Virus record (IMG/VR): IMGVR_UViG_3300041809_000571
Coordinates: 115,841-179,840 of that record
Direction: 5' to 3' (one strand)
Source: a virus
Length of the DNA stretch: 64,000 bases
Shown here: piece after piece, positions 1 to 64,000 of the stretch
Position numbering within the stretch: the first letter of the stretch is position 1
Layout of the letters: every line of letters begins with the position of its first letter
Position numbers and translations under genes: made by a program
Notes under the pieces: model-generated
What the model was told of the DNA's origin: nothing
The model's input: the letters and a program-made list of their open reading frames with translations, nothing else
The model's database searches: none

Positions 1-160
1 CCAGAGGTCCACCTCTATCATGATTGAAGCCATAATTCCTCCTGTGGTTTGAATTAGAGGATAGGGACCGCATCCTCTGGCGGATTCATTAAAGGGGCTG
101 ATAGTTGTTAATCTGGGTGTAAAAGAAACCGACTTAGGCATCCCTTTATAGGAGAGCAGG

Positions 161-976
161 ATGCCCAACGTAAACATTTTGAATCCGCAGGGTGGATACG
201 CACAGGCTGTAGATGGAATCATCATCACCATGGCGGGTGCTTGGAACCTAACCACCACCTATCCCTTTGGATACGCAGTGACTTACAACTCAGCCACGTG
301 GGTATCTCTCAAGAATAACAACACCAACAATGTCCCCATGATAGGCTCCCCGTGGTGGGGAATCCTCGCCCAAGGTGCCCAAGGTCCGACCGGTCCCACT
401 GGGTATACCGGATACACTGGACCCAGCATAACCGGTCCAACGGGTCCGGGCAATTTTACGGGTTACACCGGATACACCGGGCCTGCGGGTGGAGGCTCCG
501 GGGTTCTCACAGTCGTAGCAGCCCTATTGGCTACTGACATCATCGGCCTGCTCAGCGCCCCCTATACCCTTCTTGATAGTTCTTTAGTCCCTGCCGACAA
601 GTTCGCTCAAGTTATATCTGCTCAATATCTTATACAGAATGGAACTGTTCCCTTCACAATCACCCCAGACACAATCATCTTGATACAAGGGGGGACGACT
701 GCACAACAGTGGATAGTCGAAGATAGTAACGTTGGAACGCCGCTCATGAGCCTACTGACGAACATTCCCAACCCACCTTATTCGGCTTTAGTTCTTGCCA
801 ATGAGACGACCTATGACCATACGACTGGGGCACTTCTTAGCCTCCCTTACTCCAATCTGAGTTCGGGAGCAATTACCATGATTGCTGGTTCTTCGGGTGG
901 GCCTGCGAATATATCGGACGGTAGTGGGACGCTGCGCATCAAGGTCAGTTATCAGTTAGTAGACCTTGCGTTCTAA
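161..976 (+). CDS. Collagen-like repeat protein, probable tail fibre/structural protein
   Basis: Translation has a Gly-X-Y block ([37 protein letters not shown]) of the same [10 protein letters not shown] type as the giant fibre at 22868; the N-terminal region resembles the fibre N-termini. Confidence 0.6.
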   Translation: MPNVNILNPQGGYAQAVDGIIITMAGAWNLTTTYPFGYAVTYNSATWVSLKNNNTNNVPMIGSPWWGILAQGAQGPTGPTGYTGYTGPSITGPTGPGNFTGYTGYTGPAGGGSGVLTVVAALLATDIIGLLSAPYTLLDSSLVPADKFAQVISAQYLIQNGTVPFTITPDTIILIQGGTTAQQWIVEDSNVGTPLMSLLTNIPNPPYSALVLANETTYDHTTGALLSLPYSNLSSGAITMIAGSSGGPANISDGSGTLRIKVSYQLVDLAF

Positions 977-987
977 GCGGAGACGCA

Positions 988-1275
988 TTAAAACTTAACC
1001 GGCCAATCCTGCATAATGGGGGTAGGAAATCTCCAACCGGTTAAGATGGGCTGAGCCTGTTTTTTCATTCCACATCCGCAGTCTTCACATATCGCCGGGC
1101 GCTTGCGGTTGTCCCGGCAGAGCCAAACCCACACACCGTTTTCATACAGCGCTTCATGCTCGCACTGATAGCAACCCCGGCAACGGGAGCACCGATACAC
1201 TTTCCATCCGCATTGCCAGCAGGTTACATCATGTACGGGGCAGTTCTCTCGGGGCATCAGGTCTCCAAAACACAC
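988..1275 (-). CDS. Cys-rich small protein (CxxC-rich), possibly the C-terminal fragment of a frameshifted Cys-rich gene
   Basis: 95-aa ORF with 16 Cys in CxxC/CxC arrays; its 5' end overlaps the upstream ORF in a different frame. Confidence 0.3.
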   Translation of the reverse strand: MCFGDLMPRENCPVHDVTCWQCGWKVYRCSRCRGCYQCEHEALYENGVWVWLCRDNRKRPAICEDCGCGMKKQAQPILTGWRFPTPIMQDWPVKF

Positions 1276-1798
1276 ACAGGTTGTCGGTCATGGGTTGATA
1301 AGACGAGCAGCACTCGGGGCGGTTTTCATAGATGGAACATCGGCCTTCGGGGGTAATCTTGGGGCAGTAGTACCAAAGCTTCACAATTTCTCCCTCTTTG
1401 GAGTGAAATTCTTCTTCTACCCCTCCCACCTTAAAGGGCATCCCGGCAGCGGTCAGCATCGCCTGCCCATCTTCAAACATGGAGTCTTTCCAGAAAGTCT
1501 CGGGGATGACCGGGTCTTTTTCATGGAAAGGCAGGCAAAACCTGCGACAGCAGGCTCCCGGCTCCGGGCAGATGGAGCATAACCAACTACTCTTTTCGAT
1601 TTTTGCGAGCGCTGCGGGCACGCTTGTTCTCCTCCCACAGCAAATTGAAGTACTCCCCGTGTTGGGGAATATGCTCACTCTTCTCCAACCCCAAAGCGTC
1701 CCACATCCGGTCAACGCACAGGCCGCAGATGACCGTGGCGCTCTCGCCAACGAGGAACCCATCCCGCTTGTCCTCTTTCGACTGAACAATCTTGACAT
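1229..1798 (-). CDS. Cys-rich protein; the N-terminal 70 aa are low-complexity, so the real coding part probably begins near 1588
   Basis: Protein-like Cys-rich sequence (CSICPEPGACCRRFC, YYCPKITPEGRC, ECCSSY) starts exactly where ORF 1587..1934 ends, suggesting a frameshift junction. Confidence 0.3.
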   Translation of the reverse strand: MSRLFSRKRTSGMGSSLARAPRSSAACALTGCGTLWGWRRVSIFPNTGSTSICCGRRTSVPAALAKIEKSSWLCSICPEPGACCRRFCLPFHEKDPVIPETFWKDSMFEDGQAMLTAAGMPFKVGGVEEEFHSKEGEIVKLWYYCPKITPEGRCSIYENRPECCSSYQPMTDNLCVFWRPDAPRELPRT

Positions 1799-1934
1799 CG
1801 CCGAAATGGCTGCGGCAATCGAGGGCGGCTCGTATCACGTCAAGCAGTTGACTTCGTGGTGCTGGCTTTTTTACCAGCTTTGGCTTTTTTATCGCTGCTT
1901 TCCTCATGCTCTGCCTCCCGCAATGAAATAGCAT
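1587..1934 (-). CDS. Hypothetical protein, possibly the N-terminal part of a frameshifted Cys-rich gene downstream of the radical SAM gene
   Basis: 115-aa ORF; overlaps the radical SAM 3' end by 95 nt and the next ORF by about 210 nt in another frame. Confidence 0.3.
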   Translation of the reverse strand: MLFHCGRQSMRKAAIKKPKLVKKPAPRSQLLDVIRAALDCRSHFGDVKIVQSKEDKRDGFLVGESATVICGLCVDRMWDALGLEKSEHIPQHGEYFNLLWEENKRARSARKNRKE

Positions 1935-2820
1935 TGGATTTCGCCGTGGAGATGCCTGTCAAGGCGTACTCCCGGCTGGTGGGGTCAAGGTTGTTTTCCT
2001 TGGCATACCCCTCCACTATGAAATACTCCTTGGAGAAGGTACCGTCCGTAAAATAGTTGAAGCTGTTGGCGTTGGTCTGGACCGTCCGCCAGATGAGCAC
2101 GGGCATCCCGTGTATCCGGTAAGCCGGGGCGTTCTCGTATTGACCGCAGATTTCATACTTACTTGCCAAACCGGCCACAACCTCCTCGAAGATGAGGGCA
2201 TCCTCTTCAAGCTCTTTCCACCGGTTCTCTGTGCAGATTTTGCGAAGCTGGATGTATCCAAGCTTAGGTTGCCCCGCCGCCCACTTGATGATGTCCTCAA
2301 TCTCGTGACGGTTGTAGCGGCCCACCACGATGGCGACCCGGATGCGGGGACACTCGGTCGCCGCCAGAATCTTCTCCCAGTCCAGCAGAGCGGTCATCCC
2401 CATGATTTTCTGATTGGTTGCCCGGTCAAGACTGTGGATGCTGTAGCTGACGCTGTCACAGGCATTAACCGTTTCCAGCTTGTCCAGAGCGAGGATACCA
2501 TTGGTCCTGATGCCTACCCGGCGCACCCATGGCTGGCGGCTAAGGAAAGGAATGAGCTTGTCCACGTGCTTATACGCCAGAGCGTCGGTGGTTTGCCCCG
2601 TGATGTAGATGCGGTCTATCCCGGCATGTTCCGCCTCGGCGAGAGCATGGGGAAAGGTCTTCCAGTTCTCGAAGGGGACGTTGAGTTGGTTATTGTGGAA
2701 GTATTCCTTAGCAAGGTCTCGCCCGAGGCAGAAGTAGCAATCAGCATTACAGGCCCCGAGGAGATTGATGTTCAGGAACGTGGGTTTGCTTCGTTGGCGG
2801 TTCTTGTATCGTAGGTCCAT
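1840..2820 (-). CDS. Radical SAM enzyme of unknown specificity
   Basis: CxxxCxxC cluster near the N-terminus (GACNADCYFC); a glycine-rich motif (IYITGQTTD) where GGEP would sit; size 326 aa; the GTATTATTC-N3-ATG motif lies immediately upstream on the minus strand. Confidence 0.75.
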   Translation of the reverse strand: MDLRYKNRQRSKPTFLNINLLGACNADCYFCLGRDLAKEYFHNNQLNVPFENWKTFPHALAEAEHAGIDRIYITGQTTDALAYKHVDKLIPFLSRQPWVRRVGIRTNGILALDKLETVNACDSVSYSIHSLDRATNQKIMGMTALLDWEKILAATECPRIRVAIVVGRYNRHEIEDIIKWAAGQPKLGYIQLRKICTENRWKELEEDALIFEEVVAGLASKYEICGQYENAPAYRIHGMPVLIWRTVQTNANSFNYFTDGTFSKEYFIVEGYAKENNLDPTSREYALTGISTAKSNAISLREAEHEESSDKKAKAGKKASTTKSTA

Positions 2821-2835
2821 GCAGAATAATACACA
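2821..2835 (-). promoter_or_regulatory. GTGTATTATTC-N3-ATG element upstream of the radical SAM gene
   Basis: Reverse complement of 2821-2835 reads TGTGTATTATTCTGC followed by ATG. Confidence 0.4.
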
Positions 2836-2849
2836 AAAATTGGAAAAAT

Positions 2850-2865
2850 CCCAGTATTATTCTTT
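2850..2865 (+). promoter_or_regulatory. CCCAGTATTATTC-N3-ATG element (late-promoter-like -10 / leaderless start signal)
   Basis: One of 4-5 copies at fixed 3-nt spacing from an ATG, with no SD. Confidence 0.45.
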
Positions 2866-3279
2866 ATGAAACTTACTCCCGTGATGGTTCACCGGTCGGA
2901 CTTCGACACCGACCAGATTATCCACGCCCGGTGGGACCGGCTATTTGAGTTCGAGTCATTGACATGGGATGCTGAATTCCTCGCCATGGGTTACCACCAC
3001 CCTCATGCACCCGGAGAAATGCCGGGGTTCGATGGTAACGTTGTTCTGGGACTTAGCACCATTTTCACCGATATTCCCAAGAAATTCCCCATCAAAGACC
3101 TTCTCACCTTTCTACAAGGACGAGCGCAGTCCTGCTGCATGGAAGAAGTGGAGCAACGCCTCACCCTGATGGCAAGACGCTGTTCCCAACTTGACTGTGC
3201 GGGGGATAGCCCAAATCCCACGGACGAAGAGAAGAGAGTGGCGGAATTAGCCGCTAAAAGGGTTGGATTTTACACATGA
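2866..3279 (+). CDS. Hypothetical protein
   Basis: 137-aa ORF directly preceded by the motif CCCAGTATTATTC plus 3 nt. Confidence 0.55.
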   Translation: MKLTPVMVHRSDFDTDQIIHARWDRLFEFESLTWDAEFLAMGYHHPHAPGEMPGFDGNVVLGLSTIFTDIPKKFPIKDLLTFLQGRAQSCCMEEVEQRLTLMARRCSQLDCAGDSPNPTDEEKRVAELAAKRVGFYT

Positions 3280-3509
3280 GAATGAGCAAAGCTGACAAGA
3301 AAGAACAAGCCGACCAGAAGAAGGTGTGGAAAGTCTACCCACAGGCTACCTATTGGGGAGTGGACGACAAGAAGAACTTCGGCCCCCTCGCTGCCTGCGA
3401 GGTATACCAGTCGGACGCCTTCGATGCCCCGGTAATCGGGGAAGGTAACACTTCCGGGGAAGCGTGGGCGGATGCCGTCAAGCGGCTTCCTAAAAAGGCA
3501 AAAAAGTGA
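3276..3509 (+). CDS. Hypothetical small Lys-rich protein
   Basis: 77-aa ORF; ATGA overlap with the upstream gene. Confidence 0.5.
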   Translation: MRMSKADKKEQADQKKVWKVYPQATYWGVDDKKNFGPLAACEVYQSDAFDAPVIGEGNTSGEAWADAVKRLPKKAKK

Positions 3510-3751
3510 AGTGGCTTTGTTGGTTATGGGACCTACGTGGGAAGATTACGGTGTAGCCTTCTTTGTTCGTTGCAAGTGGTGCGGCAAGAAGGTGTGTTCC
3601 CGCTAGACACGAAAGCCGGGCATCTCAGCCCGGCCCCCGTGTAGATATGGACCACCCCCTTTTAGGTGAGATTCGGCAACTTCAACCTCCCTTCCTCGGG
3701 TTTTCCTCGGGGTATGTCAGGTCTCATGGCGAGTCTCCTTTTTCTCTCGGA

Positions 3752-3774
3752 AGTGGTATTACTATGATTAAGGG
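3752..3774 (+). promoter_or_regulatory. Promoter box GTGGTATTACT followed by AAGGGG
   Basis: Variant motif copy upstream of 3784. Confidence 0.35.
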
Positions 3775-3783
3775 GTGAATAGT

Positions 3784-4086
3784 ATGGGTTTGGTGGAACG
3801 CTTGATATCGCTGACGAAAGCGGATAAGGTCAAGTGGAATGCTCGGTCAGTTCCGGGAGATTTCACTGTCGCCTTCACTTGGGTGGACGGATTTGAAATC
3901 TCCATCACCAACTTTTACAACAAGAGGGACCTCTCCGGGAAAGAAGTGGAACGTACCATGTGTATCACCAGTCCCCTCGGAATCTCAGTGGACATCAACG
4001 CCTGTCTGAAAGACATTCAAGAACTCGTCAGCCTCATCTGTGAAAAAACCATAACTGATTTCATCGGAAAACTGGCTGCTCTATGA
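3784..4086 (+). CDS. Hypothetical protein
   Basis: ORF 3775..4086; start placed at ATG 3784, 9 nt after AAGGGG; preceded by a TGGTATTACT promoter-like box. Confidence 0.5.
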   Translation: MGLVERLISLTKADKVKWNARSVPGDFTVAFTWVDGFEISITNFYNKRDLSGKEVERTMCITSPLGISVDINACLKDIQELVSLICEKTITDFIGKLAAL

Positions 4087-4769
4087 TAGACCACCTAAGT
4101 CTCACCGAAGCTACCGAACGTGCCTGCGGAGAGCCTACCCTGATAGATGCCCTCTCTTGGATTTGTATTTGGGAAACTGAGCGTGTTGTCAAACAGGCAC
4201 TAAAGGGATGCCGCTTAGGAGATGACGGTCAAATCTACGTCAAGCCGGGCATGGCAACACCGAAGGGCGGCGGCTGGGACACTTGTTTTACCATCTGTCT
4301 GGCAGCAGTCATGGAGGAGTGGGACAAGCGTCATCCCAAGAAGCGGTGGGGGCCGAATGCAACACAGGAAACACCAGAGGAGCGGCTTACCCGGCTGGAA
4401 GGCAAGGTACACGAATTGGAGAAGGTCCACCCGGATTTGAACGCTCTGGCGTCCAAGGTGGATAAGAGCAGTGCCGAAATGGGCCGTCTACGGGTCCTCG
4501 TTGGCGAGAAGCTGCCGGGGTTGGAAGACATCAGGGACCAGTGCCGCCACGCACACGCCGTGGGCAAGGAAGAAGTAGCGGGAGTCAGGCGGCTTGCTGA
4601 TGCCTGCGCTACGAGGTTGGAATTAAATCATGTAAGGGACAAGGTAACTTCCGTACTTAAAGAATTGGGATGGACCATCGCATGGGACGAGGATGGACAA
4701 CCAATCTGGAACGGAAGTAGAGAGAGGCATAATGGACCGGTCGATTCAAAAATTATTGGGTATAGCTGA
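4083..4769 (+). CDS. Hypothetical protein with coiled-coil segment
   Basis: 228-aa ORF; ATGA overlap with the upstream gene. Confidence 0.5.
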   Translation: MIDHLSLTEATERACGEPTLIDALSWICIWETERVVKQALKGCRLGDDGQIYVKPGMATPKGGGWDTCFTICLAAVMEEWDKRHPKKRWGPNATQETPEERLTRLEGKVHELEKVHPDLNALASKVDKSSAEMGRLRVLVGEKLPGLEDIRDQCRHAHAVGKEEVAGVRRLADACATRLELNHVRDKVTSVLKELGWTIAWDEDGQPIWNGSRERHNGPVDSKIIGYS

Positions 4770-6246
4770 TGATGCTAAACGCATCTATCGTTTCATCGAA
4801 GGTGATGTGCAGAAGGAAGAGTATCAGTATTGCCAGATGTTGGACCAACTGGTATTCGGCGACAAGGGCTACGTGGATACCCTCGGACAAACGTGGGAGA
4901 TGATTCACGACCCCCGCTTCCAGAAGATTGAAAACCTGTTCCTCACCGAGCGCAAGGCAGTCTTTGGCGGCAACGCCAGCATTGGACGCCAGTACATGAC
5001 AGCGGATGGCATCTTCGTATCCATCACCACAGCGGACTTGGAAGAGTACACGGAAATCCTCGGGGAGGGCCGGTACTTCCACACCATCATTGCCCACCCG
5101 AATGAGACTTGCCCCGTGCGTATCTGGAATTTCCGGCTCTACCCGGATATGATTGCCGCCAACAAGTGGGAAGTCCCCAAGCCCGGACCCGGCTTGAAAT
5201 GCACATGCAGCGGAGAGCAGGAGGGGCTGGTCATCAACGCCGACTCCCAATTGGTAGCATGGGTTAAAAACCCTCGGCAGCTTAAAGATGCCTCTGACGA
5301 TTTCTTGTGGGCGTTCATTAGACGGGAGTGTCCCAACTATTTCTCACAGGGAGGCAGTCCCAATCCATTGGCAAGGCGGTTATTCGACTTGTTCCGGGCA
5401 GACCTCTTGGGGCTTATCGCCGACTACACACCCACGCCATTAGTGGACGCCTTCATCGAACTCGAAACCGGGGACATAACCACCGGGGCTACAGAGGATG
5501 AAAAACCCAAGGTTTTCCTCGAAGCCGACATCTTGGAGAAGGCACTAACTTACCGGGCAACCATGCGAGCCACGGCGGCAAAGATTTTGAAGCAGGTGGG
5601 AATCGTGGCGCAACTGCGGTCACTACCTGACCCCCGGCTCACCGATTTTGAACGGGACCACATGCTCCGCATGGTCTATCAGTCCGACTGGCCTGACGAA
5701 AAGGTTCCCATGGTCATGAATTTGATGACCTACTTAAGCAGTGTGACGAGAAGGCCCTATGAGGACCGGCTAAAGGAACAGCTTGCCCGTGCCTCCGAGG
5801 ATGCGCTCGAAGACTGCCGGGACCTGCAATCCGGCAAGCTCGAACCCATCAACCAAGAAACCGAACCGGCTGTGGAAACTGACCTTGACCCCCACGCCGC
5901 CGTGCTGGAGTCCATCCTCCGCAATCCTCTCAAGGCAGAACTGTTTCTTATTTGGGTGGGAGCGGAAGAGCGGGGAGAGAATGGCAGGACCGAGGAGGAG
6001 AAACTCAACATGCGCCGGTTGAACTCCATCCTCACCCCTATGTTCACGGACCCGGCGTTTGAGTTGGACGAAAATAAGTACTGGGAATACATGGACCAAG
6101 CCAACCGGCTCGGCTACTATGGTAAACCCACTGTGCAGGTTGTCAAGGAGGCGGTCCTCGGCGGCGGCAAACCCGGTGACCCTTGTCTCCTTAAGGAAGT
6201 CTACGAGCAGAAAAAGAAAGATGAACCCACCGAGGAGGCGAAATGA
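4693..6246 (+). CDS. Hypothetical protein (517 aa)
   Basis: Long ORF; the alternative start ATG 4732 has an AGAGAGG RBS; no recognisable catalytic motif. Confidence 0.6.
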   Translation: MDNQSGTEVERGIMDRSIQKLLGIADDAKRIYRFIEGDVQKEEYQYCQMLDQLVFGDKGYVDTLGQTWEMIHDPRFQKIENLFLTERKAVFGGNASIGRQYMTADGIFVSITTADLEEYTEILGEGRYFHTIIAHPNETCPVRIWNFRLYPDMIAANKWEVPKPGPGLKCTCSGEQEGLVINADSQLVAWVKNPRQLKDASDDFLWAFIRRECPNYFSQGGSPNPLARRLFDLFRADLLGLIADYTPTPLVDAFIELETGDITTGATEDEKPKVFLEADILEKALTYRATMRATAAKILKQVGIVAQLRSLPDPRLTDFERDHMLRMVYQSDWPDEKVPMVMNLMTYLSSVTRRPYEDRLKEQLARASEDALEDCRDLQSGKLEPINQETEPAVETDLDPHAAVLESILRNPLKAELFLIWVGAEERGENGRTEEEKLNMRRLNSILTPMFTDPAFELDENKYWEYMDQANRLGYYGKPTVQVVKEAVLGGGKPGDPCLLKEVYEQKKKDEPTEEAK

Positions 6247-6578
6247 GGGAAGTCGGAATACGAGTAGGGGCAATTTGCAGCGGTGATGAAAAGACCAAAA
6301 TCCTGAAATTCTTCGGGTACGGCGTGTACGAGGGAGACTTCATTCCCCCAGCCAATGCCGGGGGTTTTGCTCAAATGTGCCACGAGGCCGAAGTCACCAA
6401 CCCCCGCATCAAGCTGGACAACGGCAACACCGTGTGGGGCGGCGAATGTTGGTGGGGACCGGAAGACCAAATCAAGAAAAGGGTCGATGCCTGCATTGCC
6501 GCTGGCTGGAAAATTGAGGATGTCGGCATTAAGAAGCTACGGACCGCCGAGAAGAAAGCAAAGAAAGCGAGGAAGTAA
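6243..6578 (+). CDS. Hypothetical protein
   Basis: 111-aa ORF; ATGA overlap with the upstream gene. Confidence 0.5.
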   Translation: MREVGIRVGAICSGDEKTKILKFFGYGVYEGDFIPPANAGGFAQMCHEAEVTNPRIKLDNGNTVWGGECWWGPEDQIKKRVDACIAAGWKIEDVGIKKLRTAEKKAKKARK

Positions 6579-6943
6579 TGGCAATCGTTCAGTACGAGCA
6601 TCATGGAGTAAAGGTTTTTGTGGAGGACCGGCTCAAGGGAACGCACCGGGGCAACTGTCTGTGCTTCAAGTGTGCCTCCTTCAAGCCGGGGACACCGGAG
6701 AACTGCCCGTTGGCGCAGGAGCTTTATGAGTACTGTGTCAAACATGGCATGACCACGCCGGTCTATGAATGCCCGGTGTTCGTGGAAATCAAGCTGGAAG
6801 TAAAGAAGGTGGAAAAATTCCCGGATTGTCAGTATTGTCAAATGGGTGCAGAACACACCCACAGCAAGACCACCAAGTCACCAGCGGTTGCAACTCAGCC
6901 GCTCATCAATGTGACGGCCAGCGCTTACAAAGAGCAGAGCTAG
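6578..6943 (+). CDS. Cys-rich hypothetical protein (probable Zn-binding)
   Basis: CLCFKCASF, CPLAQELYEYC, CPVF, CQYCQ motifs. Confidence 0.5.
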   Translation: MAIVQYEHHGVKVFVEDRLKGTHRGNCLCFKCASFKPGTPENCPLAQELYEYCVKHGMTTPVYECPVFVEIKLEVKKVEKFPDCQYCQMGAEHTHSKTTKSPAVATQPLINVTASAYKEQS

Positions 6944-6952
6944 GAGACCACC

Positions 6953-7210
6953 ATGGCAATTGTAGCCGCTCCCGAGGGAGCAGTAGTTCATGACGACGGA
7001 AAGGTATATCGGCGTAAGCCGTGGCGGTCGGGGACGTTTGCCCTGATACTGATTGGCAACATGGTCAACGAGGCAGGGCCGGATGGAAAGCCCACCGGTC
7101 AGAAGAGCTTTGTGTCTTTGGTTCACAAGGAGTCCACCAACCCGTTGAAGGTTTCCCGGAAGACCAAGGTTGCCACGCCGGGTGAGGCCCTTGCCAAGGC
7201 AGTCAAATAA
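6953..7210 (+). CDS. Hypothetical protein
   Basis: 85-aa ORF. Confidence 0.45.
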   Translation: MAIVAAPEGAVVHDDGKVYRRKPWRSGTFALILIGNMVNEAGPDGKPTGQKSFVSLVHKESTNPLKVSRKTKVATPGEALAKAVK

Positions 7211-7442
7211 GCTTGCGGCGAAAGAGCCGACGTACAGGTTGGACGACTAGCCTGAGTGCGGTAATCAGCATCTCCGTGGGAATGCTACGGCCACGAAAAG
7301 TCGTCTAGGTAACGCACCGGAGCCTCCCTGTTGTGGGAGGGGGCGGTGAAGCGGGGAGCAGGAGTGCCGGGTAGTGACCGGAGTAGCGATAACCCTGCTG
7401 CCTGCGGGGGTCTGTGGCTCAACCCCGCCGCATGGAGGAAAT

Positions 7443-7712
7443 ATGCTAACCAAACCAGAATGCCGTGTATTGTCTATGCTGCTGGACATGGCTGCTGATA
7501 AATTCTCCAATCATTGCTGCAATGACCTCCCGGATGAAATCACCGATGCTTTGAGCGACGAGGAGAAACTCACCCTGATAAAGGAGTACGCCGCTTGGAG
7601 CGCCGACCCGGATGAGTTCGATGGTGAACCCACCGCCAAGCGCTTCGACCATCTTGCAGACTGGATTCTCATGCGTTTCTTCTCCGAGAAGTTAAACAAG
7701 ATGGCTCAATAG
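7443..7712 (+). CDS. Hypothetical acidic protein
   Basis: Start moved to ATG 7443, after GGAGG at 7434; the upstream 230 nt are non-coding and structured. Confidence 0.45.
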   Translation: MLTKPECRVLSMLLDMAADKFSNHCCNDLPDEITDALSDEEKLTLIKEYAAWSADPDEFDGEPTAKRFDHLADWILMRFFSEKLNKMAQ

Positions 7713-7715
7713 CTT

Positions 7716-8063
7716 ATGATGCGAGGATATCACACGGTATACAAAGCTTTCCGGGTCAGGAGTGGGAAACTGTGTTTCCTGTTTCGAGGACACAAGGGGA
7801 GCCTTGAGGTTCCCATTGGGGAATGGCTTACCGCAAAGATGCGCCTCGTGCGTGATGGTAAGGGACGGCGCTACCGGGCCGGGTTCCACTTCATGTGGGA
7901 TAAAGAAGCTGTAGCGAAGTTCAACAAACGCACCAAAAACAAATACATCATCCTGAAAGTGGACGTGCGAGAGCGTCTCCGCCCCAAACCCAACAGTCCT
8001 AATGATGTCTGGCTGGCACAGCAAATGCGTGTACTCTTCTGCCACATCATCGGCTGCAAATAG
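7716..8063 (+). CDS. Hypothetical basic protein
   Basis: 115-aa ORF. Confidence 0.45.
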   Translation: MMRGYHTVYKAFRVRSGKLCFLFRGHKGSLEVPIGEWLTAKMRLVRDGKGRRYRAGFHFMWDKEAVAKFNKRTKNKYIILKVDVRERLRPKPNSPNDVWLAQQMRVLFCHIIGCK

Positions 8064-8128
8064 CACTAAAGTAGACTACGACATAGCACCGTCGTACCCC
8101 CCTCAATGGGCAAAAAACCCCAGCAAAC

Positions 8129-8140
8129 TGTGTATTATTA
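8129..8140 (+). promoter_or_regulatory. TGTGTATTATTA -10-like box about 30 nt upstream of the sugar transferase start
   Basis: Same core as the GTATTATT family, but followed by a leader with a GGAGG SD. Confidence 0.35.
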
Positions 8141-8169
8141 CCTATCAGAAAATCTGTACGGGAGGAACA

Positions 8170-8787
8170 ATGAGTGCTTGGAACGAGCGAGTTAAGCGGG
8201 CTTTTGACCTATGCGGCAGTTTGGCCGGTTTGATTATAACCGCTCCAATCCTTGCTGTGGTTGCGGTGCTTATCAAGCTGACCTCACGGGGACCTGTCCT
8301 CTACCGACAGGTGCGAGTGGGAAAGATGGGTCATCTGTTCACCCTCTTCAAATTCAGAACGATGAATACCGACAATAATCCGGCAGTCCACAAGAAATAC
8401 GTTCAGAGCCTTATTTGCGGGAAGGCTCCTGCCGCAGACGGTGTTTATAAGATAGTTAATGACCCCCGCATCACCCGGATAGGGAGTTTCCTGAGAAAGA
8501 CCAGTCTGGACGAGCTTCCCCAACTGTTCAATGTCCTTATGGGGGATATGTCACTCGTAGGCCCCCGGCCCCCGATTCCCTACGAAGTGGAAGTATACCA
8601 GCCGTGGCACCACACCCGGCTGTTTGTCAAACCCGGCATAACCGGTCTGTGGCAGGTGAGTGGGCGGAACCGGACGAGCTTTAGTGAGATGGTGATGCTG
8701 GATATCCACTACACGGCATCCTTCTCAATTTGGAATGACCTTAAGATACTGGTTAAGACCCCGTTAGTCATGGTGACGGGGAGATAA
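8170..8787 (+). CDS. Polyprenyl-phosphate sugar phosphotransferase (bacterial sugar transferase family, PglC/WbaP C-terminal type)
   Basis: Hallmark motif [21 protein letters not shown]; single N-terminal hydrophobic helix ([20 protein letters not shown]); start at ATG 8170 after GGAGG; TGTGTATTATTA box at 8129. Confidence 0.8.
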
Positions 8788-8824
8788 GTTCAGCGGCAGA
8801 ATAGCGAGCCGCTTTGGAGGGAAA

Positions 8825-9418
8825 ATGAAAAACGTGAAGTTGTTGCTTTCCTTGCTGACGATGTTCCTGTTCCTGTGCATTCCCCTGCGAGCGGACACCA
8901 TTGGAACGGTGTACTTCAACGGGGATTATGCGTTCGCCAACAACGGCTATGGGATTCCCCCATACGGTGGAACTCTGGACGGCATTGCGGAAGACTTCTA
9001 CTGTGTGGACTTCGCCCACGACATCAGCGCCGGGGAAAGCTGGAAGGCATACATCGCTCCGGTCAGCGGTACTACCTTGGAAGAGGAGGCTTGGTTGGCA
9101 ACCCAAATGCTAGGGACCACCAGCCAAACTCAGCAAGCAGAGTACCAATGGGCAATCTGGAGCTTATCGGGGGGAACCGACCCTTACGGTCAGTCCAATG
9201 CCAATGCTCTTATCGCCGAGGCTCAGTCCGCTATTAACGGTGGATACACGGGGGCCGGATGGGAAGTCCTCACCCCGGTGAACTGGGGAACCCAACCGGG
9301 ACAGCAATTTGTTGTCCAAACTCCCGAGGGACCTGCTGTTGAGCTTCTTTTATTTGGTCTACTGGGTGTCGGCTGGCTGGTTTGGAAGAAAAAGCTGAAT
9401 ATTCCTGTCCGGTCATAA
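8825..9418 (+). CDS. Secreted protein with PEP-CTERM-like C-terminal sorting signal
   Basis: N-terminal signal peptide (MKNVKLLLSLLTMFLFLCIPLRA); C-terminus TPEGPAVELLLFGLLGVGWLVWKKKLN has a PEP-like motif, then a hydrophobic helix, then a basic cluster. Confidence 0.6.
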   Translation: MKNVKLLLSLLTMFLFLCIPLRADTIGTVYFNGDYAFANNGYGIPPYGGTLDGIAEDFYCVDFAHDISAGESWKAYIAPVSGTTLEEEAWLATQMLGTTSQTQQAEYQWAIWSLSGGTDPYGQSNANALIAEAQSAINGGYTGAGWEVLTPVNWGTQPGQQFVVQTPEGPAVELLLFGLLGVGWLVWKKKLNIPVRS

Positions 9419-9443
9419 TCCGGCCATTAAAAAACGTCGATTT

Positions 9444-9476
9444 CCTCCCATTCCGTGGTATACTGAGAGTGGGAGG
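9444..9476 (+). promoter_or_regulatory. Extended -10 promoter box (GTGGTATACT) embedded in an anti-SD/SD hairpin (CCTCCCA ... TGGGAGG)
   Basis: One of five copies of the TGGTATACT/N7/GGAGG arrangement; inverted repeat flanks the box. Confidence 0.5.
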
Positions 9477-9487
9477 AAACATCGACT

Positions 9488-11998
9488 ATGAAATTCGGAA
9501 CCGTATCAGGCAATACCGAGACCAGCGGTGCTATCGGACAGCAACAGCAGTTTTCCATTCAAAGCTCGGCAATCGCTTTCGAGACACTCTCGTCTCGCTT
9601 GTACTCCGACCCAATCCAAGCGGTTATCCGGGAACTGTCCTGCAACGCCTATGACGCCCATGTGATGACGGGCAAGGCGGATGAGCCGTTCGTTGTGACG
9701 CTGCCGACGAACTTTGACGCTTCCTTCAAGATTCGGGATTTCGGACCGGGCATGTCGAACGACGAAATCCTCAGCCTCTACTGCACCTACTTCTCCAGCA
9801 ACAAAAACTCCCGCAATGACGCCATCGGCGCTTTCGGCTTGGGCAGCAAGTCGCCCTTCGCCTACTTCCTGCGCAACGGCAAGACGGGCGGATTCGCCGT
9901 CATCAGCTACCAGAGCGGTGTGGTTCGCACGTATGCGGCCTTCATTGACAACGGGTTACCCAAGATTGAATTGCAGTCGGAAGCCGAGACTACCGAGCCT
10001 GATGGTCTGGAAGTCATCTTCCCGGTCGAACAGCGGGACGTGTGGGAATTCACCAACAAAGCCAAGCTGGTGTTCGAGTTCTTCACTCCCCTGCCGACCT
10101 GCAACGTGCAATTGAACTGCCAGAAACCGGAATACTCCATTGAAGGAGAGGGGTGGGGACTGCGCAAGAATTCCTCCACCAATCAGGGCAACGGCGTTCG
10201 TGCCATCATGGGCATGGTGCCCTACTCGGTCGGCAACATCGACATCAGCCGTTTGAGCGAGAATCAAAAGAGCATCATTGCGATGCCCTTCGACATCTTC
10301 TTTGCGATTGGCGAAGTCAACCCTGCGGTTAGCCGGGAGACCCTCCAACTCGATACCCCCACGATTACCGCCATCCAAGCGAAGTTGGATGCCATCCACA
10401 CCGAACTGCTTGAAACGGTGAAGAAGAAGGTGGACAAAGCGGCTAATGAGTGGGAAGCCAAGATGGTCATTTTCAACCTGCTCCAGCACCAAGCCATCGG
10501 TCGCATCATCAACGCTGCCGCTCAGAAAGGTGCCTTCGCCGGGACCTATACCAACTTCACCCTGAGTGCTGGCAAAGACATGAAGGTTAACCAGTTAGAC
10601 TACTCCAGCATCCAAGTGACGCATTACGACAGGTCCCACAGCGGGCGTGGTAGGGCCGACCGGGAAACGCTGTTCACCTTGACCCCGGAAGAACTGGACT
10701 CCACCCTCTTGAAAACAAAGGGTGACGCAGCCAAGCGCAGTGCGTATGAGGTCGAAATCGAAGCGAACCCCAATGTGGTTTTCATCTTGGATGACATGAA
10801 ACCCACTCGTGCCAATCGCTACATCAACTACTTCATTAAAAACAAGGCGTATGACAACCCCGAAAAGCGGGACGCCTATCTTATCAGCCCCCGCCCGGAA
10901 GTCGCCGGGAGTGGAAAGGTCGCCTCGGAAGTCGCCGCTCTGCTCGCCGCCCTCGGAAATCCTCCGATGACGCTTGCCAGCAGCTACGAGACGAAGTACA
11001 AAGACAAGATGCCCAAGAAGAACTATGTGAAGAGGGGCAAGGGGTTGCTGGTGTTCGTGGAGCGCTCTTGGTACCGTGGTCGCCATGGTTCTTGGCGGCA
11101 GGCATGGGCGACGGCGGATGAAACCGTCCCCGAGATGCCGGGAACGAAGTACTACGTGGTGTTGGCGAAGGGCAACTCACGGGCAATGACCGCCGTCATC
11201 CCCGGCGTGGACAGCCCGACCGACCTTTACAACCTTATCAACAAGATGCGTGCTGCCAAGGTGTTCGGGTTCGGAGACACCGAAAAGATTTACGGCGTCC
11301 GGGAGAATTCCAAGCTGCTCAAGAACTCCAATTGGGTTCCCCTCCGGTCGGTCATTGACAAGACCATCACCAAGGTCATGAACCCCACCAAGGAACTGGC
11401 AATGAGCCTGCGCTTGAGGCCGTTCAGCAATGATTGGGAGTTCGTAATGAAGCAGGTCGCCAAGACCCTGCCTCTGTCCACTACCAGTGCTTTCCAGAAC
11501 TTCTCGGTCCAGTTGGAAGCCGCTCGCACCGCCTCCAAAGACCGGGACGAAAACCTTGTCTACGTCCTGAACGCTGTCATGTACAAGGTGACTAACGTCA
11601 CTGATTTCAGCGAAATGTGGGAGAAGGTCGAAAAACAGTATCCCCTGTTGTCCCTGATGCGGAAGGATAGCTACAGCGGCAGCAAGGAAGAAGCCGACGC
11701 CTTGATTGTCTACCTGCGGATGATTGACGAAATGATTGAAAAGGCGAACGCTCCGGTCGCTCCCCCGGCCCCGGTCGTGGACAAGTCGGAAGCTTACCGG
11801 CTCCGTAAAGCTCGCAACCCAAAGGCTTACATGGAGCGCAAGCGGCAACAGGCGGCAACCATGACGCAAGTAGCGAACGAGGATGACGCCTTAGTAGCAG
11901 GGGAGTTAACAATCGTTGATGGAACCCTCGTCCCGACCGATGCCGCCTGTGCCTGCGCCGAATTTGAAAAAGAATTGTCGGTTGCAGCGGCGGTGTAA
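9488..11998 (+). CDS. GHKL-family (Hsp90/histidine-kinase-like) ATPase domain protein, rIIA-like
   Basis: N box RELSCNAYDA, G1 box IRDFGPGMS and G2 box GAFGLGSKSPFAY; 836 aa, followed by a 400-aa partner, as in rIIA-rIIB pairs of large phages; TGGTATACT promoter box upstream. Confidence 0.6.
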   Translation: MKFGTVSGNTETSGAIGQQQQFSIQSSAIAFETLSSRLYSDPIQAVIRELSCNAYDAHVMTGKADEPFVVTLPTNFDASFKIRDFGPGMSNDEILSLYCTYFSSNKNSRNDAIGAFGLGSKSPFAYFLRNGKTGGFAVISYQSGVVRTYAAFIDNGLPKIELQSEAETTEPDGLEVIFPVEQRDVWEFTNKAKLVFEFFTPLPTCNVQLNCQKPEYSIEGEGWGLRKNSSTNQGNGVRAIMGMVPYSVGNIDISRLSENQKSIIAMPFDIFFAIGEVNPAVSRETLQLDTPTITAIQAKLDAIHTELLETVKKKVDKAANEWEAKMVIFNLLQHQAIGRIINAAAQKGAFAGTYTNFTLSAGKDMKVNQLDYSSIQVTHYDRSHSGRGRADRETLFTLTPEELDSTLLKTKGDAAKRSAYEVEIEANPNVVFILDDMKPTRANRYINYFIKNKAYDNPEKRDAYLISPRPEVAGSGKVASEVAALLAALGNPPMTLASSYETKYKDKMPKKNYVKRGKGLLVFVERSWYRGRHGSWRQAWATADETVPEMPGTKYYVVLAKGNSRAMTAVIPGVDSPTDLYNLINKMRAAKVFGFGDTEKIYGVRENSKLLKNSNWVPLRSVIDKTITKVMNPTKELAMSLRLRPFSNDWEFVMKQVAKTLPLSTTSAFQNFSVQLEAARTASKDRDENLVYVLNAVMYKVTNVTDFSEMWEKVEKQYPLLSLMRKDSYSGSKEEADALIVYLRMIDEMIEKANAPVAPPAPVVDKSEAYRLRKARNPKAYMERKRQQAATMTQVANEDDALVAGELTIVDGTLVPTDAACACAEFEKELSVAAAV

Positions 11999-12014
11999 GA
12001 ATTTTCCGAAATTT

Positions 12015-12047
12015 TCTCTCAATTCGAGGTATACTATAAGTGAGGAG
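12015..12047 (+). promoter_or_regulatory. Promoter box GAGGTATACT followed by GAGGAG
   Basis: Motif copy upstream of the rIIB-like gene. Confidence 0.4.
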
Positions 12048-12057
12048 ACACAACCTT

Positions 12058-13272
12058 ATGGCAAAAGCTACACCCATTCCGTATCAGTTGCAGGACAATT
12101 ATGTGAGCGTTCTCGTCAACGGACGCCCCTTTCAACTCTTGGCATCCCATCCCACCTTCCGCAAGATGGTCAACGCCCTCAAGATGAAGCGGTGGGCGAA
12201 GGTGCCTGACCTTGTTAATTTGGCGCAGTCCATTTCCAACCGGTCGCACGGCAACGTGGAAGTGAAGAACGGGGAAGTGTACTACAAGGGTTCCCCGGTC
12301 CACTCTTCCCTGACCGCTCTCATGCTCCGCCTGATTGAGGCCGAGCAGCCGATCAACCACATGTTGAAGTTCAGGGACCACCTGTTCTCCAACCCCCGCC
12401 CGGAGGCAGTGGAGGGTCTGTACGAATTCCTGACCCTCTACCAAATGCCGGTGACGGACGACGGCTGTTTCGTCGCCTACAAGCGGGTGGACCACAACTA
12501 CAAGGACATCCACACTCACACCGTGGACAACCATGTGGGCGCTTGCCCGGTCATACGTCGTCGGGACGTGGACAAGGACCGCAGCAACCCTTGCTCCCGT
12601 GGATTCCATTTCTGCTCTCGTGCGTACCTGTCCGGCTTCCCCGGCGAACACCTGATGGCTATCAAGGTCAACCCTGCCGACGTGGATGAAATTCCCGAGG
12701 TCCAGTGCGGCAAGGGTCGGACGTGGCGGTATGAAGTCATCGCCGAAATTCCGAACGGCGACTACTCCGACAAGGACGCCGCCTACTTCCAGAACCCGCT
12801 GATTTCCATCGGTCGTGACCGCAAGCTGTTGCTCGGCAAGTTGCTCGCCCTGCCGCTCGTAAAGCGGTTGGTCGGTCGGACCGAGCGCCAGTTGGCGGAA
12901 TACAAGAAGGCCCGGCGCAAGCTCGGTGACATCCACCCCAAGGTGGAACACGCTGGCTTGACCACCAACGCCCTCAAGAAGGCGTCGTTCGGTCGGCTCC
13001 AACAGTGGTATGAGCGGTTCACCGCCATTGCCCCCGAACTGCCCGGCGTTTCGGCAGTGTTTGTCAACCCCACCTACCCGGCTCGTGTCGCCGCCAAGTT
13101 GACGGTCACACAGGTCGCCAAGCAGATGGGCATGAAAGCATCCTTGGTCTACAAGCTGGAACGGGCGGAAACCCCGAGCCAGCGGTTCATTGATGACTAC
13201 ATTGGGGCTGTCATGGCTCTCAAAGACCAGCCCAATGGCGTTTCCTTCGCCGCCGCTACCGTAGCGGCATAG
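12058..13272 (+). CDS. Hypothetical protein, possibly rIIB-like (by synteny only)
   Basis: ORF 12040..13272 with start at ATG 12058, 10 nt after GAGGAG; GAGGTATACT box upstream; GC-rich hairpin downstream. Confidence 0.5.
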   Translation: MAKATPIPYQLQDNYVSVLVNGRPFQLLASHPTFRKMVNALKMKRWAKVPDLVNLAQSISNRSHGNVEVKNGEVYYKGSPVHSSLTALMLRLIEAEQPINHMLKFRDHLFSNPRPEAVEGLYEFLTLYQMPVTDDGCFVAYKRVDHNYKDIHTHTVDNHVGACPVIRRRDVDKDRSNPCSRGFHFCSRAYLSGFPGEHLMAIKVNPADVDEIPEVQCGKGRTWRYEVIAEIPNGDYSDKDAAYFQNPLISIGRDRKLLLGKLLALPLVKRLVGRTERQLAEYKKARRKLGDIHPKVEHAGLTTNALKKASFGRLQQWYERFTAIAPELPGVSAVFVNPTYPARVAAKLTVTQVAKQMGMKASLVYKLERAETPSQRFIDDYIGAVMALKDQPNGVSFAAATVAA

Positions 13273-13279
13273 TCGAAGC

Positions 13280-13305
13280 GGGAGCGGGTCGCCATGCCCG
13301 CTCCC
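13280..13305 (+). terminator. GC-rich hairpin (GGGAGCGGG tcgccatg CCCGCTCCC), possible terminator
   Basis: 9-bp perfect stem directly after the rIIB-like stop; no clear U-tract. Confidence 0.3.
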
Positions 13306-13332
13306 CTCCTCCTTCTGAGGGATGGGAGAGGT

Positions 13333-13455
13333 ATGTTCAAACGACTTTTCACTGGCGTCAAGACGTTAAACGCCCTCGTGACCGATAAGTGGAATGTATT
13401 CGGGGAACAGGACCGGCACGGCATCAGAATTACCCTACAGTGGAGGAAGGGATGA
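13333..13455 (+). CDS. Hypothetical micro-protein (40 aa)
   Basis: GGGAGAGG then ATG 13333; stop overlaps the next ATG as ATGA; not in the ORF track because under 60 aa. Confidence 0.25.
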   Translation: MFKRLFTGVKTLNALVTDKWNVFGEQDRHGIRITLQWRKG

Positions 13456-13592
13456 CTCGGCGAGATAAATTCTTCTCCCGATTGGAGTTCGGCTTTGTCC
13501 TACCCTTGCTCACTCTCAAATCGGTAGGCATCCTGATAAGACATGGTTCGCAGGCATTCAAGTACTACTGGCGAGAGGTTTGGGAGCAATGA
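13452..13592 (+). CDS. Hypothetical small hydrophobic protein
   Basis: GGAGG RBS; internal start of ORF 13389..13592. Confidence 0.25.
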   Translation: MTRRDKFFSRLEFGFVLPLLTLKSVGILIRHGSQAFKYYWREVWEQ

Positions 13593-13786
13593 CGAAACTG
13601 GACAAGCAGGAGTTATGGGTCGTCCTCGGGATGCTGAGCATTCTGCTCACCATTTCCTTGGGCATAACGATTTGGGCGGTGGTATCCCACATCATCCCTC
13701 GGCAAGCGTTCATCGCCAATGGAATGGGGTGGGCAATGGTCGCCCTGTGTGCGTGGAGAATCGGAAAGCTGACCGGGAGAGCGTAG
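13580..13786 (+). CDS. Small membrane protein (2 TM), holin-like size
   Basis: Two hydrophobic helices (WVVLGMLSILLTISLGITIWAVV, GMGWAMVALCAWRIG). Confidence 0.4.
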   Translation: MGAMTKLDKQELWVVLGMLSILLTISLGITIWAVVSHIIPRQAFIANGMGWAMVALCAWRIGKLTGRA

Positions 13787-13792
13787 GGAAAC

Positions 13793-13999
13793 ATGGCTGT
13801 TTCTGAAAAAGACGAGAAGAGTGCCATCCGGGAAGTCACCGAGGTTTTCACCGAAGCGAACCGGGAACTCCGGGGTGTGGCGAGTGAGGTAAAGGGAGTC
13901 GGTCAGGACTTAAAGCGGTCCATGCAGGAGCTTTGTGACGATTTTAACCGTTGCACCGGGACACCACAAATTCGCCGCAAGAGGGGATGGTTATGGTAA
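13793..13999 (+). CDS. Hypothetical small protein
   Basis: 68-aa ORF. Confidence 0.35.
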   Translation: MAVSEKDEKSAIREVTEVFTEANRELRGVASEVKGVGQDLKRSMQELCDDFNRCTGTPQIRRKRGWLW

Positions 14000-14460
14000 T
14001 TACGGTCTTAGCGTATCGCCCGAGCGGGGCAAACTACTGCCGGGGATGTGAGATGGAGCGGTGGGGGTCGGACTTCGAGTTTCATGTGTTTTCCGACGAC
14101 GGGGTCCAAAGTCCCATAGCGGATGCCGTTCCCGTTATCACCAAGTACCTGAGATATGGGGACCAAGACGATGAGTACGGGAGCTACGCTATCACCCTTC
14201 TCTTGGACGGGCAGGAGTACTACTGCTATTCTGGCGATAACGAGCAGGATAAGAACCACGTCATCACCAAGAAGCTTCTGGATGATGCCAAGGCACTAGC
14301 GGAGAGTCAGCGAGCCGCCGAGAAGGCGGCTAAGCTCGCCGCCAAGGTCGCCAAGGAAGCTGCCGAAGAGAAACGCCGGACGAACCAAAAGGAAACCTCC
14401 GACCGGCAAGAATACCTTCGGCTCAAAGCCAAATATGAGGGGAAGGGCAACTCTAAATGA
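13987..14460 (+). CDS. Hypothetical protein with Lys/Ala/Glu-rich C-terminus
   Basis: ORF 13951..14460; start at ATG 13987/13993 after GAGGGG. Confidence 0.45.
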   Translation: MVMVITVLAYRPSGANYCRGCEMERWGSDFEFHVFSDDGVQSPIADAVPVITKYLRYGDQDDEYGSYAITLLLDGQEYYCYSGDNEQDKNHVITKKLLDDAKALAESQRAAEKAAKLAAKVAKEAAEEKRRTNQKETSDRQEYLRLKAKYEGKGNSK

Positions 14461-15032
14461 TTCATCTCTACAACCACACTCCACACCCGAGTGGTCCCAT
14501 GAAGGACGCTCTGACCTTTGCCGCCCAAGCGATAGGGGTAAGGGGTGACGTAGTGGTGAAGGTGACCAGTTGCCGCCATGGGAAGGGAAGCGCAACCGCA
14601 TACCGTTCCTTTCCCTATTTGGGATTCCTCCGGGGCGTGAAGCGGCGGGAGGGCATGGACGGCAAACTTATCGGAGAGAAGCCGGGATTTGTAGTCATGT
14701 CCCTGCCGGACCGGATGCGTGGAGGGGAAACCTACGGCAGAAAGCATAGCTGGACATACGATAAATTGGATTGGTTGGATGCCTGCTGGTGGTTTGTCCG
14801 GGTCGCCCTGCATGAAATGGCTCATGTCCTCCAGTATCGGGAAAACCGGTACGCCGCTCTACGGAGCGGGGAGAAAACTCAAGCTGGTCGCCGGATGGCA
14901 CATGACCGGCGTCCCTGTGAGCTTGATGCCGACAACCGCAGGAATGACGTGGTAGATGACCGGCGTAAGGGAGCGAGGGCACAGGAGTTTGCTATCAATC
15001 TTGCCATTGCCATAGAGGAGAACCTGAGATGA
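14457..15032 (+). CDS. Putative Zn-metallopeptidase (SprT-like HExxH)
   Basis: LHEMAHVL motif preceded by a hydrophobic helix; ATGA overlap. Confidence 0.45.
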   Translation: MIHLYNHTPHPSGPMKDALTFAAQAIGVRGDVVVKVTSCRHGKGSATAYRSFPYLGFLRGVKRREGMDGKLIGEKPGFVVMSLPDRMRGGETYGRKHSWTYDKLDWLDACWWFVRVALHEMAHVLQYRENRYAALRSGEKTQAGRRMAHDRRPCELDADNRRNDVVDDRRKGARAQEFAINLAIAIEENLR

Positions 15033-15382
15033 AACCCAAAGTTAAGAAGGGGAAAGTAACGGAAATCCCGAGCAAACGCCTCAAAAAGGTGTTTGAGGCT
15101 AAAAACGTAGAGCGTTTGTTCGGACTCCTCAAGGGTTGGTCTCTGGCGGAGCTACAAGCCCTCCAGAGCGACGTTGGGCTGTTTCATGAGGCAACCGTGC
15201 GGCAAATCGACGCCGTGGCTAAAAGCGCCTCCAAGGAGCTTTTTAAGGGCAAGAACACCAAGCTCATCCGGGCCTCCATCGTGGAAGCCAAGAAACAGGT
15301 AAACTTCAAGTTGATGACAATTTGCGCCGAAATTCTCTCCGTAACGTTGTATTTCATAAGAGAGAGGGAGGAAGGCCGGTGA
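15029..15382 (+). CDS. Hypothetical protein
   Basis: 117-aa ORF; ATGA overlap. Confidence 0.5.
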   Translation: MKPKVKKGKVTEIPSKRLKKVFEAKNVERLFGLLKGWSLAELQALQSDVGLFHEATVRQIDAVAKSASKELFKGKNTKLIRASIVEAKKQVNFKLMTICAEILSVTLYFIREREEGR

Positions 15383-15531
15383 GTGAGCTTTTACCCATTG
15401 TGGGCATCGGCTGTGGTGTGGGTCTGGTCTTCGTCGGCTGGATAATCACCACCTGCACCAAAAAGTTTTTCACCTTGGGAATACCCCTCGGTATCTCAGG
15501 GTTGGTGGTTTTGACAGCAATATTCAAATAG
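15379..15531 (+). CDS. Small membrane protein (2 TM)
   Basis: GTG start after GGGAGGAAGG; hydrophobic helices IVGIGCGVGLVFVGWIITT and LGIPLGISGLVVLTAIF. Confidence 0.4.
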   Translation: MSELLPIVGIGCGVGLVFVGWIITTCTKKFFTLGIPLGISGLVVLTAIFK

Positions 15532-15539
15532 GGGGAAGC

Positions 15540-16169
15540 ATGGCACAAGTGGGCAGCGCAGAATACAAAGCACGTAAACTTCGCCAGCAACAGGAATACC
15601 TCGAACGGCTCAAGGCAAAGAAGGTCAGCCTGTTGGAGCGTGCCGAGGCAATCACGGATACCTCCAAAGACCAGCGCATCTATGTCGTGGTCGCTGACAC
15701 CGTGCAGAACTCCATCGGGCTGGACTTGGCGGATGGGCATGAAATCCTGTTCCGGGACCGTGACGCCAAAACCATCACTCAGGCCCCCGGTCGGCTCATG
15801 GCGCAGGTCGGTCATGTGACCAGCTACACCCGGCTGATGATGGCGAAAAGGTGTTTCATGGAGACTATCAGTGGTCCCTATGACCGGGATTATCTTGAGA
15901 AGGTTTGGGCAACCCTCGCCAAACCCATCACCACCATTGTGCTTGGGGCGAAAGACAGCTTCGAGCTTCACCATGTTTACCGGCTCTTGGAGAAAAAGCT
16001 GAACGGGCGGGCATATGCCTTCTACGACGACAACCCCCCGGTGTACGGCAATGAGCGGAAAATCATGACCGCTATCGCCACGGAGCCGATTCCCTTTACC
16101 ACCACAGAGGGGGTGCTGGATTACCTACCACTGTGGGCGGTAACTGAGAGCCGTATGAACAGGGGGTGA
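15540..16169 (+). CDS. Hypothetical protein, possible PTH2-like peptidyl-tRNA hydrolase fold
   Basis: Weak match to PTH2 signature (IYVVVADTV ... GRLMAQVGHV versus VVVRTDL ... GKIAAQCSHA); tentative. Confidence 0.4.
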   Translation: MAQVGSAEYKARKLRQQQEYLERLKAKKVSLLERAEAITDTSKDQRIYVVVADTVQNSIGLDLADGHEILFRDRDAKTITQAPGRLMAQVGHVTSYTRLMMAKRCFMETISGPYDRDYLEKVWATLAKPITTIVLGAKDSFELHHVYRLLEKKLNGRAYAFYDDNPPVYGNERKIMTAIATEPIPFTTTEGVLDYLPLWAVTESRMNRG

Positions 16170-16375
16170 GTACAGCAATGCCCAATCTACGCATCGTTCT
16201 GGATGAATGGGATATCCAACAGCTTCTCGCAGGCAAGCCGGTCAGCTTGTCTGGAGAAGCCCGACCGAACGATATATATCTTGACGTGGACCACATTCAC
16301 TTGGAGAGGGTGAAGTCCACGATTGAAGCTCTCATCAAAAAGCAAAAGGAGCAGGAGCAAGCAGAGGGAGGCTGA
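16166..16375 (+). CDS. Hypothetical small protein
   Basis: 69-aa ORF; ATGA overlap. Confidence 0.4.
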   Translation: MSTAMPNLRIVLDEWDIQQLLAGKPVSLSGEARPNDIYLDVDHIHLERVKSTIEALIKKQKEQEQAEGG

Positions 16376-16376
16376 T

Positions 16377-16646
16377 ATGGCAACCACAAGACAAGTGCTG
16401 GCCTACATCAAACAGAGCGACAAGGACGCCAAAGACGGCGGTCGGAGACGCTTAACCGCCCCCAAGGGCAAATTCCGGGTCATCGGCGTGGACACCTTCG
16501 AGGGTCCCCGTGCGGACTACCTCATTGACGACTTTAAGAGTCTCCATGCCGCTATTGCGTCCGCCCGGAGCCACGCCGGGAACATGAACCCCTGCTACGT
16601 CTACGACGACGAAGGGAGTAGCATGTGGAGCGGGGGAAGCGTATGA
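16377..16646 (+). CDS. Hypothetical protein
   Basis: Start at ATG 16377 after GAGGGAGG. Confidence 0.45.
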   Translation: MATTRQVLAYIKQSDKDAKDGGRRRLTAPKGKFRVIGVDTFEGPRADYLIDDFKSLHAAIASARSHAGNMNPCYVYDDEGSSMWSGGSV

Positions 16647-16864
16647 GCAAGCTCAAGGAAGCTCGCCAGAAAGCCTTCGAGAAATGGATGGACATCCTGT
16701 ATAAGGAATACGGGGTGGACATGGTGACGGAGAAAGGCCCCGAGTTTTACGAGGGGATTTTCAATGCCGGATGGCGGGCTGGTCGGCGTTACAAGAAGCA
16801 CAAGAGGCGTCTCCCATGGGGAGGCTACAAATATAGTGGAGACAGTAAAGGAAACTGCATATGA
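16643..16864 (+). CDS. Hypothetical basic protein
   Basis: ATGA-coupled start at 16643. Confidence 0.45.
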   Translation: MSKLKEARQKAFEKWMDILYKEYGVDMVTEKGPEFYEGIFNAGWRAGRRYKKHKRRLPWGGYKYSGDSKGNCI

Positions 16865-17094
16865 AACTACCATGGAAATGCCCGGCCTGCGGAACGGTTC
16901 ACGTGCATCCCACTGATGGGTGCCGACACTGCAACCGTCCGACTGAGGAACCCGACCCGATTTTCAGTCTCGGCCCCCCAACCGGTGAGCACAAACTTAC
17001 AATGCGGGTAGCAAAATGTCGAACCCCACAGGAGGGATGTGATGTTCTTTTTTTCACGCATAGCCGGGGCTTTCAAACGGTGGAAGAGAAATAA
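16861..17094 (+). CDS. Zn-ribbon protein
   Basis: CPACG ... CRHCN. Confidence 0.45.
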   Translation: MKLPWKCPACGTVHVHPTDGCRHCNRPTEEPDPIFSLGPPTGEHKLTMRVAKCRTPQEGCDVLFFTHSRGFQTVEEK

Positions 17095-17374
17095 GTCCTT
17101 CATGGAAGGCGGCACGCTGTTCATGGGGACGCCGGGCGGGGAGATGGTCAACATGGGAACCATCACCGACTTTAAGATGACTATGAAAGAACCGAGTGAT
17201 GAACAGCGGGTTCGTGAGAGCCTTGCAGAAGGCAAATGCCCCGACTGCGGCAGCATGAAATTCCTCCCCGGTCCCTGCGGCGGGGGAAGTCAGAATTATA
17301 TGTGCGCTGAATGTGGGCACCGTTTCAACATCGCCGCTATGGGCGACACTTTGATTCTCGCTGAACGCATCTAG
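17039..17374 (+). CDS. Zn-ribbon protein
   Basis: CPDCG ... CAECGH. Confidence 0.45.
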   Translation: MMFFFSRIAGAFKRWKRNKSFMEGGTLFMGTPGGEMVNMGTITDFKMTMKEPSDEQRVRESLAEGKCPDCGSMKFLPGPCGGGSQNYMCAECGHRFNIAAMGDTLILAERI

Positions 17375-17382
17375 GAGACGCT

Positions 17383-17832
17383 ATGCAAGATGCTGCCATC
17401 CCTATGAGTGGGAGAATATGGTCTACCCGTGGTGGTAAAGGCCACTACATTGAACTTGAAGGCCGGGACCCACAGGTTATAATAGCGGAGGAAAACAAAA
17501 TGCGGGATGCCGAACTAGCCCAAACCGTTTACGACTTGTTACAGCCGTGGGAAAAAGCGGTCCATGCCGAAAGCCTCAAGGCAAAGGCTAACCTTGAAGG
17601 GGAGATTGCCGCCCACGCCTCATGGGAACGAGATAACGAACGAGATGGTGACCCGTTCAGCCGTAACCCCTATGATGATGAAGACCGGCTGAGAAAGATT
17701 GCCGAGGAAAAGGCAGCGGCGGCAGAGAGAGCCAAGGACACCTTACAGTTTGTGGTGGAGACTTTTCTATCCAAGATTCCAGACCGAAAAGAGGCAACCC
17801 ATGTTGAAGACGCTAATTTACGGAAACCGTAA
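17383..17832 (+). CDS. Hypothetical acidic protein
   Basis: 149-aa ORF. Confidence 0.5.
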   Translation: MQDAAIPMSGRIWSTRGGKGHYIELEGRDPQVIIAEENKMRDAELAQTVYDLLQPWEKAVHAESLKAKANLEGEIAAHASWERDNERDGDPFSRNPYDDEDRLRKIAEEKAAAAERAKDTLQFVVETFLSKIPDRKEATHVEDANLRKP

Positions 17833-18694
17833 ACAGCCTGACATGAAGTGGGACATCAGCACCCCCGAACTGCGGGCGGAGGCGTTCCTCGAACTCTTCA
17901 AATACCTCAAGACCCAATGGAAGGTCTACCAGTGCGATTACTGGGGAAAGACCGGGGCCGAAAAAACCAAGCAGCACAAGCTGTACGGCTTGGCAAACGC
18001 CGGGGACGGTAAAGCCGCCGAAAAGCTGCTCAAGATGCGCATCGACTACGAGTATGAGAACTGGCACATAGTGAGCGTCCCAAATAATGGCGGAGAGCCT
18101 AAGCTCGTTCTGTCACGGCGGAGGAAATCTCCCTACGTTAAGGACATCTACGGGATGAGCGAAGGACGCACCCAAGTGACGCTGGACACGGGTGAGAAGA
18201 TTGAATTTGCCTACGTTCCCATCAACACCACCAGCGCCAACTGGGAGAACGGGTTTGCAGCGGCGAACTTCGTTCGTGATTCCCTCTACGAAAAATGCCA
18301 CAAGGATAACCAGTTGGAAAAGACGTTGGACGAAGTCTTGTCGCACATGAACTACATGCGGCTGGCCCTCCACTATACCCTCCACCCGGAGGCGCTCCGC
18401 TTGGGCGCAAGCTTGCCATCAATGCAACGGCGGGCACTGGAGACGGCGGCAACCTTGATTGAACAGCACGGGGACAGCGTGGCGGAGGAACTTAAGACCA
18501 CCCCCGTCCGGCCCACTGATATCCAGAATGCACAGAACGCCATCAGCAGCTTGACCCTCTTGCTGGAAAGTAGCCAGCGGCTTATGGGGGACCTGATTAA
18601 GGGGAAGTACCACCCCGTTGACGTGCAGCACGACCACACCCGCATCGGGAAGGATTTGGAAGCCATTAAGGAGAGCATGAAGTCTAACGCATGA
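17801..18694 (+). CDS. Hypothetical protein
   Basis: Start at ATG 17801 inside ORF 17699..18694. Confidence 0.5.
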   Translation: MLKTLIYGNRKQPDMKWDISTPELRAEAFLELFKYLKTQWKVYQCDYWGKTGAEKTKQHKLYGLANAGDGKAAEKLLKMRIDYEYENWHIVSVPNNGGEPKLVLSRRRKSPYVKDIYGMSEGRTQVTLDTGEKIEFAYVPINTTSANWENGFAAANFVRDSLYEKCHKDNQLEKTLDEVLSHMNYMRLALHYTLHPEALRLGASLPSMQRRALETAATLIEQHGDSVAEELKTTPVRPTDIQNAQNAISSLTLLLESSQRLMGDLIKGKYHPVDVQHDHTRIGKDLEAIKESMKSNA

Positions 18695-18700
18695 GGAACT

Positions 18701-19684
18701 ATGTGCTTTGATGAGCCGCTCCTAACTCGTGATGAGTTCCGGGAATCAGTGTTTGCCCGTGATGGGTACAAGTGTGTCGTGTGCGGGTCAAGGGAGAATG
18801 GCCTTGACGCCCACCATATCATCGACCGCAAACTCTTCTACAATGGAGGCTACTACCTCAGCAACGGTGTATCCCTGTGCTCTGATTGTCACATCAAAGC
18901 GGAAGACCCCAATGCCATCCGAGAATTCCTACCCTTCGCTCTCCGGGAGCGGGCGGGCATCAAGGAAATCATCCTACCAGACAAGCTGGACGCCAAGTGC
19001 GGAAACAACTACGACAAGTGGGGCAACTACATTTCCACCCTCATGGTGAAGTATCCCCACACGCCCCACGTGCTATGGTCGCCGGGGTACGACGCACAGG
19101 AAGATATGGTGCTGACCACCACTGACCACTGGGCGGGCAAGGAGGTAGTCATCACCGAAAAGATGGACGGTGAGGGCACCACCATGTATCAGGACAACTA
19201 CCATGCCCGGTCCTGCACGTATAAGCCGCATGTCAGCCGCAGCCGGGCGAGAGCAATATGGGGCCGCATCCGGTATGATATCCCCTTCGGCTGGCGCATT
19301 TGCGGGGAGAACGTCGCCGCCGAGCACAGCATCTCCTATGACAACCTGCCGGGGTACTTCATGGTATTCTCCATCTGGCAGGAGTTTGACGTGTGCCTTT
19401 CTTGGGACCAGACAGAAATTTGGTGCGGTCTTTTAGAGTTGCCCACCGTTCCAGTATTATGGAGAGGGACGTGGGACGAAGCCAAGTGCCGGGACATCAT
19501 CGACCACCTTGACTTGAAAAAGCAGGAAGGCATCGTCATCCGCCCGGCAGATGAATTCCGGCTGGACCAGATAGCCGACCCGGTCAACGGAGTCATGGGA
19601 AAGTGGGTCCGCAGGGGCCACGTTACCACCGACGAGCACTGGATGGATAAGCCAGTAGTTTGGAACAAACTAAAGGGGGAATAA
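18701..19684 (+). CDS. HNH nuclease fused to ATP-dependent RNA/DNA-ligase-like nucleotidyltransferase domain
   Basis: N-terminal HNH (CVVCGS ... DAHHIIDR ... NGVSLCSDCH); C-terminal ligase motifs I (EKMDGEG), IV (EGIVIRP) and V (GKWVRRGH). Confidence 0.6.
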   Translation: MCFDEPLLTRDEFRESVFARDGYKCVVCGSRENGLDAHHIIDRKLFYNGGYYLSNGVSLCSDCHIKAEDPNAIREFLPFALRERAGIKEIILPDKLDAKCGNNYDKWGNYISTLMVKYPHTPHVLWSPGYDAQEDMVLTTTDHWAGKEVVITEKMDGEGTTMYQDNYHARSCTYKPHVSRSRARAIWGRIRYDIPFGWRICGENVAAEHSISYDNLPGYFMVFSIWQEFDVCLSWDQTEIWCGLLELPTVPVLWRGTWDEAKCRDIIDHLDLKKQEGIVIRPADEFRLDQIADPVNGVMGKWVRRGHVTTDEHWMDKPVVWNKLKGE

Positions 19685-19995
19685 TGGAAGATTGGGAGAT
19701 TGAGATAGAGCTTCAAGAAAAGTTTTATGAGCGATGGGAGAAAATCGAGGAGGAAGACCTCAAGGGCAAGCCGGAAAGTCCGGTCACCAAGCGGGATGAC
19801 ATCACCGCTTTTCTTCTTTTGGATAAGCTCCAACCCGGCACGGATGATATGGTCTGCTGCGCCGAGCACGACCAAATTTGGCTGAGCATTGACACGGCGG
19901 AGTTGGCGAAAGTCATCACCGATGATGAAATTCGCACCCTCGTGCTGTGCGGTGTTCACATGGAAAATGGTGAAAGCCTTTACATGTTTCGATAA
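19684..19995 (+). CDS. Hypothetical acidic protein
   Basis: TAATG overlap; RBS AAGGGGG. Confidence 0.5.
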   Translation: MEDWEIEIELQEKFYERWEKIEEEDLKGKPESPVTKRDDITAFLLLDKLQPGTDDMVCCAEHDQIWLSIDTAELAKVITDDEIRTLVLCGVHMENGESLYMFR

Positions 19996-20003
19996 GGGGG
20001 CAT

Positions 20004-20300
20004 ATGACCCAAAAATGTACACAAACTTCGGACAGGCACTCATTCCCCATGGGAAAGGCGTACCCGGAAGCTCTCAATCCCGTGGCGGAGTTTGACATCG
20101 GGGGCCGCATGTTAAGCCTCTACACGGTCAAGGGCTACATGCCGTCCGAGAATTACACCCTGTACTGGAATGACGAGACCAATCCCGTCCAGCATAACAT
20201 GACCGCTTACGAGGTATTCAAGGCGTTGGAGAGCCTCCTCGAAACGGAAGCAGAGGAGCGCCGGGACAAGGAACTTGATTGGCAGGTGGAACACTCATGA
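20004..20300 (+). CDS. Hypothetical protein
   Basis: 98-aa ORF. Confidence 0.5.
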   Translation: MTQKCTQTSDRHSFPMGKAYPEALNPVAEFDIGGRMLSLYTVKGYMPSENYTLYWNDETNPVQHNMTAYEVFKALESLLETEAEERRDKELDWQVEHS

Positions 20301-20488
20301 GCGAATCTCCGTGCAGGATGACAATCGGTAAAGCAGAGTTGGTAATCAACCAAGAGGAATTCCAAACTATCTGGTCTTCCGTCCAGAAACGGATGCAAGA
20401 CCTTTTGATGTGGAGATACGAGGATATATCTCGCATCACGGTGGAAGAGACTTTGTATTTCCTTGGACACCGAAATGAGGGCACATGA
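20297..20488 (+). CDS. Hypothetical small protein
   Basis: ATGA-coupled. Confidence 0.4.
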   Translation: MSESPCRMTIGKAELVINQEEFQTIWSSVQKRMQDLLMWRYEDISRITVEETLYFLGHRNEGT

Positions 20489-20817
20489 GTGACCTGATTA
20501 TTACCACCGGCTGGTACTGGGTAGTGTTCAAAATCAGCCAACGGTTAGAGATACTGCGTTACACCGCCTTCTTGGAAGAAAAGGGGGTGTGGGAGGCTTT
20601 CGGCGACGATATGGAATACGACGCCGAGGACTTTGTGGTGTGGGGACCGGTAGCTACCCCGCAATATCTCGGCTGTGGTTGGTGCAACGCCACGGGATTC
20701 AAACCCAACCAAACCAAGATGGAGCACTGCCCCGGCTGCGATGGCACCGGACTGTACTCTGTGTTGGAGAAGCTACACGGAGAAAAAGCTCAGGAGGAAA
20801 ACCATGTACGACCGTGA
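20485..20817 (+). CDS. Protein with DnaJ-type CxxCxGxG zinc-finger pair
   Basis: CGWCNATG and CPGCDGTG at the C-terminus. Confidence 0.5.
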   Translation: MSDLIITTGWYWVVFKISQRLEILRYTAFLEEKGVWEAFGDDMEYDAEDFVVWGPVATPQYLGCGWCNATGFKPNQTKMEHCPGCDGTGLYSVLEKLHGEKAQEENHVRP

Positions 20818-21265
20818 AAGGTTTGAGAGGGAGTGGAAGAAGTATGAGAAAGACAACAAGATAGCCGGTATCCCCGTGGGGGCGAAGATGGCAGCGGAAG
20901 CCCTGTGGGACGCCGCTCATAAACCCTTCCCCGAGGAATCCAAGCCCGACCGGGATGATTTCCTCCAGAAGGGGTGGTACTGGATTCGGTGGGTCACGGA
21001 ATTGGGCGGGATGAAAATCGGTGGGGCAATGCAGATAGCCGAGTGGAGCGACATCAGCAAACAGTGGCTCGTCTGCGGCGGCACGGAGCCGCTAAACCCC
21101 AAGGGCTTCATCGTAATCAAACGCATCCCCAACCCCTGTAACTACTGCTCCGGGGAAGGCTACGCCGTGAACTACTTGGAGAAACCGGGCGGTAGAATCA
21201 AACTCATCAATCACAACTTCCCCTGTAACCGTTGCAAGGGCACGGGCGAGGACCCGGAACAATAA
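20804..21265 (+). CDS. Paralogous protein with DnaJ-type CxxCxGxG zinc-finger pair
   Basis: CNYCSGEG and CNRCKGTG at the C-terminus; start at ATG 20804 after AGGAGG. Confidence 0.55.
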   Translation: MYDRERFEREWKKYEKDNKIAGIPVGAKMAAEALWDAAHKPFPEESKPDRDDFLQKGWYWIRWVTELGGMKIGGAMQIAEWSDISKQWLVCGGTEPLNPKGFIVIKRIPNPCNYCSGEGYAVNYLEKPGGRIKLINHNFPCNRCKGTGEDPEQ

Positions 21266-21266
21266 C

Positions 21267-21803
21267 ATGAAAAAGTTTGGCAGACTCTACATTGACATTG
21301 ATGATACCATATTCGGCAAATATCGCCGGGACAGTTTCCTCGAATTGCGCCCCGGCATCATCGGTCAATTGCGGGTCCTCGCCAAGCTATTCGATTGTTA
21401 CTGGCTCACCTGCTGGCCTTGGGATAACCCACCACATCACATGGACGTACAAACTCTCCTCCAAGTGCTTTATGCCCATGACCTCGTAAAAGACATCAAC
21501 TACATGCGCTGGAAGCTCGCTGACCCGGACGGAAAAGCTGGGGCAGTGTTGGACCCCACTCAGCCGCAGGACTTTTGGTGGTTGGAAGACAAGCTCGATA
21601 GAGAGGAATTGGCCGCTTTGGAACGGGCGGGTAAGCTTGACCGTTACATTGAAGTCGATTCTGTTGGTCCGTGGAAGTTTGCCGATGCCTGCTTGGAGCT
21701 TTTCAAGCGCACCGAAATCAACCACGAAAACCTCATGAAAGCTGGAGGAAGTTTCAAGGTATTCCGCAAAGAAGACTTCCTCACCCCGGTCATAGTCACA
21801 TGA
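21267..21803 (+). CDS. HAD-superfamily hydrolase/phosphatase-like protein
   Basis: Motif I LYIDIDDTIF (hhhDxDxT) at the N-terminus. Confidence 0.5.
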   Translation: MKKFGRLYIDIDDTIFGKYRRDSFLELRPGIIGQLRVLAKLFDCYWLTCWPWDNPPHHMDVQTLLQVLYAHDLVKDINYMRWKLADPDGKAGAVLDPTQPQDFWWLEDKLDREELAALERAGKLDRYIEVDSVGPWKFADACLELFKRTEINHENLMKAGGSFKVFRKEDFLTPVIVT

Positions 21804-22021
21804 TACCACTAGGCACTTTAGTTGAAGTTGAGGAGACAGGCGTCCGGCTATTCGTTGTGTACCATACGAAAGATTGTGACCGGATAACTGACCTCTACTG
21901 GCTGTCCCCCGACAGGGAGGATACACAGCAGTCAGACCCACGGTTTGCCAATCCCCACTGGACAGGTGGGTACCCCGAATGGGGTTTGAAAAAAGTACGC
22001 CGACGACCAACCACGCCATAG
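21800..22021 (+). CDS. Hypothetical small protein
   Basis: ATGA-coupled start at 21800. Confidence 0.45.
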   Translation: MIPLGTLVEVEETGVRLFVVYHTKDCDRITDLYWLSPDREDTQQSDPRFANPHWTGGYPEWGLKKVRRRPTTP

Positions 22022-22062
22022 TCACCCCCTAAATCCCCACCATCCGCCTATCGCTTTCATAA

Positions 22063-22866
22063 GTGATGGGCAACTCGAACTTCATCCCGATTTGGACCGT
22101 ACTTGCTGATTACCCCAACGGCCCCTACCAGAAGACCCTCGCCCCCGCTATCACCAAATCCTTGGGACCGGCGAGCGCCGGGTCGATTCCCGTCCTTGGA
22201 GCCAATGGACAACTTGACCCCTCCTTTGGAGGCGGCGGCTCCTACATCTATCCCACGGTCAGCCTATCGGTCACTCCCAGTCAGGTGGAAGTCGCCACGA
22301 CAATGCGGAATTGTACCCTGAACTGGACGGTCAACAAGACCATGACTTTTCAGACCTTGACCGGAGACCCCAGCCTCATCCCCAGCGGGTCCGTGGATAT
22401 CACCCCCGGCACGACCTTCTTTGTCAGCAACGGACCCATCACGCCGGGCGCTCCACAGGTTTTCACCTTCAACATTCTGGTGGGAGATGGCCTCCACACC
22501 GCCACGTCAAGCTGCACTTTGACTTTCAATCCCGCCCGATACTGGGGAGTGAACGTAAACGCCCTCCTCACCAACGACCAAGTTCTGGGCCTTCCCATTA
22601 CACCCTCTGGGGGTAAGGACTTGGAAGGAAACTACAACCTCACCATCGCCTACAACTGCTCAACGGGCGGCGGCGATTACCCCTATTTCTGCTTCCCATT
22701 TGCTTATGGGACGCCCTCTAACGTAACCGTGGGAGGATTGGCGTTCTCTGCCTTCACTGTGACGCAGCAAACGGTCACTAATTTGGGAGGATACTCTGCC
22801 AACTACAACATCATTAGATTCAACTTTATACAGACAGGAGCCAACATAAGAACGGTCTGGGCTTAA
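22063..22866 (+). CDS. Tail-fibre-associated structural protein (hypothetical)
   Basis: 267-aa Gly/Thr/Asn-rich beta-type sequence immediately upstream of the giant fibre gene. Confidence 0.55.
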
Positions 22867-22867
22867 T

Positions 22868-25800
22868 ATGCCAACTCCCCTAACAGGAACGAACGTTGCA
22901 GCGCCGATAGTCCCCTTCACGGACGGAGACATTTTTCCGACCCATGAGGCGTTGTACGGTTTGGGCGGTTGGCGGGAAGTGGCTGACTACACCACCCGAG
23001 ATGCTATTCCTGTTGCCCGGCAAGAAGTCGGTATGGTGGTCTACGTTCTCTCTGACCAAACCTACTGGCAATTGCAGGTAGTTGGCAGCCCACCCACCTA
23101 TAGCCAACTTATCATGGGAAGCGCCGGGGCGACCGGCCCGACCGGATACACAGGTTACACGGGACCCGGAAATTTTACAGGCTATACCGGATACAGTGGT
23201 TCACCGGGTCTGACTTACGCCTTAACTCCCCCCACGATTGTTCAGACAGCTACTACCAGTGTTGACGGTGTGGGAGGATACACCTGCACCCTCGCTGCCA
23301 GCCCGACCGCAGGAAACGTCCTCCTCATCATGCTATTGGGTCGCTACTATCCTCTCGGCAGCACTGAGACGCTTCCTCCGGGATTCTCCACGGCTTATGC
23401 CCCTACACCGCTTAATGGTGGAGGATACAGTGCCATAGGTATGGTTGGATACCACCCGGTATCGCCGGGAGACGGCAAAGTGTGGACCGGAACGTGGACA
23501 GGCTCTTACGCCCAAATGGCGGTGATGTTCGAGCTTTCCAACGCTGGGCTTTTCGAGTGTCAGTTTGGCATTGCTACGGCAGCGGGAGTTATTGACAACA
23601 CCATCCTCACCATGGGAACCGTGAACATTCCCTTTGGAGCGGCGGTGTTCGCCCAAAGCCTTGTTGCCAAAAGTGGTGACGCTGATTACTATGTCGGCTC
23701 TTCCCCTAGCTTCTACAATCAAGGAGCAGGTAACCCACCCCTGACGTTCGGCCCCGGTGGGTTCATGAACCTCTCCGATATGGGCGGATGCTTGTACGGC
23801 GTGGGAAGCATTGTTCCTAACGCCGCCATAACCCAGACCATCAATCAGGCGTACACCAACAATGAGTACCTCATCGTCGTGGTGCCTGCGGTCATTGGTG
23901 GAGTGGGTGCAACCGGGTACACAGGCCCCGGCAACTTCACAGGATATACAGGACCGAGCGGTTACACGGGGCCAACCGGTTATCCCGGCTCGGCAATGAG
24001 TACCGGAGCAACTGGATATTCGGGGTACACTGGTTACACTGGTCCGGGAATAACTGGCTACACCGGCCCCGGAAATTTCACAGGATTTACGGGCTACACG
24101 GGATTCACGGGATACACGGGTCTCCCCGGCTCCGCCACGAATACCGGTGCGACTGGGTACACGGGTTACACTGGTCCCAATATAACCGGTTACACCGGCC
24201 CGACCGGGCCGGGTAATTTCACGGGATACACGGGCTACACGGGACCTAACATAACCGGCTACACAGGTCCAACCGGTTACACCGGGCCGGGAAATTTCAC
24301 AGGTTATACTGGACGAACTGGTTATACCGGGTACACCGGAATCCCCGGCTCTGCAACAGCTACGGGAGCCACTGGACCCATTGGTCCCACGGGTTATACG
24401 GGTTATGTCGGTTACACCGGACCCACCGGGCCGGGTAATTTCACAGGATATACGGGATACACGGGACAAGGAATGACCGGTGCGACCGGATATACCGGAC
24501 CGGGTAATTTCACAGGTTATACAGGACCGGGGAACTTCACTGGCTCAACCGGCTACACTGGACCCAGCATAACTGGTTACACAGGTTATACAGGCCCCGG
24601 AAATTTCACGGGTTATACGGGGTACACGGGATACACAGGACCTAATATCACGGGATATACCGGCCCAACCGGGCCGGGTAATTTCACCGGTTACTCTGGG
24701 TACACCGGTTACACTGGACCTAATAGCACAGGTTGGACAGGCTACACTGGACCCGGTAATTTCACTGGGTTTACTGGTTATACAGGTTACACCGGTCCAC
24801 ATATCACGGGATACACCGGCCCGACCGGGCCGGGTAATTTCACGGGCTTCACCGGATACACAGGACCACAAATAACCGGACCCACAGGACCCGGAAACTT
24901 TACGGGATATACCGGATACACGGGAGACACGGGTTGGACTGGTTATGTCGGCTACAGCGGACCCACTGGTTACACCGGGCCGGGGAACTTCACTGGCTTT
25001 ACGGGCTACACAGGTCCTAGTTACTCCGGGTGGACTGGTTACACAGGATATACCGGTCCGGGTAATTTCACAGGATTCACCGGTTACACGGGTTATACAG
25101 GGCCTAACATCACAGGCTACACGGGACCAACCGGACCCGGTAATTTCACAGGTTATACCGGTCCGACAGGTCACACGGGTTACTCTGGTTACACCGGCCC
25201 TACCGGTCCGGGTAATTTCACAGGATTCACCGGATATTCTGGATATACAGGATTTAGCGGTTACACTGGACCCACGGGACCGGGGAACTTCACTGGCTTT
25301 ACGGGCTACACCGGTTACACTGGTCCACAGGTTACCGGCTACACGGGACCGACCGGACCCGGAAATTTCACAGGTTATACCGGCTATACTGGCTACGGAA
25401 GCACCGGTTACACCGGATACACAGGTCGAACTGGCTACACAGGTCCTACTGGTTTTACCGGCTACACAGGAAATGCTCCTGCCTTAGCCTTCGGTGAGTT
25501 GACCTTCGACAACAACAGCACTCCCACTACGATGACCTTGCAGAGCACGTGGTACCAAATCACGGGAATGCTGCTGGGGAACTACAACGGTGGAGTGACG
25601 CCGGTCGGAGGAGCTACCTCCAACTTCACCATGAATACGGGTGGAGAATATCAGACTGCCATGAGCATGTCCCTATTCCCCTCCGCCACAGGGCATACCT
25701 TTCTGTTTGGTGTCTTTCACAACGGCGTTCTTATCACTGACCACACGGCGGAAATACAACTAGCCGACACCGATACGGTCGTTATTGGTATCACGGGTAT

Positions 25801-27466
25801 TGAAAACTTTACGGCGGGAGACACGGCTGACCTTCGGGTACAGTGTCTTGATGCAGCAGGACAGAGCATCACTCCCGTCTACATGAACTTCAACGTGTAC
25901 GCCGTGGGAGGAGTGGGACCAAGCGGATATACAGGTTACACTGGATATAGCGGATTTACGGGACCGACTGGTCCCGGCAACTTTACAGGTTACACAGGTT
26001 ATACGGGAGCGACGGGTTTCACTGGGCCTACAGGACCCGGAAACTTCACTGGGTTTACAGGCTACACGGGGTTCTCAGGTTACACGGGAAACACTGGTCC
26101 TACCGGCCCCGGAAATTTCACAGGCTTCACGGGTTATTCGGGTTACAGCGGTCCAACCGGATATACTGGTCCAACCGGGCCGGGGAATTTCACTGGTTAC
26201 ACGGGGTACACAGGTTACTCTGGTTATACCGGTAACACTGGATATACCGGACCCGGTAATTTCACAGGTTACACAGGTTACTCAGGATACACGGGTCCCA
26301 CGGGATTTACGGGTTTCACGGGTCCCGGCAATTTTACCGGCTACACCGGTTACACCGGTTACATAGGAACTACTGGTTACACCGGATATACCGGCCCCGG
26401 AAACTTTACGGGTTACACAGGTTATACCGGATATACAGGAACTACTGGCTATACGGGCTACACTGGACCCGGAGCGTTCACCGGCTACACTGGATATACA
26501 GGCTATACCGGATATACGGGGTATGGCAGTACGGGGATGACCGGCTACACCGGATACACCGGATATACTGGAACTGGAGGAACCGGCTACACCGGTTACA
26601 CGGGACCAAGCGGTGGCCCTATCGGCCCCACGGGATACACGGGGCCAATGGGCGGAGACCAAGTCGATGTCAATGGCAGCCAAGTCATCACCGCCGCAGC
26701 ATTCACCGGCTACAGCGGTCCAACTGGGTACACGGGGTATGGTGCCACAGGTTATACGGGGCCGGGAAATTTCACGGGGTATACGGGTTACACAGGACTA
26801 GCTGGGGTGGGGTCGTTCACCCTCACCGAGAATGGGGTCACGGTCAGCACCTCCGCCGCCAATTTCAGCAACACCACCCCTGCCGCACCGGCAGGTGGGA
26901 CCAATGTCAAGTGGCAGAACGATAGCTCCACCCCGCCTAATGTGTCTGCCTATATGCCTAGTAGCCTTTACCTGCTTGAGCAGCATACTGCCTCAAGCTC
27001 AGCCTCCTTAGCATTCACGAACTGGTATTCCTCTTCCTTTGATGAGTATGTTGTTGAGTTTAAAGAGTTTATACCATCTACTGGGAGCCCTTATCTTGTC
27101 ATCCAACTTGGTGGAGATTCAACATCTGGTCATTATTTCTGGAGTTGGGTTTATAACGGTACTTCTGGGGCTGGTGCTCCCGGCACGCAGGACCAGACAG
27201 CCTTAAGCTATAGCTCAGGGATTGTCATCAACAACAACGGTAGCACTACACTACCGATAAGCGGCACGCTAAAGCTTTTCAATCCAGCCGGTACAACATA
27301 CCCTAAAGTAGTAATGCTGACCTCAGCATCTTTAGTCAGCAGACTAGTAACAAACAGTGGGGGAGGGTACTGGAACTCCACATCCGCCTACACTGCATTC
27401 TCTATATTGTTCTCCAGTGGCAATATCGCTACGGGAACGGCCCGTTGCTATGGAGTAGGACACTAA
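22868..27466 (+). CDS. Giant collagen-like tail fibre protein (1532 aa)
   Basis: Two long Gly-X-Y blocks dominated by GYT/GPT triplets and the recurring GPGNFTG unit, separated by a globular beta-domain; the C-terminal domain begins with the [10 protein letters not shown] module. Confidence 0.85.
23903..25478 (+). repeat. Tandem nucleotide repeats encoding collagen-like block 1 ([24 protein letters not shown] units of about 26 aa / 78 nt)
   Basis: Repeated ggttacaccggcccgaccgggccgggtaatttcac(a/g)gg(a/t)tacacggg units visible in the sequence. Confidence 0.8.
25919..26800 (+). repeat. Tandem nucleotide repeats encoding collagen-like block 2
   Basis: Same unit family as block 1. Confidence 0.8.
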
Positions 27467-28209
27467 TGGCAAACGCAATCAATCTAAACAACACCACCCC
27501 TGCGGCACCAGCCGGAGGCAAAAACGTCATCTGGCAGAACGACGGGTTGACTCCGCCCAATGTATCGGCATATGTACCCGGCATGATATTCAACGTGGAT
27601 ACTCCACCCGCCAGTCCCAGTGCTTACGACGACGAGTTCAACTCCACGACCTTGAATGCCAAGTGGACGCAGACGACCAGCGCCCTCTCCTCATACAGTA
27701 TCGGCACACAGGTTCCCGGCTGTATCTACTGCAACATGACGGTGCCCGGTTACTACAATATCAGCCAGCCGTTTCCCGTGTCCTCCGGTGTAGCCACGGA
27801 TGTCACGGTGAAGTGCTACATTCGGCCTTATGCAAACTATCAGTTCATCTACCTGAAGCTGACCGACAACCTAACACCCTCAAACGGTATCGGGACCGCC
27901 ATCTCTTATGTGAATGCCGTGGTTTGGGACTGGAGTTGGTGGTCGGGCGGGAGCAACAACCAGAACTTCCCGGCAGTGCCGTACTCAGGCGGGACATGGT
28001 ACCTGCACCTGCAAAAGACCGCAGCCAATGTATGGTCAGCCTATGGTAGTGATGACGGGATAAGCTGGATTGTGTTGAGCAGCAACATCAACTCTGGTTA
28101 CAACCCAACTATCAATTATCTAACCCTGACAATGGAGCAGGACTCAACTTCCAGTCGCATACAGATGGCGGTTGACTGGGTGCGCTGCAACTGGCTGGTG
28201 ATACCGTAG
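27466..28209 (+). CDS. Tail fibre tip/alternative receptor-binding protein
   Basis: N-terminal [33 protein letters not shown] module shared with the fibre C-terminal domain and with the next gene; TAATG overlap. Confidence 0.65.
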   Translation: MANAINLNNTTPAAPAGGKNVIWQNDGLTPPNVSAYVPGMIFNVDTPPASPSAYDDEFNSTTLNAKWTQTTSALSSYSIGTQVPGCIYCNMTVPGYYNISQPFPVSSGVATDVTVKCYIRPYANYQFIYLKLTDNLTPSNGIGTAISYVNAVVWDWSWWSGGSNNQNFPAVPYSGGTWYLHLQKTAANVWSAYGSDDGISWIVLSSNINSGYNPTINYLTLTMEQDSTSSRIQMAVDWVRCNWLVIP

Positions 28210-28219
28210 GAGAATATCT

Positions 28220-29017
28220 ATGCCGATGAATCTCAACAACACGACTCCCGTCGCTCCCGCTGGCAACACTAACGTCTCGTGGCAGAAAGACGGCAGCGGA
28301 AATGTATCTGCCTATGTCTCTGCCTCTGGTAGTGCGTCTTCCGGGTTACGTTCGGCGCTTCCCGGTTCACCCACAACGGGACAAGTCTACTACTGCACTG
28401 ATGCCCCGTGGGTCTATGAATATAATGGGTCGAAATGGGTAGCCTACTGGAGGGGGGCTCCCGCCGACGACCCGTCGCTGCTGACTGCGACTCCCGTGCA
28501 GTATTATCCGAATACCTCTGCTCACTCTGCCACTACCTCCTTGGGAGGGGTTAGCCTCAATGGAACCTCCACGGGTCCCGACACTTGCTACTATTACTGC
28601 TGGCCGGTAACAGCGTCCACAACCCTGAAAGTCAGCTTGGGGCTGACAGGGGGCGGCGGATGCGCCGTCATCAACACCAATACCAATGCCGGGATGCTGT
28701 TCAGGTTTACGGACTACCATACCATGTACTACACACAGTACAACCTAACCACCAGTTATGTCGCTAACCAATCAAACTTTACCACGGGTGGTGCATGGCC
28801 CGAAGGCTACTGGGGGCTGACGTTCGGCTCGAACTCGTGGGCGCTGAACTGTTTTGTAGACCCCAACATGACTACTAATGCGTGGGGCGGAGCGTTTGCC
28901 TTATCGGGAACTTTAGCCTATGTGGGGACAAACTTCACCCATATAGGGTTTGGGGCAAGTTCCACTGGGGCTATAGGTCCCTCTTGGCTCTGGCATTGGA
29001 GGCAGGTGAGTGCATAG
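28220..29017 (+). CDS. Tail fibre tip/alternative receptor-binding protein
   Basis: N-terminal NLNNTTPVAPAGNTNVSWQKDGSGNVSAYVS module; RBS GGAG. Confidence 0.65.
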   Translation: MPMNLNNTTPVAPAGNTNVSWQKDGSGNVSAYVSASGSASSGLRSALPGSPTTGQVYYCTDAPWVYEYNGSKWVAYWRGAPADDPSLLTATPVQYYPNTSAHSATTSLGGVSLNGTSTGPDTCYYYCWPVTASTTLKVSLGLTGGGGCAVINTNTNAGMLFRFTDYHTMYYTQYNLTTSYVANQSNFTTGGAWPEGYWGLTFGSNSWALNCFVDPNMTTNAWGGAFALSGTLAYVGTNFTHIGFGASSTGAIGPSWLWHWRQVSA

Positions 29018-29043
29018 GGACTTTTTGGGCAATCCCCAGATAA

Positions 29044-29059
29044 CCCAGTATTATTCCAT
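29044..29059 (+). promoter_or_regulatory. CCCAGTATTATTC-N3-ATG element
   Basis: Identical 13-mer to the 2850 copy. Confidence 0.45.
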
Positions 29060-29824
29060 ATGAGACCACAGCTTTCAGAAATCCTCATCAAGGTACTGAA
29101 TCCCCAAGGCACCTCCGAGGCCGGACAAATCATCCACCTTGCCCTCCTTCGTTATTGTGACTCCAAACGCAAGTGGCAAAACACTGAATACCTATGGCTG
29201 GGGATACAGGAGCACAAACGTCTGACCGGGATATACCCCGTCCGTGATGCCATGGCGGCATGGCTCTATCATGCCGCTGAAACCAACGATGAGGAGATGG
29301 GAGCAGTGGCCTTCCTCCGGGACAGCCAAAGACTGGGCTTTACTTTCGATGAGGCTGAGAATTACGTCATTCCCCTCATCATGCAATCCCGCCCCTCTCG
29401 AACAAGCGCTTCGGTGGTAGGGGATATGCGCATCGCCATATTGGGACAGAACCGGGTGAAGTACCTTGCTTACTCTCGAAAACTCCAGCAATCATGGAAA
29501 TTTCTCGGTCCCCACCAATGGGAACAGGGGAGAATAGCCGCCCTCAAAGAGTTGCTATCCCGGCCCCGGCTATATTTCCGGGAAGAGTTCGAGTCCAAAA
29601 TGGCCGGAATCGCCAAGGAGAACATGCAAGCGGAGCTTTCATTACTCGGCTACATTCCTCCTCCTGCTAAAGAACCGGAACCGGTGGAAGTACCCGCTCC
29701 CCTCGTAGTGCCCATAAGAATAATGAGCATGGAGGAGATAGTTAAAAAGCAAGAGGAAGCTAAGGCGGCTATGGGTATGACCGGTCCTACCGGTCCAGCC
29801 GGGCCTCCTCCAGCGGCGGAATAA
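29060..29824 (+). CDS. Hypothetical protein (possible fibre assembly/accessory protein)
   Basis: Preceded by CCCAGTATTATTC plus 3 nt; C-terminus has a short GMTGPTGPAGPP collagen-like bit. Confidence 0.55.
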   Translation: MRPQLSEILIKVLNPQGTSEAGQIIHLALLRYCDSKRKWQNTEYLWLGIQEHKRLTGIYPVRDAMAAWLYHAAETNDEEMGAVAFLRDSQRLGFTFDEAENYVIPLIMQSRPSRTSASVVGDMRIAILGQNRVKYLAYSRKLQQSWKFLGPHQWEQGRIAALKELLSRPRLYFREEFESKMAGIAKENMQAELSLLGYIPPPAKEPEPVEVPAPLVVPIRIMSMEEIVKKQEEAKAAMGMTGPTGPAGPPPAAE

Positions 29825-29896
29825 TTTCCATGAAACTCAGTATCTATACTTGTCGGGATAGGACGAAAGCACCCGGCATCTCTGCCGCAAGTCAAA

Positions 29897-29940
29897 CGGG
29901 GTGCGTTTCAGTACGGACGCACCCCGTGCGCATTTTGCGC
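29897..29940 (+). terminator. Probable intrinsic terminator after the fibre module
   Basis: 10-bp GC-rich stem CGGGGTGCGT / ACGCACCCCG with 10-nt loop, followed by GCGCATTTTGCGC. Confidence 0.5.
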
Positions 29941-30019
29941 ATCAAATAGGAAACGAGCTACGGAACTCATCATGTAATGAGGAACCGGAAATTACCCTGA
30001 TGCTTAGACGAGAGAAGCA

Positions 30020-31039
30020 GTGCCAAGAATGCCTAAAAAGCAGTGCAAACGGCTTGACCCTAACATCAAGAGCGAGGCTGAGGAAGAACTTGCCAGCAGC
30101 CTAAAGCATCTTATCGTCGGACAGACACGGGCAATTGAGGTACTCGTAGACGCATACGAAACCTTCCGTGCTGGTTTAGCCCCGCCTGACCATCCTGTCG
30201 GAAATCTAATATTCCTCGGTCCCACCGGTTGCGGGAAGACCTACGTCATTGAAGTAATGGCGGAGCTTCTCTTCGGTACAAAAAAAGCCCTCAAAAAGGT
30301 GGACTGCGCCGAGTTCCAACATTCTCACGACATTGCCAAACTGGTGGGTTCCCCACCCGGATACTTGGGACATCGGGATACACCAGCCTACTTACGTCAG
30401 GAAAGTCTGGATGCCCACCATACCAAGGAATTGGCATTGACACTTTTACTCTTTGATGAGTTTGAGAAGTCTAACGATGCCCTGTGGAACTTGTTACTTG
30501 GAATACTTGACAAAGGTACACTTACCTTGGGTGACAACAAGCAAAGCACCTTCGATAAATGCCTCATCATCATGACGGGAAATCTCGGTTCCCGAGAAAT
30601 GCAATATCTCGCCCGAGGTGGACTGGGATTCGCCGGGTCTTCCACAAAGAGCAGTGAGGCATTCAACAAAGAGGTGGAAACGGCAGGACTAGAAGCCGCC
30701 AAAAAACGCTTCACCCCGGAGTTCCTCAACCGCATAGATGAGATAGTGGTGTTTCACTCCTTGGATGAGAAGCAACTCAAACAGGTGGTGGAATTGGAAA
30801 TCGAACAGGTGCAGAGCCGGGTGTTAAAGATGCGAGACCCCCGGCAGTTCGTCTTGGAATTCACCCCCGCCGCCAAAGACTTGCTGATAGCCCAAGGAAC
30901 GGACTTAAAGAACGGGGCACGTCCTCTCAAACGGATAATGGAGAAGCTGGTAGTAAAGCGGCTTTCCCGTTTTCTTAACACCAAACAAGTCAACATGGGG
31001 GGACCTCATCGTAGTGGACAAAGACAACGAAGACCTTAG
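30020..31039 (+). CDS. ClpA/ClpB D2-type AAA+ ATPase (stand-alone)
   Basis: LIVGQTRAIEVLVDAYETFRAGLAPPDHPVGNLIFLGPTGCGKTYV matches the ClpB D2 sensor and Walker A region; Walker B LLLFDEFEKS; C-terminal VVFHSLDEKQLKQVVELEI; GTG 30020 or ATG 30029 start. Confidence 0.7.
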   Translation: MPRMPKKQCKRLDPNIKSEAEEELASSLKHLIVGQTRAIEVLVDAYETFRAGLAPPDHPVGNLIFLGPTGCGKTYVIEVMAELLFGTKKALKKVDCAEFQHSHDIAKLVGSPPGYLGHRDTPAYLRQESLDAHHTKELALTLLLFDEFEKSNDALWNLLLGILDKGTLTLGDNKQSTFDKCLIIMTGNLGSREMQYLARGGLGFAGSSTKSSEAFNKEVETAGLEAAKKRFTPEFLNRIDEIVVFHSLDEKQLKQVVELEIEQVQSRVLKMRDPRQFVLEFTPAAKDLLIAQGTDLKNGARPLKRIMEKLVVKRLSRFLNTKQVNMGGPHRSGQRQRRP

Positions 31040-31119
31040 TTTCACCCGTGTTGCCGAGGGCGTACTGGTCGCCGAAGCCCCTGCCAGCTAAATATTCACC
31101 CCCTTTATAGAGGTGTGCT

Positions 31120-31494
31120 ATGTTTGGATGGGCAAAAAAGCTAGGGGCTTATGGAAAGAACCTCTTTGAGCGCTGTCTCAAAGAGCCTGATGTCAACAGC
31201 CGGGTGGTGTTCCTTGGGACCTTCATCATCACCTCGGCGTTGATGGTTGGGCATTTCGTCGTCTACGCTGTGGGATTCCTGCACGGCAAACCCATCGACC
31301 CCGCTTATCCTACCGTCCTCGGTGTCCTCGGAGCCGGGCATGGTGTCAACGGTCTCGCCCGCTTCTTCACCAAGAAGAACGGTGGAGACGGTAATGGGAA
31401 TGGTGACAACGGGAACGGAAATCCGCCTGCACCAGACCCTCCTGCACCGCCTGCACCGGGCCTACCGCAGCCGGGCGCACCTGTGGCTAATTAA
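31120..31494 (+). CDS. Membrane protein with Gly/Asn/Pro-rich C-terminal tail
   Basis: Two hydrophobic helices followed by GDGNGNGDNGNGNPPAPDPPAPPAPG. Confidence 0.5.
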   Translation: MFGWAKKLGAYGKNLFERCLKEPDVNSRVVFLGTFIITSALMVGHFVVYAVGFLHGKPIDPAYPTVLGVLGAGHGVNGLARFFTKKNGGDGNGNGDNGNGNPPAPDPPAPPAPGLPQPGAPVAN

Positions 31495-32131
31495 CCACAT
31501 ATGATGATTGTTTCTTCTGCGTGGCGTGAGCTTCCGGCGATGGACCACTTTGAGTGACTCCATTGGAAGCCACGGCGGTCACATAGTAGTAATAGGTAAC
31601 CCCGCCCACAAGCTGTTTGATATCCACATAAAACAAGGCATTGACCGGAGTAGAGTTGAGCGGGGTAGCGCTCTCTTTTCCTGCTGCCGTTCCCCTGTAC
31701 ACGTAATACCCAACCACCCCCGGAGTCGGAGAAGCGGGCCAGACAAGGACAATATCATGGATACCCGTGCCACTCACCGGCACCCGCAGAGGACTATTGG
31801 GAGCAGTGCTGGTGACCACCAGCGAGGCGGTTCTCACCCCGGCATCTGACGGCGCTATCTCCACGTTTACGGTGCATTGGGCACCCGGACCCAGCCCCGT
31901 ACCACAAGTGTTGGATTGGTAGAAATTTGGGGCATAGGGGCCGGTGAAAGTTACGCTGGATATGGTGATAGAGGACGTGGAGGTGTTGGTCAGTGTAACG
32001 GTCAGCGGGTTGCTGGCTACTGCGTCCGGCTGATTCCCGAAGGAGAGCGAGGTGGGGGAAGCGGTCATCTGTGCCCACCCACTCAAGGATAGAGCGAAAA
32101 ACAAAACCGCCAACATCAACAGACGTTTCAT
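31487..32131 (-). CDS. Secreted Ig-like/fibronectin-III-like protein
   Basis: Signal peptide MKRLLMLAVLFFALSLSGWAQ; beta-sandwich-type sequence with an FN3-like VVGYYVYRG ... YYYYVTAV segment. Confidence 0.6.
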   Translation of the reverse strand: MKRLLMLAVLFFALSLSGWAQMTASPTSLSFGNQPDAVASNPLTVTLTNTSTSSITISSVTFTGPYAPNFYQSNTCGTGLGPGAQCTVNVEIAPSDAGVRTASLVVTSTAPNSPLRVPVSGTGIHDIVLVWPASPTPGVVGYYVYRGTAAGKESATPLNSTPVNALFYVDIKQLVGGVTYYYYVTAVASNGVTQSGPSPEAHATQKKQSSYVVN

Positions 32132-33670
32132 TTACACCCCCACCAGAGTCAGCATGAGATTAGCCAGCGTGGCATCCGCCGTTGCCGGGCCGAGAACCAT
32201 AAGCACATCGTTGGGATTGAAGTTCACAGCAGAGGAGGAGAATGTCCCTACCGTGCCGCCAGCCGGGAAAGTGCAGGTGCCGAACTGATTGCCATTCTGG
32301 TAGAAGGTCAGTACCGCACTTGCCGTTGCTGCCGCCTGCGCCAGAGCCACGGAGCCAACCATGTTGGCAGGCATGGAGAACGTATTGGCAAAGGCGTACA
32401 GTAGGAGAGTCTGCAACCCCGCCAGCACGCCCAGAGCGAAGACAGCAAGGGGCGGCTTAGCTCCCAATCCGGGTGCTCCAGTGTACCCGGTATAGCCGGT
32501 CATCCCCGGACCCGTGGGGCCGACAGGGCCGCTCGGGCCGGTATAACCCTGACCAGAGGGTCCGGTGGGTCCACTCGGTCCTCCGGGGCCTGTGTACCCT
32601 GTGAAGGAAAGCCCGGCCTGTCCTCCCGGCCCGGTGTACCCAGTGAAGCCTTGCGGCCCTGTGTATCCGGTAAAGGCGGGACCAGTCGGACCCGTTGGAC
32701 CGGTATCACCTGTTCCCGTATACCCCGTGTCACCCGTGTACCCTGAGTAAGAAGGACCGGTGGGACCTTGGGGGCCAGTTGGGCCGGTAAAGGTGGAACC
32801 AGTCGGACCAGTGTACCCTGTATCACCCGTGTAACTACTCGGACCAGTGTACCCAAGACCAGTCGGACCGGTTGGACCAGTCGGGCCTGTGTACCCCGTG
32901 AAAGCAAAGCCGGTGTAGCCGGTGTACCCGGTGTTAGCCGGTCCGGTTGGGCCGGTTGCACCGACGCCGGGCAAGGGTCCCCATGGAGACAGGTAACCAT
33001 AGACATTGCTGATATCCGCCGCCGACAAGGCGTAGGAATAGACCCGCACATCATCCATCAACCCGGAGAAGGGAAAGGCAGGGGCGTTGTTGCTCCGGGA
33101 GCCGAGTGCTTTCTGCATTCCACTTGGAACGAAAGTGAAGGACTTACTGAAAGCGTTACTGACCGGCTGACCGTTCACATAGAAAGTGTGTGAGCCGCCG
33201 TTGTTTACATAGGCTACGTGAGTCCATTTGCCAGCGGGGATGACGCCGCCGACTGACCACGCTGCAAACACACCGGGGTAGTAGACCTCCAGTCCACCGC
33301 CGCCCGGAACTTGGGTGGAGATTCCTAGAACCACGGAGTTGATGCCACTGACATAATTGGTGCCAAACAATGTTTGCCGGACGCCGGGCGTCGGCGTTTG
33401 AATCCACATGGCGATGGTGAAGTTTGCGGTGAGAGCCGAATTGAGACTTCCCGCCGCCGAACCGGAAAGAGGCAGGAAGGTGGTCTTACCGTCAAAACAC
33501 CCCGCCCATGGTCCAACCTTCCCCCCGGAGTAGTAGCCGCTGATGCCCGCCGCTGCGCCCGTCCAGTTGCTCATCTGACCGCTGGAAGAGTCATAAGCAG
33601 CCGGACCAGTCCCCTCATCAAAAGCCCACCACCCAACAAGATTGTTGGTCATATTGATATCGTTTGGCAT
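32132..33670 (-). CDS. LamG/concanavalin-like lectin domain fused to a collagen-like region (fibre/adhesin)
   Basis: N-terminal [12 protein letters not shown] ... [17 protein letters not shown] (LamG-type); central Gly-X-Y run ([30 protein letters not shown] ...); hydrophobic C-terminal domain. Confidence 0.7.
32455..32965 (-). repeat. Collagen-like Gly-X-Y repeat-encoding region
   Basis: Repetitive ggtcc/ggacc-rich triplet periodicity. Confidence 0.7.
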
Positions 33671-33850
33671 GTCATCCCCCTACTTAGAAACGTAAAAGCG
33701 GCCAAATGAGACTGCTGCGGAAAGTCTCTTCCACCCTCGAAATCACCGAGAAATTTTCCTATTAAAATCAATGGTTTGAAAATTTATTCACGAAAGTCGC
33801 AATATTTTGGGTATTTGTGGATACATGGGCTACAGCCCATTGGAGGCAAT

Positions 33851-34216
33851 ATGAGCGGAGAATTGATTGAGGACGGAGTCCCCGTCCCTCAGAAGGAATC
33901 GAAGTACGCTGTGTTGGGAAAGCTGAGAGTCGGGCAGAGCGCCGTCATCGCCGTACCCCGGTCTTCCAGTCTGAGCAAGACCATTGCCGTTCTGCAAACG
34001 AAAACAGGGAAGCGTTTCAAGCGTCTCAAGGTGGAGGGCGGCGTCCGGGTGTGGCGCATCGACCCCGAGGAAGCGAAGCCGAGGAAAGGCAAGAAGTCAG
34101 CCACTCCTATTCCGGTTGCGCCCCCGTCCATCGACCCGGTAGCATCAACCCCAATGCCAGCGCCTCCCACCGAGGATGGCGAGGCATCCCTGCACGCCGT
34201 GGATGCTGAGGCATAA
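33851..34216 (+). CDS. Hypothetical basic protein
   Basis: Start at ATG 33851 after GGAGG. Confidence 0.45.
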   Translation: MSGELIEDGVPVPQKESKYAVLGKLRVGQSAVIAVPRSSSLSKTIAVLQTKTGKRFKRLKVEGGVRVWRIDPEEAKPRKGKKSATPIPVAPPSIDPVASTPMPAPPTEDGEASLHAVDAEA

Positions 34217-34230
34217 AATAACCCATATTT

Positions 34231-34263
34231 CCCTCCACTTTGTGGTATACTGAGAGTGGAGGG
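34231..34263 (+). promoter_or_regulatory. Extended -10 promoter box (GTGGTATACT) in an anti-SD/SD hairpin (CCCTCCA ... TGGAGGG)
   Basis: Same architecture as 9444-9476, with compensatory base changes in the stem. Confidence 0.5.
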
Positions 34264-34266
34264 AAC

Positions 34267-34731
34267 ATGGCAAAGAGCGATTTCGTCACTCGCAAGACCA
34301 TCTGTCCCAACGAGCATTGCGGTAACACCAGATACGAGCGGACTTACGCTCGCAACGATAGTGGCACATTAGTGCCGGTGTGGAAGTGTATCAACTGCTT
34401 ACGGGAATACCCTCGAACGGGGCGCAACCGGCGCACCAACCATATGCGAGCAGTGGACATGTGGCGGAAGCTTCGTGACGAATGGAAGCCGGTAGACGAG
34501 AAGCTCATGGCTCTGGCGGAAGCCAAGGTCATCAAGAACGGAGCGATTCTGGTTTACGGCTCCGCCTACAACTACCACATGGACCGGTTGCTCATGGAAG
34601 AGCGCATGTCGAACTTCAACGTCCGCTACTGCGGTGAGCAGGCTCGCCGCCAACTGGCGGAAGCGGTGAAGTTCATCGCTGAGGAGGAATCCAAGTGTCA
34701 ATCACCCATGTCGTTATCACCAACGCCGTAG
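34267..34731 (+). CDS. Zn-finger protein
   Basis: CPNEHCG ... CINC; TGGTATACT box plus GGAGGG upstream. Confidence 0.5.
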   Translation: MAKSDFVTRKTICPNEHCGNTRYERTYARNDSGTLVPVWKCINCLREYPRTGRNRRTNHMRAVDMWRKLRDEWKPVDEKLMALAEAKVIKNGAILVYGSAYNYHMDRLLMEERMSNFNVRYCGEQARRQLAEAVKFIAEEESKCQSPMSLSPTP

Positions 34732-34867
34732 TCTTTCTGCTCTTGGGAGTCTGGTGGAGCAAACAGGGTTGGTTTAACCTGTTGCTCAAGCTCAGCTTCT
34801 TTGGGCTGTGGGTTGCCAACGGGCTGGTTGCTTTGAACCTGCTCGGATACATCGTGAAGAGGTAAAC

Positions 34868-35383
34868 ATGGAAAGCGTAATGACTGTCGTTAAGGCTCAC
34901 CGCCTCGCCAAAGAATGGCATGGCGAGCAAATGTATGGGGACAAACCCTATATCCACCACTGTGAGATGGTGGTCCGGGTCCTCGAAATGTTTGAATGGG
35001 GGGACGACATGGAGTTGCTCTCCGCCGCCCTCCTGCATGATACCATGGAGGATGCCCGCATCACTCACGCCAAACTGATGGACGAATTCTCCGAATCCAT
35101 CGCCGACCTCGTACAACTCGTCACCGACAAACAGGGACGTAATCGCCGGGAGCGCCACGAGCGCACCTACCCCCTTATCCGAGGCAACAAGAGGGCGACC
35201 GCCCTCAAGCTCGCCGACCGGATTGCCAACGTCATCCAGTGCCGTCTGTACAGCAACGAGGGGTTGCTGGCGATGTACCAAAAAGAGCACAATGACTTCA
35301 AGGCGATGCTTATCGACCCGGCAATTAGTTGTGCCAAGCTCGATATGATGTGGAATTACCTCAACAACTTGCTGGCGGAATAA
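34868..35383 (+). CDS. HD-domain phosphohydrolase with SpoT/Mesh1-type (p)ppGpp hydrolase signature
   Basis: AHRLAKEWHGEQMYGDKPYIHHCEMV ... LSAALLHDTMEDA resembles the RelA/SpoT HD signature AHxGQxRxxGxPYIxH ... AALLHDxxED. Confidence 0.6.
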   Translation: MESVMTVVKAHRLAKEWHGEQMYGDKPYIHHCEMVVRVLEMFEWGDDMELLSAALLHDTMEDARITHAKLMDEFSESIADLVQLVTDKQGRNRRERHERTYPLIRGNKRATALKLADRIANVIQCRLYSNEGLLAMYQKEHNDFKAMLIDPAISCAKLDMMWNYLNNLLAE

Positions 35384-35398
35384 TCCTGCTGATTTTGT

Positions 35399-35427
35399 CC
35401 TCGGCGTGGTATACTGTAATTGAGGGG
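35399..35427 (+). promoter_or_regulatory. Extended -10 promoter box (GTGGTATACT) followed by GAGGGG; CCTC upstream
   Basis: Motif copy upstream of the CCA-adding enzyme gene. Confidence 0.45.
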
Positions 35428-35432
35428 GATAC

Positions 35433-36797
35433 ATGACTCCGAAGGAAGCGGCTGTCGAAGTTCTCAAGACCCTGTACAAGAATAATTACCGCTCTTACCT
35501 CGTGGGTGGATGCGTGCGAGACCTTATCCTTGGGCGTGAGCCAAAGGATTATGACATCACCACCGAGGCCCTCCCCGAGCAGGTAGAAGCCGTTTTCCCC
35601 AAGACTGTTGCCGTGGGCAAGTCCTTTGGTGTCATCACCGTGGTTATGGGTGACGTGAACATCGAAGTGGCAACCTTCCGTTCAGATGGCGCTTACAGCG
35701 ACAACCGCCGACCTGACTCCGTGACCTTCACTCCTTCCGCTGCCGACGACGTAAAGCGCCGGGACTTCACCATGAACGGCTTGCTCTGCGTGGGTGAAGC
35801 CGACACTTCCAGCGTAGCCAACTACGAGACTTCGCTTGCCGGGTCGAATGTCCATTACACCGTGCAGGAAGGCGAGTCCCCGGACGGCGAATCTCACACC
35901 TATGGAATAATGGATTTCGTCGGCGGCATGGACGATATCAAGGAGCGGAAGATTCGTTGTATCGGCGACCCCAACGAACGCTTCAAGGAAGATGCCCTGC
36001 GGATGCTGCGGGCCTGCCGGTTCGCCGCTCAGTTACGATTTCACATTGATGATGACACCCTCTTGGCTATTCAGGAGAATGCCGCTCTTATCACCAAGGT
36101 TTCGGTGGAGCGTATCGCCGTGGAACTCGTCAAGATTCTGACCAGTCCCCACCCGGTCAACGGGTTGGTGCCCTTGGTCACCACCGGTCTTATGGAGCAC
36201 CTGCCTTTTAGTGAGGCAATCAAGAAGGGTCTTGCTTACATCCTGCGCCGGTTTGGTAAGTTCCAGACTAAGGATGCTAATTTGGCACTGGCAATGTTCT
36301 TCGCCCACACTGACCCTACCATGGTTCGGGTGGATTACCTATTGAAGAAGGTTCTCAAGCTGTCCAATGACCACGTTAACGCCGCAGCCGGGGCGCTGGA
36401 CACCCTTTACGACATGCTCTTCGCCGGTCTTTTCAATCTCAAGCACGCTCAGCACCGGCTCAAGAAGATGATGCGGAATCCGGGTGCTATGCTCGGCGTT
36501 GAACTGTTGGAGCAGAACCTTGCGTTGAACTTTCCACCCTTCCCTGATGGAGACGTGAAGGATTTCCACAGTCTCATCGAATACCTGCGGGCATTGACCC
36601 CGGAAGAAATCAACCCTCCCAAGTTTGTGACTGGCGAGGATTTGATGGCGATGGGAATGGAGCCTTGCCGGGAAATGGGCAATATCCTTGACGATGTTGA
36701 GGATATGCAGCTTAATGGGGAACTGCGGGACCGGACTCATGCCCTCCTCGTGGCGGAGCGTTATGTCTCCGACTTCAAGAACGGAGTCCTGCGATGA
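35433..36797 (+). CDS. tRNA nucleotidyltransferase (CCA-adding enzyme / polyA polymerase head-domain family)
   Basis: LVGGCVRDLILGREPKDYDITT ... GKSFGVITVV ... EVATFRSD is the class II head-domain signature; TGGTATACT box upstream. Confidence 0.8.
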   Translation: MTPKEAAVEVLKTLYKNNYRSYLVGGCVRDLILGREPKDYDITTEALPEQVEAVFPKTVAVGKSFGVITVVMGDVNIEVATFRSDGAYSDNRRPDSVTFTPSAADDVKRRDFTMNGLLCVGEADTSSVANYETSLAGSNVHYTVQEGESPDGESHTYGIMDFVGGMDDIKERKIRCIGDPNERFKEDALRMLRACRFAAQLRFHIDDDTLLAIQENAALITKVSVERIAVELVKILTSPHPVNGLVPLVTTGLMEHLPFSEAIKKGLAYILRRFGKFQTKDANLALAMFFAHTDPTMVRVDYLLKKVLKLSNDHVNAAAGALDTLYDMLFAGLFNLKHAQHRLKKMMRNPGAMLGVELLEQNLALNFPPFPDGDVKDFHSLIEYLRALTPEEINPPKFVTGEDLMAMGMEPCREMGNILDDVEDMQLNGELRDRTHALLVAERYVSDFKNGVLR

Positions 36798-37345
36798 CCA
36801 AGTACGCCAAGGTCGGAGAGAAGGTCATCGTCAAAGAGTTCATCACCTTTGAGAGGGTGGGCTACCCGCTCACCCTCGATATCGTCCGGCAGAAGTTCAG
36901 CGGGGAAGTGGAGACCGCACTTCGCAAGATGGAGTTCATCCTGACTACCCCACGGGGACCAATCACTGAGGTATTTCATGAGCCTCCCAAGGTGGATAGT
37001 TTCGTGGAACGGCAACTGGTCCGGGCGATATGCGGATACATCATGCGCCGGGAGAACTTCGGCGGCAGGGAACGAAAAATCTTCGAGGGTCCGCCTCCCC
37101 CGTCCACCTGCGAGGACCAGACTGGCAAGCTGCTTCCCGTGTTGGCAAGGCGTATGGTAACGACCGGGACTTACTACCCGGCCTATGGCGGCGGGTGGGG
37201 TTACTCGGACTATGAGGATTACGAGCCTGCGGAGCTTTGCGACACCAAACAGCACTGTGTCTACACCTTGGAGGGAGTAAGCCACTTGGGATTCCCCTTC
37301 AACTTCAACATTCTGGCGTCCCACTGCGAGAGGGAGGCACAATGA
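36794..37345 (+). CDS. Hypothetical protein
   Basis: 183-aa ORF; ATGA overlap. Confidence 0.5.
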   Translation: MTKYAKVGEKVIVKEFITFERVGYPLTLDIVRQKFSGEVETALRKMEFILTTPRGPITEVFHEPPKVDSFVERQLVRAICGYIMRRENFGGRERKIFEGPPPPSTCEDQTGKLLPVLARRMVTTGTYYPAYGGGWGYSDYEDYEPAELCDTKQHCVYTLEGVSHLGFPFNFNILASHCEREAQ

Positions 37346-37602
37346 AAAAGTGCCGCTATCACGTTGACCACAAACCTTGGGTTATCTGGAGTGCCTGTGG
37401 CATCGGGATGCCATGGTTCAAATACATCATCACCTACGGGCAGTATCCCCACAAGGGTTGGGGAGCCAGAAAAGCCGCCAAGCGGATAATTGAGATGGAA
37501 TCCCAAAGGAACATGCGACCGGAGTTCTTCATCGCTCTACCCGAGGGGAAAATACCTCGCTGCCCGGCACCGAGGAGAATCCGACACCGGGGGCGAGCAT
37601 GA
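37342..37602 (+). CDS. Hypothetical basic protein
   Basis: Start at ATG 37342 after GGGAGG. Confidence 0.45.
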   Translation: MKKCRYHVDHKPWVIWSACGIGMPWFKYIITYGQYPHKGWGARKAAKRIIEMESQRNMRPEFFIALPEGKIPRCPAPRRIRHRGRA

Positions 37603-38153
37603 ACGGGGCGGAACTGACGATGATGATTATCCACTACCCGGACATCGAAATCCGGGCGTGGGACCCGGTCACTGGCGACTATCAAACGGTGTCTGCTATC
37701 GAGTTTAATGCCGCTGCCGAAGCGGTAGAGTTACACACATTCAAAACCATCAAACTAAAGGAGAAAACCATGGTATTCGTATTCGGTTCCAACGAAAAGG
37801 GCATTCACGGCGGCGGAGCGGCGAAATTCGCTGTCTTGAAACATGGAGCTATCTACGGTCAGGGCGTGGGACGGCAAGGCAACAGCTACGCCGTTCCCAC
37901 CTGCTGCCGTCCGGTTCATACGGGAGCGGACTGCCTCTCCTATGATGAAATCCAGAAATACGTGGACCAGTTCATCCAGTACGCCAAGGACAATCCGACC
38001 GAGGAATTCCAAGTCACACAGGTCGGTTGTGGCCTCGCCGGGCTTAACCCCGCCGACATCGCCCCCATGTTCGCCGCCGCCCCGGATAACTGTCTTTTTG
38101 ACAGCGCATGGGAACAGTGGCTCCCCGGCAAGAGGTTTTGGGGAACTTTCTAG
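37599..38153 (+). CDS. Hypothetical Rossmann-like protein with Gly-rich motif FGSNEKGIHGGGAA
   Basis: Conserved-looking glycine loop; family not assigned. Confidence 0.5.
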   Translation: MNGAELTMMIIHYPDIEIRAWDPVTGDYQTVSAIEFNAAAEAVELHTFKTIKLKEKTMVFVFGSNEKGIHGGGAAKFAVLKHGAIYGQGVGRQGNSYAVPTCCRPVHTGADCLSYDEIQKYVDQFIQYAKDNPTEEFQVTQVGCGLAGLNPADIAPMFAAAPDNCLFDSAWEQWLPGKRFWGTF

Positions 38154-38158
38154 GTTTT

Positions 38159-38171
38159 CAGTATTATAGGT
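38159..38171 (+). promoter_or_regulatory. CAGTATTATA-N3-ATG element
   Basis: Variant copy preceding the unannotated micro-ORF 38172. Confidence 0.4.
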
Positions 38172-38345
38172 ATGGGGGTAAAGTCGATGCTATCCCGTAT
38201 CCTGTTTGGAATGTTATGGTTAGTCAAAGTGGCCCTGTTGGGTTTGGGACTTATAGTCCTCGCATCGGTATGCTTTGGCTATTACTGCGGCATTAAAGCC
38301 GCTGCCGTCGAACGCCGCTATGCGGAAGAGGATGACTCATGTTGA
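38172..38345 (+). CDS. Small membrane protein (57 aa, 1 TM)
   Basis: Not in the ORF track (under 60 aa); translation MGVKSMLSRILFGMLWLVKVALLGLGLIVLASVCFGYYCG ...; preceded by CAGTATTATA plus 3 nt; ATGTTGA overlap with the next gene. Confidence 0.4.
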   Translation: MGVKSMLSRILFGMLWLVKVALLGLGLIVLASVCFGYYCGIKAAAVERRYAEEDDSC

Positions 38346-38776
38346 ACCGAATGACAGACCGGAACGGCTCTTTCCGAAAGCTCCTCGGAGCGGTCGGGGG
38401 AGCACTCTTGTTTGCCGATGGGACTTACGTGACGATGATTGGCGCTCTCCTCATCTTGTGGGCATTTTTTGAGGATTTCGGAAATCTCACACTGTGGGTC
38501 TTTGACGACCGTTGCACCAACAAGGCATACGATGCCCTCAAGAAAGACCCGCACGCCTCTGTAAACGCCTTCCACGCTCACCAAGTGGCATTGCGGCAGT
38601 ATGCTGAGCGGCAACACCGCACTTTTCGGCAGCGTATCGCCTTCGCTTGGCGGCGGCTCATAGCGAAGGCCAACCGGCTGGCGGACCAACTGGACCTTTG
38701 GGAGAGCAAGCTTACAATTCTGAACTTCTACGACAAGCTGTCCCGGCTGTACCGGGGCAGATGGGAGGAAGTGTGA
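38339..38776 (+). CDS. Membrane-associated hypothetical protein
   Basis: N-terminal hydrophobic segments; 145 aa. Confidence 0.5.
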   Translation: MLNRMTDRNGSFRKLLGAVGGALLFADGTYVTMIGALLILWAFFEDFGNLTLWVFDDRCTNKAYDALKKDPHASVNAFHAHQVALRQYAERQHRTFRQRIAFAWRRLIAKANRLADQLDLWESKLTILNFYDKLSRLYRGRWEEV

Positions 38777-38964
38777 AAATCGTTCTGGAAATGAACCACG
38801 ACGAAGCCCTATGCCTGCTGGAGAAACTCAGTGAGGCCGTTGTTACTGATGACACTCCCGAGCAGATTCCCACGACGCTCTTCAAGCGTCTCCGGGAAGC
38901 TATCAAACACCCGCAACCGGACAAAGAACCGGACATCGAAGCACCGGGAAGATTGGGGGATTGA
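38773..38964 (+). CDS. Hypothetical small acidic protein
   Basis: GTG start after GGGAGG; GTGTGA overlap. Confidence 0.35.
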   Translation: MKIVLEMNHDEALCLLEKLSEAVVTDDTPEQIPTTLFKRLREAIKHPQPDKEPDIEAPGRLGD

Positions 38965-39195
38965 ATGCTAAAGCCCTGTCAGCGCTGCAAAAGCCAGCGT
39001 ATGCTATTAGTTAACGGCAAGTGTTCCGACCTTTGCCAGCTTATCTATCAGGACAAAGAAGCGGACGGATACGTGCCCTACAACCTGAATGTTGGTGGGG
39101 GCGACTACATTGAATTCACCGTCTGCTTGGAATGCGGGCAGGTACAGGGAACATTCCCCGTGCCCGAGGAAACCGTGGCAGAGGTATTTCCATGA
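38965..39195 (+). CDS. Zn-ribbon protein
   Basis: CQRC ... C ... CLECG. Confidence 0.4.
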   Translation: MLKPCQRCKSQRMLLVNGKCSDLCQLIYQDKEADGYVPYNLNVGGGDYIEFTVCLECGQVQGTFPVPEETVAEVFP

Positions 39196-39389
39196 GCATG
39201 ATTGGTGACATCGCCACGGAGGCGACCGTCGAAGAGTTTGTGAAGGAAATTGACCGGCTCATCATCAAGCACCGGGATAGCCCGGAGGCGATGAAAGCCC
39301 TCAAGGAAGCCGGGCGGTTCGCCCTCACGCAATTTGATTACACCACCCCGGCGTGGGCACATACGTTCGCCGCCAAGTTCCGGGAGTAA
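39192..39389 (+). CDS. Hypothetical small protein
   Basis: ATGA-coupled start at 39192. Confidence 0.4.
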   Translation: MSMIGDIATEATVEEFVKEIDRLIIKHRDSPEAMKALKEAGRFALTQFDYTTPAWAHTFAAKFRE

Positions 39390-39413
39390 GAAAAACTACC
39401 CACTTTTTCTTAC
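39386..39413. terminator. Bidirectional hairpin between convergent genes
   Basis: GTAAGAAAAA ctacccac TTTTTCTTAC perfect 10-bp inverted repeat spanning both stop codons. Confidence 0.45.
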
Positions 39414-42400
39414 TCTTCTCGGGGCGGACCCGAGAACATCTCATCTTCAAACCACTCAATATGCGGCAGTTCCCGTGCGGAGGCTTTCTTGACTTCCGGC
39501 AGGGGTTCGACCTTGAGCACGAAGCCTGTCTCCGTCCCCTTGCCTCGGCCCTTACCTTTTGCTCTCAACCCCACGACAAACGGCGGCTCCCCTTCCAGCT
39601 TGTCAAGGAACCGCAGGTCATGCAGGTCCCCATCAATGACCGGGCGACCGTAGTACTGCGCCGGGAGCGGCTGCTTGGGCTTAAGGTCGAAGACCACGGC
39701 GACGGATACCCCGTGCTTTAATGCTTCCTGTACTTCCTTCTCATTTGTCTCCGACCGGCTGAACACAATGTCGTAGTTCTCCCGGATTTTCTCCCATGGC
39801 TTCGGGACCTTGGTGTAGTCGTAGAACTGCACCATGGGGTATTCCTTCGCCATCATGACCCCGAGGTTCGGCAAGTCGGAAGTACCGTTTATACGGATGG
39901 CGGGAAGGAGGTCCATCTTCTTCGCCTTACGGACAATTTTCTCAATGCTCTTGCGAAGCTCCTTGAGGAATGTTGGCCGGTCAGTGAAGTAGAGCTTGGT
40001 CTTGTAGATGCGTGAACCCTGAATCTTGGGAGAGTTCACCCACTCGCCTGCGGTGTTGAGGCAGTGGTGACGGCATTCCGGCGTGCTGAATGGACAGACG
40101 TTCCCATACCCGGATTTGTCGGCGGGCATCAGGTGCATGACCCCGGTCAGATATCCCTTGGGGATACCCTTCATCATCTTGCGGTTCTCCGTGTTCACAA
40201 GGGCGGGCTGGTAGGGCTTCTGCGTCTTGAGGTTCTTGGTAGTGACAAACTCCTTGGGCATGGGCCGGTCATCGGCGGCGGTCAGTCGCTTCTTAAGGGG
40301 GAACCACTGGTCCTTGGCCCCGGACCACTTGTCCTTAATAGTATAGCCCTCCAACATCACGGGAGCGCCCTCAATCAGCCGGACTTCATCCTCGCCGCCG
40401 TAGAGGTTCAACTCCATGGTCATATCCCAGTCAATGGAGCTTGCCGGAACCTTCGCTCTCAGGATAAACTCCTCACCGCCCATACCGGCATAAGGTACCG
40501 CCATGTTCTCCCGGAAGGTCCACGCCACACCCAACTTCGTGGTATCGAGGTCTTCAATGCTCCCCAGCTTGACGGCCCGCCAGATAGTAATCGGGAACCT
40601 CCAAGAACTGAACGTCTGCACAAAGCCGTCATAGATGTCCCGGAGTTCCTCTGACTCTGCAAGATTCTCCTCACCTTGTTCCGCTGCCTCATTTTCCAAA
40701 TAGGGGTGGAAACCATCAATCCATTCCTCATAGGGAGGCCACACGAACTTGCCCGCCGTCTTGGAAGCTCCCCGGTAATAGGGTGCTTCCTCAGTATTCT
40801 CCAGTCCCTTGAGGTAACCATGCTGAGACTCGTTGAAGTTGATGATGCGGACCTTGTCCCAGTCGATAAGCTGATTGAGCTTGTGCGCCCCGCCCGCTCC
40901 CAACACCGGTTGATTGAATAGCAGCACTTGGTGGGGGACCTGTGTGGTGCCGTGCTTGTCGTAGATACCGTCATACCCGGCGTCAATGAGTTCTCTCTGC
41001 GTCGGTGCCTTGCTGATAAACCGATGGCTCTCTCCTCCCATGGAGGACACCCACTCGCCTTGCGGGTTTTTCACTGCCAACTTTAGAGGACGGGTGAAGT
41101 GAAGCTCCATGAAAGCTCCCTGCGCCCGGCCTGCCGCCCACGGGCTGGTGCGGTTCATAGACGGGTGGGTATAGACTCCCACTCCCATCTCATTGTAGCC
41201 CTCGGTCTCACCATAGAAGCTCTTCTGAGTCTTTATCTTCTTCGCCCGGTAAGCTGAGGTACCGTGATAGAGCGGACGGCTCCAAGTTGCCTCTTCAACC
41301 TCAACCGGCTCCTTGGCTGACCGCTTCTGCAACCGCTGCTCACGCTCTGCTATCTCCTCGGGCGTCATATGGTAAATGGTGGTGGTGCCCTCACGAGTCC
41401 AGTAGCCGGGAAGGTCTGCTTCTCTCCAAGCGCCGGGGGGAAGACCCTCTTGAGATACCACCTCTTCCTCTTCCGGCTCGTTGATGGGAGTGATGCTATA
41501 GTCATCAGCGAGAAGGATGTCGTCACCATCCGGGTAATTGTGAGGGATAATCCAACCGGGTAATCCCGACTCCGGGAGGCTGTCCAATATCTCCTCAGTG
41601 CCATACTGTGACCGCAGCCCGAACATATCTTCCAATCTCTCCAAGTCATCCCCGCCGTCTATTCGAGGTAGACGAATGGGCTTGGTGACTTGGTACTCCA
41701 AGATGCGGAAATTCCCCTCTTCTCCCCCATGCCAGCCTTGGAAGTTTTCCGCCACGGAACGGGAGGTGCTAAACCATGCCGGGGTTTGGATGTCCATTGC
41801 TGGAAAATCCTCCGCCGTGCCGTGATAGAGGATAGTGCCCTTGGGGATGAGGTAAGTCTTGCGCCAGCGCCTCCACCATTCACCGGAACTCCACTTGTGG
41901 ACGGAGCCGGGCGGCATCCAGTCAACCACCTCATAGGTTTCGGAATGGGGATACTTTCGCTTGATAGCCTCTATCACCTCGGGAGGAGTAAACTTAAGGT
42001 CAAATCTCCTTCCTCCCCACGGACCGAAAACCACCGTGTCGTCTAGGCTCTCTTCGGGATTCTTGGAGTAATCGTAATCTTCGGCGTCCGTCCAGACGTA
42101 GATTTGTTCCTTGTCGTTGTCGATATAAAAATTTCCCCTCGGGATGCGGTCGAACTCCGGTCCCCGGTCAGGGATTCCCATGCGAGCAAACCAATCGGTA
42201 TGCGCCATTCCTCTTGGGCTAAGGAGAGCTTTGCCTTCCCATATCGCCCACGGGTATCCTACCAATCCGGCTATCTTCATAGCTGCCCGTAGACTGGGGT
42301 GCATATCCCGCTCAATGTCAGTGCTGCCTTTGCAGTCCAAGCAGAAATAAGTGTCGGTGGTCGGTGAATGCATCGCCCATGCTGTCTGGTCCGAACCGCA

Positions 42401-44110
42401 ACGAGGACAGAAGCCGCCCCACTCCGAGGCGGTCTTAGCAGTCTTAGCGGTCATCAAGGGTTGGATTACATCCTTACCCCAGTACCGATAATCAGCATCC
42501 ACAGTGGGAGACACAAGGGCAAAATAGGTCACCGCTCCTTGGTCCACGACGTAGGGGATGTATCCACTGGCGGCTGCTCCTAACCGTGCCATGCGTGCAT
42601 ACAGGGCGGCTCTCCCAGCGCCCTCCGCCGAAAAGTACATCGCCGGGGGGCGGAGATTGCGCAGGGCACTCATGACCAGACCGCCTACCTTGGTGAACAC
42701 CTCGGCGACGTGTCCGGTATTGGTAGTCCCGTAGGCACCCAGCAGGTTGGCATCGGCATTCAGGAAGAGGAAACTGACCGCCCGGTTACCAAAGGTAGGA
42801 AGCCCCGGCTCGGCATCCGTCCAACTCTGCATGACAGCGGTGTAGGGGATGTATCCCTTCTGTGTCTCGGGGGCCTTGATGTAAAATTGGGAAATCCAGC
42901 GGTCCCCGCTGGCATACCGCCAGTCTTCCCAATCGGCTGGCTCCGGGGCCTTGCGGTCAGCGGTCTTCTGGAAAAGCCCGGCGTTCTGGTCGATGAACTG
43001 CACGGCAAGAGCCGTATCATTTAGGTCTTGCGTGCTCATCGCTTGCAGTTGTTCGGGAGTAACCTCGTACACCGAGATTTTGGTTTCGGGTTTGCCGGGA
43101 TACTGCCGTCGTGCCGTTTCTGCTTTAACAAGAGCGTTGAAATCGTGAGGTCCCTTGGAGTCAATGGCAAGCTCTCCCTTGCGACAGAAAGCATGAACCA
43201 CTGTCTTCTGTTCCCCGGATTCCTCCACGATTGCCCATATCGGCCAGCCAAACTTCTGATGCAAGGCATTGGCAAAGACAGTACAGTAGCCTCCTTGCCA
43301 GCGTTCGCCCGCTGCCGTCTTAGGTTGAGCGAAAGTTACGTCACTGTCATAGACACTATAGTCCATGCCGCTCCTGCTCCACTTCACCGTCAGGAACCGT
43401 TCATTGCCGCCGTGATATTTCTGACGAACATCCTCGCCCGCATCATTAGTCTCCATGATTTCCCGGACGCCCAAGAGAGTACCCTTCTCTCCTGTGGACT
43501 TACGGATGACCGTGCAACCGATTTCACCCGGCTTGGCAAGAGCGTTATCTACCCGGTAAATATGAGAGGGGTCAAAGACTACTATCTGCGGTCCTATATC
43601 TAAAGTTTTCCATCCCCCTCCCTTATGATAGACGGCGTCGAACTTAGACTTAAGAGTCTCAGTCATCTGCTGAGTGGCTTTTACTCTACTCCATGTGGAG
43701 GTATCGGGGTCATAACCATTTTTTAACCACCACTTCATCATTGTATGAGGGGTATTGAAATTTATAGATTCAAGCCGTGGGACATCTAAGTAATAGACCT
43801 TAAGCCCTTTCAGGCTATTACCATTAAACTTTTTTCCAACTGACTGGGAAGGCGTCATATATACACCAAAACCTAAAAAGTGAATTGGTGGAGGAAGTCC
43901 CATAGCATATTCCCGATTTTCCTCAAACCCATGAGAAACCGGACCCTGACCAGCCTCGCCCTCGAATACCTTAAACCCCTCTTGGTCAATTAACTCTCGT
44001 GCTTCCGATGTAGTTCCATGGTATACTGGACCAAACAAATGCCGGTCTAACGCCTCTTGGAGAGAGATTGTCTGTGCTTTCGGAAATGCAGTTTTAGATA
44101 CATTCGTCAT
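39410..44110 (-). CDS. Giant polyvalent protein (1566 aa) with three H-Y-E type ADP-ribosyltransferase-like modules and a Cys-cluster C-terminal domain
   Basis: ART signatures VYHGTTS, ILYHGTAEDF ... AWFSTS ... FRILEYQV (PARP/diphtheria-toxin-like His, Tyr/Ser and Glu positions) and PLYHGTSAY; C-terminal CPFSTPECRHHC cluster; recurrent PDRGPEFDRIPRG module. Confidence 0.8.
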   Translation of the reverse strand: MTNVSKTAFPKAQTISLQEALDRHLFGPVYHGTTSEARELIDQEGFKVFEGEAGQGPVSHGFEENREYAMGLPPPIHFLGFGVYMTPSQSVGKKFNGNSLKGLKVYYLDVPRLESINFNTPHTMMKWWLKNGYDPDTSTWSRVKATQQMTETLKSKFDAVYHKGGGWKTLDIGPQIVVFDPSHIYRVDNALAKPGEIGCTVIRKSTGEKGTLLGVREIMETNDAGEDVRQKYHGGNERFLTVKWSRSGMDYSVYDSDVTFAQPKTAAGERWQGGYCTVFANALHQKFGWPIWAIVEESGEQKTVVHAFCRKGELAIDSKGPHDFNALVKAETARRQYPGKPETKISVYEVTPEQLQAMSTQDLNDTALAVQFIDQNAGLFQKTADRKAPEPADWEDWRYASGDRWISQFYIKAPETQKGYIPYTAVMQSWTDAEPGLPTFGNRAVSFLFLNADANLLGAYGTTNTGHVAEVFTKVGGLVMSALRNLRPPAMYFSAEGAGRAALYARMARLGAAASGYIPYVVDQGAVTYFALVSPTVDADYRYWGKDVIQPLMTAKTAKTASEWGGFCPRCGSDQTAWAMHSPTTDTYFCLDCKGSTDIERDMHPSLRAAMKIAGLVGYPWAIWEGKALLSPRGMAHTDWFARMGIPDRGPEFDRIPRGNFYIDNDKEQIYVWTDAEDYDYSKNPEESLDDTVVFGPWGGRRFDLKFTPPEVIEAIKRKYPHSETYEVVDWMPPGSVHKWSSGEWWRRWRKTYLIPKGTILYHGTAEDFPAMDIQTPAWFSTSRSVAENFQGWHGGEEGNFRILEYQVTKPIRLPRIDGGDDLERLEDMFGLRSQYGTEEILDSLPESGLPGWIIPHNYPDGDDILLADDYSITPINEPEEEEVVSQEGLPPGAWREADLPGYWTREGTTTIYHMTPEEIAEREQRLQKRSAKEPVEVEEATWSRPLYHGTSAYRAKKIKTQKSFYGETEGYNEMGVGVYTHPSMNRTSPWAAGRAQGAFMELHFTRPLKLAVKNPQGEWVSSMGGESHRFISKAPTQRELIDAGYDGIYDKHGTTQVPHQVLLFNQPVLGAGGAHKLNQLIDWDKVRIINFNESQHGYLKGLENTEEAPYYRGASKTAGKFVWPPYEEWIDGFHPYLENEAAEQGEENLAESEELRDIYDGFVQTFSSWRFPITIWRAVKLGSIEDLDTTKLGVAWTFRENMAVPYAGMGGEEFILRAKVPASSIDWDMTMELNLYGGEDEVRLIEGAPVMLEGYTIKDKWSGAKDQWFPLKKRLTAADDRPMPKEFVTTKNLKTQKPYQPALVNTENRKMMKGIPKGYLTGVMHLMPADKSGYGNVCPFSTPECRHHCLNTAGEWVNSPKIQGSRIYKTKLYFTDRPTFLKELRKSIEKIVRKAKKMDLLPAIRINGTSDLPNLGVMMAKEYPMVQFYDYTKVPKPWEKIRENYDIVFSRSETNEKEVQEALKHGVSVAVVFDLKPKQPLPAQYYGRPVIDGDLHDLRFLDKLEGEPPFVVGLRAKGKGRGKGTETGFVLKVEPLPEVKKASARELPHIEWFEDEMFSGPPREE

Positions 44111-44973
44111 ACCGTTTCCTTAATAGCACAACGATACCCACTCCAATCGTTATACCGCCCATGAGCTACATACAAAAGCATATGATAGTTAACCCCGGAG
44201 TTCCTACACCACGCCTTAAGATTTCTTATCTCAAGGGTTTCTCCTGCGGGAGTGGAAACAGCATATACCCGTTTGGTTGGGTGACCATACCTCCTGAAGT
44301 TTTCTAGCCTCTTTTGATTAGCTATCCTAATGCTTTCGGGACTTAATTGTTTTGGCTTACCCATCAATGCGCTAGAGATTAAATTTCTATGATTCTCTGA
44401 AAAAACACCCCGCTTTCTTCCCGCATTCTTTTTGGAAATCAAAGCCTTTGTCTCTTTAGAGTGTTGTTTTCCGTAAAAGGAGTTGTTAACCCCGGTGGTA
44501 TCTCTATGGATTTCATGCATAAGTTTTTTGGTTTCCTCGGAGTGGTTTTTACCGAAAAACGGATTGTTCTTTCCACTGCGAGCTTCCCCCGTTATCTTGC
44601 TCCGTTGCTCTGTATCCCATACATACCCAGAAATACCCTCTCCCCCTTCGGTAACATTTGTCAGAGGCCCCTCTCCAAGATTAAAACGCCCAATTAGACA
44701 AATGATTTTCTTCTCAAGAGTAAATGCTCTTTCCTCAGACAAAGTATCCTTTATTATGACTACGGTTGGAGATTTTCCGATGTCTAATAACTTTTGTATT
44801 ATCCTATCTTTATGCGGATTGTGGTGCTTTCCTATGTAACAGGAATGACGCCACGCCCGCCTCCCTTTTCCCTTTCCCACGTAAAATGGCTGATAAGAAA
44901 GTAGTATTTCCCCATACACATACTTTCCCGGCTTCCTTGGGTCGCACAATATGTAAACATAAAATCCACTCAT
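44107..44973 (-). CDS. GIY-YIG homing endonuclease with NUMOD3 repeats
   Basis: GFYVYIL ... FYVGKGKG ... R ... H ... E ... N GIY-YIG core; three NUMOD3-like repeats (GKNNPFFGKNHSEETKK, GVNNSFYGKQHSKETK, GVFSENHRNLIS). Confidence 0.8.
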   Translation of the reverse strand: MSGFYVYILCDPRKPGKYVYGEILLSYQPFYVGKGKGRRAWRHSCYIGKHHNPHKDRIIQKLLDIGKSPTVVIIKDTLSEERAFTLEKKIICLIGRFNLGEGPLTNVTEGGEGISGYVWDTEQRSKITGEARSGKNNPFFGKNHSEETKKLMHEIHRDTTGVNNSFYGKQHSKETKALISKKNAGRKRGVFSENHRNLISSALMGKPKQLSPESIRIANQKRLENFRRYGHPTKRVYAVSTPAGETLEIRNLKAWCRNSGVNYHMLLYVAHGRYNDWSGYRCAIKETV

Positions 44974-45001
44974 ACTTATGAACCCAATAGTCGGTATATA
45001 C

Positions 45002-46651
45002 TTAACTACCAGAATTTACAAGCAGCCACTCCGCTAACTCAGGGGGAATCTTATGATTTGTTATTGAAGCTGTTTTCTGGCTGGCGGTTACTCCCGTATC
45101 TCCCTTGGCAACCTTGATGTATTTCGGAGGGACAGCGCCGTACAGGATGACAGTGTTGGGGGACATCCCCTGTTCATAGTCGTAATGGTAGTCGTCATCT
45201 CCCAGAGCGTGGGCGAGATACTCCCGTGCCTCTCCCTCGGCGATGTCGGATTCCCTTCCAGCAAAAGGTAAGCTGCTGGGAGGAAGCTCCCGTTTCATAG
45301 CCTCAGTGTCGATTTCCAACACAGTGTCGTAATAGTAGCTGGACTCATCCCAATCGGTGCTGGTGAAGACCGCCGCTCCCGTGCTTCGGTTGCTCAATCC
45401 CCGAGTCTCGTTCATGGAGAGCAACCCCTGTTGCAGGATGGTCTCCACCTTGTTCTCATCCGTCCCATGATACAAGGTGGAAGGGTAGGCCCAAAATTCC
45501 TTGTTAAATTTTTCTTCCGAATCAGGCAGGAACTTCTCGGCATTGTAATCGAAGAGGAGGTCTCGAACGTCAGACCACATGGTGAAGGTTCCGTCATCAT
45601 CCACGGCGACCACCGCACCGCCCACCTCATAAAGCCTGCCACCATTGTAGGCGAGCGCCATCTCCGCTCCATGCTGAGCGAGGATGGCTTCCACTTTTGG
45701 CAAGTCACCCTCCACCTCATAGAGGGCGTTTTCCAAAGTGTTGTATCCTGCGTATCCCCGCTTGCTGACAAAGAATGCTTTCTTGAGGGCGGCGGTGAAC
45801 TCTGCCTTCTGTGGGTCGTATTGTTGTGCAAATGCTGACTTAATTTGGTTAGGCTCGAAGGCTATCCAAGCGACTCCACCTTCCACCAGATTCTTGTAAC
45901 GGATACCGTCGTGCCCTGCGGCTTGCAGCTTTGTTCTTGCTTGCATGGCGAGGTCATAGGCGGCATCTTTGAGCATCTCCTCTTCCCCCTCTTCGGGGTG
46001 CATACGCTCGAACAGCCACTCATTCTGTCCCTGCCGGAAAGTTGTATCAGTATCGTACTCTTGATACCACTCATCGGCTTTTTGTGTGGAACTTTCCTCA
46101 TCCTCGGGGCTTATGCCATCGGCTATCATGGCGGACTGCAAAAGCTCCTCTTCATACCCACCTATCTTCCCCTGATAGATGAACTGGAGCATGTTCTTTT
46201 CGCTGCCAAAGTCCTTGGGGTTGATTATGCGGAGATACACGGGAATGACACGGGGTTTTTCTTCGTCGCCCTCATACCGGGTCTGGGTCCACCCCTTGCC
46301 CATAGCGAACATATCAGCGACCTTGGGGTCTACAGCGAAGTGCGCTCCCATGAAAGCGCCGGGGTCCCAGCCGCTACCGGAGGACAGCGGCTCGCCCGTC
46401 TCCGTGGTCACAACACCGTCTGTGCTGAACTCCTCGAAGTCCACCGATGACCGGGTGCCGTGGTAGACTCGGAGCGGTCGGCCCTGCTGGTCCACCACCT
46501 TGGACCCGGCAAACCAACGCCGGAAATTAGGAGACTCCACACCGGCTCCCCTTTTAGGTGAGGCAGTTTTTCTGGGCCGAGTAATCTGGTGCGCTACCCG
46601 AGCCAACTCCTCATCCGTTACGGAGTTAGTGTCCTTTTCGAGTAAGTCCAT
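45002..46651 (-). CDS. Polyvalent-family protein (549 aa) with two ART-like modules
   Basis: RVYHGTRSS and TLYHGTDENK ... AAVFTSTDW signatures. Confidence 0.7.
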   Translation of the reverse strand: MDLLEKDTNSVTDEELARVAHQITRPRKTASPKRGAGVESPNFRRWFAGSKVVDQQGRPLRVYHGTRSSVDFEEFSTDGVVTTETGEPLSSGSGWDPGAFMGAHFAVDPKVADMFAMGKGWTQTRYEGDEEKPRVIPVYLRIINPKDFGSEKNMLQFIYQGKIGGYEEELLQSAMIADGISPEDEESSTQKADEWYQEYDTDTTFRQGQNEWLFERMHPEEGEEEMLKDAAYDLAMQARTKLQAAGHDGIRYKNLVEGGVAWIAFEPNQIKSAFAQQYDPQKAEFTAALKKAFFVSKRGYAGYNTLENALYEVEGDLPKVEAILAQHGAEMALAYNGGRLYEVGGAVVAVDDDGTFTMWSDVRDLLFDYNAEKFLPDSEEKFNKEFWAYPSTLYHGTDENKVETILQQGLLSMNETRGLSNRSTGAAVFTSTDWDESSYYYDTVLEIDTEAMKRELPPSSLPFAGRESDIAEGEAREYLAHALGDDDYHYDYEQGMSPNTVILYGAVPPKYIKVAKGDTGVTASQKTASITNHKIPPELAEWLLVNSGS

Positions 46652-49600
46652 ATTTCCTCGGGTTTTTCAAGATGTACTGTGTCACTTCTGCCACGTCTTT
46701 CTCGTTACCATACAGGGGACGCTCCCCCCCGCCGGATTCGGGCATCTCCCCCATAAACTGGTTCATGAAGTCGTCGGGTTGATAAGGACCTCCATCCAAG
46801 CTCACCTCGGGGTTCGCCGGGTCCATGTCAAAATCCTTCGCCATGACCGCTGGTGACCGCTGACCCTTGATGTCATAGGTCTTTCCGTCCAGTGCCATGC
46901 AGTAAACATGGGTCATGTTCCAGTCCACCAAATTGCCGCTATCTTCAAGCTCTGCAATCTGTTCTGGACTCATCTCCCCGATATCGTGCCACGGGTCTCC
47001 CTCGGGGTCAGACATAAAGTACACAACACCTTGATTCAATCGAGCCAAGGCCACAGCAAATATGCCACACCCCTCAGTCATGTAATAGCCGGGGTCAAAC
47101 ACACTGGAATCATCGCCGTGTCCGGGCTGGAGGAGTCCAAGACCGGGCAAAGAGGCGGTGACGGGCAGTTGCAGGGCGTGCCATTGGTCTTTCATATCCC
47201 GCCACTTATCCAGCGTCAGTTGTACTCCATCCTTGAGCCGGATTTCCTCTTCATCATTGAAACTTCCGCTCATCGACAGCGCCAAGGTAGCAAACCAATC
47301 CACATCCTCGATTCTCACCTTGGCGTGGAAGACTCGATAGTTTCTGCTGGGGCTGCCATAAGGATAGGCTCCTACGTCATGTCCCGGTGTACCGGAGGAC
47401 ATCGACCAGTAGACCCCAAAGTCCTCTTGCTTTATGCCCGACCATGGCTTATCAGCAGGAAGAGAGACGGCCCGGTATACATCCAGAGGCCACTTCTGGG
47501 AAAGGAAAAACTTGTGAGAGGCGGCGAAGCGCTTCTGGGCCTCTTCTGGGGAAATTGTTAAGTCTTCTTCCTCATTGGTATCATCCACCCCGAACTCTAT
47601 CTTCAAACGGTTGGTAAAAGTGTCAGGTCCACCAAGCTCCTCAACGAACTGCCGGAAGGTGGGGATGCCTGTAGATGCAGCGGTCTTACCCCCCATCTCG
47701 GGGGGCAATGGCTTCCCCATTCTTCTAGCTATTTCAATAACCCTGTTTACCAGATTGACACATCTCGGACTTTCAATATACCACTTGGCCCCACCCTCGA
47801 ACAAGGCGGCATAGGTGTCAGCGATGACCTCTTCGGGGCGATGCTGTCCACCAAAAAAGTTGTCGAACGTAGTACGGGCATCCATCGGTGCATTGGGGGG
47901 TTTACCATCTTCCCTGAACGGGGCGAGAACATCCCTGAAATCACGGTTGAAATTCACCATTAAATCATGTCCTATTTCATGGTTGACCACCATCCTGCGG
48001 GAGTCCTCGTTACCCTCAAAGAAGGTATCACTGACACGGGTCAGACCCGGTCCCTGCCTACGGGCATCAAACGGCCTGCCGGGGACATACTCAAAGCCTG
48101 CTGGCGGATTGGCAATGAATTCCTCCTTGGTAAGCTGCCATGGTTCCTTGATTGGCTTATCCTCCGAGTCGGAAACCTTGTAAACATCTGCTGTTTTACT
48201 AACACTTTCCGCAGGCTTGACAACGTAGTTCTCCCCATATCTTGTGTTGAACTGGGCGAGGAAATCCGGGGGAATCTCCCCATAATGAACAATCAACTCC
48301 GTGGGAAGCCGCTTGCCCTCTACTTTCTCCAAGTGATACTTCTCTCTGACTTCAATCACAGCTAAGATACGATTGGACCCCCCGTAGCCTATAGGCATCT
48401 CAATGCGGGCATTATTGAAGTTGTAAACCGCATTAGGCTCCTTGGGGTTGGCATATCGCTTGAGGGCAATAGTGACCTTGGCGACGGCATCCCGGAACAT
48501 CCGTTCTCCCTCCTCGGGGGAGGGGAATAGTTTCCTGATTTCTTCCGCAGGGGGAATACTGGACTTCCCTGATTCCTCAGCGAAAGCCCTTTGGTAAGTT
48601 CTGGAAAGCTCCCAGTCCTGTTCCTTCTTAGCATGGTGAGCGGCGGAGCGAGCAAGGGCGGCGAAGAAACACTCGGGAAGAATTTCCAACAGTCGCTTTT
48701 GAACCTCGGGGTGAAAATCCCCGTTGAATTCATCGTTGTTGGTGCCGTAATACTTGAACCGTAGTCCCCGCAGGGCCTTGTAAATATACTTCTTTCTTTC
48801 ATCATCCACGTATTCTCCCCAACCCTTCGCCCTTTCAGGATAGGTGACAGCGAGGTAAGCGGGAAGAATATAGTAGGAGTTACCCATGTCGGAGATGCTG
48901 GGAAGAGCCTGTTGTAGATAGCCCGTGACACTATCCTCATCAAGATACATGGTGTTGGGCTGCAAATCCATACAGACAACGATGACTCCGTGCTCATTCC
49001 CTCGCTGCCGGGGAGAACTCATGGCGGTGGTGAGATTTTGAGTGACGTATACGCCGCCGTAGGATTCCCGGCTAGGGGAGTAGGCACCGGCATTGGGGTC
49101 ATCTCCCCAGTTGCGCTTCTTGGGGCGGGGATTAAGTCCCTCGGTCAAAATACTGCGGAGGTTACTGGGGCTGGACCCATGGTACCAGATGGACCGCTGG
49201 GCCGCAGCCTTGCCATAGCCGTAAGGCTTGACATTCCCCAGCCACTTATCAAACTCCTCAATGTCTGAGAAGGTTAGAAGGTCGTGGTCATCATCCTCAA
49301 TTTCATATACCGGGTAAGGCTTAGTCAAGGAGGCTAAAGCGGAACGAATGAGGGTGTAAGTCCGGGGAGTTGTGTGCCGACTCTGGAAAGTCACCCCGTT
49401 ATCAGTTATGATAACCCGGATGTTCCCTCGGTGCATTGCCTGCATACATGCCCGGATAGCTTCTTGCATATTCTGAGGCTCTTCCTTGTCGCAAAGTCCA
49501 TATGCCACAGCGTTCCGAGCATGGGTACTGCCTGCATTAGGGATAACCTTTCCCTTGGAGGTTATCCAAGAGCTTTCGGTGATGGGCGGCATTGCCTTGG

Positions 49601-52600
49601 AGGCTTCCTTTTCCAAAGAAGCATTTACGTTAGGACTGACCGGGTCGCAGATGGTGTTATCTGCCGCTTTGATTTGGTTGGGACTAAACACGGCGTAGGT
49701 GTCAGTCTTGCGTCCTTTCGCTTGATACGTGTCCACGGTGTTGTGAATGATGATACCATCATGCCCACCCGCCTTAGCCTCGGCTACTGTGGTATCCGTC
49801 CCGTGCCAGCTTGCTCCTCCTTTGTCCACCACGTAGGGATTCTTTATGGAGAGGTAAAACCCCTTGGTCCCCGGTTCGCATCCCTGATAGTCCCACGCCC
49901 GGTGGGGGTCGGCGTAGCTGGAAGCGGTGCTGTAGTCGGCAGCAAACCAGAAGGCCCGCTCCGGGTCTTCCTTGTGAAGGAACCGTTCAGTGGGTGTTTG
50001 AAATACCCCTTCTTCCTTGAGCCAGCGGGTGTCGGGGGAGCCATGATATACCAGCAGGGGCTTACCGTAGGGGTTCACTACCCTAGAGCCGTCGAACCAT
50101 TTCATGAATGCTTCACTGAACGTCCGGGTATCGGGCACATAGGTTCGATACTTGGGACGCCGGGCGGCGGTGATATGCTCATACTTGGGCTTTAACCAAC
50201 GTGAAGACCCACGGCGCTTCCAACCCGTGACATGCACCGGAGCATCGTGGTGGAGGGTAATCTCCTTCTCTTCCGGCTGGCCCCTAAGCGCCCACACGGT
50301 TTGTCCCCAATCCACGGCATCGAAAGTGACTTCTCCCCGGAAGATGTAGGTCTTGCGCCCCTTGTTGTATTCCTTGTACTCCTCCGCCTCGTCCGGGTCC
50401 CACACGCCAGCCCCGGCTGCTGTCTCATAGTCGGCGTTGTAGGGAACGGCAGCCGTCTCATCGTAAGTCCAGTAGATGCCAAAGCCCCGAGTATACGGAT
50501 AGCGGTTGTGCATTTTGACTGCCCGGTAAATGACCAGCGGCTCGGTCAGTGTATTGAGAAATGCCCGGATTTCCGCATACCGGACGGACTTGCTGGGGTA
50601 GACCCTGTGAAACTCCTCCACGGTGGGAAGCTGCGAAGGGTGACGCACGTGGTCAAAGATGGTCAAGGGTGCGGCGGTCTTGGTTGTAGCCTCCCACAGG
50701 GCCTTCATAGGATTGGGGAGACCCAACTCTTCCCGGTAATCATATTGACCAACGTGCGGTCCTCCCTCCACGTGAATGATGAAGTCCACCATCCGGCCTT
50801 CCACCTGCTGATATTTGTCCCAGAGTGGCTGGTCTCTCTCCACCATATCCCATGCAGGTGTGCCCTTGGGGAAGTCAATGACCACATCAATGTCAGACTT
50901 GGGCTTGAGTTCGTCACGGGCAGCGGAGCCAGCCAAGGAGATGCGTTGGCATTCGGGGTATATCTTGCGTATATCCGCTACCATCTCAGCGATAGTGGAT
51001 TGAGTCTCAGGTTTAAGCGGCTCGCCGCCCGGCTCCGTGCTCCACGCTTCCTTGGGAATAAGCAGGGCGTTCCTGCCCTTGTTGAACTCCTTGTTTAACT
51101 CCTTTGCCTCCTCCACACCGCCGTATTGCTCCCACCGCTCATACTCATTCATGCCCGTGAAGAGCCGATTCAAGGTGGTCCTTCCGCCCTGCACCAGCCA
51201 GCTTGACAAGTCGCTGCGGGGGTGAGAAAACTGCAAGACCTTATCGAGCGCCTGTAACTTGTCTTCATCACTCTTGGCAAGATACACCCCTTGCACAAGA
51301 TTCATCAGACGCCCCTCGGCTTGGTCGCTTATCCGCCAGCCGCCTTCCGGGGTATCAAAGTAGTCTGGTGCCCGTTCAAAATAATCCTCCGGGAATTTCT
51401 TGGATATGCCCTCTCTCTCCAGCATCTCCGAGGCATACTCCTCCGGTCCCATCGCACTGTGACCACAGAGGATGGAGTTGACGTAAATCTTTAGGCAGTT
51501 GTCAATGACGGTTTCCGCTATCTGATTGAGGCCCGCCGAGTCCCGGACAAACCCGGTCTTCATGTAGTCTTCCCAAATCTTGATGAGCCGGGCGGCAGGC
51601 ACGACATTCCACTGTTGACGATACCTCTTCTGGCGGACGTGTTGCATGTATTCGGTGATTACTTCTACGGCTACCACACTCTCCCGGTCGAAGAAAGCCT
51701 CTGCCGCATCATAGTAAGCATCATCACTGGCAGTTTTTTGAGAGGCATTCATGTTGCTATCGAAACTCTCAGTGTCAATGAACGAGAATTCTCCCAGACC
51801 GTAGCGATTCTTGATGTGTTCAACCACGTCATTGGGTGTATATCCCCCGGCATTCTTGACAAGGTGAACGAGCCTGTGGGTTCGGTCTACAATCGCCACT
51901 CCCCGCTCTATCCGGTCATAAGAAGGACCGGCAAACGGCAGGCTGAGTTCCTCTAACCACTGGGCATGACTCTTGTTCCCAATCTGTACGGTGGATTGAA
52001 TCTTTCCCTCATAACGAATCCACATGATGACCGTCTTCGGAACAGCGGCATCCTTAAACCCAAACCCGTCATCTTCATCATAAACTTCGGGAAGGTCCTC
52101 CTCCGTCAACTCCTTCACGTACCGGAAATCTTTTCCTTCAACTAACTGAGTGCGGGGGGTGATGAGGATAGCGCTGTAAGCCTTGTCGCCGCCGCTGGGG
52201 TCCATGGTGTACTGCACGTCATCACACAGATAGTCATCCTCGGTGGGGTATATCTCCACTACCCACGCCGTGGAGTTACGGCTGTAATCCTCGGTCAGCC
52301 GACTGAACCAGTAATCAGGGTCGCCCACGTGGACCGCCCGTAGATGCGGGTAGTCATTTGCGGAGCCTGCCAAGCCCACGGTGTCCAAGGTGTGTGTCTT
52401 AAGGACCGGCTGGCGTTCCCACACCACCCGCTCGAAGTTCCCCATCTCCTCCGCCAAGGAGACAAGCTCATGCTCGTATTCCAGCTTCTTCACTTCCTCA
52501 GTGTAGACCGGAGACAAGGCAGCGGTCAGAGGACGTTCACTGTGGGGATTCTGGACTTGGTCGTCCTCATAAAAGTCGTTGTGCCGGTCCGGGAATGGTT

Positions 52601-55600
52601 CATCATATGACCACCCCTGCTGACCGGAGATGCCAAGGTCATCTATCGCCTTGCCGGTAGGGACCGCCGCTTGCTTGGGAAGCGCTATGGTCTTGATGAG
52701 TTTAAGATTCTGCGGGGGGATATCCCAGAGATATTTCCATGCCGTAGGGTATTCGTGTCTAACCTCGAAGTCAGGCCAGAATGTTCCCTCTCCCTGCGGA
52801 ACCTTCACCTCCCAAATGTCACAAGCCTGTCCCGTGTAGGATTGCTGCTCACCTACCCAGTTCTCGGCATCAGAAAGACTACCAAATAGATATACCGCTG
52901 GCTCATGCTCCACATCCTCATATTGCTGCTTGTGGTACATCTGCAATCCATTCTTTAGAATGGAATTCCGGCTACGGCGGCGGCTGACATGGTAGGCAAT
53001 CTGAGGATACTCAAACTCATCGGCTGCCCACTTGCCCCGCAAGCGGGGAGCAACCTCATCTACAAACTCAAAGTCCCGGAGCGAGGGGTATTTCTGCTTT
53101 ATTTTAGCTACCACTTCTTCGGGAGTAAAGTCAAAGTCAGCCTCTCCTGTAATAGATTCACCCGCCCTTGAACCCTTGGGAGCGGCGTCAGTGTATAGAC
53201 GGACTCGCTTCTTTTTCTTGTTGACTTCCGCCCTTCCCCGAGGGACTTTATCAAACTCTGGCCCCCATGAAGGAATGGGGTCATGCCGCTGAGAGTGTTG
53301 ATTGAGTTCTTGAAACCATTTAACATGCCAGAGGCCCATGTCGTCGGTTAACAACACCTTGTTGTGCCATGTCGCCCACAGTAGCTCAAAATCATAAGGC
53401 TCGTAAGAGGCTACCTGTTTTATGGGAAGCGGGTAACGTTGTCGGAACTCTTCCACCCATCGGGTTACCCTCGGCCTGCATGATTCCATAGATTCTTGGT
53501 GCTCTGGGTTACCAAAGAACCCAGCATCATGCAGAGTATTCCCCCTACCGGTCAGGTCAAGAGATGTATCGTCTGGCAGGACAACAAACTGGTGCTCCCA
53601 ATTACCCCGAAGCTTTCCCCCAAATAAAGCTTGGGTAAAGAGAGAAGAGAATTTGCACGCCCCTTCAAGGTCATTAGGCTCGGAACGACCATACTCTTTG
53701 GCACGTTCCTTCCACTTTTCAATGAGAAAAGATTTAGCCTTATCCACCCATTCTGGCGTAGGGGGATATAGAGATTGAATATTCATGATAGAGGCTACGG
53801 CAATGCCCTTGCCTCGGAAGGGAAGCTTACCTTGCTCCTTGGGTGGTTTCCATTCAGGTTCTACCGGAGCATGGAACTGGTTATAGAACTCCAACAGGTC
53901 TTCATCAGCGTGAAGGTCCAGAACGTTCTGATACGTGCGGTCCAGCTTGATAGCCTCTTTAACCGGCATGACCGCAGACACCTTAGCCGCCTGCGGGTTC
54001 TCCACCCAGAACTCATTGCCGAACCCCCGGCTTACTTGATGGTAAGACTCCCTTGGTACCTCCGACATATCAATGACAGCGACATAGGCCCGGTCATTCT
54101 CGTAGTAGTCTGTCCAATTCTCTAAGTGGGAGGTGACCATCAACTTGCCCGGTACGGGTGTGCCGCCTCCCATGCTGGACATATCCCGAGGACCCTTTGC
54201 CGGGTCGATAGTGAAGTTGGGGTTATCGGTGACATGGAAGTACAATCCATGTTTGATGTCTATGGAGAAATCATGCTTGAAGTCCTCAAAAGTGGGAGCC
54301 TTGCGTGCTTCCGCTTTGAGACCGTTCAACAAAGGATGTGACCAGCGCTTGGGGGCTGTACCCTTTTTGGGGTCAATCGTACCCTTTTTGTGTACAGAAG
54401 AAGTTACCACAAGGTCGGAAGGGATGTTGTCAACGATGTTGAAATCTCGAAGCTGGGGGAAAGTCTGCAATACAGCTTCTACGAGGTATTCCGGGGCAAA
54501 GGTAAAATCGGCCCGACCTGTGATACCACCCCGCCCAGCCTCAGTAAAAAGTATGACCTCATCATCTTGCGGTTGAACCCAAACCCTTCCTCGGGGGATA
54601 CGGTCAAATTCCTTGCCAGAATCGGGAAGCCCAACCCGCTCAAACCACCTGACGTGAGGTTCAATCTCCAAAGAAAAAATTACCCGGTCATTCACAATAG
54701 CCCACAAAAAGCTCCGGGTACCATCCATGATGTCGGGGGCAAGACGTAGCTTTTTGGCAGCGGCCTTGTAAAGCTGCATCGGGCCTATGGCTCCCTTTAC
54801 CCGTGCCCCGTGTCCAATTGCCAAGCTCTCGGCAAGGCTGTCTCCTACTTCCTTACCCACTGACCGCTGATTGGCAAGCTGGTCAGTATCCGGCAGCAAG
54901 CGCCGGGCGGTGACATTGACAGCGTAAACGGTGATATCCTCTCCGGGGTAAGCCAACTCCCCAAAGTTCTTGGCGTTCCCCGGATACACAGACAAATACA
55001 CGTAACCGGGGCTGGTTTGATATGACTTGGCCCTGCCGGGACTGGTCGGGAGCAACCCCTCCTCCATCACGGGCAAGGAGGAGGCGGTACCGTGGTAAAG
55101 GGTGATGAAGCGGTTGGGGTCGGAGCGAAGGAAGCTGGCAAGGGCCTTTATGCGCTCTGGCGAGGGGTTCTGGTAGAACACGTCATGCCACTGGGGGTCG
55201 GAGGAGAAATCAGTTGCCTCTGCCCATGCAGCGGTCTTTATCTTTCCCGTAGCTATAGCGAAAGCCCGTTCCGCCATACGCTTGGCAAAAATCTCCTCGG
55301 GGTCAGAGAGATATTCCTCCTCGGTGGGAGGATGAGCGGGGTCGAACGGTTTAGATGGTCGGCCCTCTGCTGCCCAGATAGCGTGAGCGCCTTCCTCAAA
55401 CAAAGTTCTGACGATATCGGTAACGCTGATGGCGGGGTTGATGAATATCATCGAACCACCGTGGGAAAGCCCGTATCCTCCCTGCCACTTTAGGGGAGAA
55501 CCGCCCTCTAATTCCACCTCTTCCGGTTTATTGAAGGTCTTGATGGGGGTTTCAAGTACTTTCTCGTATATTTCCCTAAGTCGTTGATTCTTAAGTAAAG

Positions 55601-55709
55601 TACTGAGGTGACCTACAACCACTCCGGGAGCGTGGTTGTGTATCTTCTCAAGGAATCCCCGGTCAAGGTTATCCCAAACTCCCGCCGTCTTGTAGATAAG
55701 CTCTTCCAT
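46626..55709 (-). CDS. Giant polyvalent protein (3027 aa): 3 ART-like modules, minimal nucleotidyltransferase, HExxH metallopeptidase-like motif, and 3 copies of a novel repeat module
   Basis: TLYHGTASSLPVMEEGLLP, LVYHGSPDTRW, IWYHGSSPSNLRSILTEGLNP (PARP-like HGS ... ILxEGL); NTase motif LAGSAARDELKPKSDIDVVIDF; NHEIGHDL; repeats around GLPDSGKEFDRIPRG, PSWGPEFDKVPRG and AGPSYDRIERG. Confidence 0.85.
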   Translation of the reverse strand: MEELIYKTAGVWDNLDRGFLEKIHNHAPGVVVGHLSTLLKNQRLREIYEKVLETPIKTFNKPEEVELEGGSPLKWQGGYGLSHGGSMIFINPAISVTDIVRTLFEEGAHAIWAAEGRPSKPFDPAHPPTEEEYLSDPEEIFAKRMAERAFAIATGKIKTAAWAEATDFSSDPQWHDVFYQNPSPERIKALASFLRSDPNRFITLYHGTASSLPVMEEGLLPTSPGRAKSYQTSPGYVYLSVYPGNAKNFGELAYPGEDITVYAVNVTARRLLPDTDQLANQRSVGKEVGDSLAESLAIGHGARVKGAIGPMQLYKAAAKKLRLAPDIMDGTRSFLWAIVNDRVIFSLEIEPHVRWFERVGLPDSGKEFDRIPRGRVWVQPQDDEVILFTEAGRGGITGRADFTFAPEYLVEAVLQTFPQLRDFNIVDNIPSDLVVTSSVHKKGTIDPKKGTAPKRWSHPLLNGLKAEARKAPTFEDFKHDFSIDIKHGLYFHVTDNPNFTIDPAKGPRDMSSMGGGTPVPGKLMVTSHLENWTDYYENDRAYVAVIDMSEVPRESYHQVSRGFGNEFWVENPQAAKVSAVMPVKEAIKLDRTYQNVLDLHADEDLLEFYNQFHAPVEPEWKPPKEQGKLPFRGKGIAVASIMNIQSLYPPTPEWVDKAKSFLIEKWKERAKEYGRSEPNDLEGACKFSSLFTQALFGGKLRGNWEHQFVVLPDDTSLDLTGRGNTLHDAGFFGNPEHQESMESCRPRVTRWVEEFRQRYPLPIKQVASYEPYDFELLWATWHNKVLLTDDMGLWHVKWFQELNQHSQRHDPIPSWGPEFDKVPRGRAEVNKKKKRVRLYTDAAPKGSRAGESITGEADFDFTPEEVVAKIKQKYPSLRDFEFVDEVAPRLRGKWAADEFEYPQIAYHVSRRRSRNSILKNGLQMYHKQQYEDVEHEPAVYLFGSLSDAENWVGEQQSYTGQACDIWEVKVPQGEGTFWPDFEVRHEYPTAWKYLWDIPPQNLKLIKTIALPKQAAVPTGKAIDDLGISGQQGWSYDEPFPDRHNDFYEDDQVQNPHSERPLTAALSPVYTEEVKKLEYEHELVSLAEEMGNFERVVWERQPVLKTHTLDTVGLAGSANDYPHLRAVHVGDPDYWFSRLTEDYSRNSTAWVVEIYPTEDDYLCDDVQYTMDPSGGDKAYSAILITPRTQLVEGKDFRYVKELTEEDLPEVYDEDDGFGFKDAAVPKTVIMWIRYEGKIQSTVQIGNKSHAQWLEELSLPFAGPSYDRIERGVAIVDRTHRLVHLVKNAGGYTPNDVVEHIKNRYGLGEFSFIDTESFDSNMNASQKTASDDAYYDAAEAFFDRESVVAVEVITEYMQHVRQKRYRQQWNVVPAARLIKIWEDYMKTGFVRDSAGLNQIAETVIDNCLKIYVNSILCGHSAMGPEEYASEMLEREGISKKFPEDYFERAPDYFDTPEGGWRISDQAEGRLMNLVQGVYLAKSDEDKLQALDKVLQFSHPRSDLSSWLVQGGRTTLNRLFTGMNEYERWEQYGGVEEAKELNKEFNKGRNALLIPKEAWSTEPGGEPLKPETQSTIAEMVADIRKIYPECQRISLAGSAARDELKPKSDIDVVIDFPKGTPAWDMVERDQPLWDKYQQVEGRMVDFIIHVEGGPHVGQYDYREELGLPNPMKALWEATTKTAAPLTIFDHVRHPSQLPTVEEFHRVYPSKSVRYAEIRAFLNTLTEPLVIYRAVKMHNRYPYTRGFGIYWTYDETAAVPYNADYETAAGAGVWDPDEAEEYKEYNKGRKTYIFRGEVTFDAVDWGQTVWALRGQPEEKEITLHHDAPVHVTGWKRRGSSRWLKPKYEHITAARRPKYRTYVPDTRTFSEAFMKWFDGSRVVNPYGKPLLVYHGSPDTRWLKEEGVFQTPTERFLHKEDPERAFWFAADYSTASSYADPHRAWDYQGCEPGTKGFYLSIKNPYVVDKGGASWHGTDTTVAEAKAGGHDGIIIHNTVDTYQAKGRKTDTYAVFSPNQIKAADNTICDPVSPNVNASLEKEASKAMPPITESSWITSKGKVIPNAGSTHARNAVAYGLCDKEEPQNMQEAIRACMQAMHRGNIRVIITDNGVTFQSRHTTPRTYTLIRSALASLTKPYPVYEIEDDDHDLLTFSDIEEFDKWLGNVKPYGYGKAAAQRSIWYHGSSPSNLRSILTEGLNPRPKKRNWGDDPNAGAYSPSRESYGGVYVTQNLTTAMSSPRQRGNEHGVIVVCMDLQPNTMYLDEDSVTGYLQQALPSISDMGNSYYILPAYLAVTYPERAKGWGEYVDDERKKYIYKALRGLRFKYYGTNNDEFNGDFHPEVQKRLLEILPECFFAALARSAAHHAKKEQDWELSRTYQRAFAEESGKSSIPPAEEIRKLFPSPEEGERMFRDAVAKVTIALKRYANPKEPNAVYNFNNARIEMPIGYGGSNRILAVIEVREKYHLEKVEGKRLPTELIVHYGEIPPDFLAQFNTRYGENYVVKPAESVSKTADVYKVSDSEDKPIKEPWQLTKEEFIANPPAGFEYVPGRPFDARRQGPGLTRVSDTFFEGNEDSRRMVVNHEIGHDLMVNFNRDFRDVLAPFREDGKPPNAPMDARTTFDNFFGGQHRPEEVIADTYAALFEGGAKWYIESPRCVNLVNRVIEIARRMGKPLPPEMGGKTAASTGIPTFRQFVEELGGPDTFTNRLKIEFGVDDTNEEEDLTISPEEAQKRFAASHKFFLSQKWPLDVYRAVSLPADKPWSGIKQEDFGVYWSMSSGTPGHDVGAYPYGSPSRNYRVFHAKVRIEDVDWFATLALSMSGSFNDEEEIRLKDGVQLTLDKWRDMKDQWHALQLPVTASLPGLGLLQPGHGDDSSVFDPGYYMTEGCGIFAVALARLNQGVVYFMSDPEGDPWHDIGEMSPEQIAELEDSGNLVDWNMTHVYCMALDGKTYDIKGQRSPAVMAKDFDMDPANPEVSLDGGPYQPDDFMNQFMGEMPESGGGERPLYGNEKDVAEVTQYILKNPRKYGLTRKGH

Positions 55710-55724
55710 CTATAGAAGAATCAG

Positions 55725-58700
55725 TTAGAGGGTTTCTAGCCAATCTGCGGCATCCTGCGTGGAAGTGAAGCTTTTAGACCAGTTTGGATGGTCATGCGGA
55801 CCCATCTCCAAGGTCACTTCTCCCTGAAATGGCATCATCAGAAGAGCCTCGGTGATGAGTCGGCGGCTCTTGGTGACATTTCGTGCCTGAATGGAAAACT
55901 GACCGGCATCCCGGTCAACCCGGAGGTGCCCGTTCTCCATGGCAAGGTTCTCGGCATACCCGAGGTAATCCTCCCCTCCCTGCTCCTCTACCTCCCAATC
56001 ATCCATACCGCAAAGGTTCTCCGCCATCGCCCACTCCCCGTGAAGTTCGTAAGGGTGAGTCATGGGAAGGGGTCGCCCGTCCCGAGATATCCAGCCGCCG
56101 TTTTGAGAGAGCTTGGACCAATCGCCGGAACGTTCAGGCCACGGGCCGGATGGTTGCAGAAGAGGGTTTACCCTGCGCCGGGCAGCTTTCACCCGGAAGC
56201 CCCCCTTTATCTTGCCGCCGTAAACCTGCTCTTCTTCATTGACGTGAGGGGTCTTGTACAAGGACGAGTCGTAACCTCTCGGATTCATCTCCAAGAGCAT
56301 GTTTTCCATAATCCCGGCACCCTCATCATTCGCCGAATGCACAAACCACCGCTGGGGAATGAGGTTGTTAGCCTTGAGCCACTTGATACAATCCACCCCG
56401 GTCTTCTCCTGATATCGTTCGTAAGGTGGTGTACCTGACTTGTACCGTTCTTCCTCCTCGGCGTAAGTGGGGTAATGCTCCAGAGCCAAATCGTGGTCAA
56501 AGGAGATGGCCTCGGGCATGGGATGCGTTGTCATGTACTGGACAAACTCCTCATAGTTCCTGACCCAATCGACATCGGAAGCAGTGGGTCGGCGCATGTC
56601 GTCAACATAAAGGAGCCTAGCGGGTTGCTCCTCCGCCTTCTTCCTCACTTTCTTAGTTGGGTTGACATAGATTTTTAGCAGATTGGGGAAGGTATAGGGG
56701 GCCATGCACTGCCACGCTTCCTCGGGGGTAAGAGGGTAGACTTCCATGAAATCCAGACCCATCTGGAGGCGTTTCTTTGCCCGGTGATTACCGTCAATGA
56801 GGATGTAGTGCTTCTGTGGCTCGGGATGATTTTTATCTGGCTTATAAACGAGTGGAGCCACGATACCGGGCTTCTCGATATCAACCTCGTTCATGTGTTC
56901 CTTGTTCAGGCCCACGTTCATGAGGTTGATTCTGCCCTCTTCCTCCGCTTTGTCATCCTCCACCGTGCCGACAAAAGCCTCAAGGAATGCCTTGGGGGCC
57001 TTCTGTGCGGGCCGGGGATTGGCGGCGATAAACTCTTCTGCTTTGTCAACAGCAAACTGCAATCCCCAGTAGGAGAAGCGCTCATCCTGCCAAGCCTTCT
57101 TAACAGTGGGCTGTGGACCCGTCAGCGGCTTGTACATGATGTACTCGCTGTCTACATAAGGCTCGAACCCTAACTTACCATAGAAGTCATAGAGGGTTTC
57201 TATCTCTGTTACTTCATCTAAGGGAGAGGCGTGCAGGTAGCTGTCTTGTGCTCCTGCCCGGCGTGCCGCCTGTAAAACCGTATCCACGAGAGCGGTGCCC
57301 AGTCCTGTGCGCCGGGCGGCAGGGTTGACTTCCACAGCGAGTAGGAGGAAGGTACGGTAGTTCTCGTTGCCTTCGACCTTATCCGATTCGTCGTAGTCGG
57401 TAGAGAATCCATTTTCATCCAACCAATCTTCCAGTCCCTCAAGGTTGGTGATTTCCCCACGGGCATAGCCAAGGCGGTGTTTGGCTTCAAGCTGGGTTCC
57501 CCTCTTGATAACCCGGATACCACTTCCCGCCGATACCTTCTCTATGGGGGCTTCGGTAACGGACGCCTCACGGGAGATGAATGCAACCTTATCCCGGTCG
57601 GCAACCATCCAGTCCTCTTCTCCGGGAAGCTTGTAGCCTTGCAGTCTACGCCAGATGTTGGGAACCCGCTTCTTGTTGTACCTATCCGGGAGATAGCTCT
57701 TGATTCCTTTCCACCTCGGACTCATGAATTGCATCAAGGCGAAGTACATCGCCTTGCCCAGTCCGTATCCCCGGTGCCGTGGTTTCACTTCCACCAGACC
57801 TATTCCGAGGTAATCGTTCAGGGGTCCACTGTCGCTCTGCCGTTTGGTAGATAGTTTGCCAACACATTTGTTGTCCTCCGTCCATGCCGTGATGTATTCG
57901 GCGTCTTCGGGGTCATCCACGACGATGCGATAGCTTCCTACGTGGGCTACTACGTTCTTGTCTTCCCACTGTTCTACGGAGGCAATCTTCCTTGGCTCCG
58001 GTAGCACTGTGATATTTTTAGGAGGAACAAAGCGAGTTGAATAGGAAGGAACGCCGGTTTCCCCTACCCCCAAGGGGTCCTTCGCCAAGCGTAATCCCTC
58101 AGTCTTAATGCGGAGGGTAACTAGCTCGTCATCCTTACCCCGGATGAACTCAGCGAGGAGATTTTTCCAGTAATCCACCCCCTCAATCGCCGTCAAGAAT
58201 ACCAACCCACGACTCTCCTCGAAGGGGAAGTTTGGCTCCTTTTGCGGAACCAACCCCTCTTGAAGTATCTTGGGGACCCGGCTCTTAAAAGTCACATGAT
58301 AGAGAATCTCGGGAATCTCAGCAGCGGTCTTGGGAACAACCGCCGAGCCGGTACCTTTCCGTTGATACTCCGGGTCGTTCAGGTTGGTGATTACCACTCG
58401 CCAGTCATCCTCTTCTCCGGGGTGGAATTGGTCGCAGGTGATGTCAATAATCTTATCCTGCGTCTCTACCCACCAGTGTAGTCCATGCCTGCCCACCTGC
58501 AAGTGCTCACCCTTTTCCGGCCCCTCTCCATAATACCCACCCGCCCGGTGAGCGTCGGGGAATCCGTGCTCTCGCAGGAACTTCGCCAACAGGTCCGCCA
58601 GACAGAGGCACTGCTCACGGAAACAGGACTTGTCCTCTAACCACTCATACCAATCCTCTTGCTCCTCCCGGAATTGCCACACGAGTTTGGCGAGCGTATC

Positions 58701-60035
58701 CTCCTCGGCGGCTCTCCTTCGCCGGATAACCTTAATCTGCTTATTGATGGCCGCTTTGATATTTTCCGGGAGAGGATAGTTGCAGCCAATTGACCCATCA
58801 TCCTCCACCCAGAAGATGGCGATATCTCCGCTCGTCTTTCCATGGGAATCTCCCCATGGGGTGTCGCCCCAACCAATGGCGGGTCCACCGCCCTGCGGAC
58901 CTTCGGGGGCACGGGGGTCGGTTTTGGTCCAATCGTATTCACTCTGCTCCCTCTCCAGAATCGGCTGGCTGAATATGTGGCTGTGGTGCCATCCACCCGC
59001 CTTACACTCCTGATAGTTGTGGGCTTCTTCAATGTGCCCATCCAGCAAAGACACCGCTCCCAAGGAGAACGGCTTGCCATTCCAACGAGCGTTGTCTCTT
59101 GTGAGAGCGGCGGTCTTGGGTCTTGGGATAAGCTCAATGTGCTTTACCCCGTTCTCCTCCACCACCCGGTAATCCTTAGCCAGCCGTGCCCACACATTCT
59201 TGGCATCCCGAGACTGAGTGAAACCTTCCCTGAATATTTTGTAGCCTTTCTTTCTTGCCTCTTCAATAGCCATGCGGTAGAGAGTCAAGCCGATGCCGTG
59301 GTATTTAAGGTCGGTGCTGACCCATACGTTCATCACCCGAACGGTTCCCTTCTCCTGTGTATACTCGTAGTGCTCCTCGTTGTTCTTCGTGTACGAGTTT
59401 ATGGCGGCGACGGTGATACCCCCGACTTGGTATCCGTCTAGGTAGGCGTTGACCGCAAAGGTGGGATAGGGTCCCGGTTCCTTGGTTATCTTATAAGTTA
59501 CACCTTCGGGGGTGGGGAACTTAGAGGCAAGCTTCCCCTGTTTTGGGGGGTCGGGACGGCAGAATCCCTTTTGGCTAGTCAATAACTCGTCCTCCATGGC
59601 GGTATACTCAAACCCGTCGCTGAACTTAATCTTATAGGCTCTTGGTGACCCTTCTTCAAGACGTTGGACGGGGGTCATACCACTTAACTCCTTCAGCCAT
59701 CCATCTGCCTCTGCCTTTCCTAGCACCGTGACCTTCTGATGTGAGTGATACCACAGCTTGGCATCGGCGGACTCGGGACTCTCCCAACACATATACTCGA
59801 ACCACGCCTGCTCACCGGGCTTCCATTCATTCTTCCAGTAAAGGCGGCTAGTAGCAGGGGACTTGGAGGCGAACTTCCCCTCGTCCTTATCGTCTTGACC
59901 GTTTCCAGTAGTCAGGACCAGACAACATGCACCTTTTTCATCCCTTACAATGCGACATTTGTCGTCTGAGTAAAGGATGGTTTCGTCTTCATCCTTGCTG
60001 TTGACGGGAACTTTGTTCACTGTGTTTTCAGGCAT
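55725..60035 (-). CDS. Giant polyvalent protein (1436 aa): 3 GNAT acetyltransferase modules, a degenerate ART-like module, and a ParB-like nuclease domain
   Basis: GNAT motif A (YHGIGLTLYRMAIEEARKKG, HRGYGLGKAMYFAL, RRTGLGTALVDTVLQAARRAG); ILYHVTFKSRVPKILQEGLVP; ParB-type YILIDGNHRAKKRL near the N-terminus. Confidence 0.8.
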   Translation of the reverse strand: MPENTVNKVPVNSKDEDETILYSDDKCRIVRDEKGACCLVLTTGNGQDDKDEGKFASKSPATSRLYWKNEWKPGEQAWFEYMCWESPESADAKLWYHSHQKVTVLGKAEADGWLKELSGMTPVQRLEEGSPRAYKIKFSDGFEYTAMEDELLTSQKGFCRPDPPKQGKLASKFPTPEGVTYKITKEPGPYPTFAVNAYLDGYQVGGITVAAINSYTKNNEEHYEYTQEKGTVRVMNVWVSTDLKYHGIGLTLYRMAIEEARKKGYKIFREGFTQSRDAKNVWARLAKDYRVVEENGVKHIELIPRPKTAALTRDNARWNGKPFSLGAVSLLDGHIEEAHNYQECKAGGWHHSHIFSQPILEREQSEYDWTKTDPRAPEGPQGGGPAIGWGDTPWGDSHGKTSGDIAIFWVEDDGSIGCNYPLPENIKAAINKQIKVIRRRRAAEEDTLAKLVWQFREEQEDWYEWLEDKSCFREQCLCLADLLAKFLREHGFPDAHRAGGYYGEGPEKGEHLQVGRHGLHWWVETQDKIIDITCDQFHPGEEDDWRVVITNLNDPEYQRKGTGSAVVPKTAAEIPEILYHVTFKSRVPKILQEGLVPQKEPNFPFEESRGLVFLTAIEGVDYWKNLLAEFIRGKDDELVTLRIKTEGLRLAKDPLGVGETGVPSYSTRFVPPKNITVLPEPRKIASVEQWEDKNVVAHVGSYRIVVDDPEDAEYITAWTEDNKCVGKLSTKRQSDSGPLNDYLGIGLVEVKPRHRGYGLGKAMYFALMQFMSPRWKGIKSYLPDRYNKKRVPNIWRRLQGYKLPGEEDWMVADRDKVAFISREASVTEAPIEKVSAGSGIRVIKRGTQLEAKHRLGYARGEITNLEGLEDWLDENGFSTDYDESDKVEGNENYRTFLLLAVEVNPAARRTGLGTALVDTVLQAARRAGAQDSYLHASPLDEVTEIETLYDFYGKLGFEPYVDSEYIMYKPLTGPQPTVKKAWQDERFSYWGLQFAVDKAEEFIAANPRPAQKAPKAFLEAFVGTVEDDKAEEEGRINLMNVGLNKEHMNEVDIEKPGIVAPLVYKPDKNHPEPQKHYILIDGNHRAKKRLQMGLDFMEVYPLTPEEAWQCMAPYTFPNLLKIYVNPTKKVRKKAEEQPARLLYVDDMRRPTASDVDWVRNYEEFVQYMTTHPMPEAISFDHDLALEHYPTYAEEEERYKSGTPPYERYQEKTGVDCIKWLKANNLIPQRWFVHSANDEGAGIMENMLLEMNPRGYDSSLYKTPHVNEEEQVYGGKIKGGFRVKAARRRVNPLLQPSGPWPERSGDWSKLSQNGGWISRDGRPLPMTHPYELHGEWAMAENLCGMDDWEVEEQGGEDYLGYAENLAMENGHLRVDRDAGQFSIQARNVTKSRRLITEALLMMPFQGEVTLEMGPHDHPNWSKSFTSTQDAADWLETL

Positions 60036-60699
60036 AAGCCTTGGTTTCCTTCTCCCACATTTTCAGATATTCAACCGCCCTTTGCACAATGCCGATATCA
60101 TCCTTTAGCAAGCCTATTCCACGATTGCAGCCTCCGCAGAGCATCCCACGAGGAGAATCCGTTATGTGGTTGTGGTCAAGGTCCGTTGCCGGTGCCTGTC
60201 GGCATATGGCACAAAGCCCTGCTTGGACAGTAAGCCGTTCTTGGATGTAGGACTCGTCAACACCGTATATATAGCGGCGATGTGCCGCTTGGACCTTTCT
60301 TGGGTTGTTTTTTCTCCATTCGGCATGCTGCTTTCGCCTCTTTTCCAGACTACGATGCTCTAGCTGCTGGCTGTAGCAAGCCTTACATAACCCAAATGCT
60401 TCATGGGGACGGTCTGGGTGGCACCCCGCCTTTCTCCCCTTGAAGTTCCCCTTGTGCATAGAATCAACGATAAACTGCTTGTTTTTCTTTCGGCACTCCT
60501 CCTTGAAACAGGTCGTAAGGTCCTTTGCATAGTATCTGGGAACCTTGAATTCCTCATTGCAAAACCGACAAATCCTCCTTATCGAATGCTTCTCTCTTGT
60601 TGCCTCGCCATAGCATTTCCGGCTACAAAAATTTTTCTCTTTGATGCTCGCAGGGCACCTGTCAAACTCTTTTTTGCACCATCCACATTCCACCAACAT
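60028..60699 (-). CDS. HNH homing endonuclease (endonuclease VII-type HNH) with N-terminal Cys-rich zinc-finger repeats
   Basis: GLCAICRQAPATDLDHNHITDSPRGMLCGGCNRGIG. Confidence 0.75.
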   Translation of the reverse strand: MLVECGWCKKEFDRCPASIKEKNFCSRKCYGEATREKHSIRRICRFCNEEFKVPRYYAKDLTTCFKEECRKKNKQFIVDSMHKGNFKGRKAGCHPDRPHEAFGLCKACYSQQLEHRSLEKRRKQHAEWRKNNPRKVQAAHRRYIYGVDESYIQERLTVQAGLCAICRQAPATDLDHNHITDSPRGMLCGGCNRGIGLLKDDIGIVQRAVEYLKMWEKETKAYA

Positions 60700-60729
60700 A
60701 AAGCACCTCCTATATGAAGGAGGTAAAAG

Positions 60730-63700
60730 TTAAGGTTTCAAGGGGTTATGCCCCATGTCAGAATTGGAGTCCCATATTTCAACCGTACCGGGGTCTTTCT
60801 CGTTTGTTGCTTCTAACGGAACCCCGATGTGCTCCAATGTCCAGACCCGGACTAGCAACTTAATCTTGTCTTTTAGCTTCTCATCCGCCAGCCGGGCGGT
60901 GAAGATTTTCACCTCCACACCATCCTCGATTGCCGCCTTGATTTTCTCCACCATCGCCGGTACCGGCTCGCCAATCTTGAGCGGGTCGAACTCCTCCGTC
61001 TCCTTGGCGAGAGTGCCATCAAGGTCCACGCCAATCCACTCCCCCCACTCCTTGGCGGCAGTGATATCTGTCTTCCGAGGGTTAAATTCTCCCGTATTGC
61101 TGAGAGCCGATTTAATTTGGTTGGCATTGAACACCCCGAAGTTTAGGGCGTTAAGCTCCACCAAAGCGACTCCATCATACCCCGCCTTCTTAATGAAAAA
61201 GAGGAAACTGGGAAGCTCCAAGGCTACCCATGAGCCTTTGGCAACCTGACTGACAAAAGCATCGGCATCATATTTGACTTTCTGCCGGTCGGTAAGCTCC
61301 TCCTCCATGACTCCGTAGTAATCGGCACATGCTCGGCTCTCATCAAACTGGTCCATCTCCCCGGAGTTGAAGTATTCCTCGGCAAGATACTGGGCATCGT
61401 TCTGACGGTAGTCAAACAGTTTCTTTATCTTAAGATAACAGGGCATGATGTTTGCCCCAATGGTCGCCTGTCCCCCATCCATGACAGGGGTGCCTTTCTC
61501 TTCTTCCCACTTCATAACCCCGGAATACATGGAAGCGAAGTCCGGGTTGGTGGTAAAGAATATCAAGCCGCCTCGGAATCCTTTGTCCTGTCGGAACCGC
61601 TGGAAGTTTGACGAAGTGCCGTGGTAAACCTTGAGGGGCTTACCGTCCTTGCCTACAATCTCAGAGCCATCAAACCACCGCCTGAATCCCGGCTCCTGCG
61701 TGATGTCAAAGGGTCGCCGGGGCGGGAGGTCTAGCTTAAGCTGTTCTGCCGCCGTCATCCTCGGCGACCTTGGGTTGAAGGTCCCCACATTCTTAATGGC
61801 GGATTTTGCTTGCCGGGGATTCCAGATGATGTAGTGGTGGGTCCCCGGATAAATTCCCATGTTGGGGAACTGCTTATCCGGCTCCATCTGGATGATACCG
61901 TCGAATCCCATTGTGCGGTAGACTTGGGAGATGAAATCCCCGGCGTTGATGTAAACATCTTCGGGAAGATTATCAGAGTTACGGAAAGCTTGCTCAAACT
62001 CATAGGCGGTGAAATCACTGTAGAGTTCACCGTTCGCCGTCACTTTACTCCAAACATCCTGTCCATCCACACCCTGTTTTTCAGCGACTTTCAAGACGGC
62101 ATTGTAAAGCCGCATCCCCGAGCCGGATTCCCGGCCTGTCGCCTCATTGTAGTTTATGTAAAACTCAGTCCCACCTTTTCGGGTGACGACGACCGGTCTC
62201 TCGATACGCAGGTAAGTGGCGTAGACTATCCCCTCTTCATCGGGACCCACAATTTCCTTTATGGCACGTTCGTTGGCGTCGGCTCGCAGGTCTTGATACT
62301 CAGTGGTATTATACCCCGGAAAATCCTCCCCCATCTCGCTGTAAAGGTCGTTGATGAGTTCATCCGTCCGGCGCTCAATACGATTGGTGATGTCGGGTCC
62401 GGTCGGTGTGGCGTAGTTCCTTGTTACATCGCCTTCACTGTCAGTGAAATATATTCCCTGCCCATAATAATTCTCAACATCAGAACGGGAGGGATTGAAC
62501 ACCTCAAACTGATGGGTGCTGCCGTGGTAGACAGGTTTGGGACTACCATCCGGTTCCTTCACCACAGAGTTGCGGAACCACGCCTTAAACGCCGGGGTAT
62601 TCGTCATCTCCTGCTTGGGGTGGAGATAAGTTAGGTCATTAACGGAGACTCCCGCCGTTACAGACTTCTGCACCGCAACCTGACCCACAAGCTGGACGGC
62701 TCTGCCGGTGTAGGTTCGCCACTCGCCCAATGCGCTCTCCTGCGTCCCCATGGCTCCGGGAATGGGCTTGAACTCCAGCACCGCTACTTGCTCCTCATCT
62801 GTTTGTGCCAAGGCGGCGGTATCGGACATGAAGAACAGAGGGTCCATCCTGCCGCCTGCCTGCTCCCGGAAGAAAGCCCATGTTTTGAAAAGCTGGAAAG
62901 CGTCCTCTCGCTTTTCCTCGGGAGTGGCCGGTCTCTCAAAGTATGAATAGTATTGAGCGTCCCGGCCTTGCCAACCGTGCGCTCCCTTGGCGGGAACATA
63001 TCCAAGGGTCTTAGCTTCCTCCGCTGTCATCCCCATGGCACTGCTGCGCTCGGGGATATCCATGGAGTGCTTGGTAGTTACCCCCCGAACAACGGCAGAA
63101 AGAACAGAGGGAAGACCGTCCTCATCCACCACCATGTTGGACTGGGTGCCGTAATAGCGCTTGATGTCGCTTAGCCACTCCCGTTGTGCCCCCTCACCCT
63201 TACGAGCGGTTTCCAGCATCTCCTGCGGAGTGAACCTGCCGCTGGCTACACGGATAGCGATAAGGATGGCATGATAGATATCCTCGGCAATCCGCAAATC
63301 GGTGGTGAAACTAATGGATTTCTCTGTACCCCCACCTAGCCCATGACCATAACCCTGATTAAGCTCCTCTCGGGTCTTTATGCCCCCATAAAAAACCGCA
63401 TCCGCCGCTGTAGTTACGTGGTAGAGCCGGGCGGGAAGGGGCTTGAATGCCTTGCTACAACTGCCGCCGATACAGCCCGGTGAAAGGTCCCTCTGGTCAG
63501 CCTCCTCGGGAGAGATTTTACCGAGGGAAAGGGCGGTAAGCAAGGAGGTCTGCCATTCCTTCCTACGCTGCCAACGCTTATGACCCTCCTCCTGTGTCTC
63601 TTGCTCGTTCCACACCCCGGAGTAATCACGCTCATTTTGCAGATAAGCGTCATCGGCGGCGGCTGTAACTGAGAGAGATTCTCTCTGTGGTAGTGGAACT

Positions 63701-64000
63701 TCTTCCATGGATTCCTTAACCTTGCCTGTTTCGATAGCCTTGCGCTTGTCCAACCGCCATGCTCTGGTGGGCCAGACTACTCCCTGATGAGCAGCGTGCG
63801 CCCCGTGTTCAAGGAGCCACTGAGTAAGCCTTGGAGTAACATACTTCTGGAGTTTCTTGCCTATGACGGTAAGTTCCCCGAAGTCGTTATAGTAATCCAG
63901 TTTCTTCCGCTGTGTGGGAGTAAGTTGGTGAATAAGGCCCCATACATCGTGAATTATCTCCTCGGGTACTCCCGGCTGATTGATGGGTTGGTCGTCAAAC
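60730..64000 (-). CDS. Polyvalent protein with 3 ART-like modules and a C-terminal HAD-like domain; N-terminus lies beyond the window end
   Basis: RLYHVTTAAD, PVYHGSTHQFEVFNP and KVYHGTSSNFQRF; C-terminal IGVDLDGTLA HAD motif I; the reading frame continues without a stop from the TTG at 63753 up to position 64000. Confidence 0.75.
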   Translation of the reverse strand, partial: FDDQPINQPGVPEEIIHDVWGLIHQLTPTQRKKLDYYNDFGELTVIGKKLQKYVTPRLTQWLLEHGAHAAHQGVVWPTRAWRLDKRKAIETGKVKESMEEVPLPQRESLSVTAAADDAYLQNERDYSGVWNEQETQEEGHKRWQRRKEWQTSLLTALSLGKISPEEADQRDLSPGCIGGSCSKAFKPLPARLYHVTTAADAVFYGGIKTREELNQGYGHGLGGGTEKSISFTTDLRIAEDIYHAILIAIRVASGRFTPQEMLETARKGEGAQREWLSDIKRYYGTQSNMVVDEDGLPSVLSAVVRGVTTKHSMDIPERSSAMGMTAEEAKTLGYVPAKGAHGWQGRDAQYYSYFERPATPEEKREDAFQLFKTWAFFREQAGGRMDPLFFMSDTAALAQTDEEQVAVLEFKPIPGAMGTQESALGEWRTYTGRAVQLVGQVAVQKSVTAGVSVNDLTYLHPKQEMTNTPAFKAWFRNSVVKEPDGSPKPVYHGSTHQFEVFNPSRSDVENYYGQGIYFTDSEGDVTRNYATPTGPDITNRIERRTDELINDLYSEMGEDFPGYNTTEYQDLRADANERAIKEIVGPDEEGIVYATYLRIERPVVVTRKGGTEFYINYNEATGRESGSGMRLYNAVLKVAEKQGVDGQDVWSKVTANGELYSDFTAYEFEQAFRNSDNLPEDVYINAGDFISQVYRTMGFDGIIQMEPDKQFPNMGIYPGTHHYIIWNPRQAKSAIKNVGTFNPRSPRMTAAEQLKLDLPPRRPFDITQEPGFRRWFDGSEIVGKDGKPLKVYHGTSSNFQRFRQDKGFRGGLIFFTTNPDFASMYSGVMKWEEEKGTPVMDGGQATIGANIMPCYLKIKKLFDYRQNDAQYLAEEYFNSGEMDQFDESRACADYYGVMEEELTDRQKVKYDADAFVSQVAKGSWVALELPSFLFFIKKAGYDGVALVELNALNFGVFNANQIKSALSNTGEFNPRKTDITAAKEWGEWIGVDLDGTLAKETEEFDPLKIGEPVPAMVEKIKAAIEDGVEVKIFTARLADEKLKDKIKLLVRVWTLEHIGVPLEATNEKDPGTVEIWDSNSDMGHNPLKP

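Follow-up and report, generated by a model that had tools for sequence, protein, structure and literature searches.

Five predicted RNA-repair, translation-rescue and counter-signalling genes in a jumbo-phage genome

Here, we describe a 64-kb stretch of viral DNA (hereafter, the window) that probably stems from a jumbo phage with a genome of at least 364 kb, carrying five separate genes from the catalogued RNA-repair, translation-rescue, and counter-signalling repertoire. The five encode a PTH2-like protein, an HNH nuclease fused to an RNA-ligase domain, a HAD phosphatase-like protein, a SpoT-type small alarmone hydrolase (SAH), and a CCA-adding enzyme (Table 1). Folds and motifs could be assigned to each of these proteins, and the enzymatic activities discussed below are predictions from sequence.

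Genomic context

The parent contig of the window is 364,142 bp long, and the closest relatives are jumbo phages and huge metagenomic phages; giant polyvalent proteins encoded in the window also support a jumbo-phage origin. All five ORFs are present exactly where the first-pass annotation had placed them, in a long rightward (plus-strand) array of non-structural and accessory genes, with a tail-fibre-like module splitting the set apart. They are genuine coding sequences: each of the five has homologues, and for the ligase gene as a whole the dN/dS against its orthologue in a related locus (L001) is 0.09. The window also has GIY-YIG/NUMOD3 and endonuclease VII genes that are free-standing. Outside the five genes, a cyclic-phosphate-processing receiver domain (cREC_REC) is embedded in a polyvalent protein; this domain is of an RNA-repair type that has been tied to RNA ligases (Iyer et al., 2021; PMC7824862), and we include it in the set only tentatively.

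Table 1. Coordinates of the five genes and associated features in the window
Feature	Position (nt)	Strand	Length or residues	Basis
PTH2-like protein	15540..16169	+	209 aa	Homologue profiles, AlphaFold model, Foldseek
HNH nuclease fused to minimal ATP-dependent RNA-ligase nucleotidyltransferase domain	18701..19684	+	327 aa	Pfam, PHROG, family invariants
HNH part of fusion	~18773-18901
Ligase part of fusion	~19043-19675
Small capless HAD-superfamily phosphatase-like protein	21267..21803	+	178 aa	Homologue profiles, AlphaFold, fold search
Stand-alone SpoT/Mesh1-type HD hydrolase (SAH)	34868..35383	+	171 aa	HD_4, TIGR00691, phrog_990, PDB relatives
Class II CCA-adding tRNA nucleotidyltransferase	35433..36797	+	454 aa	PolyA_pol, NF009814, PDB profile match
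Insertion in CCA-adding enzyme	~35787-35903		aa ~119-157
Polyvalent protein	55725-60035		1436 aa
cREC_REC domain	56295..56615	-	aa 1141-1247	PF20274, 3e-18

The alarmone hydrolase and the CCA-adding enzyme

The stand-alone SpoT-type hydrolase proposed at first pass was recovered by direct profile matches to HD_4 (PF13328, 1.5e-9) and to the N-terminal hydrolase part of spoT_relA (TIGR00691, 3e-17), and it is neither a dNTP triphosphohydrolase nor the C-terminal HD domain of a CCA enzyme. In the PDB, it is best matched by Lmo0812, Rel, MESH1, and SAHs. The parent-contig gene call starts it at the ATG at 34868, which is preceded by the Shine-Dalgarno sequence GAAGAGG. Residues H18, H31, H57-D58, E61-D62, D117, and N121 are conserved in the family alignment, and the clade carries the motif H-x-x-Q-x-Y-G-D-x-P-Y. 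The counterpart stretch in Rel and Mesh1 is, we assume, Q-x-R-x-S-G-E-P-Y; its Arg is absent from the window clade, which has Q-x-Y-G-D there, a difference that counts against the predicted activity. The enzyme would act on (p)ppGpp/(p)ppApp, stripping the 3'-pyrophosphate, and perhaps do the same to tRNA pyrophosphorylated by toxSAS toxins. SAHs from the phages PVP-SE1 and SSU5 neutralised all tested toxSAS toxins, and phage SAHs also neutralise the (pp)pApp producer FaRel (PMC7229694); MESH1 and ATfaRel make tRNA that carries pyrophosphate at its 3'-CCA end competent for aminoacylation again (Kurata et al., bioRxiv 10.1101/2021.04.30.441581).

The adjoining gene encodes a CCA-adding tRNA nucleotidyltransferase, again in agreement with the first-pass call, with a PolyA_pol head (3.8e-33), an RNA-binding domain (4.6e-18), and the B. 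stearothermophilus CCA-adding enzyme as its best PDB match (1.9e-53). Its motifs are G25-G-C-V-R-D30, D39-x-D41, R109-R-D111, and E186-D-x-x-R190, with a lineage-specific insertion of approximately 34-39 aa after motif B. Such an enzyme would rebuild or complete tRNA 3' ends, but because its score against NF009814 (CCA; 282.8 bits) lies 7 below the NCBIfam equivalog cut-off of 290, it may instead have A-adding or poly(A) activity.

SAHs and CCA enzymes are found widely among phages, across many hosts (288 and 166 phage records, respectively), as would be expected if the set served housekeeping and not counter-defence—that is, if the CCA enzyme matured phage tRNAs lacking an encoded CCA, PTH2 aided heavy phage translation, the SAH kept the host from the stringent response, and the ligase and HNH domains acted in nucleic-acid metabolism, for example by sealing nicks at RNA-DNA junctions or degrading host DNA. 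The closest solved ligases, 3QWU (a 'DNA ligase') and NgrRnl, both weakly matched, are enzymes that we take to be nick sealers, which would fit such a role, as would the DNA attack suggested for the HNH domain by Iyer et al. (2021; PMC7824862). However, tRNA genes were seen neither in the 64-kb window nor in three related loci, a scan that took in the smaller part of the genome, and phage SAHs demonstrably neutralise defence toxins (PMC7229694). We consider the housekeeping explanation unlikely, if still a serious contender, and both readings could be true together. That no tRNA genes were seen in the window or the three related loci also weighs against the tRNA-directed roles predicted for the set.

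The CCA gene lies on the strand of the SAH gene and begins 49 nt past its stop, and the pairing recurs in L011 and, at a distance of 2 kb, in L042. Moreover, the recurrence of this SAH clade beside RNA ligases (Rnl1, RtcB) in other phages hints at a role as an RNA-end (pyro)phosphatase: Rnl1, RtcB, or CCA genes lie within approximately 6 kb in 8 of the 39 SAH clusters, and L085 has its SAH among clustered genes for kinase-CPD, Rnl1, DNA ligase, and PF09414 ligase. The SAH might then be primarily a 2'/3' (pyro)phosphatase of RNA ends that pairs with the adjoining HD-less CCA enzyme (or, in other phages, with RNA ligases) to repair tRNA 3' ends, countering pyrophosphorylation of the CapRel/FaRel2 type. 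The restored aminoacylation cited above would agree with this proposal, as would the missing HD-motif segment of the window CCA enzyme, which the Tunturi_5 enzyme retains. Nevertheless, we hold it to be rather improbable: 31 of the 39 clusters have no such neighbour, a CCA gene is near the SAH in only one of 80 IMG/VR loci, proximity of the two is restricted to the window lineage and one other locus, clustering of nucleotide-metabolism genes is common in phages anyway, and phage SAHs neutralise FaRel as well.

The PTH2-like and HAD proteins

The possible peptidyl-tRNA hydrolase of the first-pass annotation is backed at the level of fold. The window protein itself gave no direct Pfam match; 23 of its 41 homologues matched PTH2 (PF01981; best 3.7e-10), and Foldseek with its AlphaFold model (pLDDT 92) returned Pth2 structures for all of the top 12 hits (prob 1.0, TM(target) 0.64-0.76). 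A long N-terminal helix (aa 7-38) and a beta-hairpin insertion accompany the Pth2 core (approximately aa 44-199), and the conserved residues are G84-R85 (for Pth2 G-K), Q89, H92, D163, T177, and A178, with R85 aligned by profile to the Pth2 Lys and D163 to the Pth2 Asp. The protein may free the peptides that stalled or damaged tRNAs carry as peptidyl-tRNA; its Arg for the conserved Lys and its failure to match the Pfam model were counted against this activity.

Homologue profiles, the AlphaFold model, and a fold search likewise bore out a HAD protein of the DxDxT phosphatase-like type, with motifs I (D10-x-D12-x-T14), II (T48), III (K90), and IV (E107-D108). It resembles SCP/MDP-1 phosphatases and not RNA-repair HAD families; assignment to either PNK-HAD or SAK was rejected, as it matches neither. 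Its homologues lie at a distance from ligases, one in surroundings of bacterial type, and no link to RNA emerged from profiles, fold search, or homologue neighbourhoods. It could dephosphorylate some macromolecular substrate.

These properties bear on the earlier suggestion of an integrated tRNA-healing and counter-defence toolkit, in which the HAD protein would serve as 3'-phosphatase and all five products would work in one pathway to heal and seal tRNAs that anticodon nucleases (PrrC, RloC) or 3'-trimming toxins had cut. All five folds were confirmed, the PTH2-like, ligase, and HAD genes lie within 6.3 kb, the spacing of the first two is repeated in L001, and the cREC domain is encoded elsewhere in the window. 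The shared spacing, however, reflects relatedness, because the whole block is collinear between the window and L001; in Tunturi_5, the PTH2-like and CCA genes are approximately 110 kb apart. Cuts of the PrrC and RloC type produce 5'-OH termini along with 2',3'-cyclic phosphates, so that a 5'-kinase is required, as in the T4 Pnkp/Rnl1 pathway, whereas a scan of nearly all ORFs in the 64-kb window yielded no polynucleotide kinase domain. Thus, the domain calls stand but the single linked pathway, with no kinase, a HAD protein of another type, and dispersed genes, is decidedly doubtful. The five genes would instead constitute a thematic set, neither a single operon nor an obligate pathway, for which a counter-defence theme is plausible and has already been published for jumbo phages.

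The HNH-ligase fusion

The fusion was verified by direct matches to HNH (PF01844, aa 25-67, 3.7e-6) and RNA_ligase (PF09414, aa 147-289, 1.9e-31), and the protein also matched phrog_24030 ('RNA ligase') at 5e-84. The nuclease part carries C25, C28, H38-H39, N55, C60, and C63-H64; the ligase part contains motif I (K154-x-D156-G157), G202-E203, motif IV (E276-G277), and motif V (K301), and the protein stops approximately 25 aa later. Conservation of catalytic motifs extends across the families. Relative to the L001 orthologue, which is 92% identical in amino acid sequence (neighbouring proteins, 54-81%), both domains are under purifying selection, with a dN/dS of 0.046 for HNH (dS 0.69) and 0.12 for the ligase domain. 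The ligase would self-adenylylate on K154 and seal 3'-OH/5'-phosphate RNA breaks, and the constrained HNH domain may cut nucleic acid to leave such ends or attack competing DNA. Contrary to its initial description as unusual, 73 of the 150 closest cluster representatives (50% identity) have this architecture, 72 of them with HNH at the N-terminus; it also recurs in many jumbo phages, CcrSC, ME3, and SCTP-2 among them, and has been published (Iyer et al., 2021; PMC7824862).

Close ligase homologues occur with HNH (P0119, full length, 62% identity) and without it (P0120, ligase part only, 67%), and the ligase gene has the highest nucleotide identity to L001 in its neighbourhood (88.7%; others 64-81%), with a 1.25-kb indel adjoining it there. 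These features, and the free-standing nuclease genes of the window, could suit a homing-endonuclease passenger that mobilises the ligase gene and is not its functional partner, an explanation made very improbable by the in-frame N-terminal fusion maintained in the 72 diverse representatives, by HNH metal and catalytic residues at least 90% conserved across the family, by an HNH dN/dS that, at its dS, indicates old constrained divergence and not recent transfer, and by a dS for the ligase gene (0.55) that is just modestly lower than the flanking values (0.78-1.66).

Comparison with known systems

The T4 Pnkp and Rnl1/Rnl2 system, which counters PrrC, shares with the window a phage setting and an ATP-dependent ligase of the KxDG lysine nucleotidyltransferase kind. 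It differs in its kinase, of which the window ORFs scanned gave no example, and in the Rnl2 C-terminal domain, which the window ligase lacks because the protein ends so soon after motif V. No T4-like phages were among the organisms tallied for the 34 tblastn matches, and T4 Rnl2 was not among the PDB profile matches at E<=1. Among solved sequences, the ligase-domain profile comes closest to the Naegleria gruberi RNA ligase (NgrRnl, Rnl5; 5COT) and the Aquifex ligase 3QWU, at very weak similarity (E 9e-5 and 0.02-0.05). NgrRnl presumably also bears an extra module N-terminal to its nucleotidyltransferase domain, which is OB-like in that enzyme and an HNH nuclease in the window ligase.

Archaeal and eukaryotic Pth2 proteins (2ZV3, 1XTY, 1Q7S Bit1) have the fold of the PTH2-like protein, with the Asp, His, Gln, and Thr-Ala positions kept; the window family differs by Arg for Lys at the G-K position, and the window protein adds a 38-aa helix at its N-terminus, a long beta-hairpin, and an inserted helical segment. 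The HAD protein shares a Rossmannoid core with DxDxT and a minimal cap with the capless phosphatases SCP1/FCP, MDP-1, UBLCP1, and CTDNEP1, but at approximately 12-14% identity and with no family-level profile match. The SAHs of Salmonella phage PVP-SE1 (PbcSpo) and SSU5 (PaSpo), together with MESH1/ATfaRel, are single HD_4 domains of approximately 170 aa with HD, ED, and D...N motifs; the window SAH, like the two phage proteins, is encoded alone in a phage, although its similarity to solved SAHs is only about 30-40% or lower. The head, neck, and body of the Bacillus-type class II enzyme (1MIV) match the window CCA enzyme, in which motifs A, B, and D are intact and a counterpart of the flexible loop is presumably also present, whereas the insertion, which follows RRDFTMN, is common only to the close relative L011.

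CCA-adding enzymes, PTH2, HD-alarmone phosphodiesterases, HAD phosphatases, and HNH-fused Rnl2-family ligases have been described in group 2/3 jumbo phages (Iyer, Anantharaman, Krishnan, Burroughs and Aravind, 2021, Viruses 13:63, PMC7824862), where the same parts as in the window, cREC included, are dispersed in genomes of >200 kb. The window departs from that complement in a HAD protein matching neither HAD family named there (PNK-HAD and SAK), a PTH2-like protein too divergent for the Pfam model, and a cREC domain inside a polyvalent protein and not beside a ligase. The five-gene set, including the nuclease-ligase fusion, is already described and common in giant phages.

Genomic context

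All five genes named in the first-pass annotation are present at the stated coordinates on the plus strand, within a long co-directional gene array; the start used for the HD gene, which has a good Shine-Dalgarno sequence, is also the one used on the parent contig. With megablast, the 21-kb region matched none of 50,697 phage records. The weak protein-level relatives are jumbo phages, including an uncultured 485-kb phage, Salicola SCTP-2, Ralstonia RsoM2USA, Caulobacter CcrSC and CcrBL9, Acinetobacter ME3, and Tunturiibacter Tunturi_5. Exact copies of the CCA-adding enzyme occur on a metagenomic contig (ena:ERZ27249816:k141_1180871; 364,142 bp) and on peat/soil-type JGI contigs, and an IMG/VR locus search with this protein as the query returned no confirmed relative.

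Beyond the five genes, two ORFs of 836 and 410 aa, neither of which has a Pfam match of its own, are probably rIIA- and rIIB-like, since the collinear positions in L001, a 339-kb relative, are occupied by an 808-aa protein and a Phage_T4_rIIB protein (PF26926), at 55% and 70% identity, respectively. Four proteins of the polyvalent run carry ART-PolyVal ADP-ribosyltransferase domains, and the run also encodes GP88, GNAT acetyltransferase, NTP_transf_2 nucleotidyltransferase, and cREC_REC domains. No cREC domain was found in the small ORFs around the ligase in a scan of concatenated ORF translations.

Coordinates of the five genes and surrounding features, with one related locus from a separate record
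Feature	Coordinates	Strand	Remarks
Radical-SAM protein	1840-2820	-	
Bacterial sugar transferase	8002-8787	+	Bac_transf, 1e-65
Probable rIIA-/rIIB-like ORFs	9488-13272		836 aa and 410 aa; collinearity with L001
PTH2-like protein	15540-16169	+	
HNH-ligase fusion	18701-19684	+	
HAD protein	21267-21803	+	
Tail-fiber-like module	22868-33670		Between ligase/HAD part and SAH/CCA part
ORFs resembling alternative fiber cassettes	27445-28209; 28220-29017		In tail-fiber-like module
ClpB-like AAA+ ATPase	30020-31039		In tail-fiber-like module
Small alarmone hydrolase (SAH)	34868-35383	+	
CCA-adding enzyme	35433-36797	+	
Insertion in CCA-adding enzyme	35787-35903	+	About 34-39 aa, directly after motif B (RRDFTMN)
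A1S_2505-family phage non-structural protein	37599-38153	+	
Polyvalent giant-protein run	39410-63753	-	1566, 549, 3027, 1436, and 1007 aa
Free-standing homing endonuclease, GIY-YIG + NUMOD3	44107-44973	-	Pfam match on identical gene of locus L007; between polyvalent-protein genes
cREC_REC cyclic-phosphate-processing domain	aa 1141-1247 of 1436-aa polyvalent protein (55725-60035)	-	Domain match
Endonuclease_7	60028-60699	-	Match occurs in window; placed here by elimination only
SAH locus L085	1966-8763 of IMG/VR 3300013126_000031		AAA_33 kinase + tRNA-ligase-type CPD, NUDIX, Rnl1, SAH, ATP-dependent DNA ligase, PF09414 RNA ligase

The HNH-ligase fusion

In Pfam, the fusion protein matches an HNH domain (PF01844, aa 25–67, 3.7e-6) and the RNA_ligase nucleotidyltransferase domain (PF09414, 1.9e-31), and its PHROG match is phrog_24030, "RNA ligase" (5e-84). 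The ligase fold and motifs proposed from the DNA were borne out: the residues of motifs I (KxDG), III, IV (EGxVxK/R), and V (K), comprising K154, D156, G157, E203, E276, G277, and K301, are invariant in a 30-sequence alignment and conserved in 58 fusions. The HNH residues C25, C28, H38, H39, N55, and C60 are at least 90% conserved across the same 58 fusions, and the domain has the His general base, the Asn, the metal-binding His, and the Cys4 zinc site. Because these residues are kept in the 58 fusions and dN/dS relative to the L001 orthologue is low (0.046 for the HNH domain and 0.12 for the ligase), both domains are predicted to be functional.

Membership of Rnl2 sensu stricto (T4 Rnl2 and the kinetoplastid RELs) was rejected. 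The protein stops 26 aa past motif V and has no Rnl2-type C-terminal domain, T4 Rnl2 was not among the PDB profile matches of the ligase at E ≤ 1, no match to TIGR02307 was found in NCBIfam, and no T4-like phage appeared among the organisms tallied for the tblastn matches of the ligase. The nearest solved sequences, 3QWU and the Naegleria Rnl5 ligase, are both weakly similar. Given the missing C-terminal domain and the lack of detectable similarity to T4 Rnl2, the ligase is classed from its sequence as a minimal nucleotidyltransferase of the PF09414 superfamily rather than an Rnl2 proper.

The fusion had been called unusual, which it is not. An HMMER scan of 1.84 billion representatives yielded 5070 relatives, 332 of them at E ≤ 1e-30; both domains occur together in 73 of the 150 best representatives (with the HNH domain N-terminal in 72), the fusion is annotated as a single CDS in CcrSC and ME3, and the architecture has been published. 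Its primary source is reportedly Burroughs and Aravind in 2016 (NAR 44:8525), by way of Iyer et al. in 2021.

Compared with its orthologue in L001 (14202-15185), the HNH-ligase is 92% identical at the amino acid level and 88.7% at the nucleotide level, which makes it, between these two diverged jumbo phages, the most conserved gene of a neighborhood whose flanking genes share 54–81% and 64–81% identity, respectively. Recent homing or transfer of the gene was considered and rejected, as its dS (0.55) is only modestly below that of the flanks (0.78–1.66) and its dN/dS is very low. In L001, 1.25 kb of additional genes lie directly upstream of the HNH-ligase, and an ATP-dependent DNA ligase, not found at that place in the window, lies 1.5 kb downstream.

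Two divergent families: PTH2-like and HAD proteins

Neither the PTH2-like nor the HAD protein is named by the Pfam, PHROG, or NCBIfam models searched, with no match for the PTH2-like product in Pfam even at E ≤ 10. Structure prediction was applied to both because neither had a significant PDB match by sequence or profile; for the PTH2-like family profile, the PDB Pth2 entries scored at E 0.19–0.62. The tentative PTH2-like assignment nevertheless proved sound at a remote level: 23 of 41 homologues match PF01981 (PTH2) at E ≤ 0.01, and an AlphaFold model built from the homologue alignment (pLDDT 92) adopts the Pth2 alpha/beta fold, with all 12 best PDB matches in Foldseek being Pth2 structures (probability 1.0). 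The family keeps the Pth2 Asp (D163, invariant), His, and Gln positions, has an invariant Arg (R85) where the catalytic Lys (G-K) of Pth2 stands, and adds an N-terminal helix and a beta-hairpin.

For the HAD protein, the phosphatase-like reading was likewise upheld by motifs I (DxDxT), II (S/T), III (K), and IV (acidic pair) on a Rossmannoid fold with squiggle and flap. Its candidacy as the end-healing phosphatase of the ligase is unsupported: neither RNA-repair HAD family (PNK-HAD/PNK3P or the "Swiss-army-knife" HAD_SAK) gave a profile match, no conserved linkage to a kinase or ligase was found, and its homologues lie away from ligases, one in a bacterial-type neighborhood (L017) and another in a phage region that has no ligase (L018). 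The family is not restricted to phages, since the L017 homologue (50% identity; JGI 3300025913, 422-kb contig) sits in an apparent bacterial chromosome. There it adjoins a MacB/FtsX transporter, a methyltransferase, and a SUKH immunity protein.

The CCA-adding enzyme and the alarmone hydrolase

The CCA-adding assignment was confirmed at the sequence level, the product being a predicted class II nucleotidyltransferase nearest the Bacillus CCA-adding enzyme (1.9e-53, vs. 1e-34 for poly(A) polymerase). Motifs A (G25-D30 and D39-D41), B (R109-D111), and D (E186-R190) are intact, the flexible-loop stretch is present, and the alignment to 1MIV spans head and neck. The score against the NF009814 equivalog (282.8 bits) falls below the cut-off of 290, probably due to an insertion that splits the match; this insertion is otherwise seen only in the close relative L011, the Tunturi_5 and Bacillus enzymes being without it. 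The window enzyme has no counterpart of the HD-motif segment (HHPEGD) carried by the Tunturi_5 enzyme.

The HD protein is a 171-aa SAH with a single HD_4 domain (PF13328) and no synthetase domain, and it matches the RelA/SpoT model TIGR00691 in the N-terminal hydrolase part only. The SpoT-type call held, with neither a dNTPase nor a CCA-type HD domain seen as the alternative; among solved proteins, it is nearest to Lmo0812, Rel hydrolase domains, MESH1, and bacterial small alarmone hydrolases. Within the family, H18, H31, H57, D58, E61, and D117 are invariant and D62 and N121 are at least 90% conserved, and the predicted activity is hydrolysis of the 3'-pyrophosphate of (p)ppGpp/(p)ppApp. The motif H-x-x-Q-x-Y-G-(D/E/N)-x-P-Y is present in the window protein and in most of the 30 members of its clade that were aligned for display (from 46 homologues). 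The corresponding substrate-binding stretch of Rel/Mesh1 is "Q-x-R-x-S-G-E-P-Y" with a conserved Arg; in the family alignment, a Rel/Mesh1-type Arg is absent from the clade motif, and the stretch is one residue shorter.

Genomic neighbors of the alarmone hydrolase

The SAH and CCA genes lie 49 nt apart on the same strand, and a scan of this interval for intrinsic terminators and promoters found a weak hairpin only, with fewer sites than in shuffles. In L011, a 53%-identical relative, the two genes are about 700 bp apart. A conserved SAH-CCA pair was rejected: of six metagenomic SAH loci, L011 alone has a CCA enzyme nearby, the other five being more distant, and 79 of 80 IMG/VR SAH loci are also without one. 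The pairing is therefore lineage-specific.

RNA ligases are found beside SAHs in other lineages. Within about 6 kb of the SAH, an Rnl1 ligase is present in 15 of the 80 IMG/VR loci and RtcB in three, and two further metagenomic SAH loci have RtcB or Rnl1 nearby; counted by lineage, an RNA-repair enzyme lies near the SAH in 8 of 39 clusters (60% identity). Obtained from single tblastn queries, these counts hint at a possible link between SAHs and RNA repair. In the SAH cluster of L085, a locus whose SAH sits in the middle of a dense block of nucleic-acid repair genes, Rnl1 lies upstream of the SAH in 15 of 25 loci. In a Pakpunavirus paper, an RNA ligase and an SAH are noted a few genes away from a kinase that has no phosphatase domain. 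SAHs also reverse the pyrophosphorylation of tRNA 3' CCA ends by toxSAS toxins, whereby aminoacylation is regained, an action compared by the authors to the 3'-phosphatase activity of T4 Pnk (Kurata et al., bioRxiv 10.1101/2021.04.30.441581).

The proximity to Rnl1 and RtcB, the Arg-less motif, and this tRNA 3'-end activity together led us to consider an unlikely but consequential alternative, in which the SAHs of this clade are mainly RNA-end 2'/3' (pyro)phosphatases co-opted for RNA repair by phages rather than alarmone hydrolases. The window SAH would then strip CapRel/FaRel2-type pyrophosphate, or a terminal phosphate left by a nuclease, from tRNA 3' ends, so that the neighboring CCA-adding enzyme, which has no HD segment, receives a clean end; elsewhere among phage lineages, the SAH would assist Rnl1 or RtcB ligases that have a kinase without a phosphatase domain.

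A thematic set rather than one system

The first-pass annotation had joined the five genes into a counter-defense toolkit that could heal cleaved tRNAs and degrade alarmones. The domain calls stand, and integration into one tRNA-healing pathway does not: no kinase was found, the HAD protein is unlinked to the ligase, and the genes are scattered. Repair of PrrC-/RloC-type cuts by an ATP-dependent ligase needs a kinase, and the scan of window ORFs, which covers 64 of at least 364 kb, turned up no polynucleotide kinase domain. The PTH2-like gene of Tunturi_5 is surrounded by replication genes, and about 110 kb separate it from the CCA gene. The spacing of the PTH2-like and ligase genes recurs in L001, where it reflects relatedness, since the whole block is collinear. 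The five genes are thus a thematic set, not one system.

The tail-fiber-like module that lies among them encodes a 1532-aa collagen-repeat protein and, on the opposite strand, a Laminin_G and collagen protein with the same repeats. Two of its ORFs look like alternative fiber cassettes, their N-termini repeating aa ~1325–1379 of the C-terminal region of the 1532-aa protein.

Comparison with known systems

HNH-fused Rnl2-family ligases, CCA-adding enzymes, PTH2, HD-alarmone phosphodiesterases, HAD phosphatases, and cREC have all been described in group 2/3 jumbo phages as an RNA-repair and counter-nucleotide repertoire (Iyer et al., 2021; PMC7824862), and stand-alone phage SAHs neutralize every toxSAS toxin tested, including CapRel (Jimmy et al., 2020; PMC7229694). 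Between them, these studies cover both the repertoire and the SAH neutralization, so the five-gene reading of the sequence is correct and its theme already published. Among phage records, 288 contain SAH-type HD genes and 166 contain CCA-type enzymes.

The sole part that could alter current thinking is the recurrent placement of SAHs of this clade next to RNA ligases and, in this phage, next to a CCA-adding enzyme: if these SAHs do act on RNA ends, phage "alarmone hydrolases" would be tRNA-repair enzymes against toxSAS immunity, and the association merits a proper test. What is new in this phage are divergent members of families already seen as the jumbo-phage answer to tRNA-targeting and alarmone-based defenses, namely a PTH2-like clade in which Arg replaces Lys, a capless HAD family without a classification, and a CCA-adding enzyme whose insertion is confined to its lineage, the first two being of value for annotation as families that escape naming by current models.

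Follow-up and report, generated by a model that had tools for sequence, protein, structure and literature searches.

A candidate operon-like array of giant polyvalent effector genes with predicted ADP-ribosyltransferase modules in an uncultured jumbo phage

The locus described here lies at one end of a 64,000-nucleotide stretch of DNA (the window) from a huge uncultured phage with a contig of ~364 kb, for which identical contigs of 364,142 bp and 316,945 bp were found. The minus strand carries a ~31 kb block of giant multi-enzyme effector genes, from ~39410 to 70579, which on an identical contig runs ~6.6 kb beyond the window end at 64000. Its six giant genes, H (2028 aa), G (1261 aa), E (1436 aa), D (3027 aa), C (549 aa) and A (1566 aa), encode a total of ~9,870 aa; the window lacks H, which is upstream of G, as well as the start of G, and both were read from the identical contig L001. 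The initial annotation had described a minus-strand locus of more than 24 kb with five consecutive genes. Its ORF sizes of 1566, 549, 3027 and 1436 aa are exact and the giant genes are real, but they are not simply consecutive, since two smaller genes (B and F) are interposed, and the locus extends past 64000. The genes in the window are:

39410-44110, minus strand: gene A, 1566-aa ORF, last polyvalent gene of the locus
44107-44973, minus strand: gene B, 288 aa, GIY-YIG and NUMOD3, between C and A
45002-46651, minus strand: gene C, 549-aa ORF
46626-55709, minus strand: gene D, 3027-aa ORF, largest polyvalent gene
55725-60035, minus strand: gene E, 1436-aa ORF
60028-60699, minus strand: gene F, 223 aa, EndoVII/HNH, between G and E
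60730-64000, minus strand: gene G, 1261 aa in full (L001), of which the window holds residues 173-1261 (at least 1089 aa)
35433-36797: tRNA nucleotidyltransferase
18701-19684: RNA ligase

In addition to the last two, the window outside the locus carries the phage genes RIIA and RIIB and tail-fibre genes, those adjoining the locus being read in the opposite direction. No promoter or expression timing could be inferred for the locus.

The giant proteins are punctuated by a short motif, [LVIW]YHG[TS]. Their 7,667 aa contain it 10 times (A29, A761, A947, C62, C393, D204, D1887, D2175, G490 and G791) against an expectation of 0.01 (mean 0.0105 and maximum 1 in 2000 shuffles), whereas the six-frame translation of window positions 1-39400 does not contain it once. 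Three further sites, E579 (LYHVT), G193 (LYHVT) and D906 (AYHVS), have Val in place of Gly. Thus, the recurrence initially reported for five giant genes is upheld by the ten copies but does not extend in its strict form to E. Sequence comparisons indicate that the motifs mark ADP-ribosyltransferase (ART) modules and that these fall into at least three sequence families. Strict copies and variants together yield ~12-13 candidate modules, including four above the Pfam ART-PolyVal cut-off, two probable ones (A948 and D2176) and two recognised by motif only (D906 and G193). The earlier figure of about twelve stands, but not the attribution of the ART-PolyVal-type modules to the PARP/diphtheria-toxin-like H-Y-E type.

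The first of these families, ART-PolyVal (Pfam PF18760; gathering cut-off 31.2 bits), includes C63, D1888, G491 and G792, along with the divergent A30 and A762 and probably A948:

nt 45773-46540 (aa 38-293), minus strand: ART-PolyVal module C63, PF18760 E 3e-18
nt 49602..50126 (aa 1862-2036), minus strand: ART-PolyVal module D1888, with VYHGS, AFWFA and GGHDGIII
nt 61741-62613 (window-numbered aa 463-753), minus strand: ART-PolyVal module G491, PF18760
nt 61021-61716 (window-numbered aa 762-993), minus strand: ART-PolyVal module G792, PF18760
nt 43511..44077 (aa 12-200), minus strand: divergent ART-PolyVal module A30, with H31 (VYHGT), GVYMT and FDAV...VVFDPS
nt 41471..41878 (aa 745-880), minus strand: ART-PolyVal-like module A762, with ILYHGT, AWFSTS and YPDGDDILL
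nt 40781..41323 (aa 930-1110), minus strand: probable ART module A948, with LYHGTS, GVGVYTH and AGYDGI...VLLFNQP

The modules above the cut-off are D1888 (53.0 bits; E 8.3e-14, model positions 4-136 of 140), G491 (47.7 bits), G792 (76.2 bits) and C63 (67.3 bits with the whole protein, 45.5 bits with the cut-out segment); gene G as a whole matches PF18760 with E 2e-34 in 3 stretches. Below it are A762 (22.4 bits; E 2.3e-4), which hhalign links to the G964 family at 94.9% across 98 columns, and A948 (13.7 bits; E 0.11, model positions 9-115), for which hhalign gives only 48% and a single close homologue is known. The window copy of A30 has no Pfam match; since 10 of its 12 homologues (44-68% identical) match PF18760 with sub-threshold to threshold E-values (best E 1.7e-6), we assign it to ART-PolyVal by transfer. 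A30 is also linked to the G964 family (hhalign, 88.7%).

The ART-PolyVal active site consists of H in strand 1, Y in strand 2 and D in strand 5 (PMC5512222). This H-Y-D set is kept in all seven ART-PolyVal-like modules in the form of sequence motifs rather than structurally placed strands, namely YHG[TS], aromatic-x-[TSA] and [YHF]-D-[GA]-[IV]. As Asp sits in place of Glu, membership of these modules in the PARP/diphtheria-toxin H-Y-E clade is rejected. The Glu of the ILEYQV strand of A762, which had been likened to the catalytic Glu of PARPs, is not conserved, and homologues, which read VLAYRA, VLVYKV and ILRFQV, have A, V, R or K there; a check for a conserved Glu finds none in the ART-PolyVal modules and a candidate in D2176 only. 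Within the YH motif, His does not vary in either homologue family, D205 or A30; the Tyr is invariant in the former and changed in one homologue of the latter, and further polar residues are invariant. The literature searched contained no published activity for any ART-PolyVal member.

The remaining candidates comprise short modules resembling the NAD-binding lobe of Tpt1 and PARPs (C394, E579 and probably D2176, as judged from profile matches), the compact D205 family and the motif-only sites:

nt 45062-45520 (aa 378-530), minus strand: Tpt1/PARP-like ART module C394, Pfam matches below cut-off
nt 57936-58352 (aa 562-700), minus strand: Tpt1-like ART module E579, with LYHVT; PTS_2-RNA E 0.04 at aa 568-598
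nt 48075..49232 (~385-aa conserved unit, aa 2160-2545), minus strand: probable PARP/Tpt1-like module D2176, with IWYHGSS...ILTEGLNP and SYGGVYVT
nt 54735..55142 (aa 190-325; conserved unit aa 160-335), minus strand: ART-fold module D205
nt 52680..53042 (aa 890-1010), minus strand: motif-only candidate D906, with AYHVS...SILKNGL...AVYLF
nt 62956-63483, minus strand: candidate G193, LYHVT motif alone

C394 matches the Pfam PARP (E 1e-3) and PTS_2-RNA (E 3e-4) models below their cut-offs, and hhalign connects it to the D205 family (88.7%) and to E579 (84%), which in turn is connected to H1719 (100%). A profile of the short modules searched against structures recovers the ART superfamily only, with the Tpt1/KptA RNA 2'-phosphotransferase as best match (E 3e-5), followed by PARP10/15/1 and DarT; LYHGT...IL.EGL.P is common to Tpt1/KptA and the short modules. 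Tpt1/KptA combines an N-terminal RNA-binding lobe, which carries most of the catalytic tetrad, with a C-terminal NAD lobe. The PTS_2-RNA matches are sub-threshold and span only model positions 92-158 of 177, and the PDB matches span chain residues ~87-120. Since only the NAD-binding C-lobe is matched and the N-terminal RNA-binding lobe is absent, orthology of the short modules to Tpt1 is rejected. D2176 matches Pfam PARP below cut-off (E 1e-3) and, among PDB profiles, Tpt1 only (E 0.12), and its AF2 model, at a pLDDT of 53.5, yielded no usable fold. Its strand ILAV[IV]EVR is conserved, the Glu being present in each of the five aligned sequences that span it, and D2176-type relatives bear an intein in motif 2, precisely between SYGG and VYVT; such insertion points are typical of functionally critical sites.

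The D205 family (D160-335), a new ART-fold family without a Pfam model, is where the split beta-sheet ART core that the initial annotation had proposed to look for was recognised by structure comparison. At 35-54% identity it matches a domain found in classical polyvalent proteins, for which the precomputed Pfam annotations list other PF18xxx-series families beside ART-PolyVal, and also in proteins named N12-class adenine DNA methylase plus SF2 helicase by JGI. D906 has neither a Pfam match nor an hhalign link.

These modules are interleaved with other enzymatic domains. Gene A encodes three ART-PolyVal-like modules, a zinc ribbon, one copy of a repeated domain Y and a C-terminal GP88 domain. 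Gene D, which shows mosaic similarity to giant proteins P0013-P0037, combines three to four ART modules with a Pol-beta nucleotidyltransferase (NTase), a HEIGH motif, three domain-X and two domain-Y copies; a repeated 130-aa domain is new here. Gene E contains three GNAT stretches, E579, a DGNHR motif and a cREC_REC domain. Gene G counts three to four ART modules besides its HAD-like domain.

Gene A, aa 1306-1527, minus strand: GP88 (PF17338), Pfam E 4.5e-35
Gene E, aa 189-279, 519-568 (weak) and 887-964, minus strand: GNAT stretches, Pfam Acetyltransf_1 E 1.3e-20
nt 56295-56615 (E aa 1141-1247), minus strand: cREC_REC, Pfam E 3e-18
nt 56706-56858 (E aa 1081), minus strand: DGNHR, motif only
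nt 50841..50975 (D aa 1579-1623), minus strand: Pol-beta-type NTase core, GS...DIDVVIDF, Pfam NTP_transf_2
nt 47967..47981 (D aa 2577-2581), minus strand: HEIGH, possible zincin, motif only
nt 60733-61047, minus strand: small HAD-like domain, C-terminal in G, DLDGT at G992

The GNAT, NTase and cREC domains exceed their Pfam cut-offs, which bears out the three GNAT copies (one weak) and the minimal nucleotidyltransferase GS...SDIDVVIDF of the initial annotation (D1581-1623; NTP_transf_2 28.1 bits against a cut-off of 21, E 2.6e-6). The HAD DxDGT motif is likewise found, at G992, within a match to PHROG 1238 (E 1.7e-9, aa 989-1071). For two other assignments the motif is present but a profile match is not: the supposedly ParB-like DGNHR at E1081 is invariant in all four known homologues and has no Pfam match, nor a PDB match by sequence or profile, and the region around the HExxH motif at D2577 has no Pfam match beyond DUF3152 (E 0.2) and no homologues among the retrieved proteins. 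A radical-SAM-like Cys cluster, also reported, is rejected: the giant proteins contain no CxxxCxxC or other three-Cys cluster and the locus nowhere contains C-x(2-4)-C-x(2-4)-C, the CxxC pairs belonging to gene F and to the zinc ribbon A568-593.

Genes B and F are predicted free-standing homing endonuclease genes (HEGs) of the GIY-YIG and HNH types, situated at the C/A and G/E junctions. B matches Pfam NUMOD3 (E 1.2e-19), LEM-3 GIY-YIG (E 2.1e-7) and PHROG 314 (homing endonuclease); F matches Pfam Endonuclease_7 (E 1.8e-15) and the endonuclease VII PHROG. In a relative (L009) that lacks both, aligned junctions place C1-541 and A1-1566 in a single 2087-aa ORF, of which A forms the C-terminal three quarters, and G903-1252 and E50-1436 in another, whose read portion measures at least 1945 aa (~2667 aa called). 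Hence, the two endonuclease genes, as newly observed here, split two formerly continuous giant genes at inter-domain linkers, and the present gene count is partly accidental. The C/A linker 'SKTA' is kept on either side of B, each downstream half starts over at the endonuclease stop codon, and divergence is much higher in the sequence flanking the HEG, in keeping with HEG-associated exchange (PMC10448857). This resembles the T4-like 'genes in pieces', such as Aeh1 nrdA split by mobE (PMC3045599, PMC2988022), in which a HEG in a coding region likewise yields two adjacent ORFs, with the downstream ORF beginning at the HEG stop. In contrast to those cases, the proteins split here are modular and are interrupted in the linkers between domains, so that the halves would need no reassembly, and HEG activity is predicted.

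Giant proteins of this kind were described by Iyer et al. in 2017 as polyvalent proteins, in which the ART is the commonest modifying domain, typically beside GNAT, and Pol-beta NTases, zincin peptidases and ParB are also combined with it (PMC5512222). In agreement with the initial annotation, the present proteins are phage-encoded giant chains with several unrelated enzymatic domains each and several ART copies per protein. Of the domain network that typifies the family (ART-PolyVal, GNAT, Pol-beta NTase, MPTase, MuF, DdrB-ParB and LPDs) they carry the first three, and D160-335 and the ART-PolyVal modules link them directly by sequence to classical members. The supposedly exceptional ART density has precedents in a protein of a Pseudomonas prophage that contains the ART 12 times (PMC5512222) and in the 4583-aa homologue P0029, with 12 xYHG[TS] motifs in one chain; similarly, the ART, GNAT, NTase and peptidase combinations thought to be undescribed were already reported in 2017 (PMC5512222). 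The locus is thus a rich new example of a described kind and not a new system. It differs from classical polyvalent proteins in that its modules are spread over six adjacent, HEG-interrupted jumbo-phage genes and represent at least three ART families; the signature hubs (zincin MPTase, MuF-C, ArdC and SNF2/methylase) were not detected here, and neither was DdrB-ParB.

The nearest cultured homologue, Tunturi_5 gp321, sits between a head-tail connector gene and tail genes, and in the relative L007 the gene upstream of H matches 'minor head protein' and DarB-like PHROGs; both are indirect hints of packaging. Pfam and PHROG detect no domain for head targeting in the six proteins, be it MuF, a portal-binding domain or another. 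Alternatively, the proteins might stay unpackaged and, synthesised once infection is under way, work inside the cell as sets of enzymes for RNA repair and management of NAD+/ADP-ribose metabolites, countering host anticodon nucleases and NAD-depleting defences: Tpt1-like lobes would strip 2'-phosphates, cREC and HAD domains would act on phosphates that are cyclic or terminal, and the NTase would restore RNA ends. The co-occurrence of cREC_REC, HAD-like, NTase and Tpt1-like modules, with tRNA nucleotidyltransferase and RNA ligase genes in the same window, fits such a role equally well; relatives add NUDIX and 2H/LigT domains, and surveys of jumbo phages and of NAD+ tie cREC, KptA, HAD and 2H to RNA repair. 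However, the Tpt1-like modules lack the lobe carrying most of the catalytic tetrad, most modules are ART-PolyVal H-Y-D or GNAT, which are assigned to protein modification (PMC5512222), and the Tunturi_5 homologue lies among virion genes; we therefore regard this alternative as possible but rather unlikely.

The size and repeated domains of the proteins, and the proximity of Tunturi_5 gp321 to tail and ejection genes, could also suggest mostly catalytically dead scaffolds, that is structural internal-head or ejection proteins with ART-like folds as building blocks. The retention of His, aromatic and Asp positions in the seven ART-PolyVal-like modules, the invariant His and polar residues of the D205 and A30 families, the intein in motif 2 of D2176-type relatives and the normal family-level scores of GNAT, NTase and cREC make this highly unlikely. 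The slimmest chance is given to a toxin or exclusion arsenal directed at competing phages or other bacteria, much as polymorphic toxins are, rather than at host takeover: ART-PolyVal does group with the Tox-ART-HYD2 clade of polymorphic toxins (PMC5512222), but ORF, Pfam and PHROG results, with no dedicated search, revealed neither an immunity gene nor a signal peptide nor any delivery domain of the secretion or Rhs/PAAR kind, and architecture and relatives match polyvalent proteins of phages and conjugative elements (PMC5512222).

On balance, we consider it probable that this jumbo-phage locus represents an array of polyvalent effector genes as defined by Iyer et al. 2017, organised much like an operon. 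The domain identities, the D205 fold, the kept H-Y-D residues and the split junctions are observations. In the mechanism that we infer, which extends to catalytic activity, targets, timing and packaging, the enzyme modules would fold independently, strung on flexible linkers, with the NAD+-dependent ART fold as the dominant module, accompanied by GNAT acetyltransferases, a Pol-beta nucleotidyltransferase, a cREC cyclic-phosphate phosphoesterase, a small HAD-like phosphatase and further repeated domains. The functional model is the T4 Alt protein, a head-packaged ART that enters the cell with the DNA and modifies host RNA polymerase among other proteins; Alt is a single-domain member of the R-S-E Alt/VIP2 clade, unlike the modules here, which are H-Y-D or Tpt1/PARP-like and only putatively packaged. 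The proteins would be made late and either travel with the DNA or be released very early; each module may covalently modify a target of its own among host proteins, nucleic acids and NAD-derived signals, and, as with Alt, the host machinery would be redirected and its defence blunted.

The minus strand of the window between positions 39410 and 64000 encodes seven tightly packed ORFs, designated A to G, rather than the five consecutive genes reported in the initial annotation, and two of the seven, B and F, are homing endonucleases:

39410-44110, minus strand: gene A, giant protein of 1566 aa
44107-44973, minus strand: gene B, GIY-YIG and NUMOD3 homing endonuclease of 288 aa
45002-46651, minus strand: gene C, giant-protein gene product of 549 aa
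46626-55709, minus strand: gene D, giant protein of 3027 aa
55725-60035, minus strand: gene E, giant protein of 1436 aa
60028-60699, minus strand: gene F, endonuclease VII/HNH homing endonuclease of 223 aa
60730 to the window end, minus strand: gene G, giant protein, at least 1089 aa in the window and open at 64000

The locus also extends further than had been proposed, continuing past the window end. The exact window sequence is present on metagenome contigs of 316,945 and 364,142 bp, and locus L001 is 100% identical to the window across 13,973 shared bases. L001 completes G (1261 aa at full length; positions in G are given here in window numbering, to which 172 is added for the full protein) and adds, upstream of it, gene H of 2028 aa with an N-terminal GNAT domain and one VYHVT module, so that the six giant genes together encode about 9,870 aa in a locus of about 31 kb. 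Elsewhere the window carries large-phage genes, namely RIIA, RIIB, long tail fibres, a tRNA nucleotidyltransferase and an HNH-fused RNA ligase. The last of these is a single ORF (18701-19684) with an HNH endonuclease domain (aa 10-70) and an RNA-ligase domain (aa 115-325), a further indication that endonuclease traffic in this genome is heavy. ARAGORN detected no tRNA genes in the 64-kb window, despite the jumbo size and the encoded tRNA nucleotidyltransferase (35433-36797). In a promoter and terminator scan of 37500-47000 sites were rarer than in shuffles, and hence uninformative. Against GenBank phages, megablast of D gave no match and tblastn a sole one, to the crAss-like cr10_1 (28%).

The motif that recurs in the giant proteins is real: among the 7,667 aa that the window encodes there are 10 copies of [LVIW]YHG[TS], as against composition-preserving shuffles that averaged 0.0105 copies and never exceeded 1, and the six-frame translation of the remaining 39.4 kb of the window contains none. 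Variants with Val for Gly (E579 LYHVT, G193 LYHVT and D906 AYHVS) bring the number of candidate ADP-ribosyltransferase (ART) modules to about 13, with two more, G23 and H1719, beyond the window. Named by gene letter and residue of the YH motif, they can be graded as follows:

C63, D1888, G491 and G792: certain; ART-PolyVal (PF18760) score above the Pfam gathering cut-off
A30: supported; itself without a match, with 10 of 12 homologues (44-68% identical) matching PF18760, best E 1.7e-6
A762: supported; PF18760 E 2e-4, hhalign 94.9% to the G792 family
C394: supported; hhalign 88.7% to D205, weak Pfam PARP and Tpt1 matches
E579: supported; hhalign 84% to C394, weak Pfam Tpt1 match
A948: probable; full motif set including AGYDGI...LLFNQP, with PF18760 only at E 0.11 and hhalign 48%
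D2176: probable; Pfam PARP E 1e-3, PDB Tpt1 E 0.12, low-confidence model (pLDDT 53.5)
G193 and D906: motif-only candidates

Within the window, four modules are thus certain, five are well supported, a further two are probable and two are candidates by motif only, by which the "about 12" of the initial annotation is a fair count. A profile of eight short modules retrieved from the PDB only structures of the ART superfamily, led by Tpt1 (3e-5) and followed by PARP10/15/1 and DarT; profiles of the A30 and D205 families found no significant PDB match. Searches with jackhmmer and hmmsearch seeded with the strongest ART-PolyVal module recruited just the four Pfam-positive modules. An AlphaFold model of D2150-2700, covering the D2176 module and the HExxH region with a 7-row alignment, had a mean pLDDT of 53.5, with the ART part below 50.

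In the published configuration of ART-PolyVal, a member of the Tox-ART-HYD2 clade, the active site is formed by a His in strand 1, a Tyr in strand 2 and an Asp in strand 5 (PMC5512222). All seven ART-PolyVal-like modules keep YHG[TS], the aromatic second motif and [YHF]-D-[GA]-[IV], and most are closed by a hydrophobic run like vvF-p-nQIK. The PARP-type catalytic Glu that had been read in the "ILEYQV" of A762 does not hold up: its position is equivalent to the strand after motif 2, and the homologues read VLAYRA, VLVYKV, ILRFQV and ILKFQV there. Such a Glu is missing from most copies, which was formally the observation that the initial annotation had named as counting against its own reading; its absence does not argue against ART folds.

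Among the modules, D205 represents an ART-fold family without a Pfam model. The unit D160-335 (window 54705-55232) is predicted to adopt the ART fold, as settled by a confident structural model. When its profile was compared with 1.84 billion representatives, only 322 proteins were recovered at E<=1e-3 (190 at E<=1e-30), and all 322 cluster representatives are metagenomic giant proteins or fragments thereof, of up to 7,387 aa; the domain had no match in 50,697 GenBank phage records or in PLSDB plasmids. Thirty family members compared with Pfam gave only sub-threshold Arr-ms, ART-PolyVal and PARP matches. In an alignment of 14 sequences the invariant positions besides YH include L112, D115, Q118 and N121 (in PDxDQLxN) and A134, S136, G140 and G142 (in SLAESLxxGxGARV), with D117, E135 and R144 nearly invariant. 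The confident model, together with the want of a Pfam model for the family, makes D205 immediately suitable as a candidate in screens for activity and targets. Domains 35-54% identical to D160-335 occur in proteins of 3,000-4,900 aa; precomputed Pfam lists for the giants bearing it contain further PF18xxx-series families beside ART-PolyVal, and some are named N12-class adenine DNA methylase plus SF2 helicase by JGI.

These giant homologues confirm the link to polyvalent proteins that had been proposed, and the giant proteins of the locus fall under the definition that Iyer et al. 2017 (PMC5512222) gave for this class. That study found ARTs to be the commonest protein-modifying domain of such proteins, in one to many copies, with 12 in a Pseudomonas prophage protein, and placed GNAT domains as typical ART neighbours in a network that also holds Pol-beta nucleotidyltransferases, zincin peptidases and ParB domains (PMC5512222). 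A retrieved homologue of 4583 aa (P0029) likewise has 12 xYHG[TS] motifs in a single chain. Hence the initial annotation, which correctly recognised in outline a genuine and information-rich locus, overstated its singularity: neither is the ART density exceptional, nor is the combination of ART, GNAT and nucleotidyltransferase undescribed. Module order and combination differ in every relative.

Among the accompanying domains, the three GNAT stretches in E and a Pol-beta nucleotidyltransferase at D1579-1623, both seen in the initial annotation, score above the Pfam cut-offs, as do a cREC_REC domain (E1141-1247) and a GP88 domain (A1306-1527). For the HAD assignment at the tail of G, a match to PHROG 1238 (E 1.7e-9) and plausible HAD motifs speak in favour, with neither Pfam nor PDB lending support. 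This HAD-like end (window 60733-61047) reads EIWDSNSD where the unsplit homologue of contig L009 reads ELWDDRAK, and an endonuclease insertion may have changed its last HAD motif. The DGNHR motif (E1081) of the ParB-like region is invariant in the three to four known homologues; a homologue search yielded nothing beyond it, and the region had no match in Pfam (scan at E<=5) or the PDB (single sequence and profile). HEIGH (D2577) stands as a bare motif, and the region around it has no homologues among the retrieved proteins. A motif search found no radical-SAM Cys cluster; the cysteines belong to endonuclease F and a zinc ribbon (A568-593).

Two further domains recur in the locus, in the following copies:

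Domain X, about 120 aa, four window copies: A607-739 (41894-42292), D321-441, D778-900 and D1230-1303
Domain Y, about 130 aa, window copies: about A1124-1290 (40241-40741), D1700-1860 (50130-50612) and D2712-2856 (47142-47576)
Domain Y, copies in H: H1198-1322 (L001 3712-4086) and H1544-1711 (L001 4750-5253)

Two X copies lie directly upstream of the YH-motif modules A762 and D906. Domain Y, with five copies in the locus and nine in seven retrieved relatives, has an invariant Arg (PLxVYR), G..W[ST], DW..T and E-x-E (EExEIRL), a pattern that, as a matter of speculation, recalls the R-S-ExE toxin-type ARTs. If Y were such an ART, the locus would gain five ART modules of another catalytic class. 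Against this, none of 14 members matches Pfam, the profile has no PDB match, hhalign gives at most 6% to every ART family, and no match exists in GenBank phages.

The gene count of the locus is due in part to homing endonucleases that split giant genes, as judged from comparison with L009, a contig of 218,966 bp. There a single ORF of 2087 aa corresponds to C1-541 (88.5% identical) followed directly by A, and another, called at 2667 aa and covering at least 1945 aa of the stretch read, to the last part of G joined to E; neither the C/A nor the G/E equivalents are separated by an endonuclease gene (L009 regions 1-5838 and 17103-23366). At the C/A junction L009 reads ...VTASQKTAFPVTHTISPQEA..., where C ends ...VTASQKTAS plus a 20-aa tail and A starts MTNV-SKTAFPKAQTISLQEA..., the linker residues SKTA being retained on both sides of the break. 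The start codon of A overlaps the stop of B, and the start of E the end of F. Just 3' of the endonuclease genes identity to L009 drops to 65% (A1-267) and 58% (E50-830), as against 84-94% in the rest, which agrees with reports of nuclease genes lying at the boundaries of genetic exchange (PMC10448857). Genes split by homing endonucleases are known in T4-like phages (PMC3045599, PMC2988022). In the related loci L005-L008, G and F are wholly missing, and the locus contains or adjoins at least four additional GIY-YIG/HNH/EndoVII genes (in L007 at 9011-9862, 13228-13842, 16517-17305 and 18059-18766), three of which cut the E and D equivalents into ORFs of 237-522 aa. This lineage is a closer one, 92% identical to the N-terminus of H; its own H carries an internal deletion, and four further endonuclease genes are found just upstream. 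Two homologues of D2160-2545, P0007 (about aa 264-642) and P0015 (about aa 385-779), are interrupted by a LAGLIDADG intein some 365-400 aa long (CYDDxTRILT ... ITPDHR ... LEFLGWYLSEGS ... WSGN|S; Pfam LAGLIDADG_3 E 1e-3). It sits exactly at motif 2 of the D2176-type module (SYGG|VYVT), with exteins that align seamlessly with the intein-free window copy. Since inteins typically occupy conserved, functionally critical parts of their host proteins (PMC2814812), this argues that motif 2 matters. A bolder reading, in which the ART arsenal is combinatorial, wider than recognised through D160-335 and Y, and actively reshuffled, with homing endonucleases driving exchange by co-converting adjacent cassettes, appears rather unlikely as a whole.

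The analysis establishes the domain identities, one ART fold, the retention of residues of catalytic type and an architecture of shuffled modules. Beyond that, a mechanism may be pictured on the model of T4 Alt and of polyvalent proteins. The proteins would enter the host together with the DNA or act at a very early stage, each module would modify a distinct host target, the ARTs with NAD+ and the GNATs with acetyl-CoA, and the cREC, HAD and nucleotidyltransferase modules may act on RNA ends or on signals derived from NAD. The main rival is an intracellular role in RNA repair or NAD metabolism. The six giant proteins showed no head-targeting domain. An association with the virion is hinted at, indirectly, by two observations. 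The closest homologue from a cultured phage, gp321 of the Acidobacteriota phage Tunturi 5 (309 kb; Tunturiibacter phage Tunturi_5, PP885688.1 261501-265589; 1362 aa), lies in the block of virion structural genes, flanked by a head-tail connector gene on one side and by minor-tail, terminator and sheath genes on the other, and the gene located upstream of H in L007 shares a domain with minor head proteins and DarB-like proteins. Annotated as "MutT/NUDIX hydrolase", gp321 has ART-PolyVal modules whose identity to those of G is 34-44%, and also a region similar to H122-309; the searched passages of the isolate paper mention neither NUDIX nor gp321 and do not discuss it as a polyvalent protein.

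The current concept of polyvalent proteins is unchanged by these observations, and the value of the locus is that of a well-dissected example, in which a single genome supplies roughly a dozen compact ART modules belonging to several families. Relative to the literature consulted, the additions are the ART family without a Pfam model, the part played by homing endonucleases in the gene count, the intein in motif 2 and the repeated domains X and Y. The interest of the locus lies in that ART family, the fission of giant genes by homing endonucleases and a ready set of testable modules in a class thought to be a major, experimentally almost untouched source of phage counter-defence and host-takeover effectors. 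The series from fused (L009) through endonuclease-split (here) to further fragmented genes (L005-L008) illustrates which linkers tolerate separation, which helps in the choice of expression constructs, and how giant modular genes are cut and re-dealt.

Follow-up and report, generated by a model that had tools for sequence, protein, structure and literature searches.

Candidate free-standing homing endonuclease cassettes at two junctions of a polyvalent-protein gene array in a metagenomic phage-like genome

The ~364-kb metagenomic phage-like contig IMGVR_UViG_3300041809_000571 contains a row of giant multi-domain polyvalent-protein genes. In the stretch of 64,000 nucleotides analyzed here (the window), two small free-standing genes are found between members of this row, co-directional with the adjoining polyvalent-protein genes, and all the ORFs are on the minus strand (Table 1). 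ORFs and domain matches confirmed that a GIY-YIG/NUMOD3 gene lies between the 1566-aa and 549-aa genes, as proposed in a preliminary description of the sequence. The place and Endo-VII type of the HNH gene were also as described there; its neighbour given as 1007 aa is cut by the window end and is in reality 1261 aa long. Copies of both junction arrangements with 100% identity were present in the independent assemblies Logan SRR6181340, ERZ27249851 and ERZ27250145.

Table 1. Positions of genes, cassette parts and repeats in the window.
Feature	Positions	Strand	Basis or remark
1566-aa polyvalent gene, downstream of GIY-YIG gene	39410..44110	-	ORF; same gene call in source contig
SH3-like domain X tail, aa 191-265, 'LAKPGEIG...'	43316..43540	-	resident type
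8-bp direct repeat TTGCCAAG, right copy	43532..43539	-	codons L-A-K of domain X
Domain X core, aa 1-190 of 1566-aa protein	43541..44110	-	low-GC3 cassette part; missing in sister genome
GIY-YIG/NUMOD3 gene, predicted homing endonuclease, free-standing, 288 aa	44107..44973	-	profile matches, ORF
28-nt spacer, 549-aa gene stop to GIY-YIG start	44974..45001	-	sequence
Cassette-borne C-terminal tail of 549-aa protein, 'GDTGVTASQKTASITNHKIPPELAEWLLVNSGS' + stop	45002..45103	-	missing in sister genome
8-bp direct repeat TTGCCAAG, left copy	45104..45111	-	codons V-A-K, end of Tpt1/PARP-like domain
549-aa polyvalent gene, upstream of GIY-YIG gene	45002..46651	-	ART-PolyVal + Tpt1/PARP-like domain
3027-aa polyvalent gene	46626..55709	-	neither boundary with endonuclease in window
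1436-aa polyvalent gene, downstream of HNH gene	55725..60035	-	GNAT domains, cREC_REC
Leader of 1436-aa protein, aa 1-49	59889..60035	-	low GC3, cassette-derived
Endo-VII-type HNH gene, predicted endonuclease, free-standing, 223 aa	60028..60699	-	profile matches, ORF
30-nt spacer with ribosome-binding site TAGGAGGTG, upstream of HNH gene	60700..60729	-	sequence
Cassette-borne tail of 1261-aa protein, 'SNSDMGHNPLKP' + stop	60730..60768	-	homologous to L025, L027 tails
Last 35 HAD-like module codons before tail	60769..60873	-	identity drop to L013
1261-aa polyvalent gene, 3' part	60730..64000	-	continues past window end

The 288-aa protein matched the Pfam profiles NUMOD3 (1.2e-19) and LEM-3-like GIY-YIG (2.1e-7, which passes the Pfam cut-off), as well as phrog_314 'homing endonuclease', and the GIY-YIG catalytic positions Y5/Y7, Y31-V32-G33, R39, E87 and N106 are invariant in 11 orthologues. 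The gene has a GC of 0.423 and a GC3 of 0.415. The 223-aa protein matched Endonuclease_7 (1.8e-15, profile positions 4-81 of 82) and endonuclease VII PHROGs, and its N-terminus shows CxxC repeats. Overlaps of a few nucleotides, reported earlier for both genes and their neighbours, were found only on the downstream side, where the GIY-YIG stop overlaps the 1566-aa gene start (ATGA) and the HNH stop overlaps the 1436-aa gene start by 8 nt; on the upstream side there are spacers.

The 1566-aa protein has a domain here named domain X at its N-terminus and GP88 at its C-terminus (Pfam GP88, 4.5e-35), and the 1261-aa protein shows three ART-PolyVal stretches and a C-terminal HAD-like module. The ART module had been ascribed to all four flanking proteins, and Pfam profiles supported it in three of them: 549 aa (3e-18), 1261 aa (2.7e-34) and 1566 aa (30.6 bits, slightly below the 31.2 cut-off). 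ART was not found in the 1436-aa protein by the Pfam profile search. In the off-window 2028-aa protein one module is GIY-YIG-superfamily-like in appearance, as judged by eye with no profile behind it.

At the HNH point the ORF is uninterrupted in five lineages, L013 (t420/P0028; this sequence has frameshift errors and was trusted there only for HNH gene absence and in-frame continuity), L014-17 (o1073/P0029), P0030, P0033 and P0037, which read '...TNEKDPGxxEIWDDKARRV.KDEG...' inside the end of the HAD-like module. In the window, 'EIWD' is followed at this point by a 12-aa tail and a stop; next come the HNH gene and another start, which is followed by a leader. The split state with an HNH-type gene is shared by L027, which has the same tail and whose endonuclease is truncated by the contig end, with only NUMOD3 and a zinc-finger part visible; L025/L026 are split with a homologous tail and no endonuclease. 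The corresponding tails are 'RNQALGHCPI' in L025 and 'RNPALGYSPA' in L027. On the downstream side, BLAST-level homology of the 1436-aa protein to the continuous ORFs begins at about aa 50, with a weak match from about aa 24 ('DDKCRIVRDEKG'). Upstream of the tail, identity to L013 is 54/55 and then 20/35 in the last 35 codons, a drop which, judged from the alignment, marks the upstream recombination tract. Since five lineages are continuous and L027 and L025 are split with the same tail, the sequence comparison indicates that the 1261-aa and 1436-aa genes were once a single continuous gene, which was split by the arrival of the HNH cassette. The L025 sequence suggests that such a split can outlive the endonuclease.

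The GIY-YIG gene was compared with the sister genome IMGVR_UViG_3300018019_000005 (about 88% nt identity to the window). The gene belongs to a 1572-bp low-GC segment between two copies of the 8-bp direct repeat, which includes, besides the gene itself, the coding sequence for a tail of 33 aa and for aa 1-190 of domain X, an ART-like domain. The two repeat copies are 1572 bp apart and in phase. In the sister genome precisely this segment is missing, the repeat occurs once, where the two parts are joined, and a single fused ORF of 1345 aa takes the place of the two genes. This ORF is without the first 190 aa of domain X, a domain continuous in every homologue, and it is therefore not simply an ancestral larger gene. 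Domain X has 159 homologues, most of which align at least over aa ~10-200 and the best ones unbroken over ~10-265; it is internal in ~17 of the 150 homologues listed and at or near the N-terminus in the others. The AF2 model of its core (pLDDT 73) gave weak matches to PARP-domain folds (E 1e-2, TM 0.3), and an ART-like fold is probable.

GC3 in the 1566-aa gene is about 0.41 in the domain X core versus 0.60 past aa ~185. The core is 73% identical to that of L018 and the following tail only 50%, the control pairs for core/tail identity giving 69/76 and 79/81, and the SH3-like tail has 92% aa identity between window and sister genome. The linker-like start of the tail of the 549-aa protein resembles the P0067 linker ahead of domain X. 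Orthologues of the GIY-YIG gene are found directly upstream of domain X in three further lineages; those in L018 and L022-24 (66% and 53% identity) adjoin genes beginning with domain X and have different upstream partners. Because domain X is mostly N-terminal among the homologues listed, the gene boundary upstream of it may be older than the endonuclease. The 1572-bp difference may have been gained by the window or lost by the sister, with either order of forms, and the fused ORF may be a secondary deletion.

The sister genome is without both window endonuclease genes, and its array shows four other endonuclease-type genes at different sites, all of low GC (0.41-0.45), from which the mobility of these genes is deduced. 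Two of them interrupt ORFs that the window has unbroken: e262 splits the 1436 homologue, where it lies within the cREC_REC module, and e204 splits the 2028 homologue; e235 is intergenic at the pre-existing 1436|3027 boundary, and e283 is intergenic, ahead of the first gene of the array. The two sister arrays differ by 15 module-level indels, most of them not adjoining an endonuclease gene. Most gene boundaries and module indels are without an endonuclease link.

Taken together, the sequence data are best explained, with a probability of about 0.75, by both genes being free-standing homing endonuclease cassettes in a polyvalent effector operon, associated with gene fission, fusion and module exchange. 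Each cassette supplies the upstream gene piece with a short new C-terminal tail and stop codon, followed by the 28-30-nt spacer, the endonuclease ORF, and a start codon overlapping the endonuclease stop, and in the downstream piece cassette-like composition extends over the first 23-190 codons. The overlapping start codon would allow the downstream piece to be translated by coupling. As polyvalent proteins are presumably strings of autonomous modules, cutting them at a module edge or close to one would be cheap and so tolerated. By analogy with seg/mob biology, the endonucleases would cleave endonuclease-free alleles in mixed infection, and repair off the endonuclease-bearing genome would copy the cassette together with adjacent module sequence; such copying could toggle gene fission and fusion and swap effector modules. 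Sharp breaks in composition and relatedness bound both cassettes, which upholds the hotspot alternative of the preliminary description. Its other proposal, that fewer and larger genes were partitioned, holds at the HNH site, where five lineages are continuous through the split point, and may hold at the GIY-YIG site, where a fused ORF exists without the 190 aa of domain X. Fused ORFs in relatives lacking the endonucleases, which it had advised looking for, were thus found at both sites, but the L025 split persists without one.

For the GIY-YIG site it is a serious possibility, although a rather doubtful one, that the window arrangement is ancestral and the 1345-aa ORF of the sister arose by microhomology-mediated deletion between the repeat copies, with loss of the endonuclease gene, the tail and the domain X catalytic core. 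Two repeat copies in the long allele against one in the short are a classic deletion signature, the fusion retains an orphan SH3-like tail that follows the domain X core in aligned homologues (11 sequences), and the 549-aa protein has a natural domain end ('VPPKYI') and then a linker, like P0002. However, both deletion end points match the limits of the low-GC3 tract, and the right one also falls where relatedness to L018 drops. It would be surprising for an independent deletion to meet both limits, whereas all three boundaries follow from a single insertion into an allele of the sister type, or from the precise undoing of such an insertion.

It is unlikely that the endonuclease genes are passengers in pre-existing intergenic gaps of an array partitioned earlier and independently. 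In agreement with such an origin, no endonuclease gene is found at the 2028|1261, 1436|3027 and 3027|549 boundaries of the window's array; the latter two are kept in the sister genome and 1436|3027 also in L013, with an endonuclease there (e235) in the sister only. Furthermore, L014 keeps the boundary at the N-terminus of the 3027-type module, the endonuclease-free arrays L014 and L011 are still multi-gene, domain X is mostly N-terminal in proteins, and L025 is split at the HAD site without an endonuclease. These boundaries and arrays, the L025 split and the mostly unlinked indels speak against partition by endonucleases as a general rule. Against passengers, the ORF runs unbroken through the middle of the HAD motif in five lineages at the HNH site, the homologous non-HAD tail common to all split alleles suggests that their stop codon has a single source, a cassette, and e262 of the sister lies inside a cREC_REC domain intact in the window.

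That both nucleases serve within the effector array, as injected or anti-defence proteins, instead of being selfish homing endonucleases is improbable, although nuclease modules are common in polyvalent proteins (PMC5512222), the module noted by eye in the 2028-aa protein would fit, and both genes share the orientation of the array and have a translational link to it. Their presence/absence polymorphism at ~88% identity, with each relative having its own endonuclease genes at its own sites, their low GC relative to the array, their typical homing-endonuclease architecture (NUMOD3 or zinc-finger DNA-binding parts and a small nuclease core), and their nature as separate small ORFs with their own spacers, that of the HNH gene with its own ribosome-binding site, all argue for mobile elements. 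It is very improbable that the inserts are self-splicing introns or inteins with the flanking genes still yielding one protein: in one source the GIY-YIG protein bears the name 'group I intron endonuclease', and a hypothetical splice of 'EIWD' to 'DKCRIVRDEKG' would restore the continuous sequence of the relatives at the HNH site, but no Rfam match to group I/II introns was obtained at E<=10 on both strands at either site, the HNH insert has just ~130 nt outside the endonuclease ORF, which seems too little for a group I intron core, and the GIY-YIG segment includes a conserved protein domain. Inteins were ruled out at both sites by stop codons, spacers and frame changes.

Polyvalent proteins of phages and conjugative elements have been described by Iyer, Burroughs, Anand, de Souza and Aravind (2017, PMC5512222), and the window's genes resemble them as giant strings of ART-PolyVal, GNAT, nucleotidyltransferase, Tpt1/PARP-like, cREC and GP88 modules with architectures differing among relatives. 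Diversity is ascribed in that study to domain accretion ('homing' has 0 occurrences); the endonuclease-linked fission, fusion or module exchange proposed for the window is not described there. As in the intronless homing of T4 seg/mob genes (PMC2988022), small GIY-YIG/NUMOD3 and HNH genes are polymorphic for presence in related phages and expressed within the surrounding operon, with donor-type sequence adjoining the endonuclease gene; unlike them, the GIY-YIG gene of the window is tied to one effector-domain gene across lineages (50-73% protein identity), while the upstream neighbour varies. Nuclease genes mark genetic exchange boundaries, with 'HEG islands', in ICP1 and other phages (Barth, Dunham and Seed 2023, PMC10448857), and here too endonuclease genes lie at relatedness breakpoints and neighbouring sequence appears to co-travel; the window tracts are ~0.1-0.6 kb inside multi-domain effector genes, whereas ICP1-type islands exceed 10 kb and concern essential genes.

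The closest parallel is given by split genes with free-standing mobE (nrdA, Aeromonas phage Aeh1), mobA (T4 gene 39/60) and a seg gene (gene 43, phage 25), where homing co-converts the flanks (Edgell, Gibb and Belfort 2010, PMC2988022). In both cases a same-orientation HNH or GIY-YIG gene lies between pieces of an ORF contiguous in relatives ('genes in pieces'), both pieces are kept as ORFs with no intron or intein, and flank composition and relatedness shift as co-conversion would give. The host genes of those systems encode essential enzymes, whereas those of the window are non-essential modular polyvalent effectors, the pieces of which probably need not reassemble, and an allelic series is found here, split without the endonuclease (L025) and in-frame re-fused or unsplit (sister). 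The window would thus present a known process, 'genes in pieces' and nuclease-bounded exchange, in the new context of polyvalent-effector genes.

In the ORF listing of the window all large ORFs between positions 39410 and 64000 were found on the minus strand; the features of this region are collected in the table below in order of transcription. The window sequence is contained identically in the ENA contig ERZ27249816:k141_1180871 (364,142 bp), where a further polyvalent gene, coding for 2028 aa, is located upstream of the 1261-aa gene, outside the window. Both endonuclease junction arrangements were found again with 100% identity in independent assemblies, and the presence of the two endonuclease genes between polyvalent genes, as claimed in the preliminary description, is in agreement with coordinates, domains and assemblies. 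The 1007-aa gene named there as one of the neighbours had to be corrected: the ORF (60730–63753, TTG start as listed) remains without a stop in frame as far as position 63999. The shorter value arose because the window end cuts the gene, the real product being of 1261 aa. The few-nucleotide overlaps with the neighbouring genes were found on the downstream side (ATGA for the GIY-YIG gene, 8 nt for the HNH gene), and spacers of 28 nt and 30 nt, the latter with TAGGAGGTG, were found on the upstream side of the GIY-YIG and the HNH gene, respectively. The flanking genes each encode several unrelated effector or enzymatic domains in a single polypeptide, as expected for polyvalent proteins. Pfam matches to ART-PolyVal were obtained for the 549-, 1261- and 3027-aa proteins, and a marginal one for the 1566-aa protein; the 1436-aa protein gave no such match and showed GNAT and cREC_REC domains instead, so the ART module is not common to all the flanking proteins as had been stated. 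In the part examined, neither a MuF nor a portal domain was observed.

Features of the polyvalent gene array, endonuclease genes of the array of the sister genome, and other genes noticed in the window
Feature	Genome	Window coordinates	Strand	Remarks
1261-aa polyvalent gene	window	60730 to past window end	-	first in transcription order within window
HNH gene (223 aa)	window	60699-60028	-	between 1261-aa and 1436-aa genes
1436-aa gene	window	60035-55725	-	
3027-aa gene	window	55709-46626	-	
549-aa gene	window	46651-45002	-	
GIY-YIG gene (288 aa)	window	44973-44107	-	between 549-aa and 1566-aa genes
1566-aa gene	window	44110-39410	-	last in transcription order
e283, GIY-YIG	sister			upstream of first array gene
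e204, Endo VII type	sister			splits 2028-aa homologue
e262, HNH	sister			splits 1436-aa homologue inside cREC_REC module
e235, GIY-YIG	sister			in the gap between 1436- and 3027-aa homologues (window gap there, 23 nt)
327-aa ORF	window	18701-19684	+	N-terminal HNH motif (PF01844 3.7e-6) fused to RNA ligase domain (PF09414 1.9e-31); unusual architecture
Collagen-repeat protein (1532 aa)	window	22868-27466		probably a fibre protein
Collagen-repeat protein (512 aa)	window	32132-33670		probably a fibre protein; Laminin_G_3 lectin-like domain
CCA-adding/poly(A) polymerase gene	window	35433-36797		

The 288-aa protein matched NUMOD3 in two stretches (1.2e-19) and LEM-3_GIY-YIG with 31.5 bits (cut-off 27) in Pfam, and the GIY-YIG catalytic residues Y5, Y7, Y31-V32-G33, R39, E87 and N106 were invariant among 11 orthologues of 39–68% identity. 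A catalytic core with a separate NUMOD3 DNA-binding module is the architecture of a free-standing, Seg-like homing endonuclease. The 223-aa protein matched Endonuclease_7 (1.8e-15, profile positions 4–81 of 82), and its sequence shows the motif CAICRQ...DLDHNH...LCGGCNRG, with zinc-binding Cys pairs and the D-H-x-H ... C-x-x-C-N signature. The PHROGs assignments were consistent with Pfam for both proteins. The best phage matches of the HNH protein are labelled "endonuclease VII" (25–41% identity); three additional N-terminal CxxC repeats, the lower GC content and the presence/absence polymorphism argue for a mobile gene, with a Holliday-junction resolvase or a packaging HNH as the alternative.

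An intein could be discarded at both junctions by the stops, spacers and frame changes and by the lack of a Hint match in Pfam. A group I or II intron-encoded endonuclease was likewise rejected: no Rfam intron model matched at E≤10 in 59300–61300 or 43000–45600, and the non-ORF sequence present here seems too short for an intron core. A Hom_end_hint (intein) match was observed in a related locus (L018:9550–10509), in a gene beside a ClpB-like AAA+ gene; the AAA+ gene of the window (30020–31039, 339 aa) gave no such match.

The two endonuclease sites are the only marked low-GC islands of the 64-kb window. The GIY-YIG island (GC 0.43 vs. 0.54) extends beyond the gene and takes in the last 33 codons of the 549-aa gene and the 1566-aa gene up to codon ~185–190, with a GC3 of ~0.41 inside it and 0.60 after it. 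The HNH island is milder (GC 0.48); it starts where the 1261-aa gene ends and takes in the first ~45 codons of the 1436-aa gene.

Neither junction region gave a Megablast match among 50,697 phage records, and no close relative of the window genome is in culture. IMG/VR was also scanned without any match, the queries being the HNH protein, the C-terminus of the 1261-aa protein and the first 200 aa of the 1566-aa protein. A single metagenome scan returned the sister contig alone; P0001, on a JGI contig of 317 kb, is a 100% identical copy. The sister genome (IMG/VR contig 3300018019_000005, with an identical copy in sample 3300037843) has an array collinear with that of the window, with about 85–94% nucleotide identity and 15 module-level indels.

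The C-terminus of the 1261-aa protein, upstream of the HNH gene, is a HAD-like module (GVDLDGT ... FTAR ... EIWD). In five lineages, represented by L013 (P0028), L014–17 (P0029), P0030, P0033 and P0037, an unbroken chain ...TNEKDPGxxE(I/L)WDD(K/R)A(R/K)RV.K(D/N)EG.FA... reads through this point, and in L013 and L014 it continues into homology with aa 50–195 of the 1436-aa protein. In the window a 12-aa tail (SNSDMGHNPLKP) comes after EIWD, and then the stop codon, the spacer, the HNH gene, and a new start with a 49-aa leader of low GC3. Within this leader the continuous sequence is weakly matched from DDKCRIVRDEKG onwards, and BLAST-level homology is clear from aa ~50. Locus L027 shows the same cut, with a homologous tail ending in EVWDRNPALGYSPA and its stop codon, and then a NUMOD3/zinc-finger HNH-like gene cut by the contig end. 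In L025/L026, on a 342-kb contig, the same cut and a homologous tail ending in EIWDRNQALGHCPI and a stop codon are followed by a 56-nt spacer without endonuclease and, directly after it, by a GNAT gene starting with MRSLL...SSWDDRANRVVKDKGTFAS. The site therefore exists in three allelic states, and the HNH gene, which recurs in independent assemblies of the window genome, is absent both from the five continuous lineages and from the split L025. The continuous state in five lineages, with the cut in the middle of the HAD motif, argues for the split as the derived condition, and the tail common to the window, L025/L026 and L027 argues that the stop codon arose once, from a cassette. The HAD module of the window and the continuous L013 are identical in 54 of 55 residues, and then in 20 of the last 35 residues before the tail. 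This drop in relatedness places a recombination break ~105 bp upstream of the HNH cassette, as expected if the cassette came with a flank of its donor. A long diverged duplication around the HNH gene is a possibility (weak alignment, shuffle p 0.004–0.02). In L013 (ERZ25039529 contig_111473) homology to the window proteins jumps between frames through assembly indel errors, and its many small "genes" are artefacts; its true C-terminus, STQDAADWLESL and stop, lies in a frame other than that of the called gene. The gene boundaries of L013 were therefore not used, and its apparent fusion of the 1436- and 3027-aa genes (t141) was rejected as a frameshift artefact.

At the GIY-YIG site a segment of 1572 bp (43540–45111, one repeat copy counted) is present in the window and absent from the sister. 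It is bounded by in-phase copies of TTGCCAAG, corresponding to V-A-K codons of the 549-aa protein and L-A-K codons of the 1566-aa protein. The sister, without endonuclease at this site, has one copy of TTGCCAAG and a single in-frame ORF of 1345 aa (...PPKYIKVAK/PGEIGCTVIRK...), so that the fused ORF sought in a relative does exist, with a truncated domain X. This domain, which takes up the 1566-aa protein as far as aa ~265, is one conserved unit in which the core (aa ~10–190) and an SH3-like tail are joined by LAKPGEIG; its predicted fold (pLDDT 73) shows a weak resemblance to PARP catalytic domains. Among 159 homologues, the top matches and all of the 11 that were aligned are unbroken across aa 190, more distant matches aligning only to about aa 200. 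The sister fusion thus holds just the orphan tail of domain X, and the simple reading of the 1345-aa ORF as the ancestral gene was rejected. The C-terminal domain of the 549-aa protein showed no significant similarity to the domain X core that would indicate a diverged duplicate.

An end point of the indel, the shift in GC3 and a drop in relatedness coincide at aa ~190 of the 1566-aa protein: between the window and L018 the core of domain X is 73% identical and the tail 50% (control pairs, 69/76 and 79/81). The left limit of the indel falls both at the natural end of a Tpt1/PARP-like domain (VPPKYI) and at the point where the low-GC tract begins. All these boundaries are explained by one event between the window and sister alleles: a sister-like allele could have gained the cassette through recombination at LAKPGEIG, or the exact reverse of this step could have taken place. 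We consider it more likely than not (probability about 0.6) that a fused state preceded the present split at this site. That the sister represents a secondary deletion of an older split is the less probable account; domain X is continuous in the homologues, but an independent deletion would need coincidences of boundaries.

In L018 and in L022–24 an orthologous GIY-YIG gene is found immediately 5′ of a gene beginning with domain X (endonuclease 66% and domain X 72% identical in the former, 53% and 50–54% in the latter), with large polyvalent genes upstream whose C-terminal modules differ; the P0221 orthologues (L019–21) have another context. The GIY-YIG gene thus shows presence/absence polymorphism, and its linkage to domain X is old. 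A motif (S)KTAA / KTAS / ITAA, which may be a maturation-protease site, is repeated in the inter-module linkers of 39410–64000 (e.g., 45002–45103 and 44060–44110), P0067 (more than a dozen copies) and P0002, and is found on both sides of the GIY-YIG gene.

Both window endonucleases are absent from the sister, and four others, all of low GC, are located in its array at other sites, indicating that endonuclease cassettes occur often and variably in these arrays; ORFs unbroken in the window are interrupted by two of the four. The stop codon of e262 overlaps the following start (ATGA), and the piece downstream diverges over its first ~53 codons. More GIY-YIG-like genes lie outside the array of the sister, which is therefore not their sole home. 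In the 342-kb relative an HNH-type gene (L025:4818–5600; phrog_374 2e-21; GC 0.50 vs. 0.57) is placed between two polyvalent genes at yet another site. The sequence TATAGG(A/G)GG was observed just 5′ of the start codon in four or five of the six endonuclease genes (window, 60706–60714; sister contig L010, ~8975, 13805 and 4755), and might serve as a promoter or ribosome-binding element carried by the cassette. Its interpretation as a promoter motif of the whole phage was rejected: the whole window has only three copies, which is not an enrichment (expected ~1; three reached in 8 of 100 shuffles). A module VYLLHFLGGG...HYCGW..., resembling the GIY-YIG superfamily by eye, is internal in the 2028-aa protein (L003:5797–6127, in the off-window part of the source contig) and opens separate genes in the sister (L010:9653–9983, after e204) and in L014 (1869–2270, no endonuclease).

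The boundaries 2028/1261, 1436/3027 and 3027/549 have no endonuclease in the window. The last two are kept in the sister, and 1436/3027 in L013 as well; L014 keeps the N-terminal boundary of the 3027-type module. The sister homologue of the 3027-aa protein is split into genes of 474 and 1561 aa with a 9-nt gap and no endonuclease; at this split a 554-bp replacement (L010:15869–16422) holds a divergent copy of the module at aa 646–777. In L014 and the distant L011 the arrays consist of four to five abutting genes and contain no endonuclease, and most of the 15 window/sister indels do not adjoin an endonuclease gene. The suggestion that the array derives from fewer, larger genes split by endonuclease invasion is thus supported at the HNH site, but not by these other boundaries and indels. 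The same boundary without endonuclease does occur in L025, yet fused or continuous versions were found at both sites. The alternative suggestion, that the endonuclease genes mark recombination hotspots, agrees with the breaks in composition and relatedness that flank both of them.

By analogy with seg/mob biology (PMC2988022, PMC10448857), the proteins would cut endonuclease-free alleles near the insertion point in mixed infections, and repair would then copy the cassette together with adjoining sequence, the donor-type downstream flank shielding the carrier from self-cleavage. Overlap of stop and start would couple translation of the downstream piece, and cuts at module edges would be tolerated if modules act autonomously. 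Reassembly of the two polypeptides into one functional protein is probably not required here, because the cut is at a module edge. After loss of the endonuclease ORF the split would stay, as in L025, or the flank would be removed with in-frame re-fusion, as in the sister. More speculatively, and rather doubtfully, the GIY-YIG gene and the ART-like core of domain X might form a self-mobilising effector cassette. Homing would then carry the endonuclease with a ready-made anti-host domain between co-infecting giant phages, the arrays serving as safe landing pads, and endonuclease gain and loss might be a main engine of combinatorial diversity through fission, in-frame re-fusion and module replacement.

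Polyvalent proteins are thought to be the first-strike toolkit of a phage against host defences, and their domain make-up varies even among close relatives. At this locus a concrete way is seen in which part of the variation may arise: endonuclease cassettes would cut at module edges, drag adjoining module sequence, and leave either a persistent split or an in-frame re-fusion. The HNH site is a natural allele series (continuous, split with endonuclease, split without it), and for annotation the consequence is that gene counts and protein lengths are unstable characters in such arrays.

The splitting of host genes by free-standing homing endonucleases, which also mark the boundaries of exchange, is a known phenomenon; the new element is the host setting, namely polyvalent effector arrays in a large phage that is uncultured. 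The word "homing" is absent from the founding paper on polyvalent proteins (PMC5512222). The endonucleases themselves are ordinary, and the interesting parts are the allelic series and the linkage of an endonuclease to an effector domain. As in the "genes in pieces" of mobE/nrdA, the ORF interrupted at the HNH site is contiguous in relatives, here in five lineages.
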